This document shows positions 1 to 64,000 of a stretch of 64,000 nt of DNA, in pieces. The stretch is taken from positions 248,001 through 312,000 of the forward strand of contig CDRNVI010000048.1 in NCBI GenBank assembly GCA_977017575.1, written 5' to 3'. The notes beneath the pieces were generated by a model. The model had not been told where the DNA came from. It saw only the letters and a list, made by a program, of their open reading frames with translations, and did not search any database. A program made the translations under genes and the position numbers. This DNA is from Paramoeba atlantica (Eukaryota > Protista > Discosea). The first letter of the stretch is position 1. Every line of letters begins with the position of its first letter.

Positions 1-121
1 CCCAACTACCCAATTCATGGGATTTTTCTTCGTGGACAGAATTCTGATTAGAATCCATGATTCCAGGGTCGAAAGGTGTGTCCTCAGGATGGTTGTCTGG
101 GTGTGTCTCGTTCATCACCAT
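1..121 (-). CDS. N-terminus of a CRE-clade retrotransposon ORF (family F0), running off the window start
   Basis: Manual translation from ATG at 121: MVMNETHPDNHPEDTPFDPGIMDSNQNSVHEEKSHELGSW. It ends in the GSW(DQF) motif found at the N-terminus of families C, D and E and lies just downstream of an SL-like 36-mer. Not in the ORF track. Confidence 0.75.
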   Translation of the reverse strand, partial: MVMNETHPDNHPEDTPFDPGIMDSNQNSVHEEKSHELGSW

Positions 122-156
122 CAAAAAGAGAGTAGACAAAGAAAAAGAAAATAATT

Positions 157-192
157 CAACAAGGTACAGAAACTGTATCTTTATCGTTAAAG
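157..192 (-). ncRNA. SL-exon-like 36-mer heading family F0 (no intron follows)
   Basis: Minus strand CTTTAACGATAAAGATACAGTTTCTGTACCTTGTTG. It has the kinetoplastid/diplonemid SL core ACAGTTTCTGTAC and a TTG end, but is followed by AATT rather than a GT donor. Confidence 0.8.
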
Positions 193-562
193 AATCCTTA
201 AAATCCTTTTTTTTTTTTTTTTTTTTTTTGGGAAAGATTAGTTGTGTTAATAAAAGTTGCTATATCGGCAGTCTTGATTTTTTTTTTTTTTTTTTGATAA
301 GTAGCGTACAAGACTGAAAAATTCTTTCTTCTAAAATATATTCTATTTTTTTTATTGTCCTAAGAATCTTCTAATATATTTCTCCAAAAACCACTCTATC
401 TTTTTTTTTTCTCTTAATTTGTTGAGCTCTCCTGTACCTATCTGCTCCATAATACATTAATAGAAATATCTTTTTTTTCCACCTCAAACGTTCAAGACTG
501 AAAAATTCTTTCTTCTAAAATATATTCTTCTTTGCTGAGTAGTGTTCAGCGAAAGATCCCGC

Positions 563-1750
563 TTTTTTTTTTTTATATTACCCATTATGCGAACCAAGTA
601 GGTCCATTGGGGGGGATATGAATGTATGTAAATTTCTTAGTTTTTCCTCCTTCCACAAGCAATCAGCCCACCCCAAATTAGCAAAAAATTTCCCCCCACG
701 AAGCCGCCTCCCTGAAGAGAAATGCAGTGAAAAAGTGACACCCGAAAGGTAAAAACACCCGGGGGTTTTTTCTATCCCCCCCACACTTTGCCCTACCCCC
801 CACAATTAAATCCCAGCTCGTACCGGTTGAGCTCGCGAGTAGAAAACCCATTTCGCATGAACATTACTCTTCAATTCCGTATCCATTAATAATCGCGTCG
901 GGGGATGATGTAGGCAGCCGCAATACGAGCATACGAGCTTGTGCCCTCATTAGGGCGACGTTTAGTGTCGTCCCCAGTTGGTGTAGTGCTTCCCCCTTCG
1001 AGAGCGTGCCCCCGGAGTACGCTGCCCGGGAAGTGGAGACTTCCTTGAGTATCGCGAAGGAACTGGGGCACCATGCCCCGTATGACTCCACCACCATAGC
1101 GCCAAACTTGTGACGCGCTGCGTCTGCTTCCTCTCTTTGTTTCTTCTTGTTCTCCGTTGCGTAGCGCTCCGCAAAAGACCCCGCCTTCACCCAGTTAGCA
1201 TCACGGACTAAGTCCGTATACTTTGGCTGCTGAACATGAGTGACAGCGAAGTCTAATACAAGAGACTGGCCTACGTCGAAAGTAGAGAGGAAGACGTCCC
1301 CTGGCCTAGTGAGGGCGCCCCCAGGACCCGTGTTCCCCAGGCTCACTTCTCGCCGCGGGGTAAACCCAGCTTTCGCGCATTCTGAGGAGAACTGTCCCAC
1401 TATAGCGTTGTGTCGTGCTATGATACCGTGCCCGCACTTGCATACCAGTGCGTGATCACCCTCGGGGTCAAGTGGCAGGGCGCATTTCTCCATAGGACAT
1501 GGCCGGGAAGCCGGATAAATAGCGTCTCCGAGCCACCACCGCACAAGAGTACGAAATTCAGTTGGTGTGTAGGCTAAGCCGCTTTTCTTAGAGGGGATTA
1601 CGAAAGCCCACTCCGAGGCCCCTTCTCCCGTTTCCGATATCCATCTGGCCCTCGTTCGGAGATCGGCACGAGAAAAGGCCTCCCGAAATTCGCGGGAGGC
1701 GATGGCATGACTAAGATCACGCTGGATGGCATGACTAAGATCACGCTGGC
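563..1750 (-). mobile_element. 5'-truncated CRE-clade element, family A' (CCHC knuckle + REL endonuclease, 3' UTR, poly(A))
   Basis: Frame open 1724-864 (QRDLSHAI...CPMEKC...HALVC...RHN...PGDVF...DFAVTH...VESYGAW...GYGIEE*). 3' UTR 863-576, poly(A) 575-563, and a 24-nt tandem duplication (1701-1748) at the 5' break. Confidence 0.9.
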
Positions 1751-2081
1751 AAAAGTAGCACGGGTAGGTTATATATTCTATTTTTTTTTTTTTTTTAGTG
1801 GCTACTCTTACTCTTGCTGTCTTCTTTGGCTTAACGCTGTGAAGTTTTTTTTTTTTTTTTGAGAGGTCGTTGGCTGGAGAGCGAGTTCAGCGCTGGCAAA
1901 TCCATTAGAGTTTTTTTTTTTTTTTTTTTTTTTTACAATTATATTCGATAATTGGTATTAAGACCATAATATCTACTCCATAATACATTAATAGAAATAT
2001 CTTTTTTTTTCCACCTCAAACGTTCAAGACTGAAAAATTCTTTCTTCTAAAATATATTCTATTTTTTTTTTTTTTTTTTTT

Positions 2082-2727
2082 GCGATTAATAAGGGGGGAG
2101 AAGTATGAAACGCGGCATTGCCTCTATATTACCCAATACATGAACCATGAAGGTCCATTGGGGGGGGTATATGATTTGTAAACAAGCAATCAAATTAGCA
2201 ATTTCACATGTTGTAGCCCAAAACTAGTAATTCAACCTGCCTTAAGTTATTTATGATTCTGATAACAATAATAATAAAAAAGGAAGCAATCCACGCCCAA
2301 TCCATCCGCGCGTTCCGGACCGGGTCTTTCGACCTCTCCACGGCCTGACTTGTAAACCCTTCCCTTGTTATATGGGAGGGCGCAGGCGCGGGCCTGTGTC
2401 GGCAGCGACACGGTCACGAAACAGGATGCTGGCCGACGGGGAGGAGATTCACTACCCGTGTACTACCTCACTTGGGGTACCTAGCCCTCGCGGACTAGGC
2501 GTGAGTATAGACTCTGTCGACTCGACCAGCATCCCGACCAGCTCTTCATGGGTGCAAACGTGTTCCCGTGCCAAAAGGGGCGCGGTCGACGTTTACGAAC
2601 GTTTACACCTCCGTAGGAGAGAGCGGATCCTCAGGAAGTAAACGAGTAACCATCATGCGCGCCTGAAGGCGCATGAGGGTGACGTTCAGCTCCGTAAAGA
2701 TTCTGCTCGTGGCTTCCCCCTCTGTCT
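2082..2727 (-). mobile_element. 3' end of CRE family F8 (about 40 C-terminal codons + structured 3' UTR + poly(A))
   Basis: 2727-2603 translates TEGEATSRIFTELNVTLMRLQARMMVTRLLPEDPLSPTEV*, homologous to the C-termini of families C and G. It is followed by the conserved structured UTR and the shared terminal module. Confidence 0.85.
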
Positions 2728-2954
2728 TTTTTTTTTTTTTTTTTTGCGATTAATAAGGGGGGAGAAGTATGAAACGCGGCATTGCCTCTATATTACCCAA
2801 TACATGAACCATGAAGGTCCATTGGGGGGGGTATATGATTTGTAAACAAGCAATCAAATTAGCAATTTCACATGTTGTAGCCCAAAACTAGTAATTCAAC
2901 CTGCCTTAAGTGTGTCTTAACCTGTCTAACCTGTCTTTTTTTTTTTTTTTTTTT

Positions 2955-3137
2955 CTGAGCCTTCTCCCAAAGATCGTTCGTATTATCCTAAATCTCGCAG
3001 GCATTCTAAACACGGATAATCGTTGTGAATAATAATAAGAACTTTTAAGAGCTTTTCTAATGTGCGAACTTGTTGGTCGACTCACTGACGCAGTCCACCA
3101 ATCCAATGTGCTTCTGGAATATACTCGCGGAGCTGCG
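2955..3137 (-). mobile_element. Probable 3' end of a SLACS/CZAR-like element (second family) with poly(A)
   Basis: Translates TIVSQLREYIPEAHWIGGLRQ*, weakly resembling the C-terminus at 14093-14240 (YTIV...YPEGH). It is bounded by poly(A) on both sides. Confidence 0.4.
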
Positions 3138-3171
3138 ATACAATAGTATTTTTGATTTTTTTTTTGATTTT

Positions 3172-3612
3172 TTTAGGCATTATATCTCCGAGGAGATGTT
3201 ACCTCCCTAGAACAAGCCCCCCCTTATCGCTTGCTAGGAGCTGTGCCACGCAGCACGCAAGTCAAATCCGAAGATTTCACCAGATCGAGCGCGAGCAGCC
3301 AGCTTATCTTTTCTTTTTTTTAACCCCTTTCATATACTACAAGATCTTCTTTATGAAAAAAACACTTCTTTTGAAGTGAAAAAACACAACACACTCCAAA
3401 GATTATGCTGAATGACACCCACCCTAGTTCCTTAGTACCTTGTTATATCCGGTACCGGGCGGTGTCATTCTCACGCTGCAATGTCTGGGTGACCGTTACC
3501 CTAGTTATTTTGTGCCTTGTTTTGCTGGCACCGGGTAGTGTCATCCGCGGGGCCTTGATCGTACCCACCCTAGGTATGTAGCGTCTTGTTGTGCGACGCC
3601 GGGTGAGTGCCA
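3172..3612 (-). mobile_element. Poly(A)-tailed copy of the structured non-coding element also inserted at 15393-15909
   Basis: Near-identical to the reverse complement of 15466-15892. It ends ...GGAGATATAATGCCTAA-poly(A). Confidence 0.85.
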
Positions 3613-3655
3613 CCTTAGAGGTCCTCCTCGATCTCGTTATTGTGTGCTTTACCTT

Positions 3656-4323
3656 GAAATCCACGCCGAGGGGGCTCCATGAAACTTATAAGTAACAAAG
3701 AAATATAAGTAAATACCTATGACTAATATAATCACACTTCCAAATCGTCCCAAAATCAAAGAACACATAATACGTTATATAGATAGAATTCACATGCACA
3801 AACAAGTTCAAAAGAAAGCCTGCATAAAACCAATAATAATGTGTCACGTTGTTAACGGGATTCCCCCCCACCGGAACCCTCGGCCAAATGGCTGGGGGCT
3901 TGGTGGGTTGGCACAAAAACTTAAAGCAAAGTAAAATAACAACCTAACAAGGATATATAAGATAATAGTAAATACCCATCCCATGTAAAATTCTGAATAC
4001 AAATCATAATTCGAAGAAACTATGTGCCCCGAAGGGCCAGCAGGCAAATACATAACAGCCCCTCGGCTAAATTTCAAAACGTGGACTATTAGAAATCCAC
4101 GCCGAGGGGGCTCCATGAAACTTATAAGTAACAAAGAAATATAAGTAAATACCTATGACTAATATAATCACACTTCCAAATCGTCCCAAAATCAAAGAAC
4201 ACATAATACGATATATAGATAGAATTCACATGCACAAACAAGTTCAAAAGAAAGCCTGCATAAAACCAATAATAATGTGTCACGTTGTTAACGGGATTCC
4301 CCCCCACCGGAACCCTCGGCCAA
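3656..4323. repeat. 232-bp direct repeat (3656-3887 / 4092-4323, period 436) around an AT-rich spacer that recurs at 13919-14093
   Basis: Direct sequence comparison. Confidence 0.85.
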
Positions 4324-4483
4324 CCTGCCCACACACACGTCACACAATCAATATAAATAACCAAAGAAATGCCCAATCACATAGTAAAATAATTTTTCAT
4401 ATACCATCCCAGAACTCACAAAAGGATAACGATAGCAATAGATGACCAGTCCACTGCCACGCCCTTTACAAGCTCACACGAGC

Positions 4484-4712
4484 TACGCAGGTTACGCTTT
4501 TAACCTCTGCCCTAGACCAACTTGTGTACCTAGAAGTGTGGAGCAACTAGGCGTGATGCGTAGGGCCGTGTCAACAGTGACGCGGCTAAAAAACATTAAG
4601 GCGCTAACCGCAGAGCAAAGGAAACCTTTACTCATCTCTACCTCACATTGGGGAACCTTGCTTCCGAAAAAACAAGGCGTGAGAATAAAGAGCTGTTAAC
4701 CGATTAACATCC
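4484..4712 (-). ncRNA. Divergent homolog of the CRE structured 3'-UTR RNA (family not otherwise represented)
   Basis: Same ordered motifs as the C/D/E/G UTRs (CTCAC-G-hairpin-TTCCCCAATGTGAG; GCGTC/GACAC hairpin; GGTTA/TAACC hairpin) with compensatory changes. Confidence 0.7.
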
Positions 4713-5093
4713 ATAACCTTCCAAAATTATAGGGACAACCTCCAAACCCCAGGACCCCGTCCGCTTTTTTTCTTTCTTTTTTTTTTTTTTTTGTCTTTGT
4801 TTTTTTTCTTTTTTTCTTGTCTTTGTTTTTTTTTCTTTTTTTCTTGTCTTGTTTTTTTTTTTTGACGATAGCAATGTGTTTTGCATTTATTACAACTGTC
4901 CAATTACGTATCCAAAAGTCTTAATCCCGAAACTAGCAAACCAAAAACTAGCAAAACCCCTACCTCCCCTCAAAACGCCAACCCCGTACCTTAAAATCCG
5001 CAGGAAATCCGGACGCTGGCCACATCCCCCCATCATAGAAAAGGGCCCCCCACCCAAGAAAACTCCCAAGAAAATCCGCGGGTTCCACGAAGA

Positions 5094-6814
5094 CTACTCT
5101 TCGTTCCCGTACCCATTAACACAGATATCGGGGGAGGCTGCGGGGAGGCGCAGTACAAGCATACGAGCTTGTGTCCTCATGAGGGCGACGTTCAGCGTTG
5201 TCACCAGTTGATGAAGGGCTTCACCCTTCGAGAGTCCCCCGGAGTACGCTGACCGTGAAGCAGCTACCTCCTTGAGAATGGCGAAGGCACTGGGACTCCA
5301 TGCCCCGTAGGTCTCCACCACCATAGCACCAAACCTGTGGCGTGCGGCTTCTGCTTCCTCTCTTTGTTTCTTTTTATTTTCCGTCGCGTAGCGCTCCGCG
5401 AAAGACCCCGCTGCCACCCAGTTAGCGTCACGGACTAAGTCCGTATACTTTGGCTGCTGGACGTGAGTGACAGCGAAGTCTAATACGAGAGACTGGCCTA
5501 CGTCGAATGTGGAAAGAAATACGTCCGCTGGCCTGGTGAGGGTGCCTCCGGGGCCCGTATTCCCCAGACTCACTTCTCGCCGTGGGGTAAACCCGGCTTT
5601 GGCACACTCTGTTGTGAACTGTCCCGCAATGGCGTTGTGCCGTGCGATTATGCCGTGCCCGCACTTGCATACCAGTGCGTGGTCACCCTCGGGGTCAAGC
5701 GGCAACGAGCATTTCTCCAGAGGACAGGGCCGGAAAGCTGGGTAAATAGTATCCCCGAGCCACCAACACACAAGAGTACGGAATTCAGTCGGTGTGTAGG
5801 CTAAGCCGCTTTTCTTGGAAGGGATTACGAAAGCCCACTCCGAGGCCCCTTCTCCCGTTTCCGATGTCCATCTGGCCCTCGTTCGAAGGTCGGCACGAGC
5901 AAACGACTCCCGAAATTCGTAGGAAGCGATGGCATGACTCAGATCGCGTTGGCGAGGAATTACCAGCTCTGTGCTAGGTTCTTGTGCATCGTTATTCGAG
6001 TTAAGCGTGGTCATCGACAATGCGAGGCTTTTTGATATTAATCCGCACTGTTCGACGACTGCCGTCCCGGTGCGTTTGTTGACCTCCCGAACAGCTTGGG
6101 TGAACCCCTCAGCGTCCTCTGGGTCCCACCGGTCTTTGTTTGATGCAAAAGCGACGGAGGCTACGTAGGCGGAACTCGCGTGTTCCTCCGCTGACCGGAG
6201 CCCCAACCCCCCGTACCGCTTTTCACGTTGAGCCTGGCGTCGGGCCCCATCGCTCAGAGGGCGAAAGAAGTGTTCAGTGGTACGCTGGACGGCATCGTCC
6301 AGGCGTTTGCAGATATCCTGTAGTTCAGCGGTCGGAGTGGATCTGAGAGAGTACACCATTTGACAGAAACCGGTACAGTGTCGGATCAGAGACAATGCAA
6401 TCTGGGGATCATCAAGCGTGGTTATGGCCTCCAACGGCTCTTCGGCTAAGTCGATTGCGTTTTTGAGGAAGAACTCTCGGCAAAATTGGGTGGATCCAAC
6501 CGGGCTCCCCAAAATATGGAAATTACCTTCCCCATTTTTGTTCAAACCGGGAATGTCGGGGAAAAGGGAAGAACGGTGGGAGGAAGCGGGGTGTGATATA
6601 AGCTCGCACTTTGCTACGTTGAGGTGTAATCCCCATTTTGGGCCGGTTATCGCAATCACGTCTAGAGCATGCCGTACGTCGCAAGATGGTCCTGCTAGTA
6701 CCCCGTCATCCAAGAACCACAGGTTGAGGTCGAGGTTTGGGGCGGCCACACGGATTTTCCATGCGACTTCTTTCATGACCAGTGAGAAAAGAAGAGGTCC
6801 AAGCGGGTCGCCTT
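5094..6814 (-). pseudogene. Family A ORF, 3' part (RT C-half, thumb, CCHC, REL endonuclease)
   Basis: ORF track 5094..6824. The first residues of that ORF come from the SINE tail. Confidence 0.9.
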
Positions 6815-7199
6815 CCAAATCCAAAAATCCAAATCATTCCGGATTGCTCCGGATGGTCACTGGCAAGCCAGACCCTTCACAGACAGATTTGGAAGTTCCA
6901 AGGCCGACGTCCTCTACCAGTTTCCGCTTGTCCAAGGCGGCACCAACGTGCTGTTACCAACACGCTGCGTCAACGAACTGTACGTCAACACGGCTTACCC
7001 AAGAGGTGTAAGCCGGGTAAGGGAGCTGGTTCCCTGAGGGGAGGGTCCGGGACGGTCCTCCGAGTACTGGGCCTAGTCGGTTATCAGCCCAGCCTCTTAG
7101 AGTGAGGCCGCCGGGAATATTGCGATGAGCGGGTTTGAACTCGCCGTCTGAGCACCATGTGCTTCAAACTTTGAATTCTTGCCACTCCGCCACCTCCGC
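6815..7199 (-). mobile_element. tRNA-headed SINE, copy 1 (~385 bp, GGATTT-repeat tail)
   Basis: A box TGGCGGAGTGG, B box GTTCAAACC, terminal hairpin TCCGGA-GCAA-TCCGGA and tail GATTTGGATTTTTGGATTTG. Near-identical to 11710-12098. Confidence 0.85.
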
Positions 7200-7203
7200 T
7201 CTA

Positions 7204-7322
7204 AGAGTACAACACTCAGGGTTCCCGAGCGATCGCTCACCTCAGTACTAACTGAGCCTGACGGTGCTTAACTTCACAAAGCGAACGGGATGTGGTGTTT
7301 TCACCGTAGTATGGTCGTACCC
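7204..7322 (-). rRNA. 5S rRNA copy (119 nt), retro-inserted upstream of SINE copy 1
   Basis: GGGTACGACCATACTACGGTGAAAACACCACATCCCGTTCGCTTTGTGAAGTTAAGC...GTTAGTAC...GTGTTGTACTCT, closely following the trypanosomatid 5S pattern. Confidence 0.92.
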
Positions 7323-7349
7323 ATTAGTATGGTCGTACCCAATTAGTAT

Positions 7350-9204
7350 GGTCGCCTTGCTGTACCCCTTCGGAGGATTCGATGGTCCGGGAACCAAAGG
7401 TAAGAATGCTTCCCGCATTGTAGCACCATTCCACATAGCAACCCAGTTTAGGGAAGTGGCGGCGCGCTAGGGCCGTAAAAGAATCTCGCGAAACATTATT
7501 AAATGCGTTTTTTAGATCGACTTTACAAAGTATGAAGTCGTCGTCGTCAATGTGTTCAGCGATGGTCTTCCGGCAGAGATGTATCACACGCTCTGAACCC
7601 GCAGGTGTGGCTACACCATACTGGTGTCCTTTGAAAAGTTTGCGGGCTTGTTCTTTAGCCGCGAAGCAGGCTACTTTGCTTGTCAGGCGACGAAGAGTTT
7701 CCCCTGCGGCAATAGGGCGTACGTCACGTTCCCCTTTCTCCAGGGCGCACAACCGACCACCTGCATAGTGACCTTTGACTTCTAACGGCACTTTTCCTGC
7801 GAGCATGTGGTTGACGAACTTGGTGAGAGTGCCCAGAGGGTCGGTATAAGCGTCGTGATGATATTGCATGGCTGTCTGAAGGTGCTCGGGTCGCAGACCA
7901 AAGGCCCCACCTGAGGACCCTCGGTGAAAGGTGGAAAGAGCTTCGGCCACTTCTTCCTCAGTCGCTTTAAGTGGCTCAACGTCCCGAGCCGGAAAGCAGT
8001 CCACGTTGGAGGTGGAGAGTCTGGGTGGGTGCTTAGACAGGAGTTTCGCATAGGTCGCTTCATCGTCAGGGGCGAGAGGTTCAGAAGTCAGGGCAGTCAT
8101 AGCGCGAGAAAGCTCCGAGTCGCGAACAAGCCGTTTAGCGCGTAAAGCCGCTTTCTTGATCTCGTCGTCAATGTCTTGCGCTTGTGCTACACTTTTCTTT
8201 TTCCGTACGAGACTAGAAACCGCTTCGTTCCATAGCGCTAAGAATTCTCCATTGCGCCATCTAGCTAGACACTTCTTCACATGGGAAGCGTACGACGCTT
8301 TCGCGCGGTTCCCTCCGCGGTGGGGGGCAGGTAAAACGCACTTGGGCAACATGGCGAGAAGCGTCCACGCTTGGAGTGTGTTTTCGCAGATCGCCGTAGA
8401 TATACATCCACAAAGCGTCTTGGCCCATTCTTGTCGGCAGCGATCTGGGATGTCCTTGCAAGTATTTATTGGCAGAGCGCTCACGGAAGATAAACTCGGA
8501 AGGGGTAGATCGACCTGGGCGCTCTGACTTTCCGTGGATTGGTCAGCTGGTGCGGAGGCCGCGCAAAGATCTGGTTGGGGGGTGTCATTGAGATGAGGAT
8601 TCGCTGCAGGGATGATGTTGCTGCTCGGAGGGGTTGTCTGTGGGATTTGAGGTAGTGAACGGCGGGACGTGCAACTCTTCGTGTGCGTGTCCCGTTTGCC
8701 TAGGTCATAGTGTTTGTTGCACTCCTTGCAAAGAAAGCGACCTTCTTCTATCCACCACGTATCCGGGACCTGGTCCCCGTGTCTGCGGGCTATGTGGTTA
8801 TAGAATGCTTGCCACTGCCCCCCGTGAGACAATGTTTTCCATGCGCATCCCTGGAAATGACACTTCCGTACGTTTACATTTTCGATGGATGCCTCTTCTC
8901 GTGTATGCCCTCTTCTCGTGGATGCCTCTTCTCGTGTAGCGTGGAGTGTCTTGGCTATGTGGTGGGGTTTCTCGGCGCCCATGGGCTCGGCGGGCCTGAT
9001 TTTCGACACCTGGTGACGTTTACGTTTCCCTGGCGATGTGGTTCGGTTCCGTCCGTCGTGGAACATTTCTCCCGAGGAGCTGTCCACATGTTCTGTTACA
9101 GGAGTACATGGCCTGGAGGAGTTCAAAATGGAGTCTGTGTTGTCCCGGTCTTCGCTGTCCACCCCGGACTCGGCACTCAGCTCGACAGTAGCCCCAGTTG
9201 TCTT
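7350..9204 (-). pseudogene. Family A ORF, 5' part (C2H2 + C2HC Zn fingers, RT N-half)
   Basis: CHFQGC...YNHIARRH, FLCKECNKHY...HTKSC, GLRPEHL, VRPIAAGETLRRL, VDLKNAFN, GVQQGD. Confidence 0.9.
8886..8939. repeat. Three ~18-bp coding repeats (TREEAS-like) in the family A N-terminal region
   Basis: (GAT)GCCTCTTCTCGTG x3 on the plus strand. Confidence 0.7.
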
Positions 9205-9248
9205 GTTTTTTTTTTTTTTTTTTTTTTTGTATTTGGTGATCCTGTCCC

Positions 9249-10922
9249 TTAGGGCTTTCTCTGAATATGACTGCCTACCTTACTAATGTCTCTCTCGATC
9301 TTACCTTCGTATCTCTCGACCTTCTCCATCTCAATCTCCTTCCCGCGACTGACAGCATCCGCCGGGTTCTCATCCGTGGATATATACGCTGCCTTGACAC
9401 AAATACCTTTCTCCTCTGTCAGTCGCAGGACTTCGCGCAATTCCATTGAAACCCCCTCTGACTTGGAGATCCTCCTGTTCAGTGCAGCCTGACAGGAGGT
9501 GTTGTCAACAAAAACATCCAAGCAGGTTCCACGGGGGCAATGCGCGGAAAACTTCTCGAGGGCTAAGCGGACTGCTGCAGCTTCCGCACGATTCACCTCA
9601 TACGAGGATGACTCAGGCCACGCCTCTCCCGTAATCAAAACCTCTCCGCTGTCTAAATACATAATCGCTCCCCACCCTTTCACCGAGGCATCGGTGTAGA
9701 GACGATGCTTGTGTGGAACAACATCGGGATGGGGAGGTGGAGACCGTGGAACATTCTCCAACAACTCGTTTCTCCACTCTGCTAGCATGGAGCGAGTGAC
9801 GACAGGGAGTGCGACCGGACGGTCACATAACTTCGGGCAACGGTTCAACAAGTTGATACGCCGTTGCGCCACCTTCAAAGCGAAATAAAACCGCGGCATA
9901 TTGAGTCGGAGAACTGCGGAGCCATAAATGAGGCGCCCCACCACCGCCTCTAGGTCAACAAAGGAAATGTTGAAGAAAGAGTCGGCTCGCAGTTTCCTGA
10001 TCACTCGCGGTCCCAGGCAGACCGTATGCGCGTTATGGTCGAACGCCACCCCATTGAACACGTACTGTGGTACAGGGGGCTGACCCCGATCTTTGAAAAG
10101 ACCGTTCGCTTTGTCGCAACGCTCGTCAATGAATTGAGCGTACGTGGTGGCCTCGGAGTCGGTTCCTGCAAACCGAACTCCGTCAACATAAACGTCGATA
10201 GCGCCTCGGTGAAACGAGTAGCGCTGAGAACAAATCGACGCCTCGCCAGCAATCGCGGCGGTAACCGTGTGCATAACCTCCGGTGCACACCTATGGCCCA
10301 TCGGGAGGACGTTCATCTCATACACGTCTCCACTGTTCGTTCTAAGGCGGAATTTGGGCCGCGCCCTCTTCGGGATACCAATCTGGTAAAACCCGCATGT
10401 GAAGTCCCGCTTCACAGCCATCGGCTCGTGCGCCTTATGAAGATACTTGGAGGGATGATATAATGGGACCTTTGGTTCATATGATTTTAATCTATCGTTA
10501 TCGTCCCTTGTCCATGAAATAAATCTTCTGCGCTGATTGCCCTCATCATCGGTCTCCACAACCGTGAAGGGAATCATGAACTGCATCGATGGGCGCTTTC
10601 TCAACTCCTGCGCCGGGACCTTAGAGATTATGCCTGCGTCCTCCAACAATCGGACGTCCGCCTCAGGCAATGAACCTTTCACACTAGGTTCGGGGTACGG
10701 GGCTTTAGGTACCCATAATAATTCATCCACTACCTTGCGAAAACGAGTGGCAGCTGACATACTCATCCACTCCTTAACCTGATCCAAATGGATAACAGGT
10801 ATCGACTTCTTAACGTGCAAAGGTAGGTGAGCGTCGTGTGCCTTGGCTAGCCGTGAAGAGCGGCGTGCACAAACAACGGAGTGCCTGCGAAGGTAAGGCA
10901 CTTCCTCGAAGCACTTTGCCAC
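9249..10922 (-). CDS. DIRS/VIPER-type reverse transcriptase + RNase H
   Basis: RDFTCGFYQI, LPMGHRCAP, YVDG; RNase H LYTDAS...NRAEAAAV...FVDN...ENPADAVSR. Confidence 0.88.
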   Translation of the reverse strand: MAKCFEEVPYLRRHSVVCARRSSRLAKAHDAHLPLHVKKSIPVIHLDQVKEWMSMSAATRFRKVVDELLWVPKAPYPEPSVKGSLPEADVRLLEDAGIISKVPAQELRKRPSMQFMIPFTVVETDDEGNQRRRFISWTRDDNDRLKSYEPKVPLYHPSKYLHKAHEPMAVKRDFTCGFYQIGIPKRARPKFRLRTNSGDVYEMNVLPMGHRCAPEVMHTVTAAIAGEASICSQRYSFHRGAIDVYVDGVRFAGTDSEATTYAQFIDERCDKANGLFKDRGQPPVPQYVFNGVAFDHNAHTVCLGPRVIRKLRADSFFNISFVDLEAVVGRLIYGSAVLRLNMPRFYFALKVAQRRINLLNRCPKLCDRPVALPVVTRSMLAEWRNELLENVPRSPPPHPDVVPHKHRLYTDASVKGWGAIMYLDSGEVLITGEAWPESSSYEVNRAEAAAVRLALEKFSAHCPRGTCLDVFVDNTSCQAALNRRISKSEGVSMELREVLRLTEEKGICVKAAYISTDENPADAVSRGKEIEMEKVERYEGKIERDISKVGSHIQRKP

Positions 10923-10933
10923 GTGCTACGAGG

Positions 10934-12506
10934 TTACAGCACTGGGAGAAGTGCTGAGACTCTCTGCGTCCCGAGAGCCCTTGCCGTTGTAATACTGCTT
11001 GCGTTGTAGCGCAACAGTGATTCGACGTTGAGGTGTTTCGTGAGGTTCTGGACGTCCTCCATCCTGAGATTCCCGAGGGAGATCTCGTGGAATGGGTAAG
11101 TAATCGCACCTCTTTTTATGTAATGTGTTCCATACCCCGGACCGAGAAGTTGATTCATCCTGTGGTCCATCTCCCGGACCGTCGTGTAACACAGGCGCTG
11201 GCCTGGTCTCAAACTTCCCACAAACTGAGCCAGTTCGGGTGTCCCCGGTCCAGTCACTATCGCGTAGAGGTACGGCCGGTAAGGATTCAGACGGGTTGTC
11301 TTGGTCCCCCTGCCCCAATAAATGATTACCTCGTGACTGGCCACACTCACGAACTGCTCCCGCCTCAGGTCGGCGGTCTCGGTCCATCTCGCAGCGGCTT
11401 TCCAACACAGGAGGCAACACATGCTCTCCTTTACGTCGAGATGACGTCTCAGCTTCTTTAGAAGAAGTGGCGTGATTGGTAGCATCTGCCGCGTGGGTTC
11501 TAGCCCCCCCTGCGCTTGCAGGGCCTTTACGTAGAGACTCAATGGGGTACCTTCGATTCCCATGAGCTCGAAGAGAGTCCTCAATGCCCCTGCGTACCCC
11601 ATGCGCGTCGAGGTAGCGAGAGGCAGAGTCTCCAGGAAGAGCACCGCGTTTGCAGGATTCGCGGTGATTCCCTTCGCCTGGCAATACTCGCGCAGGCGGA
11701 ACCACAGTCCAAATCCAAAAAAAATCCAAATCATTCCGGATTGCTCCGGATGGTCACTGGCAAGCCAGACCCTTCACAGACAGATTTGGAAGTTCCGAGG
11801 CCGACGTCCTCTACCAGTTTCCGCTTGTCCAAGGCGGCACCAACGTGCTGTTACCAACACGCTGCGTCGACGAACTGTACGTCAACACGGCTTACCCAAG
11901 AGGTGTAAGCCGGGTAAGGGAGCTGGTTCCCCGAGGGGAGGGTCCGGGACGGTCCTCCGAGTACTGGGCCTAGTCGGTTATCAGCCCAGCCTCTTAGAGT
12001 GAGGCCGCCGGGAATATTGCGATGAGCGGGTTTGAACTCGCCGTCTGAGCACCATGTGCTTCAAACTTTGAATTCTTGCCACTCCGCCACCTCCGCAAGA
12101 ACCACAGTCGCTCCCTTGTGGCCCACGTGGCCGTTGCCCACATGGGCTGGAGCGCCTCGCCCAACTGGGTGGCGCGAGGATCGTCGGCGGGCATCCTCAG
12201 AATGGCCTCGAGCAGCTGCTTGCGGTGTTTTCCTGGCGGCTGTGCGGCGTCGGCGGTTACGACGGCGGCGGGTTTGGCGGCGGCGGGTTTGGGAGGAACG
12301 GTGAGCCGGGGGAGAGGAAGTGCCGGAAGAGAGACGCTGCGACGTCGTAGCCGTAACGGGGAGAGAGGGCGTGGAGGAGGAGTATTGCCACGCACGCGTG
12401 GCCGTCTTTCGCGCTGGCGGAGGGACGGAGAGGGAACAGGTGTATGAAAATCCACCCGTCGTCGCCTGGGACGACGGGCACGAGCAGTGATTGGGGTGGG
12501 GGGCAT
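10934..12506 (-). pseudogene. Tyrosine recombinase interrupted by SINE copy 2
   Basis: Removing 11710-12098 plus one TSD restores ...ATWATRERLWF|RLREYCQAK... Catalytic motifs: AAR, HYIKR, H...LLRY. Confidence 0.85.
11710..12098 (-). mobile_element. tRNA-headed SINE, copy 2
   Basis: 11-bp TSD GACTGTGGTTC (11699-11709 / 12099-12109); near-identical to 6815-7199. Confidence 0.9.
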
Positions 12507-12509
12507 TTC

Positions 12510-13910
12510 CTAGTGGAAAGCCCGTGTTGCGCCGTAACGGTTGGCGCCGCCCACCACCCCGCCGCGAAAATCCTGTTGCGGGGTGCGCTGGGTACGGAAC
12601 TGCCCCCCCTGCTGTTGGGACGATTGGGGGCAGTTCGATCGTAGGTGGCCTGGCTGATGGCAGCCAAAACAGAAAGGTCCTTGGCTGCGTCGTCGGGGAG
12701 CACGCGTAGCGGTTCGGCCCCTCAGTTGCTCATCCACAACGAGCTGACCGTAACGGTCCTGAGGATCGTCGTCACGGTGCAAACGCTGTTGCACACGCTC
12801 GACAGCAACGCCCGCCGCAGCCCAACAATGGTTGCGAAGCTCTTCGATGATGAGAAGGGCTACGGCGAGGTTGTGCTTCTCTAGCCATCCCTCCGTATTA
12901 CACGCAGCGTACACCCATTCAGTTAACATTTTGAACAGGCGCTCACGCTGCGGCGGCGGGTTGAAGCGTACCCCAAGCTGCGGAGCTTCGCGCAGCTCAC
13001 GGATGAGTTCACGTGGCTTGAACAAATCATCCGTGTCGATCCACGGTTGCCAAGTAACCGGATCGTAGGGGGAGAAGCCTTTCGGGTCCGTAATACGGAC
13101 GCGTTCAAACGTGGGGATCAGATCTTCAACTGGTTTCCCACCCGGCATCTGCGCCCGAACATGGGCCAGTTCCAAAGAGTGGTAGTTGATCTCGGGATGG
13201 GGAAAACGGTAGGCAGTGTTCTTGTCCCCATCCCACTCGGCGAACAACTCAGTTGAGTTAGGGTCCTTTGGATGCGTCATATGCACCAACCCTATAACCG
13301 TCTGCCGTAGGCCATCCCGGGGAAGGGACCATACAGCCTCGACGGTGACCTCATAGTCTTTGCGCAGAAGCTCAATCACTTTCGTGATGAATTCTTCTTT
13401 GCTAGATTGTGTAATGATCCCACGCGCATCACAGCGTGAACGCTGAGGCATCCCGACGTGGTCAAGGTCGAGGGCCTCGTAACGGCGCGGCGAGCGAGAA
13501 GCCTCAACCTGGTCAGGGTTGAGGGTTCCTCTACGTCGAACATGGGGCTCCGGAGCCTCCAGCGGAAATGGATACGGGCTAGGGAGGGAGCTCGCCGGCA
13601 AACTAGGGAGGTTGGAAGGGAGAGGGCTAGGCGGTTCGCGGGCGGGGCTGAGTGCTCTTCCTGAAGGGCGTACCTTGCGACGCGCCGGTCCAGGGGTAGG
13701 GGGAACAGGAGGAGGTCGCGCGGATACCTGCGGAGCCGGCTGCGTGGGAAGAGGAGGGAGAGGGGGGCGCACGGGAGGACATGAAAGAGACTGGCGTTTC
13801 GAACGGGCAAAAGAGGAGGTTTCAACCGGTGTTGGCGCCCGGTCACGCTTTGGAGAGCGATCACGGTCCTGGCTCGGCTCCTGAGGAGCCCGCAAACGTT
13901 GGGATCTCAT
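12510..13910 (-). CDS. Gag-like protein with CCHC zinc knuckle
   Basis: CFGCHQPGHLRSNC near the C-terminus and a Pro/Ser/Arg-rich N-terminus. The likely start is ATG 13910; the extra 57 codons in the ORF track are AT-rich sequence shared with 3915-4090. Confidence 0.8.
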   Translation of the reverse strand: MRSQRLRAPQEPSQDRDRSPKRDRAPTPVETSSFARSKRQSLSCPPVRPPLPPLPTQPAPQVSARPPPVPPTPGPARRKVRPSGRALSPAREPPSPLPSNLPSLPASSLPSPYPFPLEAPEPHVRRRGTLNPDQVEASRSPRRYEALDLDHVGMPQRSRCDARGIITQSSKEEFITKVIELLRKDYEVTVEAVWSLPRDGLRQTVIGLVHMTHPKDPNSTELFAEWDGDKNTAYRFPHPEINYHSLELAHVRAQMPGGKPVEDLIPTFERVRITDPKGFSPYDPVTWQPWIDTDDLFKPRELIRELREAPQLGVRFNPPPQRERLFKMLTEWVYAACNTEGWLEKHNLAVALLIIEELRNHCWAAAGVAVERVQQRLHRDDDPQDRYGQLVVDEQLRGRTATRAPRRRSQGPFCFGCHQPGHLRSNCPQSSQQQGGQFRTQRTPQQDFRGGVVGGANRYGATRAFH

Positions 13911-14092
13911 TCTTAAACAAAAACTTAAAGCAAAGTAAAATAACAACCTAACAAGGATATATAAGATAATAGTAAATACCCATCCCATGTAAAATTCTGA
14001 ATACAAATCATAATTCGAAGAAACTATGTGCCCCGAAGGGCCAGCAGGCAAATACATAACAGCCCCTCGGCTAAATTTCAAAACGTGGACTA

Positions 14093-16381
14093 TTACTCGT
14101 GTGGTATATCTTCCAAAAACTTGCTAAAAATAACCTCGGAGCTCACAGTATCTGTAGTTTTGACGTGGCCTTCTGGGTACCAAGCGCCAAAGCGGTAGTG
14201 ACAAAAAAACAAAAAAAAGTATACAATAGTATACGCTGCTAGCTTTTCTATCTCGAGTTGGAAGGCCTCACGTACGTCTTCGTACTTTTGTTTGGCTCGT
14301 TGGGATAATGCCTTGAGGAGGGTTTTGGTGTCGTTGTGCAGAAAACCGCAGTCTGAGGCGGCCAGGCAACGAAAAGAGTCGCTTTCTACGCCTTTCTCCG
14401 TAACGTACTTCTTGAATTTCTTGTCGAGCACGTGCTGCATCAGCGCTGTACTTGTTTGTTTGGCATAGCTGCTGCAACAAGTGTGAACAACGGTAAAATC
14501 ATACAGGACCTCCCCCATGTGGGGCCACATAATAGCAAGATCAGGACCGGATCGGATTCTGCGGGCTTTGCAAGGATGATGTTCAGCTACTTCCGCTGAG
14601 ATGGAACACTTGCACTTAGTACAGAAAAACGAAGAATGGATGCGCGGTTCGATAATACAAGGGAGACCAGCTTTGGAGCACAAATCTGCGAGGTACCTCA
14701 CTATGTGTGAGTGCTTTCTGGTGCAATTCATGCCCGAGCACCGGGAGCATCCTGCGACGTGTGGTATAATGCTGGTAGGAGATTCATGGCCACATCATCC
14801 AGGGCATATAACATCGGCCGGTGCGTTATGTAATCCGATGCCCAAACGCATCATCAAAGTGTATCGGAAGAGGTACGGGTTTACATAATTGCTGGTGCTT
14901 TCTAAATGCATGTTTGATTCCTTTGTACGCTTCAATAAAAGTCCCATGTGAGAATCCTTCTGCAGCTCAGTTATCTGTTTATCGTGTTCTGCACTTAGCT
15001 TCTTTTTCAATAGCTTGCGCGCTGCCTCTCCTCGACTTTGCGGTTGTTTCACAGCTTTTTCGCTGCCTTTCTGATCTACCGGAGCGTTATTGGGTTTAAG
15101 GTGCTCATCAATAGATTTGCTGGCAGTTTCGAAGAAATGTTTTTGCTTCAGAGTCGAGGAAATTAAGCCTAGGCCACCGAGTTTCTGTGGTAGAGCGGCG
15201 AGTTTCAGGGCGTTTGCGTCTGCTCCACTCCACTTTTCTAGAACTTTGTTTACTTGGTTCTCGAAGGATTGTGCTAGTTGGAAAGTAGCGCCTGGCCGAT
15301 GTACTCGTAGATGGTAATCGTGCCGTGGAATCGTACAACGGCGGAGAATGGCAAGAGACAAATTACTGGGACCCATAAGCAACAACCTGCGGCAACAACC
15401 TACGTCAGGGCATTCGACTTTTGTCGAATGATGGGGCGTAGCGACCCCAGCTTCCCTAGCTAACTCACCCGGCGTCGCACAACAAGACGCTACATACCTA
15501 GGGTGGGTACGATCAAGGTCCCGCGGATGACACTACCCGGTGCCAACAAAACAAGGCACAAAATAACTAGGGTAACGGTCACCCAGGCATCGCAGCGTGA
15601 GAATGACACCGCCCGGTACCGGATATAACAAGGTACTAAGAAACTAGGGTGGGTGTCATTCAGCATAATCTTTGGAGTGTGTTGTGTTTTTCACTTCAAA
15701 AGAAGTGTTTTTTCATAAGGAATATTTTCTTGTAGTATATAAAAGGGGATAAAAAAAGATAAGCTGGCTGCTCGCGCTCGATCTGGTCAAATCTTCGAAT
15801 TTGACTTGCGTGCTGCGTGGTACAGCTCCTAGCAAGCGATAAGGGGAGGCTTGTTCTTGGGAGGTAACATCTCCTCGGAGATATATTGCCTAATTCATCA
15901 TCATCATCGACAACCTGCGGAATAGGCACTTGTGTTTCTCCATTTTCTTGATCAGCAGATTTTCCACGACTTGGTCTGTACCTACGTATGCGCCTAAGAC
16001 TTTTATCGCATCACTGCAAAAGTTTACTCCAAGTTTTTCCAACGGAGGAGGCTGAGCTATGTTGGGAATGTTCTTCTGAAACCAATCGCATTTCTGGAAA
16101 TTAATTCGGAGGTTCATCTCTGCGGCGATCTCACGCAGGTAAAAGAAAGCTGCCTCCAATGCTTGCACGTTTTTGGAGCTCAAAGTCACATCGTCTTGGT
16201 ATGCTCGGATCTTCACGTCAGGATAGAGGTGCATGAGTTCTCGTAGCGGGCCTTGCAAAAGTGCGCAGAAGTACATTGATGAAAGTGCCGATCCTTGGCG
16301 AATTCCTGAAGAGCTTTCGATGGTAGCAAACAGAGCATTGTGCGCAAAAAATAGCAGCTCAGAGGGAATCCCATATTCTAG
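14093..16381 (-). pseudogene. 5'-truncated SLACS/CZAR-like RT-REL element, distinct from the CRE families and interrupted
   Basis: GIRQG...AYQDD (16381-15910); LPQKLGGLG (15392-14795); in-frame TGA at 14795-14797 in CPG*CG...H..GC; EPR...GPDL...DFTV REL motifs (14731-14093). Split by the 517-bp insertion. Confidence 0.75.
15393..15909 (+). mobile_element. 517-bp non-coding insertion with a (CAT)4 tail and three tandem hairpin motifs
   Basis: 11-bp TSD ACAACCTGCGG (15382-15392 / 15910-15920). Removal restores LFRRL|LLM. It is the only clearly plus-oriented element. Confidence 0.85.
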
Positions 16382-16400
16382 TTTTTTTTTTTTTTTTTTT

Positions 16401-19400
16401 GCAGATAATAGGGGGGGAAGAGTACGAGTTCTAATTTTATATATGTATGTACGGTATGACTTTCTCACTTACTTTCCTACTTGCTCAACTTCTTTCCCTC
16501 ACTTCCCCCCATTTTGAAAACCAGCAAAATATATAACTAGCAAATACATGCTTTCCCATCTTACCCACTTCCCCTTACCAATCTTACCAGCTTTCCAGGG
16601 AGGGTAAGGTCTCCCTCGGTTAGGAGGGGCAGACTTTTCCCGAACCATTCGCGCGTTCCGGACCGGGTCTTTCGACCTCTCCCAGCTTGCCTTGTTAACC
16701 CTTCTCTTGTTGTACGAGAGGGCGCAAGCAATGGGCCTGTGCCGACAGCGGCACGGTCGCGGAGCATGATGCTGGCCGACGGGGAGGAACAAAGTTCCCT
16801 ACCCATGTCCTACCTCACTTGGAGTACCTAGCCCTGGCGGACTAGGCGTGAGCATAGACCCTGCCGGCATCGACCAGCATCCGGACCAGCTGTTCGGGTT
16901 CCGGCTGAGCGGCCCATCTTGCACATCCGTCATCGTGCTATTGCTCGATTAAAGGGGGCAAGGGGTCCACAGCCGGCAGGCGCGTAATCATCATGCGTGC
17001 CTGGCAACGCATCAATGTTACGTTCATGTCGGTCACGAGACGGAGCGTAGAGGCCTCGTCTGTCAAGATACCGTTGGACGCTTTTGCCCTTCGTTCTCCA
17101 ACCTTCCGGAGAACGGCTAAAGCACTGGCACTCCAAGAGCCATAGCTCTCGACCACCATAGCTGTGAAATCGCTTCCGGCATCTTCAGATTCACGGCGTT
17201 GTCGGACTTTCTGCTCTGAGGCATAATGCTCTGCGAAGGACCCCGCGGCCACCCAGCTAGCATTTCGGACTGTGTCCGTGTATTTAAATTGCTGGGCGTG
17301 AGTGACCGCGAAGTCAAGCACGATAGGTTTCCCGAGGAAGAGACTCGGAAGGAAGACGTCCCCGGGTCTAGTCAGAGCGCCTCCGGGGCCCCGGTTCCCG
17401 AGGCTTTTTTCCCGTTGGGGAGCTAGGCGTGCGTTACTGCAAGTATCGGCAAAGTGATCGGCCAAGGCGTTGTGACGGCCGATAATACCGTCCCCGTGCT
17501 TGCATGTGAGAGCGTGATCGCCGTGTATGTCCAATGGGAGTGTGCAGTTCCCCTTGGGACATGTACCTTCTTCCCCGTACACGGGCACACCTAACCACCA
17601 GCGGGATAGGATGCGGAATTCTGTGGGGTTAAAGGCGTGGCCCGTGTCTCTGGAAGGAGTTACGAACGCCCAGCTGCTTGCTCCTTTACCACACTGAGAA
17701 GCCCAGCGTGCGCGAGTCCGGGCGTCGGCGTTTTCATATGCGTGCGAGAACTCTGTGGCAGAGATCGCGTAACTTATGTCTTTTTGGCGGGGGACGCTAT
17801 TACTTGCCCAGTCGGGTGGATCCGCGTCAACGCAATCTTCGGATGCGTAAAGGGGGTTTGTATCGTGTGGAAAGTCTTCGGAATGAGGCAATGCGCGGTC
17901 ACGAGGAAGGGAAGGCGGATTTGCGGGTTCAAAGGGATGTCTGGTTTCTCCCTCGCGAGATCTCTTGGTGAAGCGAGCTTTGGGGGAGAGTTCTTCACAT
18001 TTATGGCGCGGGATGGAACGCACGAGTCCGTTTGAGTCGAGTAGACTGATACCAACTTTCGAGTTCACGTCTTCAATCGATTGTAGAAAGCCCTCCACTT
18101 CTGAAGCATCCCATGAGTCCGTGGCCGCCGCGAAAACTACAGAGGAGGCGTAAGCGGAGGATGCGTGCACGGTCGACGATTTTAAACCGAAACCTCCGTG
18201 TCTTTTCAAGCGCTGAATTTGGGCGCGTGCGGAGGGAGGCAAAGGACATAGAGTGGATTCGACCGCGTGCATTAGGAAGTCGTCGAGCCGCTTGCAGAGG
18301 TTCATAACTGATTGCGGGGGCGTCGTTCGTAGAGCATGTACCAATTTGCAGAATCCAGCACATTGTCGAATTAGCGCCATGGATACCTGGGGGTCCCGGA
18401 TTCTGGTTATGGCATCAAGGGCCATTTCGGCGGGCTCAACCGCGTGTGTCAGCAGATATTCAGTACAGTACTCAGGGGACCCAATTGGGCTTCCTAGGAC
18501 ACTAAAGTTACCGCACACGTTTATTTTGGCGTCGGGTATGTCCGGAAATATGGTTACAACGTTAACCGAGGCAGGGGGGGTGATTATTTCGCACTTGGAC
18601 ATGTTCAGATATAGGCCCCATCGCGGACCTACTCTGGCGATTGTATCCAACGAATTCCTGACGTCTTCTGCCCTGCCAATGAGAATCCCGTCGTCTAGGT
18701 ACCATAGCTGCAAGTCCAGGTCGGCCTGGTGATAGATTTCTTTTGCAAGTTCCAAGGAGACCAGTGAAAAGAAAAGTGGTCCCAGGGGATCGCCCTGTTG
18801 GACGCCTTCATCCGAAAGGAGTGTGTGGTAACGATAGGTCAAAGCACTAGTTGTCGTATAGCACCAGCTAGCCCAGGGGAACAATTCCGGAAAATGATCG
18901 CCTACAAGTTTCAAGAAAGTTGCTCTGCTAACGTTGTTGAATGCGTTGCTTAGGTCGACTTTACATAATACCATGTCGGGGTTGTCCGTATGAATTGTCA
19001 TTGCGTGCCGTGAATTATTCGTTCCGAACCGGCCGGTGTCGCGACGCCGAACTGTAGTCCCTTAAAAAATTCCCTGGCTTTGCTCCTCACTGCATTGCAA
19101 GCCGCTTTGCTTACCAATCGACGTATCGTTTCTCCCGCTGCTATGGGGCGGACGTCATTTTCGCCCTTTTCAAGCGCGCAAAGTCTGGCTCCCGCAAAAT
19201 ATGGTTGTACCTCTAGGGGTGCTTTCCCGGCTAGTAGATGATTCACGAGGTTTTTAAGGGCAGTAAGGGGTTTCACGGTGTTATCTACGTGCGCCAGGAG
19301 TACAGCTTGCAAGTGCTCGGGTCGTAAACCCATGGTTCCGGACGAGGAACCCCGGTGAAAGCTCTTGATAGTTTTCGCTACCACGCGTTCATCCATTATT

Positions 19401-20848
19401 AGGGGCGCTGTGGGCGGAGGCGTATAGTCGATGATGTCACTGTCTGGATGTCGGGGCGGGTGCTTGCTCTGAAGTTTGAGGAGTGTATCTTCGTCGTCAG
19501 GGGCCATAGCATCCGCCGTGAGTGCAGCCATACCCCTAGAGTACTCGCCTTGTCGAGCTAGAAGCTCTGCTCGGATAGCTGCCTTTTCCTCTTCGTCGTG
19601 AACGGTTGTAGGGGCTACAGATTGTTTCTTGAGTGCGTTGTCTACTGCTTCATTCCATAGGGAGACATAATCTTGCGCGAGCCATCGGTTCATGCACTTC
19701 TGGACGTATGATGCGTAAGTTGTGTGGTTCTTACGTCCTCCTCGGGGTGGGGCGGGTAGTAAGCACTTGGGGAGCATGGCGAATAGGGTCCACGCGGCTG
19801 TAGAGTTTTCGGTGACTGCGTTTTGGGCTGCTTTGGTGATAATTTCTCCCCACAGTTGACGGCAACGTGGAGGTACGTCCTTGCAAGTGTTCAGGCGCAG
19901 CGTGCAGATAGAGGATAGCGAGGGAAGTTCAGAGTGATGAGTTTGAGTCCCCGGAAGGTGGCTTGGGTCGCTCGAGTGTGCTGCGCGCGATGGGATTTGG
20001 GGGTTCGCAACGTTCCCTTTGCAGGCTTGTGGATGAGCTTCCCTTTTGTTGATGTCATAATGGCGCCCGCATAAGTTGCAAAGAAATCGGCCTTCTGCAT
20101 CCCACCAGGTAGCGGGAACTCCGTTTCCGTGGCGACACGCGACGTGGTTATAAAACGCTTGCCAAGACCCTCCGTGCGGCAGACTTCTCCAAGTGCATCC
20201 CATGGCCGGACATTCCCGAGTCTCTTCTCTTGTTTGTGTCTTTTCAGCGAAGTTATTTTGGTTTGCGGCGTGTCGCGGTGAAGAGAAATATGTCCGGGGC
20301 TCCGGTGTTCGCCTTGACGAGCGCGAGTCCGCTTTGGTCACTCCTTTCGATGGGGAAGTGTTTCGACCTTGGTGGGAAAGAGCATCCTTCACTGCGGATT
20401 TGAGCGTCCGAGCTTCATCGGGGATCTTTGATGTGGGTGTAGCCTCGTGAGTAATTTTCTGCCTTCTCACTCCACAGTGCTGCATCTCCTCGTCTTCGGC
20501 CTCTACGTGGCCCGTGTCTGGGGTTTCCTTTTCCTGGGAGATGTGACGTGCGCGTTCCAACCATTCCTTAGGAATATTCTCCGGGATTGGTGTAGTGTAG
20601 AGTTGTTCGTCGTATGTGCTGACAGCGCGAATCAAATGCTTGTTTCCTTGGAATTGGTCCCAACTGCCGAGGGAGTGCGCACGTTCTTCGTCGGCGAGAG
20701 CGCCTACGCTGAGAGTTCCTTCCTTTGCACTCATATGGGATGAGGGGTGGTCCTCGTTCGAGCGTGCGGGGCTCTGAGGAGTATTGGTTTGCGTCATAAA
20801 AGAGCTGGGCCCCGAGAGAATACTGCGTAAAAAAATTTCAACAAGGTA
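16401..20848 (-). mobile_element. Full-length CRE-clade element, family C copy 1 (frameshifted)
   Basis: SL head, ORF 20797-18998 plus 19001-16938, structured 3' UTR, poly(A) 16382-16400. Confidence 0.92.
16938..20797 (-). pseudogene. Family C ORF split by a 7-nt deletion (ATGA overlap at 18998-19001)
   Basis: Homologs have 15 nt between H and M in ERVIH-LCRRA-M; here there are only 8 nt. Confidence 0.8.
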
Positions 20849-20884
20849 CAACAAGGTACAGAAACTGTATCTTTATCGTTAAAG
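20849..20884 (-). ncRNA. SL-exon-like head of C1 (with a 10-nt duplication of its 3' end, 20839-20848)
   Basis: ...CTGTACCTTGTT-GTACCTTGTTG-AAATTT. Confidence 0.8.
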
Positions 20885-21262
20885 TTTACTCCAAGTTTTT
20901 CCAACGGAGGAGGCTGAGCTATGTTGGGAATGTTCTTCTGAAACCAATCGCATTTCTGGAAATTAATTCGGAGGTTCATCTCTGCGGCGATCTCACGCAG
21001 GTAAAAGAAAGCTGCCTCCAATGCTTGCACGTTTTTGGAGCTCAAAGTCACATCGTCTTGGTATGCTCGGATCTTCACGTCAGGATAGAGGTGCATGAGT
21101 TCTCGTAGCGGGCCTTGCAAAAGTGCGCAGAAGTACATTGATGAAAGTGCCGATCCTTGGCGAATTCCTGAAGAGCTTTCGATGGTAGCAAACAGAGCAT
21201 TGTGCGCAAAAAATAGCAGCTCAGAGGGAATCCCATATTCTAGTTTTTTTTTTTTTTTTTTT

Positions 21263-24200
21263 GCAGATAATAGGGGGGGAAGAGTACGAGTTCTAATTTT
21301 ATATATGTATGTACGGTATGACTTTCTCACTTACTTTCCTACTTGCTCAACTTCTTTCCCTCACTTCCCCCCATTTTGAAAACCAGCAAAATATATAACT
21401 AGCAAATACATGCTTTCCCATCTTACCCACTTCCCCTTACCAATCTTACCAGCTTTCCAGGGAGGGTAAGGTCTCCCTCGGTTAGGAGGGGCAGACTTTT
21501 CCCGAACCATTCGCGCGTTCCGGACCGGGTCTTTCGACCTCTCCCAGCTTGCCTTGTTAACCCTTCTCTTGTTGTACGAGAGGGCGCAAGCAATGGGCCT
21601 GTGCCGACAGCGGCACGGTCGCGGAGCATGATGCTGGCCGACGGGGAGGAACAAAGTTCCCTACCCATGTCCTACCTCACTTGGAGTACCTAGCCCTGGC
21701 GGACTAGGCGTGAGCATAGACCCTGCCGGCATCGACCAGCATCCGGACCAGCTGTTCGGGTTCCGGCTGAGCGGCCCATCTTGCACATCCGTCATCGTGC
21801 TATTGCTCGATTAAAGGGGGCAAGGGGTCCACAGCCGGCAGGCGCGTAATCATCATGCGTGCCTGGCAACGCATCAATGTTACGTTCATGTCGGTCACGA
21901 GACGGAGCGTAGAGGCCTCGTCTGTCAAGATACCGTTGGACGCTTTTGCCCTTCGTTCTCCAACCTTCCGGAGAACGGCTAAAGCACTGGCACTCCAAGA
22001 GCCATAGCTCTCGACCACCATAGCTGTGAAATCGCTTCCGGCATCTTCAGATTCACGGCGTTGTCGGACTTTCTGCTCTGAGGCATAATGCTCTGCGAAG
22101 GACCCCGCGGCCACCCAGCTAGCATTTCGGACTGTGTCCGTGTATTTAAATTGCTGGGCGTGAGTGACCGCGAAGTCAAGCACGATAGGTTTCCCGAGGA
22201 AGAGACTCGGAAGGAAGACGTCCCCGGGTCTAGTCAGAGCGCCTCCGGGGCCCCGGTTCCCGAGGCTTTTTTCCCGTTGGGGAGCTAGGCGTGCGTTACT
22301 GCAAGTATCGGCAAAGTGATCGGCCAAGGCGTTGTGACGGCCGATAATACCGTCCCCGTGCTTGCATGTGAGAGCGTGATCGCCGTGTATGTCCAATGGG
22401 AGTGTGCAGTTCCCCTTGGGACATGTACCTTCTTCCCCGTACACGGGCACACCTAACCACCAGCGGGATAGGATGCGGAATTCTGTGGGGTTAAAGGCGT
22501 GGCCCGTGTCTCTGGAAGGAGTTACGAACGCCCAGCTGCTTGCTCCTTTACCACACTGAGAAGCCCAGCGTGCGCGAGTCCGGGCGTCGGCGTTTTCATA
22601 TGCGTGCGAGAACTCTGTGGCAGAGATCGCGTAACTTATGTCTTTTTGGCGGGGGACGCTATTACTTGCCCAGTCGGGTGGATCCGCGTCAACGCAATCT
22701 TCGGATGCGTAAAGGGGGTTTGTATCGTGTGGAAAGTCTTCGGAATGAGGCAATGCGCGGTCACGAGGAAGGGAAGGCGGATTTGCGGGTTCAAAGGGAT
22801 GTCTGGTTTCTCCCTCGCGAGATCTCTTGGTGAAGCGAGCTTTGGGGGAGAGTTCTTCACATTTATGGCGCGGGATGGAACGCACGAGTCCGTTTGAGTC
22901 GAGTAGACTGATACCAACTTTCGAGTTCACGTCTTCAATCGATTGTAGAAAGCCCTCCACTTCTGAAGCATCCCATGAGTCCGTGGCCGCCGCGAAAACT
23001 ACAGAGGAGGCGTAAGCGGAGGATGCGTGCACGGTCGACGATTTTAAACCGAAACCTCCGTGTCTTTTCAAGCGCTGAATTTGGGCGCGTGCGGAGGGAG
23101 GCAAAGGACATAGAGTGGATTCGACCGCGTGCATTAGGAAGTCGTCGAGCCGCTTGCAGAGGTTCATAACTGATTGCGGGGGCGTCGTTCGTAGAGCATG
23201 TACCAATTTGCAGAATCCAGCACATTGTCGAATTAGCGCCATGGATACCTGGGGGTCCCGGATTCTGGTTATGGCATCAAGGGCCATTTCGGCGGGCTCA
23301 ACCGCGTGTGTCAGCAGATATTCAGTACAGTACTCAGGGGACCCAATTGGGCTTCCTAGGACACTAAAGTTACCGCACACGTTTATTTTGGCGTCGGGTA
23401 TGTCCGGAAATATGGTTACAACGTTAACCGAGGCAGGGGGGGTGATTATTTCGCACTTGGACATGTTCAGATATAGGCCCCATCGCGGACCTACTCTGGC
23501 GATTGTATCCAACGAATTCCTGACGTCTTCTGCCCTGCCAATGAGAATCCCGTCGTCTAGGTACCATAGCTGCAAGTCCAGGTCGGCCTGGTGATAGATT
23601 TCTTTTGCAAGTTCCAAGGAGACCAGTGAAAAGAAAAGTGGTCCCAGGGGATCGCCCTGTTGGACGCCTTCATCCGAAAGGAGTGTGTGGTAACGATAGG
23701 TCAAAGCACTAGTTGTCGTATAGCACCAGCTAGCCCAGGGGAACAATTCCGGAAAATGATCGCCTACAAGTTTCAAGAAAGTTGCTCTGCTAACGTTGTT
23801 GAATGCGTTGCTTAGGTCGACTTTACATAATACCATGTCGGGGTTGTCCGTATGAATTGTCATTGCGTGCCGTGAATTATTCGTTCCGAACCGGCCGGTG
23901 TCGCGACGCCGAACTGTAGTCCCTTAAAAAATTCCCTGGCTTTGCTCCTCACTGCATTGCAAGCCGCTTTGCTTACCAATCGACGTATCGTTTCTCCCGC
24001 TGCTATGGGGCGGACGTCATTTTCGCCCTTTTCAAGCGCGCAAAGTCTGGCTCCCGCAAAATATGGTTGTACCTCTAGGGGTGCTTTCCCGGCTAGTAGA
24101 TGATTCACGAGGTTTTTAAGGGCAGTAAGGGGTTTCACGGTGTTATCTACGTGCGCCAGGAGTACAGCTTGCAAGTGCTCGGGTCGTAAACCCATGGTTC

Positions 24201-25710
24201 CGGACGAGGAACCCCGGTGAAAGCTCTTGATAGTTTTCGCTACCACGCGTTCATCCATTATTAGGGGCGCTGTGGGCGGAGGCGTATAGTCGATGATGTC
24301 ACTGTCTGGATGTCGGGGCGGGTGCTTGCTCTGAAGTTTGAGGAGTGTATCTTCGTCGTCAGGGGCCATAGCATCCGCCGTGAGTGCAGCCATACCCCTA
24401 GAGTACTCGCCTTGTCGAGCTAGAAGCTCTGCTCGGATAGCTGCCTTTTCCTCTTCGTCGTGAACGGTTGTAGGGGCTACAGATTGTTTCTTGAGTGCGT
24501 TGTCTACTGCTTCATTCCATAGGGAGACATAATCTTGCGCGAGCCATCGGTTCATGCACTTCTGGACGTATGATGCGTAAGTTGTGTGGTTCTTACGTCC
24601 TCCTCGGGGTGGGGCGGGTAGTAAGCACTTGGGGAGCATGGCGAATAGGGTCCACGCGGCTGTAGAGTTTTCGGTGACTGCGTTTTGGGCTGCTTTGGTG
24701 ATAATTTCTCCCCACAGTTGACGGCAACGTGGAGGTACGTCCTTGCAAGTGTTCAGGCGCAGCGTGCAGATAGAGGATAGCGAGGGAAGTTCAGAGTGAT
24801 GAGTTTGAGTCCCCGGAAGGTGGCTTGGGTCGCTCGAGTGTGCTGCGCGCGATGGGATTTGGGGGTTCGCAACGTTCCCTTTGCAGGCTTGTGGATGAGC
24901 TTCCCTTTTGTTGATGTCATAATGGCGCCCGCATAAGTTGCAAAGAAATCGGCCTTCTGCATCCCACCAGGTAGCGGGAACTCCGTTTCCGTGGCGACAC
25001 GCGACGTGGTTATAAAACGCTTGCCAAGACCCTCCGTGCGGCAGACTTCTCCAAGTGCATCCCATGGCCGGACATTCCCGAGTCTCTTCTCTTGTTTGTG
25101 TCTTTTCAGCGAAGTTATTTTGGTTTGCGGCGTGTCGCGGTGAAGAGAAATATGTCCGGGGCTCCGGTGTTCGCCTTGACGAGCGCGAGTCCGCTTTGGT
25201 CACTCCTTTCGATGGGGAAGTGTTTCGACCTTGGTGGGAAAGAGCATCCTTCACTGCGGATTTGAGCGTCCGAGCTTCATCGGGGATCTTTGATGTGGGT
25301 GTAGCCTCGTGAGTAATTTTCTGCCTTCTCACTCCACAGTGCTGCATCTCCTCGTCTTCGGCCTCTACGTGGCCCGTGTCTGGGGTTTCCTTTTCCTGGG
25401 AGATGTGACGTGCGCGTTCCAACCATTCCTTAGGAATATTCTCCGGGATTGGTGTAGTGTAGAGTTGTTCGTCGTATGTGCTGACAGCGCGAATCAAATG
25501 CTTGTTTCCTTGGAATTGGTCCCAACTGCCGAGGGAGTGCGCACGTTCTTCGTCGGCGAGAGCGCCTACGCTGAGAGTTCCTTCCTTTGCACTCATATGG
25601 GATGAGGGGTGGTCCTCGTTCGAGCGTGCGGGGCTCTGAGGAGTATTGGTTTGCGTCATAAAAGAGCTGGGCCCCGAGAGAATACTGCGTAAAAAAATTT
25701 CAACAAGGTA
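21263..25710 (-). mobile_element. Full-length CRE family C copy 2 (same frameshift)
   Basis: ORFs 25659-23860 and 23863-21800 translate identically to copy 1; SL head at 25711-25746. Confidence 0.92.
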
Positions 25711-26103
25711 CAACAAGGTACAGAAACTGTATCTTTATCGTTAAAGTTTACTCCAAGTTTTTCCAACGGAGGAGGCTGAGCTATGTTGGGAATGTTCTTC
25801 TGAAACCAATCGCATTTCTGGAAATTAATTCGGAGGTTCATCTCTGCGGCGATCTCACGCAGGTAAAAGAAAGCTGCCTCCAATGCTTGCACGTTTTTGG
25901 AGCTCAAAGTCACATCGTCTTGGTATGCTCGGATCTTCACGTCAGGATAGAGGTGCATGAGTTCTCGTAGCGGGCCTTGCAAAAGTGCGCAGAAGTACAT
26001 TGATGAAAGTGCCGATCCTTGGCGAATTCCTGAAGAGCTTTCGATGGTAGCAAACAGAGCATTGTGCGCAAAAAATAGCAGCTCAGAGGGAATCCCATAT
26101 TCT

Positions 26104-26139
<36 letters not shown>

Positions 26140-26141
<2 letters not shown>

Positions 26142-29100
26142 AATTAATAAGGGGGGAGAAGTATGAATCGCGGCATTGCCTCTATATTTTGACCCAGTAG
26201 ACGAACCAAGTAGGTCCATTGGGGGGGGGGGGTATACGAATTGAAAACAAACAATCAAATTAGCAATTCTTTTTCTGTCCACAGATGTACCTTTTTTCTC
26301 AGCCCAAAACTAGCAATTTAGTCTCCCCTAAGTATATACTACAAACAAGAAAAACAGTAAAAATTAGTAAAAATTAAAACAAGCAATCCATGCCCAATCC
26401 ATTCGCGCGTTCCGGACCGGGTCTTTCGACCTCTCCACGGCCTGACTTGTGAACCCTTCCCTTGTTATATGGGAGGGCGCAGGCGCGGGCCTGTGTCGAC
26501 AGCGACACGGTCGCGAAACAGGATGCTGGCCGACGGGGAGGAGATTCACTGCCCGTGTACTACCTCACTTGGGGTACCTAGCCCTCGCGAGCTAGGCGTG
26601 AGTATAGACTCTGTCGACGCGACCAGCACCCTAATCGTCTTGTTACCCTAGAGGACCATGCCTGTGGGCCCTACTCCCCTTCCAGGGGAGCTTGGGGGTC
26701 ACTGACGACTATCCGGGAGACCATCATGCGGGCCTGAGAGCGCATGAGTGTGACGTTAAGCTCTTTCAGAAGGTCATTTCGGGCTTGAGCATCCGTGAGA
26801 AGACCTTTTGACGAGTTGGCGCGCAGTGCTCCCACCTTCCATAAGACCGCCATTGCGCTTTTACTCCACGAGCCAAAAGACTCGACAACCATGGCCGTGA
26901 ACCCTAGTTGTGCTTCTTCTGCTTCTTGACGTTGTTTTTCCTTCGTTTCTGAGTAATGCTCGGCGAAAGACCCTGCAGCCACCCAGCTAGCATTCCGGAC
27001 AGAGTCCAAATACTTTGTTTGCTGTGCGTGGGTGACTGCGAAGTCTAGTACCATGCCTTTCCCTAGAGTGTACGTGGGGAGGAAAACGTCAGCCGGTCTG
27101 GTGAGACCCCCTCCTGGCCCCCGATTTCCTAGACTTTTTTCTCGCTGGGGAGCCATGTTGGCCTTGCTGCAAAAGGAGGCGAATTCTACACAAAGCGCAT
27201 TGTGCCGCGTGATGAGGCCATGTCCGTTCTTGCACAATAATGCATGCTCCCCATTTTTCTGTAGGGGTAGGGAACACCCGTTTGCTGTGCAGGGGCGGTC
27301 TTGGCCATAAATGTCCATGCCAAACCACCAGCGCGATAACGTGCGGAACTCGGTTGGTGTGAAAGCAAAACCTTTACTCCTTGAGGGCGTGACGAAGGCC
27401 CAGCTCCCAGCTCCCTTTCCTGACTGTGAAACCCATCGTGCTCGGGTGCGGGGGTCGGCCTGGCCGTAGGCTGTAGTGAATTCCTGCTGCGATATGGCTT
27501 GGCTCAGTTGCTGCTGCCGGGGTATAACCATTTCCGGCTCGGCCGTCTTATCCGCGTCCATGTTGTTGAGTATGTGTCGTGGGCGTTTGCTTCTCGAGGT
27601 GAGGTTGTGTCTTTGGCTGGACTCTGGATGTGGTTTATTCTGTTTCGGGATGCGTCCTGTACCGGGATCCACAAGTTCTACCCCCGCCTTTCTATTCACG
27701 TCCTGCACGGAAATGGTGAATCCCTCGGCTTCTGAAGGGTCCCAATCGTCTGCATCGGCGGCGTGCGCAACGGAGGAGACATATGCTGCTGTTGCGTGGA
27801 GGAGAGAAGACCTGAGACCAAAACCCCCGTTGCGCTTCTTACGTTGGATTTGGTCACGCGCGTGGGAATCCAGAAGGAAAAGTGCCCATTCCGCGGCTTT
27901 TAGAACATTTTCATCAAGGGAATTACAAAGCTCAGAAAGCGCATGAGGGGGTGTCGTGCGAAGTGCGTAGACCATTTGACAGAATCCAGTGCACTGCCGG
28001 ATGAGGGACATGGCTACTTGTGGGTCTCCTATGAAACCTATTGCGTCTAATGTTTCGCGTGCGGGCTCAATGGCTTCTGACCTGAGAAACTCCACGCAAT
28101 GCTCCGCTGACCCAATCGGGGAGCCCAAGATGTCGAAATTTCCATCAGTACGAGTTTTAGTCTTCGGTATCTCTGGAAATAATCCTGTGAGATGGGATGA
28201 AGCAGGCGGTGTTATTATCTCACATTTCGATGGGTTTAGGAAAAGTCCGCATCGGGAGCCAACATTGGAAAAAACATCGAGCGCCTTCCTGACCTCCTCA
28301 GCCTCCCCTATGAGTACCCCGTCATCTAGGTACCAAAGTTGAGTGTCTAGATTCGACCGAGACGATATTTCTTCTGTTACACTGGATAGTACTAGAGAGA
28401 AGAGAAGAGGGCCTAGTGGGTCTCCTTGTTGTACCCCCTCTGCCGAGGGTATGACATTGTCTCTGTAGGTAAGACAGCTCACGTTGGAGTAACACCACTC
28501 TACCCAAGGTGAGAGTTCGGGGAAATTTAAGCGCGTGGTTAGGGTGAGAACAGGCCTGCTGACGTTATTGAAAGCGTTTCTTAAGTCCACTTTGCAGAAG
28601 ACAAAATTGTCACTCCCCAGGTTATTGAGCATGGCTCTCCGGCAGAGGTGGATAACTCGTTCGGCTCCCGCGGGGGCTGCTACACCATATTGTCGCCCGT
28701 TGAACAGAGTACCCGCTTTCTCCTTTATCGAGATACATGCCGCCTTGCTTACGAGGCGTCTAAGGGTTTCACCCGCTGCGATTGGTCGAACATCGTCCTC
28801 GCCTTTTTCCAGGGCGCAGAGCCGGGCTCCAGCGTAGAATGATTGGACGTCTTGTGGCGCTTTTCCTTGAAGCATGTGGTTCACTAGTCGCGTGAGGGCC
28901 GAGAGAGGATTCACATCCTTGTCCACATGTTCCAAGATGGCTGCCTGGAGGTGCTCTGGACGAAGGCCCATCGTGCCGGCTGAAGATCCCCTGCGGAAGC
29001 TGACGATCGCTTTTTTGACCTCTGTTTCCTCTAGGTGTAGGGGGTTGCCCTCGATCGGTGGTAGATCATTCTGCAAGGGATTTTCGTGTGGGTCTGGATG

Positions 29101-30336
29101 CTTCTCCAAGAGCTTTTCGAGGGTATCTGCATTGTCTGGCGCCATGGGGGCTGCGGTTAGGGCTGCCATTCCCCTGGAAAATTCCCCCTGGCGGGCCAAG
29201 AGTTCGGCTCGAATTGCCGCTCTGTCTGCATCGATTTCGGAGTCGCGTGATCTGGAGCGCTTTTTATAATGATCCCTCTGGGCATCTTCCCATAGCAAGA
29301 GGTACTCCCCCGCTAGCCACAGTTTCATGCGGTTTTCGACGTACGTAGAGTATGATGTGTGGCCTTTGCGACCGCCTCGGAAAGGTGCTGGTAGGACACA
29401 CTTAGGGAGCATTGCGAGAAGTGTCCATGCCTCTACCGTGTTTTCCTTCACTGCGGATGTCAAGGATTGCGTGAGGATGCTCGCCCAGAGGAATCTGCAA
29501 CAGTGTGGAACGTCTTTGCAGGTACTCATGGGAAGTGCGCAGATGGAGCCGAGTGATGGCAAATTGTCTGTTGGATTTTCTTCTGCGTTTTGGGGACGTG
29601 CCGTTGGTGGGGCTAATGACCGTCCGGAATTGTTGCGGCCCCTGCAGTTTTTGGGGTGAGACTTGAGCTTGTTCTTGGCGTAGTGTCTGCCACAATCTCT
29701 GCAGAGGAATCTTCCCTCTCCCTCCCACCACTCGTTTGGAATGTTTTTGCCGTGTCGATGAGCTACATGGTGATAAAATGCCTGCCATTTTCCGCTATGT
29801 GGTGGGGTTTTCCACGTACATCCTTCTGCTGGGCATTGACGTTCTACATCCTTCTGCTGCGTATTGGCGTTGTGGTATGTGGTAGGGGCAGAATCAGTAT
29901 TCTTGCGCTTTGTAGCCTTAGTTGGAGAGAAAATGTGGGCGGATGAGGCCTCCGAAGTAATTCCCACGTTGTTTGCCACGACAAGGGAGTGATTTGTCTC
30001 TTCGTCCGCGGTCATTCTGCCTGTGTCCGGTGTAGGTTCCTCTGCCGCGATCTTGTAGGCTCTTTCGGTCCAGTGTTTAGGTACGTTTTCGGGGATAGGT
30101 GTCGTATACAAAAGTTCATTGTAGGTGCTTTGGCCGGAAATCAGGTGAGCGTTTCCTGCGAATTGGTCCCAATCTCCGGGTTTGTGTGACATTTGTTCCT
30201 GGCGAAAAGAGTCATCATCCATTGGTAACGCGTTGGCATCAAAGGAATCATCGGGCGGCATGGTGCGACCCTAGTAAGCAATAAAGAGAAAGAAAAATTA
30301 ATTCAACAAGGTACAGAAACTGTATCTTTATCGTTA

Positions 30337-30339
<3 letters not shown>
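26140..30339 (-). mobile_element. Full-length CRE family D copy 1, with SL head 30304-30339
   Basis: SL, 42-nt U-rich 5' UTR, intact ORF, structured UTR, terminal module, poly(A). Confidence 0.95.
26671..30261 (-). CDS. CRE-clade retrotransposon protein, family D (1196 aa: ZnF-ZnF-RT-CCHC-REL)
   Basis: GVQQGDPLGPLLF, WYLDDG, GGFGLRS, CTANGC...HALLC, RHN...PADVF...DFAVTH...VESFGSW. Differs from D2-D4 at two residues. Confidence 0.95.
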   Translation of the reverse strand: MPPDDSFDANALPMDDDSFRQEQMSHKPGDWDQFAGNAHLISGQSTYNELLYTTPIPENVPKHWTERAYKIAAEEPTPDTGRMTADEETNHSLVVANNVGITSEASSAHIFSPTKATKRKNTDSAPTTYHNANTQQKDVERQCPAEGCTWKTPPHSGKWQAFYHHVAHRHGKNIPNEWWEGEGRFLCRDCGRHYAKNKLKSHPKNCRGRNNSGRSLAPPTARPQNAEENPTDNLPSLGSICALPMSTCKDVPHCCRFLWASILTQSLTSAVKENTVEAWTLLAMLPKCVLPAPFRGGRKGHTSYSTYVENRMKLWLAGEYLLLWEDAQRDHYKKRSRSRDSEIDADRAAIRAELLARQGEFSRGMAALTAAPMAPDNADTLEKLLEKHPDPHENPLQNDLPPIEGNPLHLEETEVKKAIVSFRRGSSAGTMGLRPEHLQAAILEHVDKDVNPLSALTRLVNHMLQGKAPQDVQSFYAGARLCALEKGEDDVRPIAAGETLRRLVSKAACISIKEKAGTLFNGRQYGVAAPAGAERVIHLCRRAMLNNLGSDNFVFCKVDLRNAFNNVSRPVLTLTTRLNFPELSPWVEWCYSNVSCLTYRDNVIPSAEGVQQGDPLGPLLFSLVLSSVTEEISSRSNLDTQLWYLDDGVLIGEAEEVRKALDVFSNVGSRCGLFLNPSKCEIITPPASSHLTGLFPEIPKTKTRTDGNFDILGSPIGSAEHCVEFLRSEAIEPARETLDAIGFIGDPQVAMSLIRQCTGFCQMVYALRTTPPHALSELCNSLDENVLKAAEWALFLLDSHARDQIQRKKRNGGFGLRSSLLHATAAYVSSVAHAADADDWDPSEAEGFTISVQDVNRKAGVELVDPGTGRIPKQNKPHPESSQRHNLTSRSKRPRHILNNMDADKTAEPEMVIPRQQQLSQAISQQEFTTAYGQADPRTRARWVSQSGKGAGSWAFVTPSRSKGFAFTPTEFRTLSRWWFGMDIYGQDRPCTANGCSLPLQKNGEHALLCKNGHGLITRHNALCVEFASFCSKANMAPQREKSLGNRGPGGGLTRPADVFLPTYTLGKGMVLDFAVTHAQQTKYLDSVRNASWVAAGSFAEHYSETKEKQRQEAEEAQLGFTAMVVESFGSWSKSAMAVLWKVGALRANSSKGLLTDAQARNDLLKELNVTLMRSQARMMVSRIVVSDPQAPLEGE

Positions 30340-30368
<29 letters not shown>

Positions 30369-30370
<2 letters not shown>

Positions 30371-30928
30371 GCGAAAATGCATACAGTTCATACACGTACA
30401 TAATTATTAACAAACCCTATTCAAATATAATCCCTCCTGAATTTCAATCCGTAAACTTTTAATCTTTTTTTTTATTTTTATTAAACAAGCAATCAAATTA
30501 GCAATTTCACATGTTGTAGCCCAAAACTAGTAATTCAACCTGCCTTAAGTTATTTATGATTTTGATAACAATAATAATAAAAAGAAGCAATTTATGCCCA
30601 ATTCATTCGCGCGTTCCGGACCGGGTCTTTCGACCACTCCTCGGCCTGACTTGTGAACCCTTCCCTTGTTATATGGGAGGGCGCAGGCGCGGGCTTGTGC
30701 CGACAGCGGCACGGTCGCGAAACAGGGTGCTGGCCGACGGGGAGGAAGTTTTAGTTCCCGACCCATGTCCTACCTCACTTGGAGTACCTAGCCCTTGAGG
30801 GCTAGGCGTGAGCATAGACCCTGCCGGCATCGACCAGCATCCAGGCCAGCCATCTATGAGGGCGCAAACGTGGGTCTGTGCTGACTGCCGTCCGGTCAGG
30901 AAACGTTTACTCCCCCAAGCAAGAAAAA
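30369..30928 (-). mobile_element. 3'-UTR-only fragment of another CRE family (F9)
   Basis: Structured UTR variant (hairpin CCTAGCCC-TCAA-GGGCTAGG) with a different terminal region; poly(A) on both sides. Confidence 0.75.
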
Positions 30929-30949
30929 GTTTTTTTTTTTTTTTTTTTT

Positions 30950-33900
30950 GCAATTAATAAGGGGGGAGAAGTATGAATCGCGGCATTGCCTCTATAATTT
31001 GATCCAGTAGACGAACCAAGTACATAGTAGGTCCATTAGGGGGGTATATGAATTTAAAACAAGCAATCAAATTAGCAATTCTTTTCATTTCCACAGAAGT
31101 ATATTTTCTTTTTCTTTTTTCTCAGCCCAAAACTAGCAATTCAATCTCCCCTAAGTATATACGACAAATAAGACACAGTAAAAATAAAAACAAGCAATCC
31201 AGACCCAATCCATTCGCGCGTTCCGGACCGGGTCTTTCGACCACTCCACGGCCTGACTTGTGAACCCTTCCCTTGCTATACGGGAGGGCGCAGGCGCGGG
31301 CCTGTGTCGACAGCGACACGGTCACGAAACAGGATGCTGGCCGACGGGGAGGAGATTCACTACCCGTGTACTACCTCACTTGGGGTACCTAGCCCTCGCG
31401 GGCTAGGCGTGAGCATAGTCTCTGTCGACCCGGCCAGCACCCGCCCTGGATATTATGGCGTCTTCGTGCTGAAACTGGACTGTCAGTAGAGGCTTAAGCC
31501 TCTACCAAAGGATCCGCTGGGTCCTCTACGCGGATGCGCGAAACCATCATCCTGGCTTGAGAACGCATTAGCGTCACGTTCAGATCTGTTAGGAGATCGT
31601 TTCGCGCTTGGTCTCGTGAAAGGAGCCCTTTGGATGCATTCGCCCGTTGGGTTCCGATGTCCCGGAGTAACGCTAGCGCACTCTCGCTCCAGGAACCAAA
31701 GGATTCCACCACCATCGCTGTGAAGAGGTGTCCTGCTTTTTCTGCTTCTTGTCGCTGTCGCGCCTTGGTCTCCGCGAAGTGCTCGGCAAAAGACCCCGGG
31801 GTCACCCAGCTAGCATTGTGGACTGAGTCCAAATACTTTGTTTGCTGTGCGTGAGTGACCGCAAAATCTAGGACCATGCCTTGCGCTAAAGATCCTTTGG
31901 CGATGGAGGCAGTTGGCAGAAATACGTCTGCTGGTCTCGTGAGAGCCAGAACCCCGATTTCCCAAACTCTTCTCTCTCTGTGGCGCCAGGAAGGCTCTGC
32001 TGCAGAACGATGTAAATTGTTGGGCCAGAGCGTTGTGCCGTGAGATGATACCATGGCCGTTCTTGCAGAGCAAAGCGTGCTCTCCATTCTTGAGCAAGGG
32101 AAGGGTGCACCCGTCAGCTGGGCAAGGCCGATCTTCGGGGAAGACGTCCATGCCTAGCCACCAGCGTGTTAGGGTACGAAACTCCGTGTGGGTGAAAGCG
32201 TAGCCTCTGGTCTTGGAGGGAGTTGCGAAAGCCCAGTTTCCGGCCCCTTTTCCGGACTGCGAGATCCATCGCGCCCGCGTTCTTGCGTCTGCCTTTGAAT
32301 ATGCCGTTTGAAATTCCCTATCCGAGATAGCTTGGCTGAGATGTTTTTGCCTCGGGATGATCTTTTCCTGATCCGTCGAGACCGGGAGAAGGGCGTGATT
32401 GAGGGATTGTGCGAGTTTTCTTTTCGATGGGCGGGAAAGGATGCTCCGATTTGCATGATATTCACCAGGCACACTAGGTTTGGTAATGCGTCCAGTGTAT
32501 GGATCAACCAGATCAGTCCCAACTTTGTCATTTATGTCATGTGCTGAGCTGGAAAATCCCTCAGCTTCTGTGGGGTCCCAGTTGTCCAAGCTAGCGGCGT
32601 GCGCGACGGAAGAAACGTAGGCTGCTGACTGGTGGAGAATTGATGAGCGAAGTCCGAACCCGCCGTGGCGTTTTGGTCGTTGTATTTGGTCGCGAGCGGC
32701 GACGCCTAAGGGAGAAATTGCGTGCTCCACGGCCTGGACTAGATGAGAGTCAAGTTTTTGGCATAATTCTCCAAGGGCTTGGGGAGGAGTGGTGCGCAGT
32801 GCGTACACCATCTGACAAAACCCCGAACATTGCCGTATTAGTGCGAGAGCTATTTGGGGATCTTCTAACACAGCAGTAGCTTCTAATGTTTCGCGGGCTG
32901 GTTCAATCGCGTGTGTCATGAGAAACTCCGCACAGTGTTCCGCAGAGCCTATTGGGCTTCCAAGAATGTCGAAGTTCCCGTCGTACCGTATTTTATCACT
33001 GGGGATGTCAGGAAAGAAAACGGAGGTATGAGCTGATGCTGGGGGGGTAATGATCTCGCACTTGGAGAGATTCAGGAAGAGTCCCCACTTCGGTCCTATC
33101 TCGTCGAGGACGTCTAGGGCTTTACGGACTTCTTTGGGCTCACCTACAAGCACACCGTCATCTAAATACCATAATTGTGTTCGTAGGTTAGAATTTGATG
33201 CAATTTCTTCTGTTACCTCTGCTAACACCAAGGAGAAGAGGAGTGGGCCCAGAGGGTCTCCTTGTTGCACTCCTTCTGCCGAGGGGATAAAATCATTGCC
33301 GAATGTGAGACAGCTGTGATTGGCATAACACCATTCTACCCATGGGGATAGTTCAGGGAAATGCTTTCGTGTGAGAAAGATGAAGACGGGTCGGCTCACG
33401 TTATTAAAGGCGTTCCGAAGATCCACCTTACAGAACGTTATGTTCTCATTTTCTTCATTATTTCTCATTAGACGGCGACAAAGGTGTATCACTCTTTCCG
33501 CCCCAGCAGACGCTGCGACCCCGTATTGACGACGTCCAAAGAAGGATCCTGCTTTTTCTTTTATCGAAAGGCACACTGCCTTGCTCACCAGGCGTCTAAG
33601 GGTTTCCCCCGCAGCGATAGGCCGCACGTCATCTTCCCCTTTTTCGAGTGCGCATAGCCGTGCCCCTGCAAAAAAAGGTTGCACTTCGTCTGCGGCTTTG
33701 CCAGCTAGGAGATGGTTTACGAAGGAAGTGAGCGTCGTAAGAGGATTCATATTCTGGTCGACGTGCTCTTGAAGCGCTGTTTGGAGGTGTTCAGGCCGGA
33801 GCCCCATAGTCCCAGCAGAGGATCCGCGACGGAAGGTATCTACTGCTTTTCTCACCTCGGATTCGTCCAGTTTTAAAGCTTCTTCTTCCAGGGGAGGTAG

Positions 33901-35371
33901 GGGGCACGAGATGGGATTACCATGGGGGCTAGGGTGTTTTTCCTGCAGCTTTAGCAGGGTTTCCTCGCTGTATGGTGCAAGTGGAGCTGCAGTAAGGGCA
34001 GCCATGCCTCGGGAAAATTCTCCTTGGCGAACCAGAATTTCAGCCCGTATTGCAGCCTTGTCTTCTTCACCCTCAATCTCATTATTCGGCACTTTTGAGC
34101 GCTTCCTGTCATGCTCCGAATTTGCTTGGGCCCATAGGGTGGTATATTGGCCTTGTATCCAAAGTTCCATTCGCTTTGAGATGTAGGAGGTATAGGACTT
34201 GTGAGCTTTGCGGCCTCCTCGGTACGGGGCTGGTAGGACGCATTTCGGAAGCAAGGCAAGAAGGGTCCAGGCTCTCAGTGAGTTTTCGTTTACCGCGGTG
34301 GAGAGGGCTGCGGTAAAAATTCTGGTCCACAGATATCGACATCGGTGTGGGACATCCTTGCACGTGCTTATTTGAGTCGTGCAAACTTCCTCTAGGGACG
34401 GTAGACTATGCGTACCTTGTATATCGTACATGGCTTCCCCGGACTCTGACAGCTGTGAAGGCTGCTGTGGTTGTGAGGGCGGCTGCGAGGAGGGTGGTGT
34501 AGATTGCATTTTACAATGATTCAAATGAGAAGTTTTCTTGCTAATATCGTAATGACGACCGCATGCGTCGCAGAGAAATCGTCCTTCCTTTGTCCACCAG
34601 TCATTGGGTATGTTATTTCCGTGTCGGTAAGCAACGTGGTTGTAGTACGACTGCCATTGACCTCCATGGGCACGAGTTTTCCAAATACAGTTTTCTGCGG
34701 GGCACTCCCTTTGTGTCGGACGGTTTTGGGAAGATGGAAACGTGAGAACTGCTTCGCTCGTCGAAGGTGGGATTTCAAGGGAAGTTCCTTGTACTATTTG
34801 GCGTGGAGAGTTGTTTTCGGGGTTATGTTCCGTCGCTTCCCCTTTTCGAGGTGTAGCTGGTTCGCGCGCTTTTCGATGAGACTTTACGATTCCCCGATTC
34901 CCTTTGACGCTTGGGGGTGTGGAAGATGGTTGGCATCGAGTAAACTTTTTAGTGATAGTGTTGCTATCAGATTGCGTTTTTTGGTGTCCATGATGTAATC
35001 TGATGACTCGTGAGTGGTTTGTTTCCTCATCGCTACTATCTACCTGTCCCGTATCATGTGTCTGGTTCTCAGTTGAGATCAAGGCGGCGTTCATGTTCCA
35101 TTCTTCCGGAATGTTCGCAGGAATAGGGGTCGTGTAGAGCAATTCGTTGTACGTACTCCGTTGCTTAATGAGATGTGCGTTTCCAGCAAACTGGTCCCAG
35201 GATCCTCTATTGTGTACTGCTTCCTCTTGTAAAAATGAATCGTCGTCCATCGGCGGAGGTGAGGCTTTGAGAAGATCGTTTTCAGACATGAGAAAGAACC
35301 GCGTACCTGGAAAAGATGAAATAAAGAAAATAATTCAACAAGGTACAGAAACTGTATCTTTATCGTTAAAG
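30950..35371 (-). mobile_element. Full-length CRE family E copy 1 (frameshifted), with SL head 35336-35371
   Basis: ORF 35289-31494 is broken near 31945 by loss of 5 G relative to E2. Confidence 0.92.
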
Positions 35372-35509
35372 AGTCTTTTTTTTTTTTTTTTTTTTTTTTT
35401 TGCAATTAATAAGGGGGGAGAAGTATGAATCGCGGCATTGCCTCTATATTTTGACCCAGTAGACGAACCAAGTAGGTCCATTGGGGGGGGGGTATACGAG
35501 TTGAAAACT

Positions 35510-35541
<32 letters not shown>

Positions 35542-35542
<1 letters not shown>

Positions 35543-38500
35543 GGGGGGGGGGGTATACGAATTGAAAACAAACAATCAAATTAGCAATTCTTTTTCTGTC
35601 CACAGATGTACCTTTTTTCTCAGCCCAAAACTAGCAATTTAGTCTCCCCTAAGTATATACTACAAACAAGAAAAACAGTAAAAATTAAAACAAGCAATCC
35701 ATGCCCAATCCATTCGCGCGTTCCGGACCGGGTCTTTCGACCTCTCCACGGCCTGACTTGTGAACCCTTCCCTTGTTATATGGGAGGGCGCAGGCGCGGG
35801 CCTGTGTCGACAGCGACACGGTCGCGAAACAGGATGCTGGCCGACGGGGAGGAGATTCACTGCCCGTGTACTACCTCACTTGGGGTACCTAGCCCTCGCG
35901 AGCTAGGCGTGAGTATAGACTCTGTCGACGCGACCAGCACCCTAATCGTCTTGTTACCCTAGAGGACCATGCCTGTGGGCCCTACTCCCCTTCCAGGGGA
36001 GCTTGGGGGTCACTGACGACTATCCGGGAGACCATCATGCGGGCCTGAGAGCGCATGAGTGTGACGTTAAGCTCTTTCAGAAGGTCATTTCGGGCTTGAG
36101 CATCCGTGAGAAGACCTTTTGACGAGTTGGCGCGCAGTGCTCCCACCTTCCATAAGACCGCCATTGCGCTTTTACTCCACGAGCCAAAAGACTCGACAAC
36201 CATGGCCGTGAACCCTAGTTGTGCTTCTTCTGCTTCTTGACGTTGTTTTTCCTTCGTTTCTGAGTAATGCTCGGCGAAAGACCCTGCAGCCACCCAGCTA
36301 GCATTCCGGACAGAGTCCAAATACTTTGTTTGCTGTGCGTGGGTGACTGCGAAGTCTAGTACCATGCCTTTCCCTAGAGTGTACGTGGGGAGGAAAACGT
36401 CAGCCGGTCTGGTGAGACCCCCTCCTGGCCCCCGATTTCCTAGACTTTTTTCTCGCTGGGGAGCCATGTTGGCCTTGCTGCAAAAGGAGGCGAATTCTAC
36501 ACAAAGCGCATTGTGCCGCGTGATGAGGCCATGTCCGTTCTTGCACAATAATGCATGCTCCCCATTTTTCTGTAGGGGTAGGGAACACCCGTTTGCTGTG
36601 CAGGGGCGGTCTTGGCCATAAATGTCCATGCCAAACCACCAGCGCGATAACGTGCGGAACTCGGTTGGTGTGAAAGCAAAACCTTTACTCCTTGAGGGCG
36701 TGACGAAGGCCCAGCTCCCAGCTCCCTTTCCTGACTGTGAAACCCATCGTGCTCGGGTGCGGGGGTCGGCCTGGCCGTAGGCTGTAGTGAATTCCTGCTG
36801 CGATATGGCTTGGCTCAGTTGCTGCTGCCGGGGTATAACCATTTCCGGCTCGGCCGTCTTATCCGCGTCCATGTTGTTGAGTATGTGTCGTGGGCGTTTG
36901 CTTCTCGAGGTGAGGTTGTGTCTTTGGCTGGACTCTGGATGTGGTTTATTCTGTTTCGGGATGCGTCCTGTACCGGGATCCACAAGTTCTACCCCCGCCT
37001 TTCTATTCACGTCCTGCACGGAAATGGTGAATCCCTCGGCTTCTGAAGGGTCCCAATCGTCTGCATCGGCGGCGTGCGCAACGGAGGAGACATATGCTGC
37101 TGTTGCGTGGAGGAGAGAAGACCTGAGACCAAAACCCCCGTTGCGCTTCTTACGTTGGATTTGGTCACGCGCGTGGGAATCCAGAGGGAAAAGTGCCCAT
37201 TCCGCGGCTTTTAGAACATTTTCATCAAGGGAATTACAAAGCTCAGAAAGCGCCTGAGGGGGTGTCGTGCGAAGTGCGTAGACCATTTGACAGAATCCAG
37301 TGCACTGCCGGATGAGGGACATGGCTACTTGTGGGTCTCCTATGAAACCTATTGCGTCTAATGTTTCGCGTGCGGGCTCAATGGCTTCTGACCTGAGAAA
37401 CTCCACGCAATGCTCCGCTGACCCAATCGGGGAGCCCAAGATGTCGAAATTTCCATCAGTACGAGTTTTAGTCTTCGGTATCTCTGGAAATAATCCTGTG
37501 AGATGGGATGAAGCAGGCGGTGTTATTATCTCACATTTCGATGGGTTTAGGAAAAGTCCGCATCGGGAGCCAACATTGGAAAAAACATCGAGCGCCTTCC
37601 TGACCTCCTCAGCCTCCCCTATGAGTACCCCGTCATCTAGGTACCAAAGTTGAGTGTCTAGATTCGACCGAGACGATATTTCTTCTGTTACACTGGATAG
37701 TACTAGAGAGAAGAGAAGAGGGCCTAGTGGGTCTCCTTGTTGTACCCCCTCTGCCGAGGGTATGACATTGTCTCTGTAGGTAAGACAGCTCACGTTGGAG
37801 TAACACCACTCTACCCAAGGTGAGAGTTCGGGGAAATTTAAGCGCGTGGTTAGGGTGAGAACAGGCCTGCTGACGTTATTGAAAGCGTTTCTTAAGTCCA
37901 CTTTGCAGAAGACAAAATTGTCACTCCCCAGGTTATTGAGCATGGCTCTCCGGCAGAGGTGGATAACTCGTTCGGCTCCCGCGGGGGCTGCTACACCATA
38001 TTGTCGCCCGTTGAACAGAGTACCCGCTTTCTCCTTTATCGAGATACATGCCGCCTTGCTTACGAGGCGTCTAAGGGTTTCACCCGCTGCGATTGGTCGA
38101 ACATCGTCCTCGCCTTTTTCCAGGGCGCAGAGCCGGGCTCCAGCGTAGAATGATTGGACGTCTTGTGGCGCTTTTCCTTGAAGCATGTGGTTCACTAGTC
38201 GCGTGAGGGCCGAGAGAGGATTCACATCCTTGTCCACATGTTCCAAGATGGCTGCCTGGAGGTGCTCTGGACGAAGGCCCATCGTGCCGGCTGAAGATCC
38301 CCTGCGGAAGCTGACGATCGCTTTTTTGACCTCTGTTTCCTCTAGGTGTAGGGGGTTGCCCTCGATCGGTGGTAGATCATTCTGCAAGGGATTTTCGTGT
38401 GGGTCTGGATGCTTCTCCAAGAGCTTTTCGAGGGTATCTGCATTGTCTGGCGCCATGGGGGCTGCGGTTAGGGCTGCCATTCCCCTGGAAAATTCCCCCT

Positions 38501-39650
38501 GGCGGGCCAAGAGTTCGGCTCGAATTGCCGCTCTGTCTGCATCGATTTCGGAGTCGCGTGATCTGGAGCGCTTTTTATAATGATCCCTCTGGGCATCTTC
38601 CCATAGCAAGAGGTACTCCCCCGCTAGCCACAGTTTCATGCGGTTTTCGACGTACGTAGAGTATGATGTGTGGCCTTTGCGACCGCCTCGGAAAGGTGCT
38701 GGTAGGACACACTTAGGGAGCATTGCGAGAAGTGTCCATGCCTCTACCGTGTTTTCCTTCACTGCGGATGTCAAGGATTGCGTGAGGATGCTCGCCCAGA
38801 GGAATCTGCAACAGTGTGGAACGTCTTTGCAGGTACTCATGGGAAGTGCGCAGATGGAGCCGAGTGATGGCAAATTGTCTGTTGGATTTTCTTCTGCGTT
38901 TTGGGGACGTGCCGTTGGTGGGGCTAATGACCGTCCGGAATTGTTGCGGCCCCTGCAGTTTTTGGGGTGAGACTTGAGCTTGTTCTTGGCGTAGTGTCTG
39001 CCACAATCTCTGCAGAGGAATCTTCCCTCTCCCTCCCACCACTCGTTTGGAATGTTTTTGCCGTGTCGATGAGCTACATGGTGATAAAATGCCTGCCATT
39101 TTCCGCTATGTGGTGGGGTTTTCCACGTACATCCTTCTGCTGGGCATTGACGTTCTACATCCTTCTGCTGCGTATTGGCGTTGTGGTATGTGGTAGGGGC
39201 AGAATCAGTATTCTTGCGCTTTGTAGCCTTAGTTGGAGAGAAAATGTGGGCGGATGAGGCCTCCGAAGTAATTCCCACGTTGTTTGCCACGACAAGGGAG
39301 TGATTTGTCTCTTCGTCCGCGGTCATTCTGCCTGTGTCCGGTGTAGGTTCCTCTGCCGCGATCTTGTAGGCTCTTTCGGTCCAGTGTTTAGGTACGTTTT
39401 CGGGGATAGGTGTCGTATACAAAAGTTCATTGTAGGTGCTTTGGCCGGAAATCAGGTGAGCGTTTCCTGCGAATTGGTCCCAATCTCCGGGTTTGTGTGA
39501 CATTTGTTCCTGGCGAAAAGAGTCATCATCCATTGGTAACGCGTTGGCATCAAAGGAATCATCGGGCGGCATGGTGCGACCCTAGTAAGCAATAAAGAGA
39601 AAGAAAAATTAATTCAACAAGGTACAGAAACTGTATCTTTATCGTTAAAG
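35542..39650 (-). mobile_element. Full-length CRE family D copy 2, with SL head 39615-39650
   Basis: Polyadenylated early, at the C-run; a separate terminal fragment (35401-35511) lies downstream. Confidence 0.95.
35982..39572 (-). CDS. CRE family D protein (1196 aa), intact
   Basis: ORF track; same motifs as D1. Confidence 0.95.
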   Translation of the reverse strand: MPPDDSFDANALPMDDDSFRQEQMSHKPGDWDQFAGNAHLISGQSTYNELLYTTPIPENVPKHWTERAYKIAAEEPTPDTGRMTADEETNHSLVVANNVGITSEASSAHIFSPTKATKRKNTDSAPTTYHNANTQQKDVERQCPAEGCTWKTPPHSGKWQAFYHHVAHRHGKNIPNEWWEGEGRFLCRDCGRHYAKNKLKSHPKNCRGRNNSGRSLAPPTARPQNAEENPTDNLPSLGSICALPMSTCKDVPHCCRFLWASILTQSLTSAVKENTVEAWTLLAMLPKCVLPAPFRGGRKGHTSYSTYVENRMKLWLAGEYLLLWEDAQRDHYKKRSRSRDSEIDADRAAIRAELLARQGEFSRGMAALTAAPMAPDNADTLEKLLEKHPDPHENPLQNDLPPIEGNPLHLEETEVKKAIVSFRRGSSAGTMGLRPEHLQAAILEHVDKDVNPLSALTRLVNHMLQGKAPQDVQSFYAGARLCALEKGEDDVRPIAAGETLRRLVSKAACISIKEKAGTLFNGRQYGVAAPAGAERVIHLCRRAMLNNLGSDNFVFCKVDLRNAFNNVSRPVLTLTTRLNFPELSPWVEWCYSNVSCLTYRDNVIPSAEGVQQGDPLGPLLFSLVLSSVTEEISSRSNLDTQLWYLDDGVLIGEAEEVRKALDVFSNVGSRCGLFLNPSKCEIITPPASSHLTGLFPEIPKTKTRTDGNFDILGSPIGSAEHCVEFLRSEAIEPARETLDAIGFIGDPQVAMSLIRQCTGFCQMVYALRTTPPQALSELCNSLDENVLKAAEWALFPLDSHARDQIQRKKRNGGFGLRSSLLHATAAYVSSVAHAADADDWDPSEAEGFTISVQDVNRKAGVELVDPGTGRIPKQNKPHPESSQRHNLTSRSKRPRHILNNMDADKTAEPEMVIPRQQQLSQAISQQEFTTAYGQADPRTRARWVSQSGKGAGSWAFVTPSRSKGFAFTPTEFRTLSRWWFGMDIYGQDRPCTANGCSLPLQKNGEHALLCKNGHGLITRHNALCVEFASFCSKANMAPQREKSLGNRGPGGGLTRPADVFLPTYTLGKGMVLDFAVTHAQQTKYLDSVRNASWVAAGSFAEHYSETKEKQRQEAEEAQLGFTAMVVESFGSWSKSAMAVLWKVGALRANSSKGLLTDAQARNDLLKELNVTLMRSQARMMVSRIVVSDPQAPLEGE

Positions 39651-39674
39651 TTTTTTTTTTTTTTTTTTTTTTTT

Positions 39675-42600
39675 GGCATTGCCTCTATATTTTGACCCAG
39701 TAGACGAACCAAGTACATAGTAGGTCCATTAGGGGGGTATATGAATTTAAAACAAGCAATCAAATTAGCAATTCTTTTTATTTCCACAGAAGTATATTTT
39801 CTTTTTCTTTTTTCTCAGCCCAAAACTAGCAATTTAATCTCCCCTAAGTATATACGACAAACAAGACACAGTAAAAATAAAAACAAGCAATCCAGACCCA
39901 ATCCATTCGCGCGTTCCGGACCGGGTCTTTCGACCACTCCACGGCCTGACTTGTGAACCCTTCCCTTGTTATGTGGGAGGGCGCAGGCGCGGGCCTGTGT
40001 CGACAGCGACACGGTCGCGAAACAGGATGCTGGCCGACGGGGAGGAGATTCACTACCCGTGTACTACCTCACTTGGGGTACCTAGCCCTCGCGGGCTAGG
40101 CGTGAGCATAGTCTCTGTCGACCCGGCCAGCACCCGTCCTGGATATTATGGCGTCTTCGTGCTGAAACTGGACTGTCAGTAGAGGCTTAAGCCTCTACCA
40201 AAGGATCCGCTGGGTCCTCTACGCGGATGCGCGAAACCATCATCCTGGCTTGAGAACGCATTAGCGTTACGTTCAGATCTGTTAGGAGATCGTTTCGCGC
40301 TTGGTCTCGTGAAAGGAGCCCTTTGGATGCATTCGCCCGTTGGGTTCCGATGTCCCGGAGTAACGCTAGCGCACTCTCGCTCCAGGAACCAAAGGATTCC
40401 ACCACCATCGCTGTGAAGAGATGTCCTGCTTTTTCTGCTTCTTGTCGCTGTCGCGCCTTGGTCTCCGCGAAGTGCTCGGCAAAAGACCCCGGGGTCACCC
40501 AGCTAGCATTGTGGACTGAGTCCAAATACTTTGTTTGCTGTGCGTGAGTGACCGCAAAATCTAGGACCATGCCTTGCGCTAAAGATCCTTTGGCGATGGA
40601 GGCAGTTGGCAGAAATACGTCTGCTGGTCTCGTGAGAGCCCCCCCAGGACCCCGATTTCCCAAACTCTTCTCTCTCTGTGGCGCCAGGAAGGCTCTGCTG
40701 CAGAACGATGTAAATTGTTGGGCCAGAGCGTTGTGCCGTGAGATGATACCATGGCCGTTCTTGCAGAGCAAAGCGTGCTCTCCATTCTTGAGCAAGGGAA
40801 GGGTGCACCCGTCAGCTGGGCAAGGCCGATCTTCGGGGAAGACGTCCATGCCTAGCCACCAGCGTGTTAGGGTACGAAACTCCGTGTGGGTGAAAGCGTA
40901 GCCTCTGGTCTTGGAGGGAGTTGCGAAAGCCCAGTTTCCGGCCCCTTTTCCGGACTGCGAGATCCATCGCGCCCGCGTTCTTGCGTCTGCCTTTGAATAT
41001 GCCGTTTGAAATTCCCTATCCGAGATAGCTTGGCTGAGATGTTTTTGCCTCGGGATGATCTTTTCCTGATCCGTCGAGACCGGGAGAAGGGCGTGATTGA
41101 GGGATTGTGCGAGTTTTCTTTTCGCTGGGCGGGAAAGGATGCTCCGATTTGCATGATATTCACCAGGCACACTAGGTTTGGTAATGCGTCCAGTGTATGG
41201 ATCAACCAGATCAGTCCCAACTTTGTCATTTATGTCATGTGCTGAGCTGGAAAATCCCTCAGCTTCTGTGGGGTCCCAGTTGTCCAAGCTAGCGGCGTGC
41301 GCGACGGAAGAAACGTAGGCTGCTGACTGGTGGAGAATTGATGAGCGAAGTCCGAACCCGCCGTGGCGTTTTGGTCGTTGTATTTGGTCGCTAGCGGCGA
41401 CGCCTAAGGGAGAAATTGCGTGCTCCACGGCCTGGACTAGATGAGAGTCAAGTTTTTGGCATAATTCTCCAAGGGCTTGGGGAGGAGTGGTGCGCAGTGC
41501 GTACACCATCTGACAAAACCCCGAACATTGCCGTATTAGTGCGAGAGCTATTTGGGGATCTTCTAACACAGCAGTAGCTTCTAATGTTTCGCGGGCTGGT
41601 TCAATCGCGTGTGTCATGAGAAACTCCGCACAGTGTTCCGCAGAGCCTATTGGGCTTCCAAGAATGTCGAAGTTCCCGTCGTACCGTATTTTATCACTGG
41701 GGATGTCAGGAAAGAAAACGGAGGTATGAGCTGATGCTGGGGGGGTAATGATCTCGCACTTGGAGAGATTCAGGAAGAGTCCCCACTTCGGTCCTATCTC
41801 GTCGAGGACGTCTAGGGCTTTACGGACTTCTTTGGGCTCACCTACAAGCACACCGTCATCTAAATACCATAATTGTGTTCGTAGGTTAGAATTTGATGCA
41901 ATTTCTTCTGTTACCTCTGCTAACACCAAGGAGAAGAGGAGTGGGCCCAGAGGGTCTCCTTGTTGCACTCCTTCTGCCGAGGGGATAAAATCATTGCCGA
42001 ATGTGAGACAGCTGTGATTGGCATAACACCATTCTACCCATGGGGATAGTTCAGGGAAATGCTTTCGTGTGAGGAAGATGAAGACGGGTCGGCTCACGTT
42101 ATTAAAGGCGTTCCGAAGATCCACCTTACAGAACGTTATGTTCTCATTTTCTTCATTATTTCTCATTAGACGGCGACAAAGGTGTATCACTCTTTCCGCC
42201 CCAGCAGACGCTGCGACCCCGTATTGACGACGTCCAAAGAAGGATCCTGCTTTTTCTTTTATCGAAAGGCACACTGCCTTGCTCACCAGGCGTCTAAGGG
42301 TTTCCCCCGCAGCGATAGGCCGCACGTCATCTTCCCCTTTTTCGAGTGCGCATAGCCGTGCCCCTGCAAAAAAAGGTTGCACTTCGTCTGGGGCTTTGCC
42401 AGCTAGGAGATGGTTTACGAAGGAAGTGAGCGTCGTAAGAGGATTCATATTCTGGTCGACGTGCTCTTGAAGCGCTGTTTGGAGGTGTTCAGGCCGGAGC
42501 CCCATAGTCCCAGCAGAGGATCCGCGACGGAAGGTATCTACTGCTTTTCTCACCTCGGATTCGTCCAGTTTTAAAGCTTCTTCTTCCAGGGGAGGTAGGG

Positions 42601-44069
42601 GGCACGAGATGGGATTACCATGGGGGCTAGGGTGTTTTTCCTGCAGCTTTAGCAGGGTTTCCTCGCTGTATGGTGCAAGTGGAGCTGCAGTAAGGGCAGC
42701 CATGCCTCGGGAAAATTCTCCTTGGCGAACCAGAATTTCAGCCCGTATTGCAGCCTTGTCTTCTTCACCCTCAATCTCATTATTCGGCACTTTTGAGCGC
42801 TTCCTGTCATGCTCCGAATTTGCTTGGGCCCATAGGGTGGTATATTGGCCTTGTATCCAAAGTTCCATTCTCTTTGAGATGTAGGAGGTATAGGACTTGT
42901 GAGCTTTGCGGCCTCCTCGGTACGGGGCTGGTAGGACGCATTTCGGAAGCAAGGCAAGAAGGGTCCAGGCTCTCAGTGAGTTTTCGTTTACCGCGGTGGA
43001 GAGGGCTGCGGTAAAAATTCTGGTCCACAGATATCGACATCGGTGTGGGACATCCTTGCACGTGCTTATTTGAGTCGTGCAAACTTCCTCTAGGGACGGT
43101 AGACTATGCGTACCTTGTATATCGTACATGGCTTCCCCGGACTCTGACAGCTGTGAAGGCTGCTGTGGTTGTGAGGGCGGCTGCGAGGAGGGTGGTGTAG
43201 ATTGCATTTTACAATGATTCAAATGAGAAGTTTTCTTGCTAATATCGTAATGACGACCGCATGCGTCGCAGAGAAATCGTCCTTCCTTTGTCCACCAGTC
43301 ATTGGGTATGTTATTTCCGTGTCGGTAAGCAACGTGGTTGTAGTACGACTGCCATTGACCTCCATGGGCACGAGTTTTCCAAATACAGTTTTCTGCGGGG
43401 CACTCCCTTTGTGTCGGACGGTTTTGGGAAGATGGAAACGTGAGAACTGCTTCGCTCGTCGAAGGTGGGATTTCAAGGGAAGTTCCTTGTACTATTTGGC
43501 GTGGAGAGTTGTTTTCGGGGTTATGTTCCGTCGCTTCCCCCTTTCGAGGTGTAGCTGGTTCGCGCGCTTTTCGATGAGACTTTACGATTCCCCGATTCCC
43601 TTTGACGCTTGGGGGTGTGGAAGATGGTTGGCATCGAGTAAACTTTTTAGTGATAGTGTTGCTATCAGATTGCGTTTTTTGGTGTCCATGATGTAATCTG
43701 ATGACTCGTGAGTGGTTTGTTTCCTCATCGCTACTATCTACCTGTCCCGTATCACGTGTCTGGTTCTCAGTTGAGATCAAGGCGGCGTTCATGTTCCATT
43801 CTTCCGGAATGTTCGCAGGAATAGGGGTCGTGTAGAGCAATTCGTTGTACGTACTCCGTTGCTTAATGAGATGTGCGTTTCCAGCAAACTGGTCCCAGGA
43901 TCCTCTATTGTGTACTGCTTCCTCTTGTAAAAATGAATCGTCGTCCATCGGCGGAGGTGAGGCTTTGAGAAGATCGTTTTCAGACATGAGAAAGAACCGC
44001 GTACCTGGAAAAGATGAAATAAAGAAAATAATTCAACAAGGTACAGAAACTGTATCTTTATCGTTAAAG
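39675..44069 (-). mobile_element. Full-length CRE family E copy 2, with SL head 44034-44069
   Basis: SL, 5' UTR, intact ORF, structured UTR, poly(A). Confidence 0.95.
40187..43987 (-). CDS. CRE family E protein (1266 aa), intact
   Basis: Two Zn fingers, RT (YLDD), CCHC knuckle, REL motifs. Confidence 0.95.
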   Translation of the reverse strand: MSENDLLKASPPPMDDDSFLQEEAVHNRGSWDQFAGNAHLIKQRSTYNELLYTTPIPANIPEEWNMNAALISTENQTRDTGQVDSSDEETNHSRVIRLHHGHQKTQSDSNTITKKFTRCQPSSTPPSVKGNRGIVKSHRKAREPATPRKGEATEHNPENNSPRQIVQGTSLEIPPSTSEAVLTFPSSQNRPTQRECPAENCIWKTRAHGGQWQSYYNHVAYRHGNNIPNDWWTKEGRFLCDACGRHYDISKKTSHLNHCKMQSTPPSSQPPSQPQQPSQLSESGEAMYDIQGTHSLPSLEEVCTTQISTCKDVPHRCRYLWTRIFTAALSTAVNENSLRAWTLLALLPKCVLPAPYRGGRKAHKSYTSYISKRMELWIQGQYTTLWAQANSEHDRKRSKVPNNEIEGEEDKAAIRAEILVRQGEFSRGMAALTAAPLAPYSEETLLKLQEKHPSPHGNPISCPLPPLEEEALKLDESEVRKAVDTFRRGSSAGTMGLRPEHLQTALQEHVDQNMNPLTTLTSFVNHLLAGKAPDEVQPFFAGARLCALEKGEDDVRPIAAGETLRRLVSKAVCLSIKEKAGSFFGRRQYGVAASAGAERVIHLCRRLMRNNEENENITFCKVDLRNAFNNVSRPVFIFLTRKHFPELSPWVEWCYANHSCLTFGNDFIPSAEGVQQGDPLGPLLFSLVLAEVTEEIASNSNLRTQLWYLDDGVLVGEPKEVRKALDVLDEIGPKWGLFLNLSKCEIITPPASAHTSVFFPDIPSDKIRYDGNFDILGSPIGSAEHCAEFLMTHAIEPARETLEATAVLEDPQIALALIRQCSGFCQMVYALRTTPPQALGELCQKLDSHLVQAVEHAISPLGVAASDQIQRPKRHGGFGLRSSILHQSAAYVSSVAHAASLDNWDPTEAEGFSSSAHDINDKVGTDLVDPYTGRITKPSVPGEYHANRSILSRPAKRKLAQSLNHALLPVSTDQEKIIPRQKHLSQAISDREFQTAYSKADARTRARWISQSGKGAGNWAFATPSKTRGYAFTHTEFRTLTRWWLGMDVFPEDRPCPADGCTLPLLKNGEHALLCKNGHGIISRHNALAQQFTSFCSRAFLAPQREKSLGNRGPGGALTRPADVFLPTASIAKGSLAQGMVLDFAVTHAQQTKYLDSVHNASWVTPGSFAEHFAETKARQRQEAEKAGHLFTAMVVESFGSWSESALALLRDIGTQRANASKGLLSRDQARNDLLTDLNVTLMRSQARMMVSRIRVEDPADPLVEA

Positions 44070-44096
44070 TTTTTTTTTTTTTTTTTTTTTTTTTTT

Positions 44097-44456
44097 TGAC
44101 GAACCAAGTACATAGTAGGTCCATTAGGGGGGTATATGAATTTAAAACAAGCAATCAAATTAGCAATTCTTTTTATTTCCACAGAAGTATATTTTCTTTT
44201 TCTTTTTTCTCAGCCCAAAACTAGCAATTTAATCTCCCCTAAGTATATACGACAAACAAGACACAGTAAAAATAAAAACAAGCAATCCAGACCCAATCCA
44301 TTCGCGCGTTCCGGACCGGGTCTTTCGACCACTCCACGGCCTGACTTGTGAACCCTTCCCTTGTTATGTGGGAGGGCGCAGGCGCGGGCCTGTGTCGACA
44401 GCGACACGGTCGCGAAACAGGATGCTGGCCGACGGGGAGGAGATTCACTACCCGTG
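44097..44456 (-). mobile_element. 3'-UTR-only fragment, E-type
   Basis: Matches the E2 UTR; poly(A) on both sides. Confidence 0.85.
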
Positions 44457-44479
44457 TTTTTTTTTTTTTTTTTTTTTTT

Positions 44480-47400
44480 GCAATTAATAAGGGGGGAGAA
44501 GTATGAATCGCGGCATTGCCTCTATATTTTGACCCAGTAGACGAACCAAGTAGGTCCATTGGGGGGGGGGGTATACGAATTGAAAACAAACAATCAAATT
44601 AGCAATTCTTTTTCTGTCCACAGATGTACCTTTTTTCTCAGCCCAAAACTAGCAATTTAGTCTCCCCTAAGTATATACTACAAACAAGAAAAACAGTAAA
44701 AATTAAAACAAGCAATCCATGCCCAATCCATTCGCGCGTTCCGGACCGGGTCTTTCGACCTCTCCACGGCCTGACTTGTGAACCCTTCCCTTGTTATATG
44801 GGAGGGCGCAGGCGCGGGCCTGTGTCGACAGCGACACGGTCGCGAAACAGGATGCTGGCCGACGGGGAGGAGATTCACTGCCCGTGTACTACCTCACTTG
44901 GGGTACCTAGCCCTCGCGAGCTAGGCGTGAGTATAGACTCTGTCGACGCGACCAGCACCCTAATCGTCTTGTTACCCTAGAGGACCATGCCTGTGGGCCC
45001 TACTCCCCTTCCAGGGGAGCTTGGGGGTCACTGACGACTATCCGGGAGACCATCATGCGGGCCTGAGAGCGCATGAGTGTGACGTTAAGCTCTTTCAGAA
45101 GGTCATTTCGGGCTTGAGCATCCGTGAGAAGACCTTTTGACGAGTTGGCGCGCAGTGCTCCCACCTTCCATAAGACCGCCATTGCGCTTTTACTCCACGA
45201 GCCAAAAGACTCGACAACCATGGCCGTGAACCCTAGTTGTGCTTCTTCTGCTTCTTGACGTTGTTTTTCCTTCGTTTCTGAGTAATGCTCGGCGAAAGAC
45301 CCTGCAGCCACCCAGCTAGCATTCCGGACAGAGTCCAAATACTTTGTTTGCTGTGCGTGGGTGACTGCGAAGTCTAGTACCATGCCTTTCCCTAGAGTGT
45401 ACGTGGGGAGGAAAACGTCAGCCGGTCTGGTGAGACCCCCTCCTGGCCCCCGATTTCCTAGACTTTTTTCTCGCTGGGGAGCCATGTTGGCCTTGCTGCA
45501 AAAGGAGGCGAATTCTACACAAAGCGCATTGTGCCGCGTGATGAGGCCATGTCCGTTCTTGCACAATAATGCATGCTCCCCATTTTTCTGTAGGGGTAGG
45601 GAACACCCGTTTGCTGTGCAGGGGCGGTCTTGGCCATAAATGTCCATGCCAAACCACCAGCGCGATAACGTGCGGAACTCGGTTGGTGTGAAAGCAAAAC
45701 CTTTACTCCTTGAGGGCGTGACGAAGGCCCAGCTCCCAGCTCCCTTTCCTGACTGTGAAACCCATCGTGCTCGGGTGCGGGGGTCGGCCTGGCCGTAGGC
45801 TGTAGTGAATTCCTGCTGCGATATGGCTTGGCTCAGTTGCTGCTGCCGGGGTATAACCATTTCCGGCTCGGCCGTCTTATCCGCGTCCATGTTGTTGAGT
45901 ATGTGTCGTGGGCGTTTGCTTCTCGAGGTGAGGTTGTGTCTTTGGCTGGACTCTGGATGTGGTTTATTCTGTTTCGGGATGCGTCCTGTACCGGGATCCA
46001 CAAGTTCTACCCCCGCCTTTCTATTCACGTCCTGCACGGAAATGGTGAATCCCTCGGCTTCTGAAGGGTCCCAATCGTCTGCATCGGCGGCGTGCGCAAC
46101 GGAGGAGACATATGCTGCTGTTGCGTGGAGGAGAGAAGACCTGAGACCAAAACCCCCGTTGCGCTTCTTACGTTGGATTTGGTCACGCGCGTGGGAATCC
46201 AGAGGGAAAAGTGCCCATTCCGCGGCTTTTAGAACATTTTCATCAAGGGAATTACAAAGCTCAGAAAGCGCCTGAGGGGGTGTCGTGCGAAGTGCGTAGA
46301 CCATTTGACAGAATCCAGTGCACTGCCGGATGAGGGACATGGCTACTTGTGGGTCTCCTATGAAACCTATTGCGTCTAATGTTTCGCGTGCGGGCTCAAT
46401 GGCTTCTGACCTGAGAAACTCCACGCAATGCTCCGCTGACCCAATCGGGGAGCCCAAGATGTCGAAATTTCCATCAGTACGAGTTTTAGTCTTCGGTATC
46501 TCTGGAAATAATCCTGTGAGATGGGATGAAGCAGGCGGTGTTATTATCTCACATTTCGATGGGTTTAGGAAAAGTCCGCATCGGGAGCCAACATTGGAAA
46601 AAACATCGAGCGCCTTCCTGACCTCCTCAGCCTCCCCTATGAGTACCCCGTCATCTAGGTACCAAAGTTGAGTGTCTAGATTCGACCGAGACGATATTTC
46701 TTCTGTTACACTGGATAGTACTAGAGAGAAGAGAAGAGGGCCTAGTGGGTCTCCTTGTTGTACCCCCTCTGCCGAGGGTATGACATTGTCTCTGTAGGTA
46801 AGACAGCTCACGTTGGAGTAACACCACTCTACCCAAGGTGAGAGTTCGGGGAAATTTAAGCGCGTGGTTAGGGTGAGAACAGGCCTGCTGACGTTATTGA
46901 AAGCGTTTCTTAAGTCCACTTTGCAGAAGACAAAATTGTCACTCCCCAGGTTATTGAGCATGGCTCTCCGGCAGAGGTGGATAACTCGTTCGGCTCCCGC
47001 GGGGGCTGCTACACCATATTGTCGCCCGTTGAACAGAGTACCCGCTTTCTCCTTTATCGAGATACATGCCGCCTTGCTTACGAGGCGTCTAAGGGTTTCA
47101 CCCGCTGCGATTGGTCGAACATCGTCCTCGCCTTTTTCCAGGGCGCAGAGCCGGGCTCCAGCGTAGAATGATTGGACGTCTTGTGGCGCTTTTCCTTGAA
47201 GCATGTGGTTCACTAGTCGCGTGAGGGCCGAGAGAGGATTCACATCCTTGTCCACATGTTCCAAGATGGCTGCCTGGAGGTGCTCTGGACGAAGGCCCAT
47301 CGTGCCGGCTGAAGATCCCCTGCGGAAGCTGACGATCGCTTTTTTGACCTCTGTTTCCTCTAGGTGTAGGGGGTTGCCCTCGATCGGTGGTAGATCATTC

Positions 47401-48663
47401 TGCAAGGGATTTTCGTGTGGGTCTGGATGCTTCTCCAAGAGCTTTTCGAGGGTATCTGCATTGTCTGGCGCCATGGGGGCTGCGGTTAGGGCTGCCATTC
47501 CCCTGGAAAATTCCCCCTGGCGGGCCAAGAGTTCGGCTCGAATTGCCGCTCTGTCTGCATCGATTTCGGAGTCGCGTGATCTGGAGCGCTTTTTATAATG
47601 ATCCCTCTGGGCATCTTCCCATAGCAAGAGGTACTCCCCCGCTAGCCACAGTTTCATGCGGTTTTCGACGTACGTAGAGTATGATGTGTGGCCTTTGCGA
47701 CCGCCTCGGAAAGGTGCTGGTAGGACACACTTAGGGAGCATTGCGAGAAGTGTCCATGCCTCTACCGTGTTTTCCTTCACTGCGGATGTCAAGGATTGCG
47801 TGAGGATGCTCGCCCAGAGGAATCTGCAACAGTGTGGAACGTCTTTGCAGGTACTCATGGGAAGTGCGCAGATGGAGCCGAGTGATGGCAAATTGTCTGT
47901 TGGATTTTCTTCTGCGTTTTGGGGACGTGCCGTTGGTGGGGCTAATGACCGTCCGGAATTGTTGCGGCCCCTGCAGTTTTTGGGGTGAGACTTGAGCTTG
48001 TTCTTGGCGTAGTGTCTGCCACAATCTCTGCAGAGGAATCTTCCCTCTCCCTCCCACCACTCGTTTGGAATGTTTTTGCCGTGTCGATGAGCTACATGGT
48101 GATAAAATGCCTGCCATTTTCCGCTATGTGGTGGGGTTTTCCACGTACATCCTTCTGCTGGGCATTGACGTTCTACATCCTTCTGCTGCGTATTGGCGTT
48201 GTGGTATGTGGTAGGGGCAGAATCAGTATTCTTGCGCTTTGTAGCCTTAGTTGGAGAGAAAATGTGGGCGGATGAGGCCTCCGAAGTAATTCCCACGTTG
48301 TTTGCCACGACAAGGGAGTGATTTGTCTCTTCGTCCGCGGTCATTCTGCCTGTGTCCGGTGTAGGTTCCTCTGCCGCGATCTTGTAGGCTCTTTCGGTCC
48401 AGTGTTTAGGTACGTTTTCGGGGATAGGTGTCGTATACAAAAGTTCATTGTAGGTGCTTTGGCCGGAAATCAGGTGAGCGTTTCCTGCGAATTGGTCCCA
48501 ATCTCCGGGTTTGTGTGACATTTGTTCCTGGCGAAAAGAGTCATCATCCATTGGTAACGCGTTGGCATCAAAGGAATCATCGGGCGGCATGGTGCGACCC
48601 TAGTAAGCAATAAAGAGAAAGAAAAATTAATTCAACAAGGTACAGAAACTGTATCTTTATCGT

Positions 48664-48665
<2 letters not shown>
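44480..48665 (-). mobile_element. Full-length CRE family D copy 3, with shortened SL head 48633-48665
   Basis: The SL begins GC-TAACGAT directly after poly(A). Confidence 0.95.
45000..48590 (-). CDS. CRE family D protein (1196 aa), intact
   Basis: ORF track. Confidence 0.95.
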   Translation of the reverse strand: MPPDDSFDANALPMDDDSFRQEQMSHKPGDWDQFAGNAHLISGQSTYNELLYTTPIPENVPKHWTERAYKIAAEEPTPDTGRMTADEETNHSLVVANNVGITSEASSAHIFSPTKATKRKNTDSAPTTYHNANTQQKDVERQCPAEGCTWKTPPHSGKWQAFYHHVAHRHGKNIPNEWWEGEGRFLCRDCGRHYAKNKLKSHPKNCRGRNNSGRSLAPPTARPQNAEENPTDNLPSLGSICALPMSTCKDVPHCCRFLWASILTQSLTSAVKENTVEAWTLLAMLPKCVLPAPFRGGRKGHTSYSTYVENRMKLWLAGEYLLLWEDAQRDHYKKRSRSRDSEIDADRAAIRAELLARQGEFSRGMAALTAAPMAPDNADTLEKLLEKHPDPHENPLQNDLPPIEGNPLHLEETEVKKAIVSFRRGSSAGTMGLRPEHLQAAILEHVDKDVNPLSALTRLVNHMLQGKAPQDVQSFYAGARLCALEKGEDDVRPIAAGETLRRLVSKAACISIKEKAGTLFNGRQYGVAAPAGAERVIHLCRRAMLNNLGSDNFVFCKVDLRNAFNNVSRPVLTLTTRLNFPELSPWVEWCYSNVSCLTYRDNVIPSAEGVQQGDPLGPLLFSLVLSSVTEEISSRSNLDTQLWYLDDGVLIGEAEEVRKALDVFSNVGSRCGLFLNPSKCEIITPPASSHLTGLFPEIPKTKTRTDGNFDILGSPIGSAEHCVEFLRSEAIEPARETLDAIGFIGDPQVAMSLIRQCTGFCQMVYALRTTPPQALSELCNSLDENVLKAAEWALFPLDSHARDQIQRKKRNGGFGLRSSLLHATAAYVSSVAHAADADDWDPSEAEGFTISVQDVNRKAGVELVDPGTGRIPKQNKPHPESSQRHNLTSRSKRPRHILNNMDADKTAEPEMVIPRQQQLSQAISQQEFTTAYGQADPRTRARWVSQSGKGAGSWAFVTPSRSKGFAFTPTEFRTLSRWWFGMDIYGQDRPCTANGCSLPLQKNGEHALLCKNGHGLITRHNALCVEFASFCSKANMAPQREKSLGNRGPGGGLTRPADVFLPTYTLGKGMVLDFAVTHAQQTKYLDSVRNASWVAAGSFAEHYSETKEKQRQEAEEAQLGFTAMVVESFGSWSKSAMAVLWKVGALRANSSKGLLTDAQARNDLLKELNVTLMRSQARMMVSRIVVSDPQAPLEGE

Positions 48666-48694
<29 letters not shown>

Positions 48695-48900
48695 GCAATT
48701 AATAAGGGGGGAGATGTATGAAACGCGGCATTGCCTCTATATTACCCATTATGCGAACCAAGTAGGTCCATTGGGGGGGATATGAATGTATGTAAATTTC
48801 TTAGTTTTTCCTCCTTCCACAAGCAATCAGCCCACCCCAAACTAGCAAACAATTTCCCCCCACGAAGCCGCCTCCCTGAAGAGAAATGCAGTGAAAAGTC
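48695..48900 (-). mobile_element. ~205-nt poly(A) mini-element (A'/H-type terminal UTR), copy 1 of 3
   Basis: Starts GACTTTTCACTGC; also present at 53786-53991 and 60690-60894. Confidence 0.8.
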
Positions 48901-48930
48901 TTTTTTTTTTTTTTTTTGCAGCCGTCTTTT

Positions 48931-51900
48931 GCAATTAATAAGGGGGGAGAAGTATGAATCGCGGCATTGCCTCTATATTTTGACCCAGTAGACGAACCAA
49001 GTAGGTCCATTGGGGGGGGGGGTATACGAATTGAAAACAAACAATCAAATTAGCAATTCTTTTTCTGTCCACAGATGTACCTTTTTTCTCAGCCCAAAAC
49101 TAGCAATTTAGTCTCCCCTAAGTATATACTACAAACAAGAAAAACAGTAAAAATTAAAACAAGCAATCCATGCCCAATCCATTCGCGCGTTCCGGACCGG
49201 GTCTTTCGACCACTCCACGGCCTGACTTGTGAACCCTTCCCTTGTTATATGGGAGGGCGCAGGCGCGGGCCTGTGTCGACAGCGACACGGTCGCGAAACA
49301 GGATGCTGGCCGACGGGGAGGAGATTCACTGCCCGTGTACTACCTCACTTGGGGTACCTAGCCCTCGCGAGCTAGGCGTGAGTATAGACTCTGTCGACGC
49401 GACCAGCACCCTAATCGTCTTGTTACCCTAGAGGACCATGCCTGTGGGCCCTACTCCCCTTCCAGGGGAGCTTGGGGGTCACTGACGACTATCCGGGAGA
49501 CCATCATGCGGGCCTGAGAGCGCATGAGTGTGACGTTAAGCTCTTTCAGAAGGTCATTTCGGGCTTGAGCATCCGTGAGAAGACCTTTTGACGAGTTGGC
49601 GCGCAGTGCTCCCACCTTCCATAAGACCGCCATTGCGCTTTTACTCCACGAGCCAAAAGACTCGACAACCATGGCCGTGAACCCTAGTTGTGCTTCTTCT
49701 GCTTCTTGACGTTGTTTTTCCTTCGTTTCTGAGTAATGCTCGGCGAAAGACCCTGCAGCCACCCAGCTAGCATTCCGGACAGAGTCCAAATACTTTGTTT
49801 GCTGTGCGTGGGTGACTGCGAAGTCTAGTACCATGCCTTTCCCTAGAGTGTACGTGGGGAGGAAAACGTCAGCCGGTCTGGTGAGACCCCCTCCTGGCCC
49901 CCGATTTCCTAGACTTTTTTCTCGCTGGGGAGCCATGTTGGCCTTGCTGCAAAAGGAGGCGAATTCTACACAAAGCGCATTGTGCCGCGTGATGAGGCCA
50001 TGTCCGTTCTTGCACAATAATGCATGCTCCCCATTTTTCTGTAGGGGTAGGGAACACCCGTTTGCTGTGCAGGGGCGGTCTTGGCCATAAATGTCCATGC
50101 CAAACCACCAGCGCGATAACGTGCGGAACTCGGTTGGTGTGAAAGCAAAACCTTTACTCCTTGAGGGCGTGACGAAGGCCCAGCTCCCAGCTCCCTTTCC
50201 TGACTGTGAAACCCATCGTGCTCGGGTGCGGGGGTCGGCCTGGCCGTAGGCTGTAGTGAATTCCTGCTGCGATATGGCTTGGCTCAGTTGCTGCTGCCGG
50301 GGTATAACCATTTCCGGCTCGGCCGTCTTATCCGCGTCCATGTTGTTGAGTATGTGTCGTGGGCGTTTGCTTCTCGAGGTGAGGTTGTGTCTTTGGCTGG
50401 ACTCTGGATGTGGTTTATTCTGTTTCGGGATGCGTCCTGTACCGGGATCCACAAGTTCTACCCCCGCCTTTCTATTCACGTCCTGCACGGAAATGGTGAA
50501 TCCCTCGGCTTCTGAAGGGTCCCAATCGTCTGCATCGGCGGCGTGCGCAACGGAGGAGACATATGCTGCTGTTGCGTGGAGGAGAGAAGACCTGAGACCA
50601 AAACCCCCGTTGCGCTTCTTACGTTGGATTTGGTCACGCGCGTGGGAATCCAGAGGGAAAAGTGCCCATTCCGCGGCTTTTAGAACATTTTCATCAAGGG
50701 AATTACAAAGCTCAGAAAGCGCCTGAGGGGGTGTCGTGCGAAGTGCGTAGACCATTTGACAGAATCCAGTGCACTGCCGGATGAGGGACATGGCTACTTG
50801 TGGGTCTCCTATGAAACCTATTGCGTCTAATGTTTCGCGTGCGGGCTCAATGGCTTCTGACCTGAGAAACTCCACGCAATGCTCCGCTGACCCAATCGGG
50901 GAGCCCAAGATGTCGAAATTTCCATCAGTACGAGTTTTAGTCTTCGGTATCTCTGGAAATAATCCTGTGAGATGGGATGAAGCAGGCGGTGTTATTATCT
51001 CACATTTCGATGGGTTTAGGAAAAGTCCGCATCGGGAGCCAACATTGGAAAAAACATCGAGCGCCTTCCTGACCTCCTCAGCCTCCCCTATGAGTACCCC
51101 GTCATCTAGGTACCAAAGTTGAGTGTCTAGATTCGACCGAGACGATATTTCTTCTGTTACACTGGATAGTACTAGAGAGAAGAGAAGAGGGCCTAGTGGG
51201 TCTCCTTGTTGTACCCCCTCTGCCGAGGGTATGACATTGTCTCTGTAGGTAAGACAGCTCACGTTGGAGTAACACCACTCTACCCAAGGTGAGAGTTCGG
51301 GGAAATTTAAGCGCGTGGTTAGGGTGAGAACAGGCCTGCTGACGTTATTGAAAGCGTTTCTTAAGTCCACTTTGCAGAAGACAAAATTGTCACTCCCCAG
51401 GTTATTGAGCATGGCTCTCCGGCAGAGGTGGATAACTCGTTCGGCTCCCGCGGGGGCTGCTACACCATATTGTCGCCCGTTGAACAGAGTACCCGCTTTC
51501 TCCTTTATCGAGATACATGCCGCCTTGCTTACGAGGCGTCTAAGGGTTTCACCCGCTGCGATTGGTCGAACATCGTCCTCGCCTTTTTCCAGGGCGCAGA
51601 GCCGGGCTCCAGCGTAGAATGATTGGACGTCTTGTGGCGCTTTTCCTTGAAGCATGTGGTTCACTAGTCGCGTGAGGGCCGAGAGAGGATTCACATCCTT
51701 GTCCACATGTTCCAAGATGGCTGCCTGGAGGTGCTCTGGACGAAGGCCCATTGTGCCGGCTGAAGATCCCCTGCGGAAGCTGACGATCGCTTTTTTGACC
51801 TCTGTTTCCTCTAGGTGTAGGGGGTTGCCCTCGATCGGTGGTAGATCATTCTGCAAGGGATTTTCGTGTGGGTCTGGATGCTTCTCCAAGAGCTTTTCGA

Positions 51901-53133
51901 GGGTATCTGCATTGTCTGGCGCCATGGGGGCTGCGGTTAGGGCTGCCATTCCCCTGGAAAATTCCCCCTGGCGGGCCAAGAGTTCGGCTCGAATTGCCGC
52001 TCTGTCTGCATCGATTTCGGAGTCGCGTGATCTGGAGCGCTTTTTATAATGATCCCTCTGGGCATCTTCCCATAGCAAGAGGTACTCCCCCGCTAGCCAC
52101 AGTTTCATGCGGTTTTCGACGTACGTAGAGTATGATGTGTGGCCTTTGCGACCGCCTCGGAAAGGTGCTGGTAGGACACACTTAGGGAGCATTGCGAGAA
52201 GTGTCCATGCCTCTACCGTGTTTTCCTTCACTGCGGATGTCAAGGATTGCGTGAGGATGCTCGCCCAGAGGAATCTGCAACAGTGTGGAACGTCTTTGCA
52301 GGTACTCATGGGAAGTGCGCAGATGGAGCCGAGTGATGGCAAATTGTCTGTTGGATTTTCTTCTGCGTTTTGGGGACGTGCCGTTGGTGGGGCTAATGAC
52401 CGTCCGGAATTGTTGCGGCCCCTGCAGTTTTTGGGGTGAGACTTGAGCTTGTTCTTGGCGTAGTGTCTGCCACAATCTCTGCAGAGGAATCTTCCCTCTC
52501 CCTCCCACCACTCGTTTGGAATGTTTTTGCCGTGTCGATGAGCTACATGGTGATAAAATGCCTGCCATTTTCCGCTATGTGGTGGGGTTTTCCACGTACA
52601 TCCTTCTGCTGGGCATTGACGTTCTACATCCTTCTGCTGCGTATTGGCGTTGTGGTATGTGGTAGGGGCAGAATCAGTATTCTTGCGCTTTGTAGCCTTA
52701 GTTGGAGAGAAAATGTGGGCGGATGAGGCCTCCGAAGTAATTCCCACGTTGTTTGCCACGACAAGGGAGTGATTTGTCTCTTCGTCCGCGGTCATTCTGC
52801 CTGTGTCCGGTGTAGGTTCCTCTGCCGCGATCTTGTAGGCTCTTTCGGTCCAGTGTTTAGGTACGTTTTCGGGGATAGGTGTCGTATACAAAAGTTCATT
52901 GTAGGTGCTTTGGCCGGAAATCAGGTGAGCGTTTCCTGCGAATTGGTCCCAATCTCCGGGTTTGTGTGACATTTGTTCCTGGCGAAAAGAGTCATCATCC
53001 ATTGGTAACGCGTTGGCATCAAAGGAATCATCGGGCGGCATGGTGCGACCCTAGTAAGCAATAAAGAGAAAGAAAAATTAATTCAACAAGGTACAGAAAC
53101 AACAAGGTACAGAAACTGTATCTTTATCGTTAA
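48931..53133 (-). mobile_element. Full-length CRE family D copy 4, with SL head 53100-53133 and a 16-nt SL duplication
   Basis: ...GTTTCTGTACCTTGTT-GTTTCTGTACCTTGTTG-AATT. Confidence 0.95.
49451..53041 (-). CDS. CRE family D protein (1196 aa), intact
   Basis: ORF track. Confidence 0.95.
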   Translation of the reverse strand: MPPDDSFDANALPMDDDSFRQEQMSHKPGDWDQFAGNAHLISGQSTYNELLYTTPIPENVPKHWTERAYKIAAEEPTPDTGRMTADEETNHSLVVANNVGITSEASSAHIFSPTKATKRKNTDSAPTTYHNANTQQKDVERQCPAEGCTWKTPPHSGKWQAFYHHVAHRHGKNIPNEWWEGEGRFLCRDCGRHYAKNKLKSHPKNCRGRNNSGRSLAPPTARPQNAEENPTDNLPSLGSICALPMSTCKDVPHCCRFLWASILTQSLTSAVKENTVEAWTLLAMLPKCVLPAPFRGGRKGHTSYSTYVENRMKLWLAGEYLLLWEDAQRDHYKKRSRSRDSEIDADRAAIRAELLARQGEFSRGMAALTAAPMAPDNADTLEKLLEKHPDPHENPLQNDLPPIEGNPLHLEETEVKKAIVSFRRGSSAGTMGLRPEHLQAAILEHVDKDVNPLSALTRLVNHMLQGKAPQDVQSFYAGARLCALEKGEDDVRPIAAGETLRRLVSKAACISIKEKAGTLFNGRQYGVAAPAGAERVIHLCRRAMLNNLGSDNFVFCKVDLRNAFNNVSRPVLTLTTRLNFPELSPWVEWCYSNVSCLTYRDNVIPSAEGVQQGDPLGPLLFSLVLSSVTEEISSRSNLDTQLWYLDDGVLIGEAEEVRKALDVFSNVGSRCGLFLNPSKCEIITPPASSHLTGLFPEIPKTKTRTDGNFDILGSPIGSAEHCVEFLRSEAIEPARETLDAIGFIGDPQVAMSLIRQCTGFCQMVYALRTTPPQALSELCNSLDENVLKAAEWALFPLDSHARDQIQRKKRNGGFGLRSSLLHATAAYVSSVAHAADADDWDPSEAEGFTISVQDVNRKAGVELVDPGTGRIPKQNKPHPESSQRHNLTSRSKRPRHILNNMDADKTAEPEMVIPRQQQLSQAISQQEFTTAYGQADPRTRARWVSQSGKGAGSWAFVTPSRSKGFAFTPTEFRTLSRWWFGMDIYGQDRPCTANGCSLPLQKNGEHALLCKNGHGLITRHNALCVEFASFCSKANMAPQREKSLGNRGPGGGLTRPADVFLPTYTLGKGMVLDFAVTHAQQTKYLDSVRNASWVAAGSFAEHYSETKEKQRQEAEEAQLGFTAMVVESFGSWSKSAMAVLWKVGALRANSSKGLLTDAQARNDLLKELNVTLMRSQARMMVSRIVVSDPQAPLEGE

Positions 53134-53173
53134 GAGAGTTTGCGTGCAGCCGTCTTTTTTTTTTTTTTTTTTA

Positions 53174-53991
53174 TTTCCACAGAAGTATATTTTCTTTTTC
53201 TTTTTTCTAAGCCCAAAACTAGCAATTCAATCTCCCCTAAGTATATACGACAAACAAGAAACAGTAAAAATAAAAACAAGCAATCCAGGCCCAATCCATT
53301 CGCGCGTTCCGGACCGGGTCTTTCGACCTCTCCACGGCCTGACTTGTGAACCCTTCCCTTGCTATACGGGAGGGCGCAGGCGCGGGCCTGTGTCGACAGC
53401 GACACGGTCGCGAAACAGGATGCTGGCCGACGGGGAGGAGATTCACTACCCGTGTACTACCTCACTTGGGGTACCTAGCCCTCGCGGGCTAGGCGTGAGA
53501 CTTCACCCGCTTCTTTCCCTCACTTCCCCCCCCCCCGAGCATCCATCCGCGCCTTCCAAACTTTGCCCTCCTCTTTCCCTCACTTCCCCCCAGAAATCAA
53601 TCCGCGCGTGCTCCACCCCTTCTTCCAGCAGTGCGCGCTTCGGACCGGGTCTCTCGACCTCTCCACGGCCTGGCTTGGGAACCCTTCCCTTGTTATGCGG
53701 GAGGGCGCAGGCGCGGGCATGTGCCGACAGCGGCACGGTCACGAAGTTGGGTTTTGATCGCCGGATTCGGATGAATGTTTTTTTTGCAATTAATAAGGGG
53801 GGAGATGTATGAAACGCGGCATTGCCTCTATATTACCCATTATGCGAACCAAGTAGGTCCATTGGGGGGGATATGAATGTATGTAAATTTCTTAGTTTTT
53901 CCTCCTTCCACAAGCAATCAGCCCACCCCAAACTAGCAAACAATTTCCCCCCACGAAGCCGCCTCCCTGAAGAGAAATGCAGTGAAAAGTC
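53174..53991 (-). mobile_element. Chain of UTR fragments: 205-nt mini-element, poly(A), G-type UTR fused to E-type UTR, poly(A)
   Basis: 53786-53991; 53499-53777 matches the G UTR; 53174-53498 matches the E/D UTR. Confidence 0.8.
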
Positions 53992-54015
53992 TTTTTTTTT
54001 TTTTTTTTTTTTTTG

Positions 54016-56917
54016 TCTTTTTTACTTACTTTCCTACTTACTTTACTTCGCCCTTATCAACTTCGCCCGCTTCTCTCCCTTATCTCCACCCCTCAAAGAA
54101 ACCATCCGCGACTTTCCGACTTCACCCGCTTCTTTCCCTCACTTCCCCCCCCCCCGAGCATCCATCCGCGCCTTCCAAACTTTGCCCTCCTCTTTCCCTC
54201 ACTTCCCCCCAGAAATCAATCCGCGCGTGCTCCACCCCTTCTTCCAGCAGTGCGCGCTTCGGACCGGGTCTCTCGACCTCTCCACGGCCTGGCTTGGGAA
54301 CCCTTCCCTTGTTATGCGGGAGGGCGCAGGCGCGGGCATGTGCCGACAGCGGCACGGTCACGAAGTTGGGTTTTGATCGCCGGATTCGGATGAATGTTCC
54401 GAATCCATACCTGTCTCACATTGGGGTACCTTGCTCGTGAAAGCGAGGCGTGAGGATAGGCACTGTCGGCTCGATCGGCCTCGGGCCGCTCTGGAGGCTA
54501 TTCCTCCAGAGTTGCGATGGGGTCTTCGGAAGGTGAACGAGCAACCATCATGCGCGCTTGAAAGCGCATAAGGGTTATGTTTAGTTCAGCGAAGATTCGG
54601 CTCGTTGCCTCACCTTCCGAAAGTAGACCCCCCGAGGCGTGCGAACACCTCTCACCGACTTTGCGGAGCACGGCTGAAGCGCTGGGGCTCCAGGCGCCAT
54701 AACTTTCGACAACCATGGCCGTAAAGTCGCATCCTGCCTCTACGGCTTCTCGACGCTGCTTGCCCTTCTCCATTGAGGAATAATGTTCGGCAAATGACCC
54801 CGCGGCAACCCAGCTAGCGTTTCGGACTTTGTCCGTATATTTTAATTGCTGAGCATGGGTGACCGCGAAGTCAAGCACAATGGGATTTCCAAGAAAAAGG
54901 CTGGGCAAGTATATGTCGCCAGGTCTGGTGAGGGCCCCGCCTGGGCCCCTGTTCCCGAGACTCTTTTCTCGTTGAGGGGCGAGGCGGGCTCGACTGCACA
55001 CGTCCGCGAACTGGTCCGTAACAGCGTTGTGCCTGGTCACAATACCATGGCCATGTTTGCAAGACAGTGCATGGTCCCCTTTGCTGTCAAGGGGGAGCGA
55101 GCATTTCGGCATGGGGCACGTGCTATCTTCATGGTAGATGTCCACGCCTAACCACCAACGGGCCAAAGTTCGGAATTGTGTGGGGGTAAAGGCGTGCCCA
55201 AGGTCTTTCGAAGGAGTCACAAAGGCCCAGCTGCTCGCTCCCGTGCCACACTGGGAGATCCACCTTGCACGGGTTCGTGCGTCAGTTGTCTCATATTCCT
55301 GGGAAAAGGCATGGGCTGCAATAGCATAACTGATTACCCGCTGGCGCGGGATCTTCCCTTTGGGCCACTGTGGGGGTAGCATGTCCTGGCATTCTTCAGA
55401 ACCGTAGAGGGGAGTCGAGAGTGGGTAGGCATCCGTGGGTGTGTTGGCCGTGCGGGAAGTCGTACGAAGAATATGTCCCGGAGGCTCGTCCGGGGGGTGA
55501 GGATCATTCCCTGGCGGAGGGCGCCTTCTCTTCCGGTAGGAGTACGGCGCGCTCAGGGCCTTCTCGCATGGGGCGTTGGGAGTCGTGAGAACACGACCTC
55601 GGGGATCGAGGAGAGCAGTGCCGGCCTTCTGATTGATGTCGAGGATGGCCTCCGAGAAACCTTCAGCGTCTGTGGGATCCCAGGAATCTGTGGCAGAGGC
55701 AAAGGCGACGGATGCAACGTAAGCCGCGGAAGCGTGGAGAGCTGCGGATCTCAGACCTAATCCCCCATGACGCTTCAGTCGCTGTGCTTGAGATTGTGCT
55801 GACCTGTCCAGAGGACAGATGATTGCCTCTATAGCGGTCATGAGAAAGTCGTCTAAACGGGAGCAAAGGTGAATCAGGGACTGTGGGGGCGTGCTTCTCA
55901 TGGCATACACCATTTGACAGAACCCCGCACATTGACGAATTAGGGCAAGCGCGACCTGGGGGTCCTGAATGTTGGTGATGGCATCGAGGGTATCCTCGGC
56001 TGGTTCTAGGGCGTGAGAAAGAAGATAAGCAGAGCAGTGGTCGGCGGATCCTACAGGACTCCCTAGTATGTCAAAGTTCCCCTGCGAATTGATCTTCTCG
56101 TCGGGTATGTCTGGGAAGTAATCAGCCTGGTGGGCCGAGCTGGGGGAAGTAATAATTTCGCATTTCGACGTATTGAGATACAAGCCCCATTGAGGTCCTA
56201 CTCGGGCGATCGTGTCTAGGGCGTCTCTAACTTCCTGCGCCTGGCCAACGAGGACGCCATCGTCGAGATACCAGAGTTGGGCGGGAATATCAGTTTGAAG
56301 GTTAATGGCTTCTGAGAGCTCCAGGGCCACTAACGAGAAGAGCAATGGTCCTAGGGGATCGCCCTGTTGTACTCCTTCCTCGGAGGAGATGAATCGGGCC
56401 CCGTAGGTAAGAGAGATGGGGTCGGAATAGCACCAATTGATCCAAGGGAAGAGTTCCGGGAAATATTCCTGTACTAGTGGAAGGAAGGCAGCCCTGCTTA
56501 CGTTATTGAAAGCGTTACGTAGGTCCACTTTGCACATGACGAAGTTCGGGTTTTCCATATTGGACGACATGGCCAGGCGACACATGTGAATGACTCTTTC
56601 GGCCCCGGCTGTCGCTGCCACTCCGTACTGTTTGCCTTCAAAGAGCTCGCTCGCTTTGGGTCGGATTGCGTTGCATACGGCTTTGCTCGCTAATCGCCGA
56701 AGGGTTTCACCGGCAGCGATCGGACGAACATCATTTTCGCCCTTTGATAGGGCGCATAAGCGCGCCCCTGCGAAGTGCGCCTGTACTTCAGAGGGTGCCT
56801 TCCCAGCTAGGAGGTGATTTGTTAGCTTTGTGAGGGATCGGAGAAAGTCATTTCCGTGTACGAGCAGTGCTGCCTGTAGGTGCTCTGGGCGTAAGTTCCT
56901 CTTTAAGTAGTTCCTCT
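54016..56917 (-). mobile_element. 5'-truncated CRE family G copy 1
   Basis: Frame open 56894-54498 (LRPEHL...RT...REL...PIATLEE*); GAGGAAC is duplicated at the 5' break. Confidence 0.9.
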
Positions 56918-57079
56918 TTTTTTTTTTTTAGCAAATCTTTTTGTTTCCACAGATGTACCTTTTGTTTTTTTCTCTCAGCCCAAAACTAGCAATTTAATCT
57001 CCCCTAAGTATATACTACTTCTTTTTACACTTTTTTACTACTTTTTTTTACTACTTTTTTTTTTTTCCTCTTTTTTTGC

Positions 57080-60000
57080 AATAAATAGGGGGGGAGAAGT
57101 ATAAAACGCGGCATTGCCTCTATATTTTTACTCAGTAGACGAACCAAGTAGGTCCATTGGGGGGGGTATATGATTTGTAAACAAGCAATCAAATTAGCAA
57201 TTTCACATTTTTTTTTTTTAAAGTTAGGCTCAGAATAGAAACAAGCAACTGTACGAAAAGTAAAAGAATGTTCAACCGAGCAAACGGCCCAAAAAACAGC
57301 AAATAAGAACCCGTTCCCACCCCCAAAAAAAACCTTCCCCAAAAAACGAATACCCAAAGCCCCAAAAAGAAACCACCCGAGAAAACCAGCCAATAGAAAC
57401 GAGGCCTCCTCCCTTGACACCGACTCCTTCACTTTCCTACTGAGCTCCTACTCCTCTTTTCCGTAACCTAAGAGCACTGTGTCAGGGACCGCCGCTGGGG
57501 ATCGTAATACAAGCATGCGAGCTTGCGACCTCATGAGGGTAATGTTGAGAGATGAAAGGAGGTGATGCAAGGCATCGCTTTTAGGGAGGGTATCCCCTGA
57601 GTTCGCCATCTTTTTAGTTGAAATTTCCCTAAGAACCGCCATGGCGCTGGGACTCCAGGCGCCATAGGACTCTACTACCATTGCCGCGAACTTGTACCCA
57701 GCCGTGTTAGCCTCTTCCCGTTGTCTTCTCTTGTTCTCGGTAGCATAGCGCTCCGCAAATGACCCGGCCGTCACCCCGTTAGCGTCACGGACTGAGTCCG
57801 TATATTTTTGTTGCTGTACATGGGTGACGGCAAAGTCAAGCACAAGACCCTCGCCAAGCCCGAAATTTTTGATGAAGACATCACCAGGCCTGGTGAGGGC
57901 GCCCCCCTGCCCCTTGTTTCCCAAGCTCATTTCCCTCTGGGTAGTGAACCCAGCCTTAGAACATTCAGAAGAAAATTCTGCGGCCAGGGCATTATGCCGC
58001 GAGGTGATACCATGTCCACTTTTGCAAGCCAATGCGTGATCGCCCTCAGGACCCAACGGTTGGGTGCACTTCTCCATGGGACAAGATCGGGGACCCGGAT
58101 ATATTTGCTCCCCTAGCCACCAACGTCCAATCCAATCCAATCCAAAAGACCGACATATGTCGGTTAGAATGTTAAATGTTTTCCCCCCGAACTTATACTC
58201 CCTCGCCTTCCAGTTCAGAGTTTAGTAGTGCCTACTATTTTACTTTCACACAATACTTTTCCTTATCTTCCTGAACTCTTCCTCAGGGTATTCCGAACCT
58301 GCTGGTGGAAGCACGTCTTCCGCCCAACTCTTACTATGAAGGCGCCCTCTTCCCACCAGTTTTCGCAATCTTCCCGCACAGCTTGACTTTAGCCTCGGCG
58401 CCGCGCTTGGGTGCTGGATTGGTTTTCGTCTTTCCCTTTTCCAAGGTTCTATGTTTTATCAGCTTTTCCAAGGATTTGTCGATTTGTGATGCGTTGGAAT
58501 CATTACTTGTTTTTCTCTTTTTCTGCTCAGGCGGTCGAGGAACTTTTCGCGCTGCAATCAGTGCTAACCCATCTGCCTCCTCGTTCCATTTATTTCCTGA
58601 GTGACCCTTGACTTTGCACATATATATTGAGTAGAAATCATGTTTTAAGGACCGTAATTTTCCGTCTAACTGGGAGAACAAATCTCCATTTAAAACCCCC
58701 TTGTAACCAACGATTCGCCACCAACGTACCAGAGTCCGAAACTCGGTTGGGGTATAAGCGTGGCCGTTCTTTTTCGACGGCAATACAAAAGCCCATTCTG
58801 CTGCTCCGTGCCCCGTTTCCGAAATCCATCGAGCCCTCGTACGTGGGTCAGCGAGGGAGAGTGCTTGATGAAACTCGTGAGATGAGATTGCATCGCTTAG
58901 ATCTCGTTGCCGAGGGATTACTGTTTCGGTACTGGATTCTGTAATGCCACGTTTACTGAAAGGCGGAGTGGATGACAAGGCGAAACCTTTCGGTATTCTC
59001 CCTGATTGAATGTCTACGATGTCTTTCCCCACCCTTTTATTGACATCGCTTACGGCTTCTTCGAAACCTTCTGCCTCCGTGGGGTCCCAGCGATCTAGCT
59101 CCGATGCAAATGCGACAGAGGCGATATAGGCTGAAGTAGAGTGCTCTTCCGCGGAACGGAGTCCTAACCCGCCAAATCGCTTGTTTCGTTGTGTTTGACG
59201 GCGGGCCTCGGGGGTCAGAGGACGGAAAAAATTCTCTACCGCGCGTTGCACGGCGTCGTCCAAGCGCCGACAGAGATCCCGAAGTTCAGATGTTGGGGTT
59301 GTTCGTAGGGAGTAAACCATCTGGCAGAAGCCAGTGCAGTGACGAATGAGGGATAAGGCAACCTGGGGGTCTTCGAGGTGCGTTATAGCGTCCAGAGAAT
59401 CTTCTGCCATTTCGACTGCATTGTTGACGAGATATTCACGACAAAACTCTGGCGATCCAACGGGGCTTCCCAGAATGTAAAAATTGCCTTCGAGGTTTTT
59501 GTTAGGGCCAGGGAGATCGGGAAAAACAGAAGAACGATGAGAAGATGCTGGGTGGGTAATAATCTCGCATTTTGCAGCGTTGAGGTGTAGGCCCCATTGT
59601 GGACCCTTCATTTCGATAACGTCGAACGCGTGTCGCACATCACAGGAAGTGCCAGCCAAAACGCCATCATCCAGGTACCAGAGGCTTAGGTCTAATTTGG
59701 GGGCTGCTGCGTGAATTTCTGAGGCGACTTCCCTCATGACTAACGAGAAAAGAAGAGGGCCCAAGGGGTCCCCTTGCTGGACACCCTCACGAGATTTAAT
59801 AACGCGTGTTCCAAAGGTAAGCTTACTTTCCGAAGTGTAGCACCATTCGACGTAAGGAGTAAGCGTGGGGAAATGCTCGCGTGTTAGTGCTATGAACCAG
59901 TCCCTTGAAACTTGGTTGAAGGCATTACGTAGGTCGATTTTACAGAGAACAAAGTCGTCATCTTCCGTGCGAGCAGCAAAGGCCTGGCGACACAGATGTA

Positions 60001-60663
60001 TAACTCGCTCGGCCCCGGCGGGCGTGGCTACCCCGTACTGATGGCCTTTGAAAATTTTGCGGGCTCGCGCTTTTACTGATAGGCAGGCCACTTTACTCAC
60101 CAGACGGCGGAGCGTTTCTCCATCGGCTATTGGGCGCACGTCGTGTTCTCCCTTTTCCAAAGCACATAGCCTTCCTCCGGCAAAGTGGTCTTGAACGTCG
60201 AGTGGTAACTTCCCAGCGAGCATATGGTTGGTGAAATTTGTGAGCGTGCCCAGTGGATTTGTGTGCCCGTCATTGTGATATTGCATTGCCGCTTGCACGT
60301 GTTCTGGGCGGAGGCAAAGTGCGCCACCTGATGATCCTCTGTGGAAGGTTGAGAGCGCAGCTGCGACTTCTTCCTCGGTGACTTTGAGTGGTTCTGTTTC
60401 CGGAGTTAAGCTGGGGGATGTTGTGGATGCGGAGATTCGTGGGGGGTGTTTGGCCTGAAGTTTGGCGTACGTGTTGTCGTCGTCTGGTGCTAGCGGCGAA
60501 GAAGTCAGTGCGGTCATGGCGCGAGAAAGTTCTCCGTCGCGGGCCAGTCGCTCCGCGCGAAGACACGCTTTCTTCCCCTCGTCTTCTAGGCTTGTTGCTT
60601 GCGCAGCACGTTTCTTACGATTCAAAGTCTTACATGTTTCGTTCCAAAGTGATAGATATTGTC
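57080..60663 (-). mobile_element. 5'-truncated CRE family H, interrupted by an RNase H LINE fragment
   Basis: RT 60663-58717, endonuclease 58126-57448 (...GYGKEE*), related to A and A'. Confidence 0.9.
58127..58716 (-). mobile_element. 3' end of an RNase H-encoding non-LTR element with a (GGATT)3 tail
   Basis: 11-bp TSD ACGTTGGTGGC (58116-58126 / 58717-58727). RNase H motifs NGDLFSQLD...KVKGHSGNKWNEEADGLA. Terminal palindrome ACCGACATATGTCGGT. Confidence 0.85.
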
Positions 60664-60689
60664 TTTTTTTTTTTTTTTTTTTTTTTTTT

Positions 60690-61290
60690 GCAATTAATAA
60701 GGGGGGAGATGTATGAAACGCGGCATTGCCTCTATATTACCCATTATGCGAACCAAGTAGGTCCATTGGGGGGATATGAATGTATGTAAATTTCTTAGTT
60801 TTTCCTCCTTCCACAAGCAATCAGCCCACCCCAAACTAGCAAACAATTTCCCCCCACGAAGCCGCCTCCCTGAAGAGAAATGCAGTGAAAAGTCTTTTTT
60901 TTTTTTTTTTTATGCGTTCAAGACTGAAAAATTCTTTCTTCTAAAATATATTCTATGAATGTACGGTATCCCTTTCTTACTTACTTTCCTACTTACTTTA
61001 CTTCGCCCTTATCAACTTCGCCCGCTTCTCTCCCTTATCTCCACCCCTCAAAGAAACCATCCGCGACTTTCCGACTTCACCCGCTTCTTTCCCTCACTTC
61101 CCCCCCCCCGAGCATCCATCCGCGCCTTCCAAACTTTGCCCTCCTCTTTCCCTCACTTCCCCCAAGAAATCAATCCGCGCGTGCTCCACCCCTTCTTCCA
61201 GCAGTGCGCGCTTCGGACCGGGTCTCTCGACCTCTCCACGGCCTGGCTTGGGAACCCTTCCCTTGTTATGCGGGTACCTTTTTTTTTTTT
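60690..61290 (-). mobile_element. Fragment chain: partial G UTR, AT-rich piece, poly(A), 205-nt mini-element
   Basis: 60955-61278 matches the G UTR; 60917-60955 matches 2022-2061; 60690-60894 is the mini-element. Confidence 0.75.
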
Positions 61291-61299
61291 TTTTTTTTT

Positions 61300-64000
61300 T
61301 TACTTTACTTCGCCCTTATCAACTTCGCCCGCTTCTCTCCCTTATCTCCACCCCTCAAAGAAACCATCCGCGACTTTCCGACTTCACCCGCTTCTTTCCC
61401 TCACTTCCCCCCCCCCGAGCATCCATCCGCGCCTTCCAAACTTTGCCCTCCTCTTTCCCTCACTTCCCCCCAGAAATCAATCCGCGAGTGCTCCACCCCT
61501 TCTTCCAGCAGTGCGCGCTTCGGACCGGGTCTCTCTACCTCTCCACGGCCTGGCTTGGGAACCCTTCCCTTGTTATGCGGGAGGGCGCAGGCGCGGGCAT
61601 GTGCCGACAGCGGCACGGTCACGAAGTTGGGTTTTGATCGCCGGATTCGGATGAATGTTCCGAATCCATACCTGTCTCACATTGGGGTACCTTGCTCGTG
61701 AAAGCGAGGCGTGAGGATAGGCACTGTCGGCTCGATCGGCCTCGGGCCGCTCTGGAGGCTATTCCTCCAGAGTTGCGATGGGGTCTTCGGAAGGTGAACG
61801 AGCAACCATCATGCGCGCTTGAAAGCGCATAAGGGTTATGTTTAGTTCAGCGAAGATTCGGCTCGTTGCCTCACCTTCCGAAAGTAGACCCCCCGAGGCG
61901 TGCGAACACCTCTCACCGACTTTGCGGAGCACGGCTGAAGCGCTGGGGCTCCAGGCGCCATAACTTTCGACAACCATGGCCGTAAAGTCGCATCCTGCCT
62001 CTACGGCTTCTCGACGCTGCTTGCCCTTCTCCATTGAGGAATAATGTTCGGCAAATGACCCCGCGGCAACCCAGCTAGCGTTTCGGACTTTGTCCGTATA
62101 TTTTAATTGCTGAGCATGGGTGACCGCGAAGTCAAGCACAATGGGATTTCCAAGAAAAAGGCTGGGCAAGTATATGTCGCCAGGTCTGGTGAGGGCCCCG
62201 CCTGGGCCCCTGTTCCCGAGACTCTTTTCTCGTTGAGGGGCGAGGCGGGCTCGACTGCACACGTCCGCGAACTGGTCCGTAACAGCGTTGTGCCTGGTCA
62301 CAATACCATGGCCATGTTTGCAAGACAGTGCATGGTCCCCTTTGCTGTCAAGGGGGAGCGAGCATTTCGGCATGGGGCACGTGCTATCTTCATGGTAGAT
62401 GTCCACGCCTAACCACCAACGGGCCAAAGTTCGGAATTGTGTGGGGGTAAAGGCGTGCCCAAGGTCTTTCGAAGGAGTCACAAAGGCCCAGCTGCTCGCT
62501 CCCGTGCCACACTGGGAGATCCACCTTGCACGGGTTCGTGCGTCAGTTGTCTCATATTCCTGGGAAAAGGCATGGGCTGCAATAGCATAACTGATTACCC
62601 GCTGGCGCGGGATCTTCCCTTTGGGCCACTGTGGGGGTAACATGTCCTGGCATTCTTCAGAACCGTAGAGGGGAGTCGAGAGTGGGTAGGCATCCGTGGG
62701 TGTGTTGGCCGTGCGGGAAGTCGTACGAAGAATATGTCCCGGAGGCTCGTCCGGGGGGTGAGGATCATTCCCTGGCGGAGGGCGCCTTCTCTTCCGGTAG
62801 GAGTACGGCGCGCTCAGGGCCTTCTCGCATGGGGCGTTGGGAGTCGTGAGAACACGACCTCGGGGATCGAGGAGAGCAGTGCCGGCCTTCTGATTGATGT
62901 CGAGGATGGCCTCCGAGAAACCTTCAGCGTCTGTGGGATCCCAGGAATCTGTGGCAGAGGCAAAGGCGACGGATGCAACGTAAGCCGCGGAAGCGTGGAG
63001 AGCTGCGGATCTCAGACCTAATCCCCCATGACGCTTCAGTCGCTGTGCTTGAGATTGTGCTGACCTGTCCAGAGGACAGATGATTGCCTCTATAGCGGTC
63101 ATGAGAAAGTCGTCTAAACGGGAGCAAAGGTGAATCAGGGACTGTGGGGGCGTGCTTCTCATGGCATACACCATTTGACAGAACCCCGCACATTGACGAA
63201 TTAGGGCAAGCGCGACCTGGGGGTCCTGAATGTTGGTGATGGCATCGAGGGTATCCTCGGCTGGTTCTAGGGCGTGAGAAAGAAGATAAGCAGAGCAGTG
63301 GTCGGCGGATCCTACAGGACTCCCTAGTATGTCAAAGTTCCCCTGCGAATTGATCTTCTCGTCGGGTATGTCTGGGAAGTAATCAGCCTGGTGGGCCGAG
63401 CTGGGGGAAGTAATAATTTCGCATTTCGACGTATTGAGATACAAGCCCCATTGAGGTCCTACTCGGGCGATCGTGTCTAGGGCGTCTCTAACTTCCTGCG
63501 CCTGGCCAACGAGGACGCCATCGTCGAGATACCAGAGTTGGGCGGGAATATCAGTTTGAAGGTTAATGGCTTCTGAGAGCTCCAGGGCCACTAACGAGAA
63601 GAGCAATGGTCCTAGGGGATCGCCCTGTTGTACTCCTTCCTCGGAGGAGATGAATCGGGCCCCGTAGGTAAGAGAGCTGGGGTCGGAATAGCACCAATTG
63701 ATCCAAGGGAAGAGTTCCGGGAAATATTCCTGTACTAGTGGAAGGAAGGCAGCCCTGCTTACGTTATTGAAAGCGTTACGTAGGTCCACTTTGCACATGA
63801 CGAAGTTCGGGTTTTCCATATTGGACGACATGGCCAGGCGACACATGTGAATGACTCTTTCGGCCCCGGCTGTCGCTGCCACTCCGTACTGTTTGCCTTC
63901 AAAGAGCTCGCTCGCTTTGGGTCGGATTGCGTTGCATACGGCTTTGCTCGCTAATCGCCGAAGGGTTTCACCGGCAGCGATCGGACGAACATCATTTTCG
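61300..64000 (-). mobile_element. CRE family G copy 2 (continues beyond the window)
   Basis: ORF >64000-61759 differs from G1 at one residue in the ORF track. Confidence 0.92.

Follow-up and report, generated by a model that had tools for sequence, protein, structure and literature searches.

The retrotransposons CRE1/CRE2, SLACS and CZAR of trypanosomatids occupy one fixed site in the exons of spliced leader (SL) RNA genes, with half of the exon on either side. HeT-A/TART/TAHRE of Drosophila, which are APE-type elements of the jockey clade, are joined to free chromosome ends without target duplications. Clusters of poly(A)-joined non-LTR elements, in tandem or nested, abut canonical telomere repeats near the telomeres of Giardia (GilM/GilT) and Chlorella (Zepp); GilM/GilT bear a restriction-like endonuclease (RLE), and Zepp nests into its own earlier copies. 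New copies of L1/Alu favour the tails of older copies in the same orientation, the L1 nuclease being of the APE type and its T-rich primer pairing with the tail, and chimeric insertions made from several templates occur both with L1/Alu and through template jumping by the R2 RT. In dinoflagellates, genomic copies of retrogenes open with a relict SL, and SL doublets, in which a new SL was spliced onto an AG inside an older one, point to repeated transcription, trans-splicing and retroposition (PMC6050394).

The locus described here, called the window (the whole 64-kb stretch of contig C48 that was analysed), resembles the trypanosomatid systems in its euglenozoan host, in elements with one long ORF encoding N-terminal zinc-finger-like motifs, RT and a C-terminal RLE, in their poly(A) tails and in their physical association with SL sequence. 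It differs from them in that the element heads are whole SL exons from trans-spliced mRNA, with no SL gene parts, and in that its families are dispersed, their mapped targets being edges of A-runs. The head-to-tail, one-way, multi-family and often 5'-truncated arrangement, with poly(A) directed away from the contig end, recalls the Drosophila arrays; in contrast to these, the elements are of the RLE type, some units carry target duplications, and chains occur internally as well. Tail-to-head clustering is shared with GilM/GilT and Zepp, but no link of the window chain to a terminus was found, and its copies are SL-headed. SL-first genomic copies and an SL doublet (53084-53139) are found as in dinoflagellates, although there host genes are retroposed, whereas in this kinetoplastid-like organism autonomous retrotransposons and their parasites are recycled. 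Landing at older tails in the same orientation, as with L1/Alu, and putative multi-template chimeras, as with L1/Alu and R2, are features of the window too; unlike in L1, the nick at the A-run edge leaves a non-T primer (three mapped cases), and the chains reach tens of kilobases.

Results

Polarity, junctions and SL exons

The plus strand of the window contains 34 T-runs of at least 10 bases (median 19, longest 33) and not a single A-run of that length, which confirms the statement of the initial annotation that more than 30 poly(A) tracts all lie on the minus strand. T12 words were counted 304 times, against 0.17 expected from shuffled sequence. All ORFs of at least 300 aa in the window-wide list are on the minus strand as well, and self-comparison returned 344 direct HSPs and two inverted ones, the latter representing a single 435-bp pair. 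The fusion of tails to the 5' ends of other copies also proved correct: each unit abuts the preceding tail either directly or across 1-20 extra bases (Table 1).

Nine copies of the SL exon were located in the window, all on the minus strand. Six are complete heads immediately following poly(A), where extra or garbled bases may be seen at the joint; two lie 360 nt within C units and one at position 179. Thus poly(A) is joined straight to SL at 6 of the 34 junctions, and the other 28 are free of SL. As annotated previously, neither an SL intron nor an SL promoter was found anywhere in the window; both were likewise missing from the first 300 nt beyond the proximal-most clear tails, and from the stretches of contigs C9 and C41 that were examined. 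Genuine SL genes (...GTTAACTTTAACG...GTTG, followed by the intron start GTATGAG) are found on C97 and C107, in clean 2.56-kb tandem arrays, whereas the window heads consist of the whole SL exon joined to the element 5'UTR. The copied RNAs are mature trans-spliced mRNAs. In the head of D4 the SL exon is followed by a second, partial SL beginning after the SL-internal CAG; this doublet is a product of re-splicing at that CAG, and D4 was copied from a genomic copy that was already SL-headed. About 535 SL exon copies are present genome-wide, on both strands, and those on C1 form same-strand blocks. Among the contigs listed, approximately one quarter of SL exons stand right behind at least 10 A's; since about three quarters of the SL-headed copies do not, A-run edges are a preferred target and not the sole one.

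Table 1. Features of the window (window coordinates; all on the minus strand)
Feature	Position	Strand	Remarks
SL-headed element, 5' part	1..206	-	SL exon end near 150-206; 5'UTR begins AATTAT
Twelve chained units, each ending in poly(A), 48-1611 nt long	207..4863	-	mostly severely 5'-truncated 3' ends, several families
RLE-domain fragment, 1.2 kb	575-1780	-	within chain 207..4863
Three short fragments (127, 50, 48 nt), each with a tail, forming a mini-chain	1797..2061	-	tails A24, A16, A16
RT/RLE element, 4.34 kb	4864..9205	-	ORF frameshifted; 8-bp target-site duplication CAAGACAA on both sides
Composite poly(A)-ended unit, 7.15 kb	9206..16381	-	360-nt leader (common to C units) + passenger retroelement
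C unit, two tandem copies	16382..26106	-	99.98% identical, period 4,862 bp; each with 360-nt leader, SL exon, split 618 + 687 aa ORF, A19 tail
D1, full-length D element	26107..30340	-	complete SL exon head; intact 1196-aa ORF (zinc fingers, RT, RLE); A33 tail
Poly(A)-ended unit, 561 nt	30341..30929	-	A28; between E1 and D1
E1, SL-headed E element	30930..35375	-	ORF broken near 3' end; A20 tail; GACT between poly(A) and SL
Shared 3'UTR module fragment, 110 nt	35376..35511	-	A26 tail
D2, SL-headed	35512..39650	-	intact 1196-aa ORF; A30 tail at upstream 3'UTR site, just past C-run
E2, SL-headed	39651..44069	-	intact 1266-aa ORF; A24 tail at alternative poly(A) site
5'-truncated 3'UTR fragment, 359 nt	44070..44456	-	A28 tail
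D3, SL-headed (head GCTAACG...)	44457..48667	-	intact 1196-aa ORF; A23 tail
Module F, non-coding, 206 nt	48668..48900	-	start always GACTTTTCACTGC; end = shared 3' module + poly(A); may be a SINE-like parasite
D4	48901..53154	-	intact 1196-aa ORF; 9-bp direct repeat GACGGCTGC on both flanks
Unit of 819 nt	53155..53991	-	module F head, different 3' end; A18 tail
Composite unit, 7.26 kb, tandem	53992..64000	-	99.8% identical; repeat reaches contig end C48:319,756; 5'-truncated G element (707-aa RT/RLE ORF), two small fragments, H element (763-aa RT ORF), module F, 367-nt fragment

Element families

Eight of ten scanned ORFs of at least 300 aa matched RVT_1 (Pfam), and the RT sequences fall into about eight lineages at 45-70% amino acid identity; the earlier figure of about 10 CRE families is thus too high, and membership in the CRE clade is unproven. 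The identification of RT-bearing non-LTR retrotransposons of a euglenozoan was upheld; both RT and RLE are present, and the closest named relative is annotated as a SLACS RT. The best relatives of solved structure are R2 RTs, and a conserved block (CCHC...RHN...PD...D.VT...E) runs through the window families and their distant homologs. Judged by sequence, the elements appear to be R2/CRE-like, RLE-bearing non-LTR retrotransposons. The passenger retroelement of the 7.15-kb unit, one ORF of which gave an RT_RNaseH Pfam match of 18.2 bits, below the cut-off of 24.8, is putatively of the tyrosine-recombinase type (YR).

The four D copies are 99.4-99.95% identical to one another, D1, the most proximal, having diverged slightly more than D2-D4, and the two E copies share 99.4% identity. 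Recent activity of the elements, proposed from such near-identical intact copies, is upheld. Four of about ten young D copies (0-6 differences per 1400 nt) are located in the window. Approximately 11 of 13 D-type full-length heads (nine independent loci and the four in the window) stand immediately behind an A-run or A-rich tract.

Contig context

Beyond the window the chain continues for 7.7 kb, to C48:319,756, where the contig stops inside the 7.26-kb tandem unit with no telomere repeat, probably because the assembler could not resolve this unit. Tails span C48:241,055 to that end, and farther left transposable element (TE) sequence is present in both orientations, with opposite-strand elements converging at C48:~232.8 kb. 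The element cut by the left window edge has its body beyond that edge, and the next clear A-tail downstream is at C48:243,021-243,037. The TE island is larger than the window and extends over at least 77 kb; its right boundary is off the contig, the left stretch examined still ends in TE sequence, and a terminal position is possible. No Pfam-recognisable host gene was found across this island of at least 90 kb, and four flank ORFs gave no match. Tandem duplication accounts for some of the length (the 4.86-kb unit twice, the 7.26-kb unit at least 2.4 times), and the duplicated blocks carry identical junctions.

One-way chains were also found internally, at 310-332 kb on C41, a contig of 474 kb, and at 287-301 kb on the 760-kb contig C9; they are 140-460 kb away from contig ends. 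The families are scattered genome-wide on both strands, and proximal and distal units alike have 99-100% identical copies elsewhere, with no age gradient. Elements were detected in four public sequencing runs (samples S1-S4) of one study, which consist of short unitigs ending at poly(A) tracts, and junctions of these types are seen again on many contigs, as well as on contig L021 of an ENA assembly that was deposited separately and may or may not be independent of this genome.

Eight other contig ends bear a purine-only repeat, (GAGGAAGAAA)n, of telomere-like polarity, which is a candidate telomere repeat; (TTAGGG)4 was absent except on one contig of a co-assembled organism. On C41 and C13 a single retroelement, 5' end outward, adjoins (GAGGAAGAAA)n, and on C45 a gene lies beside it on the minus strand.

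Target-site duplications

Contrary to the initial annotation, which saw no short target-site duplications, at least three units or mini-chains carry duplications of 8-10 bp: the 4.34-kb unit, D4 and the three-fragment mini-chain, which is enclosed by a single 10-bp direct repeat, TAGAATATAT, and may have arisen by template jumps during a single integration. None of these three clear duplications consists of SL sequence, and among far pairs of A-runs a shared prefix of at least 5 bases occurred in 0 of 998. The insertion point of the 4.34-kb unit coincides precisely with the 3' edge of an A-run. Its filled site reads A23-CAAGACAA-(4.34 kb)-A12-CAAGACAA-GAAAAAAAG, and a paralogous empty site (C41:309,340-309,500) reads YR 3' end-A9-CAAGCCAAGAAAAAAAG. 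Target duplications together with an empty paralogous site indicate intercalation, because addition to an end yields no duplication; since the 4.34-kb unit and D4 each have a duplication of their own, and one has an empty site, growth was stepwise. A recognisable duplication is present in just three or four units, and the nick-site rule is extrapolated from these, as at most junctions a duplication would be made up of A's or masked by SL.

Discussion

The data make it probable that the island was built from inside, by insertion at the 3' edges of A-runs, and that it is not a chromosome end growing outward. The latter proposal, that serial attachment of element RNAs lengthened a chromosome end in the manner of HeT-A/TART with its tip at higher coordinates, was one of two models offered initially, and it is not supported. 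The chain does reach the contig end with all its 5' ends facing it, as a telomeric array would, (TTAGGG)4 is confined to one contig of the co-assembled organism, retroelements with the 5' end outward lie beside (GAGGAAGAAA)n on C41 and C13, and D1 is a little more diverged than the D copies distal to it. However, the contig ends within the 7.26-kb tandem unit and not in a terminal repeat, similarly built chains occur inside C41 and C9, copies of the families are scattered over both strands, no age gradient accompanies the 99-100% identical copies elsewhere, and a simple repeat of telomere-like polarity caps eight other contig ends. Target duplications within the array and an empty paralogous site are impossible by end addition, and we regard such a telomere as improbable. 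Slightly better, though still unlikely, is a passive graveyard, a gene-poor region (for instance a strand-switch or centromere-like one, of the kind known from trypanosomes) where insertions of any kind persist and orientation is selected for co-transcription. The lack of recognisable host genes, the convergence of opposite-strand elements left of the window and the same-strand blocks on C1 would fit it, but it leaves unexplained the base-for-base abutment of tails and heads, the insertion exactly at A-run edges and the position of D-type heads behind A-runs at scattered loci.

The second initial model joined two ideas, of which one fails as stated. Enlargement of a genuine locus of SL RNA genes through insertions specific for SL sequence, as with CRE/SLACS/CZAR, could account for the SL exons of the window, six of them exactly after a tail, and for the annotation of the closest named relative, and a poly(A)/SL boundary would conceal a duplication. 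We nevertheless consider it extremely unlikely, because the heads are complete SL exons from trans-spliced mRNAs and not SL genes interrupted at a fixed internal site; moreover, SL intron and promoter are absent from all stretches searched, the real SL genes reside in clean arrays elsewhere, most junctions are away from SL, and the clear duplications lack its sequence. The other idea, that the RT jumped serially between templates, can plausibly be invoked for short chains, given three fragments within one 10-bp duplication. That one or a few integrations made the whole chain, with RT hopping from the capped 5' end of one RNA to the poly(A) of the next, would also agree with the extra or garbled bases at poly(A)/SL joints, expected from copying through a cap, and with known properties of the R2 enzyme, which reportedly jumps between templates (Bibillo and Eickbush). 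Yet the separate duplications of the 4.34-kb unit and D4, the empty site and the already SL-headed template of D4 argue for stepwise growth, and at least 64 kb in one go is implausible; the chance that this occurred is small. An assembly or library artefact, whether concatenated cDNA-like molecules or mis-joined repeats, might be suspected, as the available unitigs end at the tails, none of them spanning a junction, and the contig ends in a repeat. It is very unlikely in view of the recurrence of junction types across contigs and L021, the identical junctions in duplicated blocks, the presence of the elements in four runs, and duplications with a matching empty site, which are biological signatures.

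Growth by insertion at A-run edges would involve about eight related non-LTR families, encoding zinc-finger-like motifs, RT and RLE, together with short non-coding parasites sharing a common 3' module and passenger RNAs. The template would be mature mRNA, full-length copies opening with the complete 38-39 nt SL exon and ending at variable poly(A) sites, and integration would proceed by target-primed reverse transcription. Judging from three or four cases, the first nick would fall where an A-run ends on its 3' side, this run being in most instances the tail of a resident copy, and the second 8-10 bp downstream, so that the newcomer sits just behind the resident tail. The pile would have grown one-way because new copies land at the ends of older tails; as all units share one direction, each insertion would add a tail and with it a landing site of the same polarity, which may be the cause of the fixed orientation. 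In some integrations several cDNAs were possibly joined 5' end to poly(A) by RT template jumps, and unequal exchange would have duplicated the 4.86-kb and 7.26-kb blocks. SL junctions would look seamless because, where SL lies behind an A-run, the newcomer's own SL overlaps the duplication. The poly(A)/SL boundary would then be a natural case of a general target, the 3' edge of an A-run, and transcription and trans-splicing of the resident copies may feed new insertions.

Organization and extent of the array

The initial annotation described a one-way array in which the poly(A) tail of each retrotransposon is joined to the head of another, and this core observation was confirmed. The forward strand of the window contains 34 runs of at least 10 T's, which are tails of minus-strand units, and no run of at least 10 A's; T12 words occur 304 times, against 0.17 expected from shuffles. 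All ORFs of at least 300 aa lie on the minus strand, and an RVT_1 match was found in eight of the ten scanned. On the minus strand, the 5' end of another unit lies right after each tail or is separated from it by 1-20 extra bases. Half of the units (17 of 34) are shorter than 600 nt, while 11 reach at least 3 kb. Family D is present in four copies, each with an intact 1196-aa ORF and with 99.4-99.95% identity among them; identity between the two copies of family E is 99.4%. These tail junctions rest on the assembly; the public data, four runs of a single study available as short Logan unitigs, break off at every tail. Comparison of the window with itself gave 344 direct HSPs and one inverted pair, one copy of which is thus antisense to the chain; this match may represent a terminal inverted repeat of the passenger, a retroelement located inside a 7.15-kb poly(A)-ended composite unit.

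The contig (C48; 319,756 bp, with the window at C48:248,001-312,000) continues with the same structure through its final 7.7 kb, and breaks off partway through a third 7.26-kb unit, with no simple or terminal repeat. The array reaches the contig end, and its true end is out of view; as the contig stops in an unresolved tandem repeat, this is no demonstrated chromosome end. Both the 7.26-kb units and the 4.86-kb pair of C-family units were added by tandem duplication. To the left of the window, clear minus-strand tails (at least 15 A's) are followed by more retroelements, and plus-strand copies face the array; the whole transposable element island is at least 90 kb long.

Locations of the features (positions within the window where so marked, otherwise on contigs of GCA_977017575.1)
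Feature	Location	Strand or orientation	Observation
7.26-kb unit copies	window 54,038-61,300 and 61,300-64,000	minus	99.8% identical (self-comparison)
C unit pair, 4.86 kb		tandem, minus	99.98% identical (self-comparison)
Split ORF of the C element	window 16938-20854, 21800-25716	minus	overlapping 618-aa and 687-aa frames
7.15-kb composite unit with passenger	window 9206..16381	minus	
Sole inverted match	window 3173-3608 and 15463-15893	inverted	94% over 435 bp
Mini-chain	window 1797-2061	minus	tailed fragments of 127, 50 and 48 nt
D4 head	window 53084-53139	minus	SL doublet
Leftward clear tails	C48:241,055-243,037	minus	
Facing copies, tails	C48 232.3-232.8 kb	plus	
Internal chain, C41	310-332 kb		474-kb contig
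Internal chain, C9	287-301 kb		760-kb contig
18-bp satellite (L020)	C9:301,323-302,404 and 304,910-305,496		about 60 and 33 copies
Bare SL exon (L012)	C9:271,8xx	minus	
SL RNA retrocopy (L010)	C6:27,09x	minus	
Array of one element type	C55:273,944-288,611	head-to-tail	four copies, about 3.99-kb spacing
Array of SL-headed copies	C1:9,752-25,062	head-to-tail	four copies, 5,093-bp spacing
(GAGGAAGAAA)n, right ends	C14, C25, C41, C43, C45	purine strand 3' toward end	
(GAGGAAGAAA)n, left ends	C13, C29, partly C17	as complement	
(GAGGAAGAAA)n, examples	L108 (C41:472,338-473,897), L107 (C45:348,429-351,045), L109 (C14:511,508-519,499)		
(GAGGAAGAAA)n, internal	C4:232,131 and C77:72,730		
(AGAGGGAGGA)n	left ends of C16, C43 (L023, L028)	polarity opposite to (GAGGAAGAAA)n	

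Class and relatives of the elements

The D and E proteins combine two N-terminal Cys/His finger-like motifs with a central reverse transcriptase (RT), recognized by RVT_1 with E-values of 1.5e-17 to 5e-19, whose best solved relatives are R2 proteins (8gh6, 8ibw, 9nl3, 9dou). Their C-terminal block (C..C..H..C, RHN, (R)P(A/G)D, D.(A/V)VT and E) has columns at least 90% conserved when five families of the window are compared with five distant homologs; a Leptomonas protein is among the homologs that share the block. At the motif level, this block carries the signature of the restriction-like endonuclease (RLE) of R2/CRE-type elements, a predicted nuclease of the PD-(D/E)xK type. A Pfam search of the window ORFs gave no Exo_endo_phos domain of an APE endonuclease, no LTR-like terminal direct repeats were present in the self-comparison of the window, and every unit in it has a 3' poly(A). 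Judged by all these features, the elements belong to the RLE-bearing non-LTR retrotransposons (R2/CRE/NeSL/R4 supergroup). Two matches give clues to a possible place within the CRE clade (CRE1/2, SLACS, CZAR): the best among named homologs comes from Diplonema papillatum and carries the annotation 'SLACS reverse transcriptase' (36% identity over 27% of the query), and the other is a Leptomonas protein. Members of that clade occupy a fixed site inside the exon of the spliced leader (SL) RNA gene, and the elements of the window do not.

About eight RT lineages could be distinguished, with 45-70% amino-acid identity to each other. Many units from different families share the 3' end ...CTTCTCCCCCCTTATTAATTGC-A(n), and short non-coding units, such as the one called module F, carry the shared 3' part only. 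The passenger retroelement gave an RT_RNaseH match below threshold only. In the two tandem copies of the C element the ORF is split at an identical point, which could reflect a frameshift mutation common to both or programmed frameshifting. An exact-protein look-up returned no record for the D ORF, one ENA contig carries a 99% relative at a different locus, and the ESM Atlas gave generic RT clusters only. Our literature search found no paper carrying this SL sequence, and no comparable analysis of transposable elements in the Diplonema genome paper.

SL-headed units

In the real SL RNA gene the exon passes into the intron as ...CCCTTGTTAACTTTAACGATAAAGATACAGTTTCTGTACCTTGTTG/GTATGAGAAG..., the intron beginning with GTATGAGAAG. 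Such true genes occur on C97, C107, C3 and C11, in clean tandem arrays on the first two contigs and in smaller groups elsewhere. All nine SL exon copies in the window lie on the minus strand. The SL intron and the promoter-proximal sequence have no match there on either strand, even when two mismatches are allowed. A full-length element starts with the whole exon, (A)nCTTTAACG...CCTTGTTG, followed by an element-specific 5'UTR. Judging from this structure, the heads are copies of mature, trans-spliced mRNA. The initial bases of a head are often garbled (T, GACT, GCT), as would result from RT copying through a modified cap. The tails are found at several different positions within the shared 3'UTR, in keeping with the heterogeneity of poly(A) sites in organisms that use trans-splicing.

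The head of D4 is a special case, in which a complete SL is followed by TTTCTGTACCTTGTTG, the SL portion downstream of its own CAG. This doublet indicates re-splicing: a transcript of a resident SL-headed copy was trans-spliced at that AG and then reverse-transcribed into DNA. The same 'relict SL' pattern is known from dinoflagellate retrogenes (PMC6050394), whereas D4 is an autonomous retrotransposon.

Genome-wide, about 535 SL exon copies are present on both strands, against only some dozens of real genes. On C9, a bare SL exon with neither body nor tail is inserted, with a copy of the 23-bp sequence GTTTACTGTTCTCGACAAAAGTT on each side. On C6, a retrocopy of the whole SL RNA (exon and intron, with the end ...GGGGCTT and a short A-run) is fused directly behind the coding sequence of an element, and looks like a template-switch chimera.

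Target duplications and A-run edges

The absence of short target site duplications, claimed in the initial annotation, proved to be wrong, as duplications were found at a 4.34-kb unit, at D4 and at a mini-chain of three fragments. For the first of them an empty site is available: a paralogue of the passenger 3' end on C41 reads ...CACCAAATAC-A9-CAAGCCAAGAAAAAAAG..., and the filled site in the window reads ...CACCAAATAC-A23-CAAGACAA-[4.34-kb RT/RLE element]-A12-CAAGACAA-GAAAAAAAG.... From this comparison, the 4.34-kb unit is an insertion with an 8-bp target duplication, the first nick having been placed exactly at the 3' edge of the A-run. D4 is flanked by two copies of GACGGCTGC, starting at the edge of an A-run (A18), and the fragments of the mini-chain lie between two copies of TAGAATATAT, the first directly behind an A-run. 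In the control, none of 998 A-run pairs more than 20 kb apart shared a downstream prefix of at least 5 bases. These three cases show stepwise insertion within the array. The enclosure of the mini-chain in one duplication suggests that a single event may carry several cDNAs via template jumps, such as R2 RT is known to make; alternatively, the fragments may have inserted one after another inside tails.

The preference for A-run edges is also visible beyond the window: of 13 full-length D-type heads (nine independent loci and four in the window), about 11 directly follow an A-run or A-rich tract, and the A-run in many cases belongs to a different element as its tail. In the contigs listed, about a quarter of SL exon copies are placed likewise. 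Four of the approximately ten young D copies in the genome reside in the array of the window. A 'GAC' motif following the tails was considered as a rule; it is enriched (9 of 77 distinct junctions) though not general, and was kept only within two duplications. Head-to-tail arrays of one element type were also seen on C55 and, with SL-headed copies, on C1.

The simplest account would involve target-primed reverse transcription at the A-run edge, with a second nick 8-10 bp downstream, a nick rule drawn from three or four cases. Each insertion would then add one more target of the same polarity. The common direction of the units is an observation, and what enforces it is inferred. Where a resident SL lies behind the A-run, the duplicated bases would coincide with the newcomer's own SL, and this overlap may be why no duplication is visible at the poly(A)/SL joints.

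Sequences at contig ends

The search for (TTAGGG)n proposed earlier gave a divided result: there is none at the C48 end, and (TTAGGG)4, occurring once, and (TTTAGGG)4, occurring thousands of times, are confined to small contigs of 32% GC, (TTAGGG)4 being absent from the 50%-GC, SL-using genome. These small contigs (from about C137 upward, for example L014, C205:1-10,000) lack long ORFs, end in (CCCTAAA)n and share repeats with each other alone, so they belong to a second, co-assembled organism; (TTTAGGG)n on them is therefore uninformative on the SL-using one. Certain small contigs in that range (C147, C185) nevertheless carry kinetoplastid-type elements. A Pfam Telomerase_RBD search for TERT gave zero matches, as did its controls, and thus carries no information on TERT.

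Among 72 sampled ends of the 50%-GC genome (60-200 nt each), eight terminate in a purine-only 10-mer repeat, (GAGGAAGAAA)n, whose purine strand in every case runs 3' in the direction of the contig end. Its arrays extend from 0.5 kb to at least 8 kb, and it also occurs internally at two sites. The repeat adjoins a retroelement whose 5' end faces it on C41 and C13, and a minus-strand gene on C45. The idea that the repeat belongs to the 5' part of the neighbouring element itself was rejected, as the C41 junction occurs only once in the genome and the neighbouring sequence is found dispersed elsewhere with no such repeat attached. We regard (GAGGAAGAAA)n as a candidate non-canonical telomere. A second purine-rich 10-mer, (AGAGGGAGGA)n, was found at two left ends.

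Origin and significance of the array

Two models had been proposed for the array, and neither was borne out. One of them, an SL RNA gene locus inflated by repeated insertion, is at odds with what was found around the junctions: no part of an SL gene is present in the window, in the initial 300 nt beyond the most proximal clear tails, or in the fetched stretches of C9 and C41, 28 of the 34 junctions lie away from any SL, the mapped duplications consist of non-SL sequence, and the mapped targets are A-run edges. The other, a retrotransposon telomere to which elements are added at a free end, would account for the orientation of the tails, all of which point away from the contig end (poly(A) proximal, 5' end distal), the one feature that fits. 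However, chains of the same build, with tails on one strand, lie internally on C41 and C9, and the families are dispersed over many contigs in both orientations, with no confinement to ends. Moreover, target duplications and an empty site inside the array would be impossible by free-end addition. The elements of a telomeric array would be confined to, or strongly enriched at, chromosome ends and added without target duplication, unlike those of the window. An age gradient along it was also rejected, since units at both of its ends have copies elsewhere that are 99-100% identical; D copies differ genome-wide by only 0-6 positions per 1400 nt, so that their parentage cannot be told. We thus consider a retrotransposon telomere very improbable. 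Immediately after its final poly(A), the C9 chain passes into an 18-bp satellite, (CTTTTGTTAAGACCCTTT)n.

A broader scenario would place the C48 array next to a real chromosome end, in a genome whose ends lack TTAGGG and are capped by (GAGGAAGAAA)n, with 5'-outward retroelements building or healing them. Such a role of retroelements is hinted at by the element-to-repeat junctions on C41 and C13, and we give this scenario only a slim chance.

The simplest account of the array is thus a self-seeding nest of R2/CRE-like retrotransposons, which copy trans-spliced mRNAs and land at A-run edges. The structure is real and its explanation is ordinary in kind; it is no new telomere system. The T-free terminal repeat (GAGGAAGAAA)n is of interest in itself. 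If the proposed account is true, a euglenozoan R2/CRE-like lineage would be without a single genomic address, using A-run edges instead, and its transposition intermediate would be an ordinary trans-spliced, polyadenylated mRNA. The 'relict spliced leader' signature of RNA recycling, described in dinoflagellate retrogenes, would then also apply to autonomous retrotransposons in a relative of the kinetoplastids. Each earlier insertion would serve as a landing pad, leading to self-extending one-way arrays of tens of kilobases. This would provide a simple mechanistic route to telomere-like arrays that are no telomeres, and a caution for the interpretation of long-read protist assemblies.
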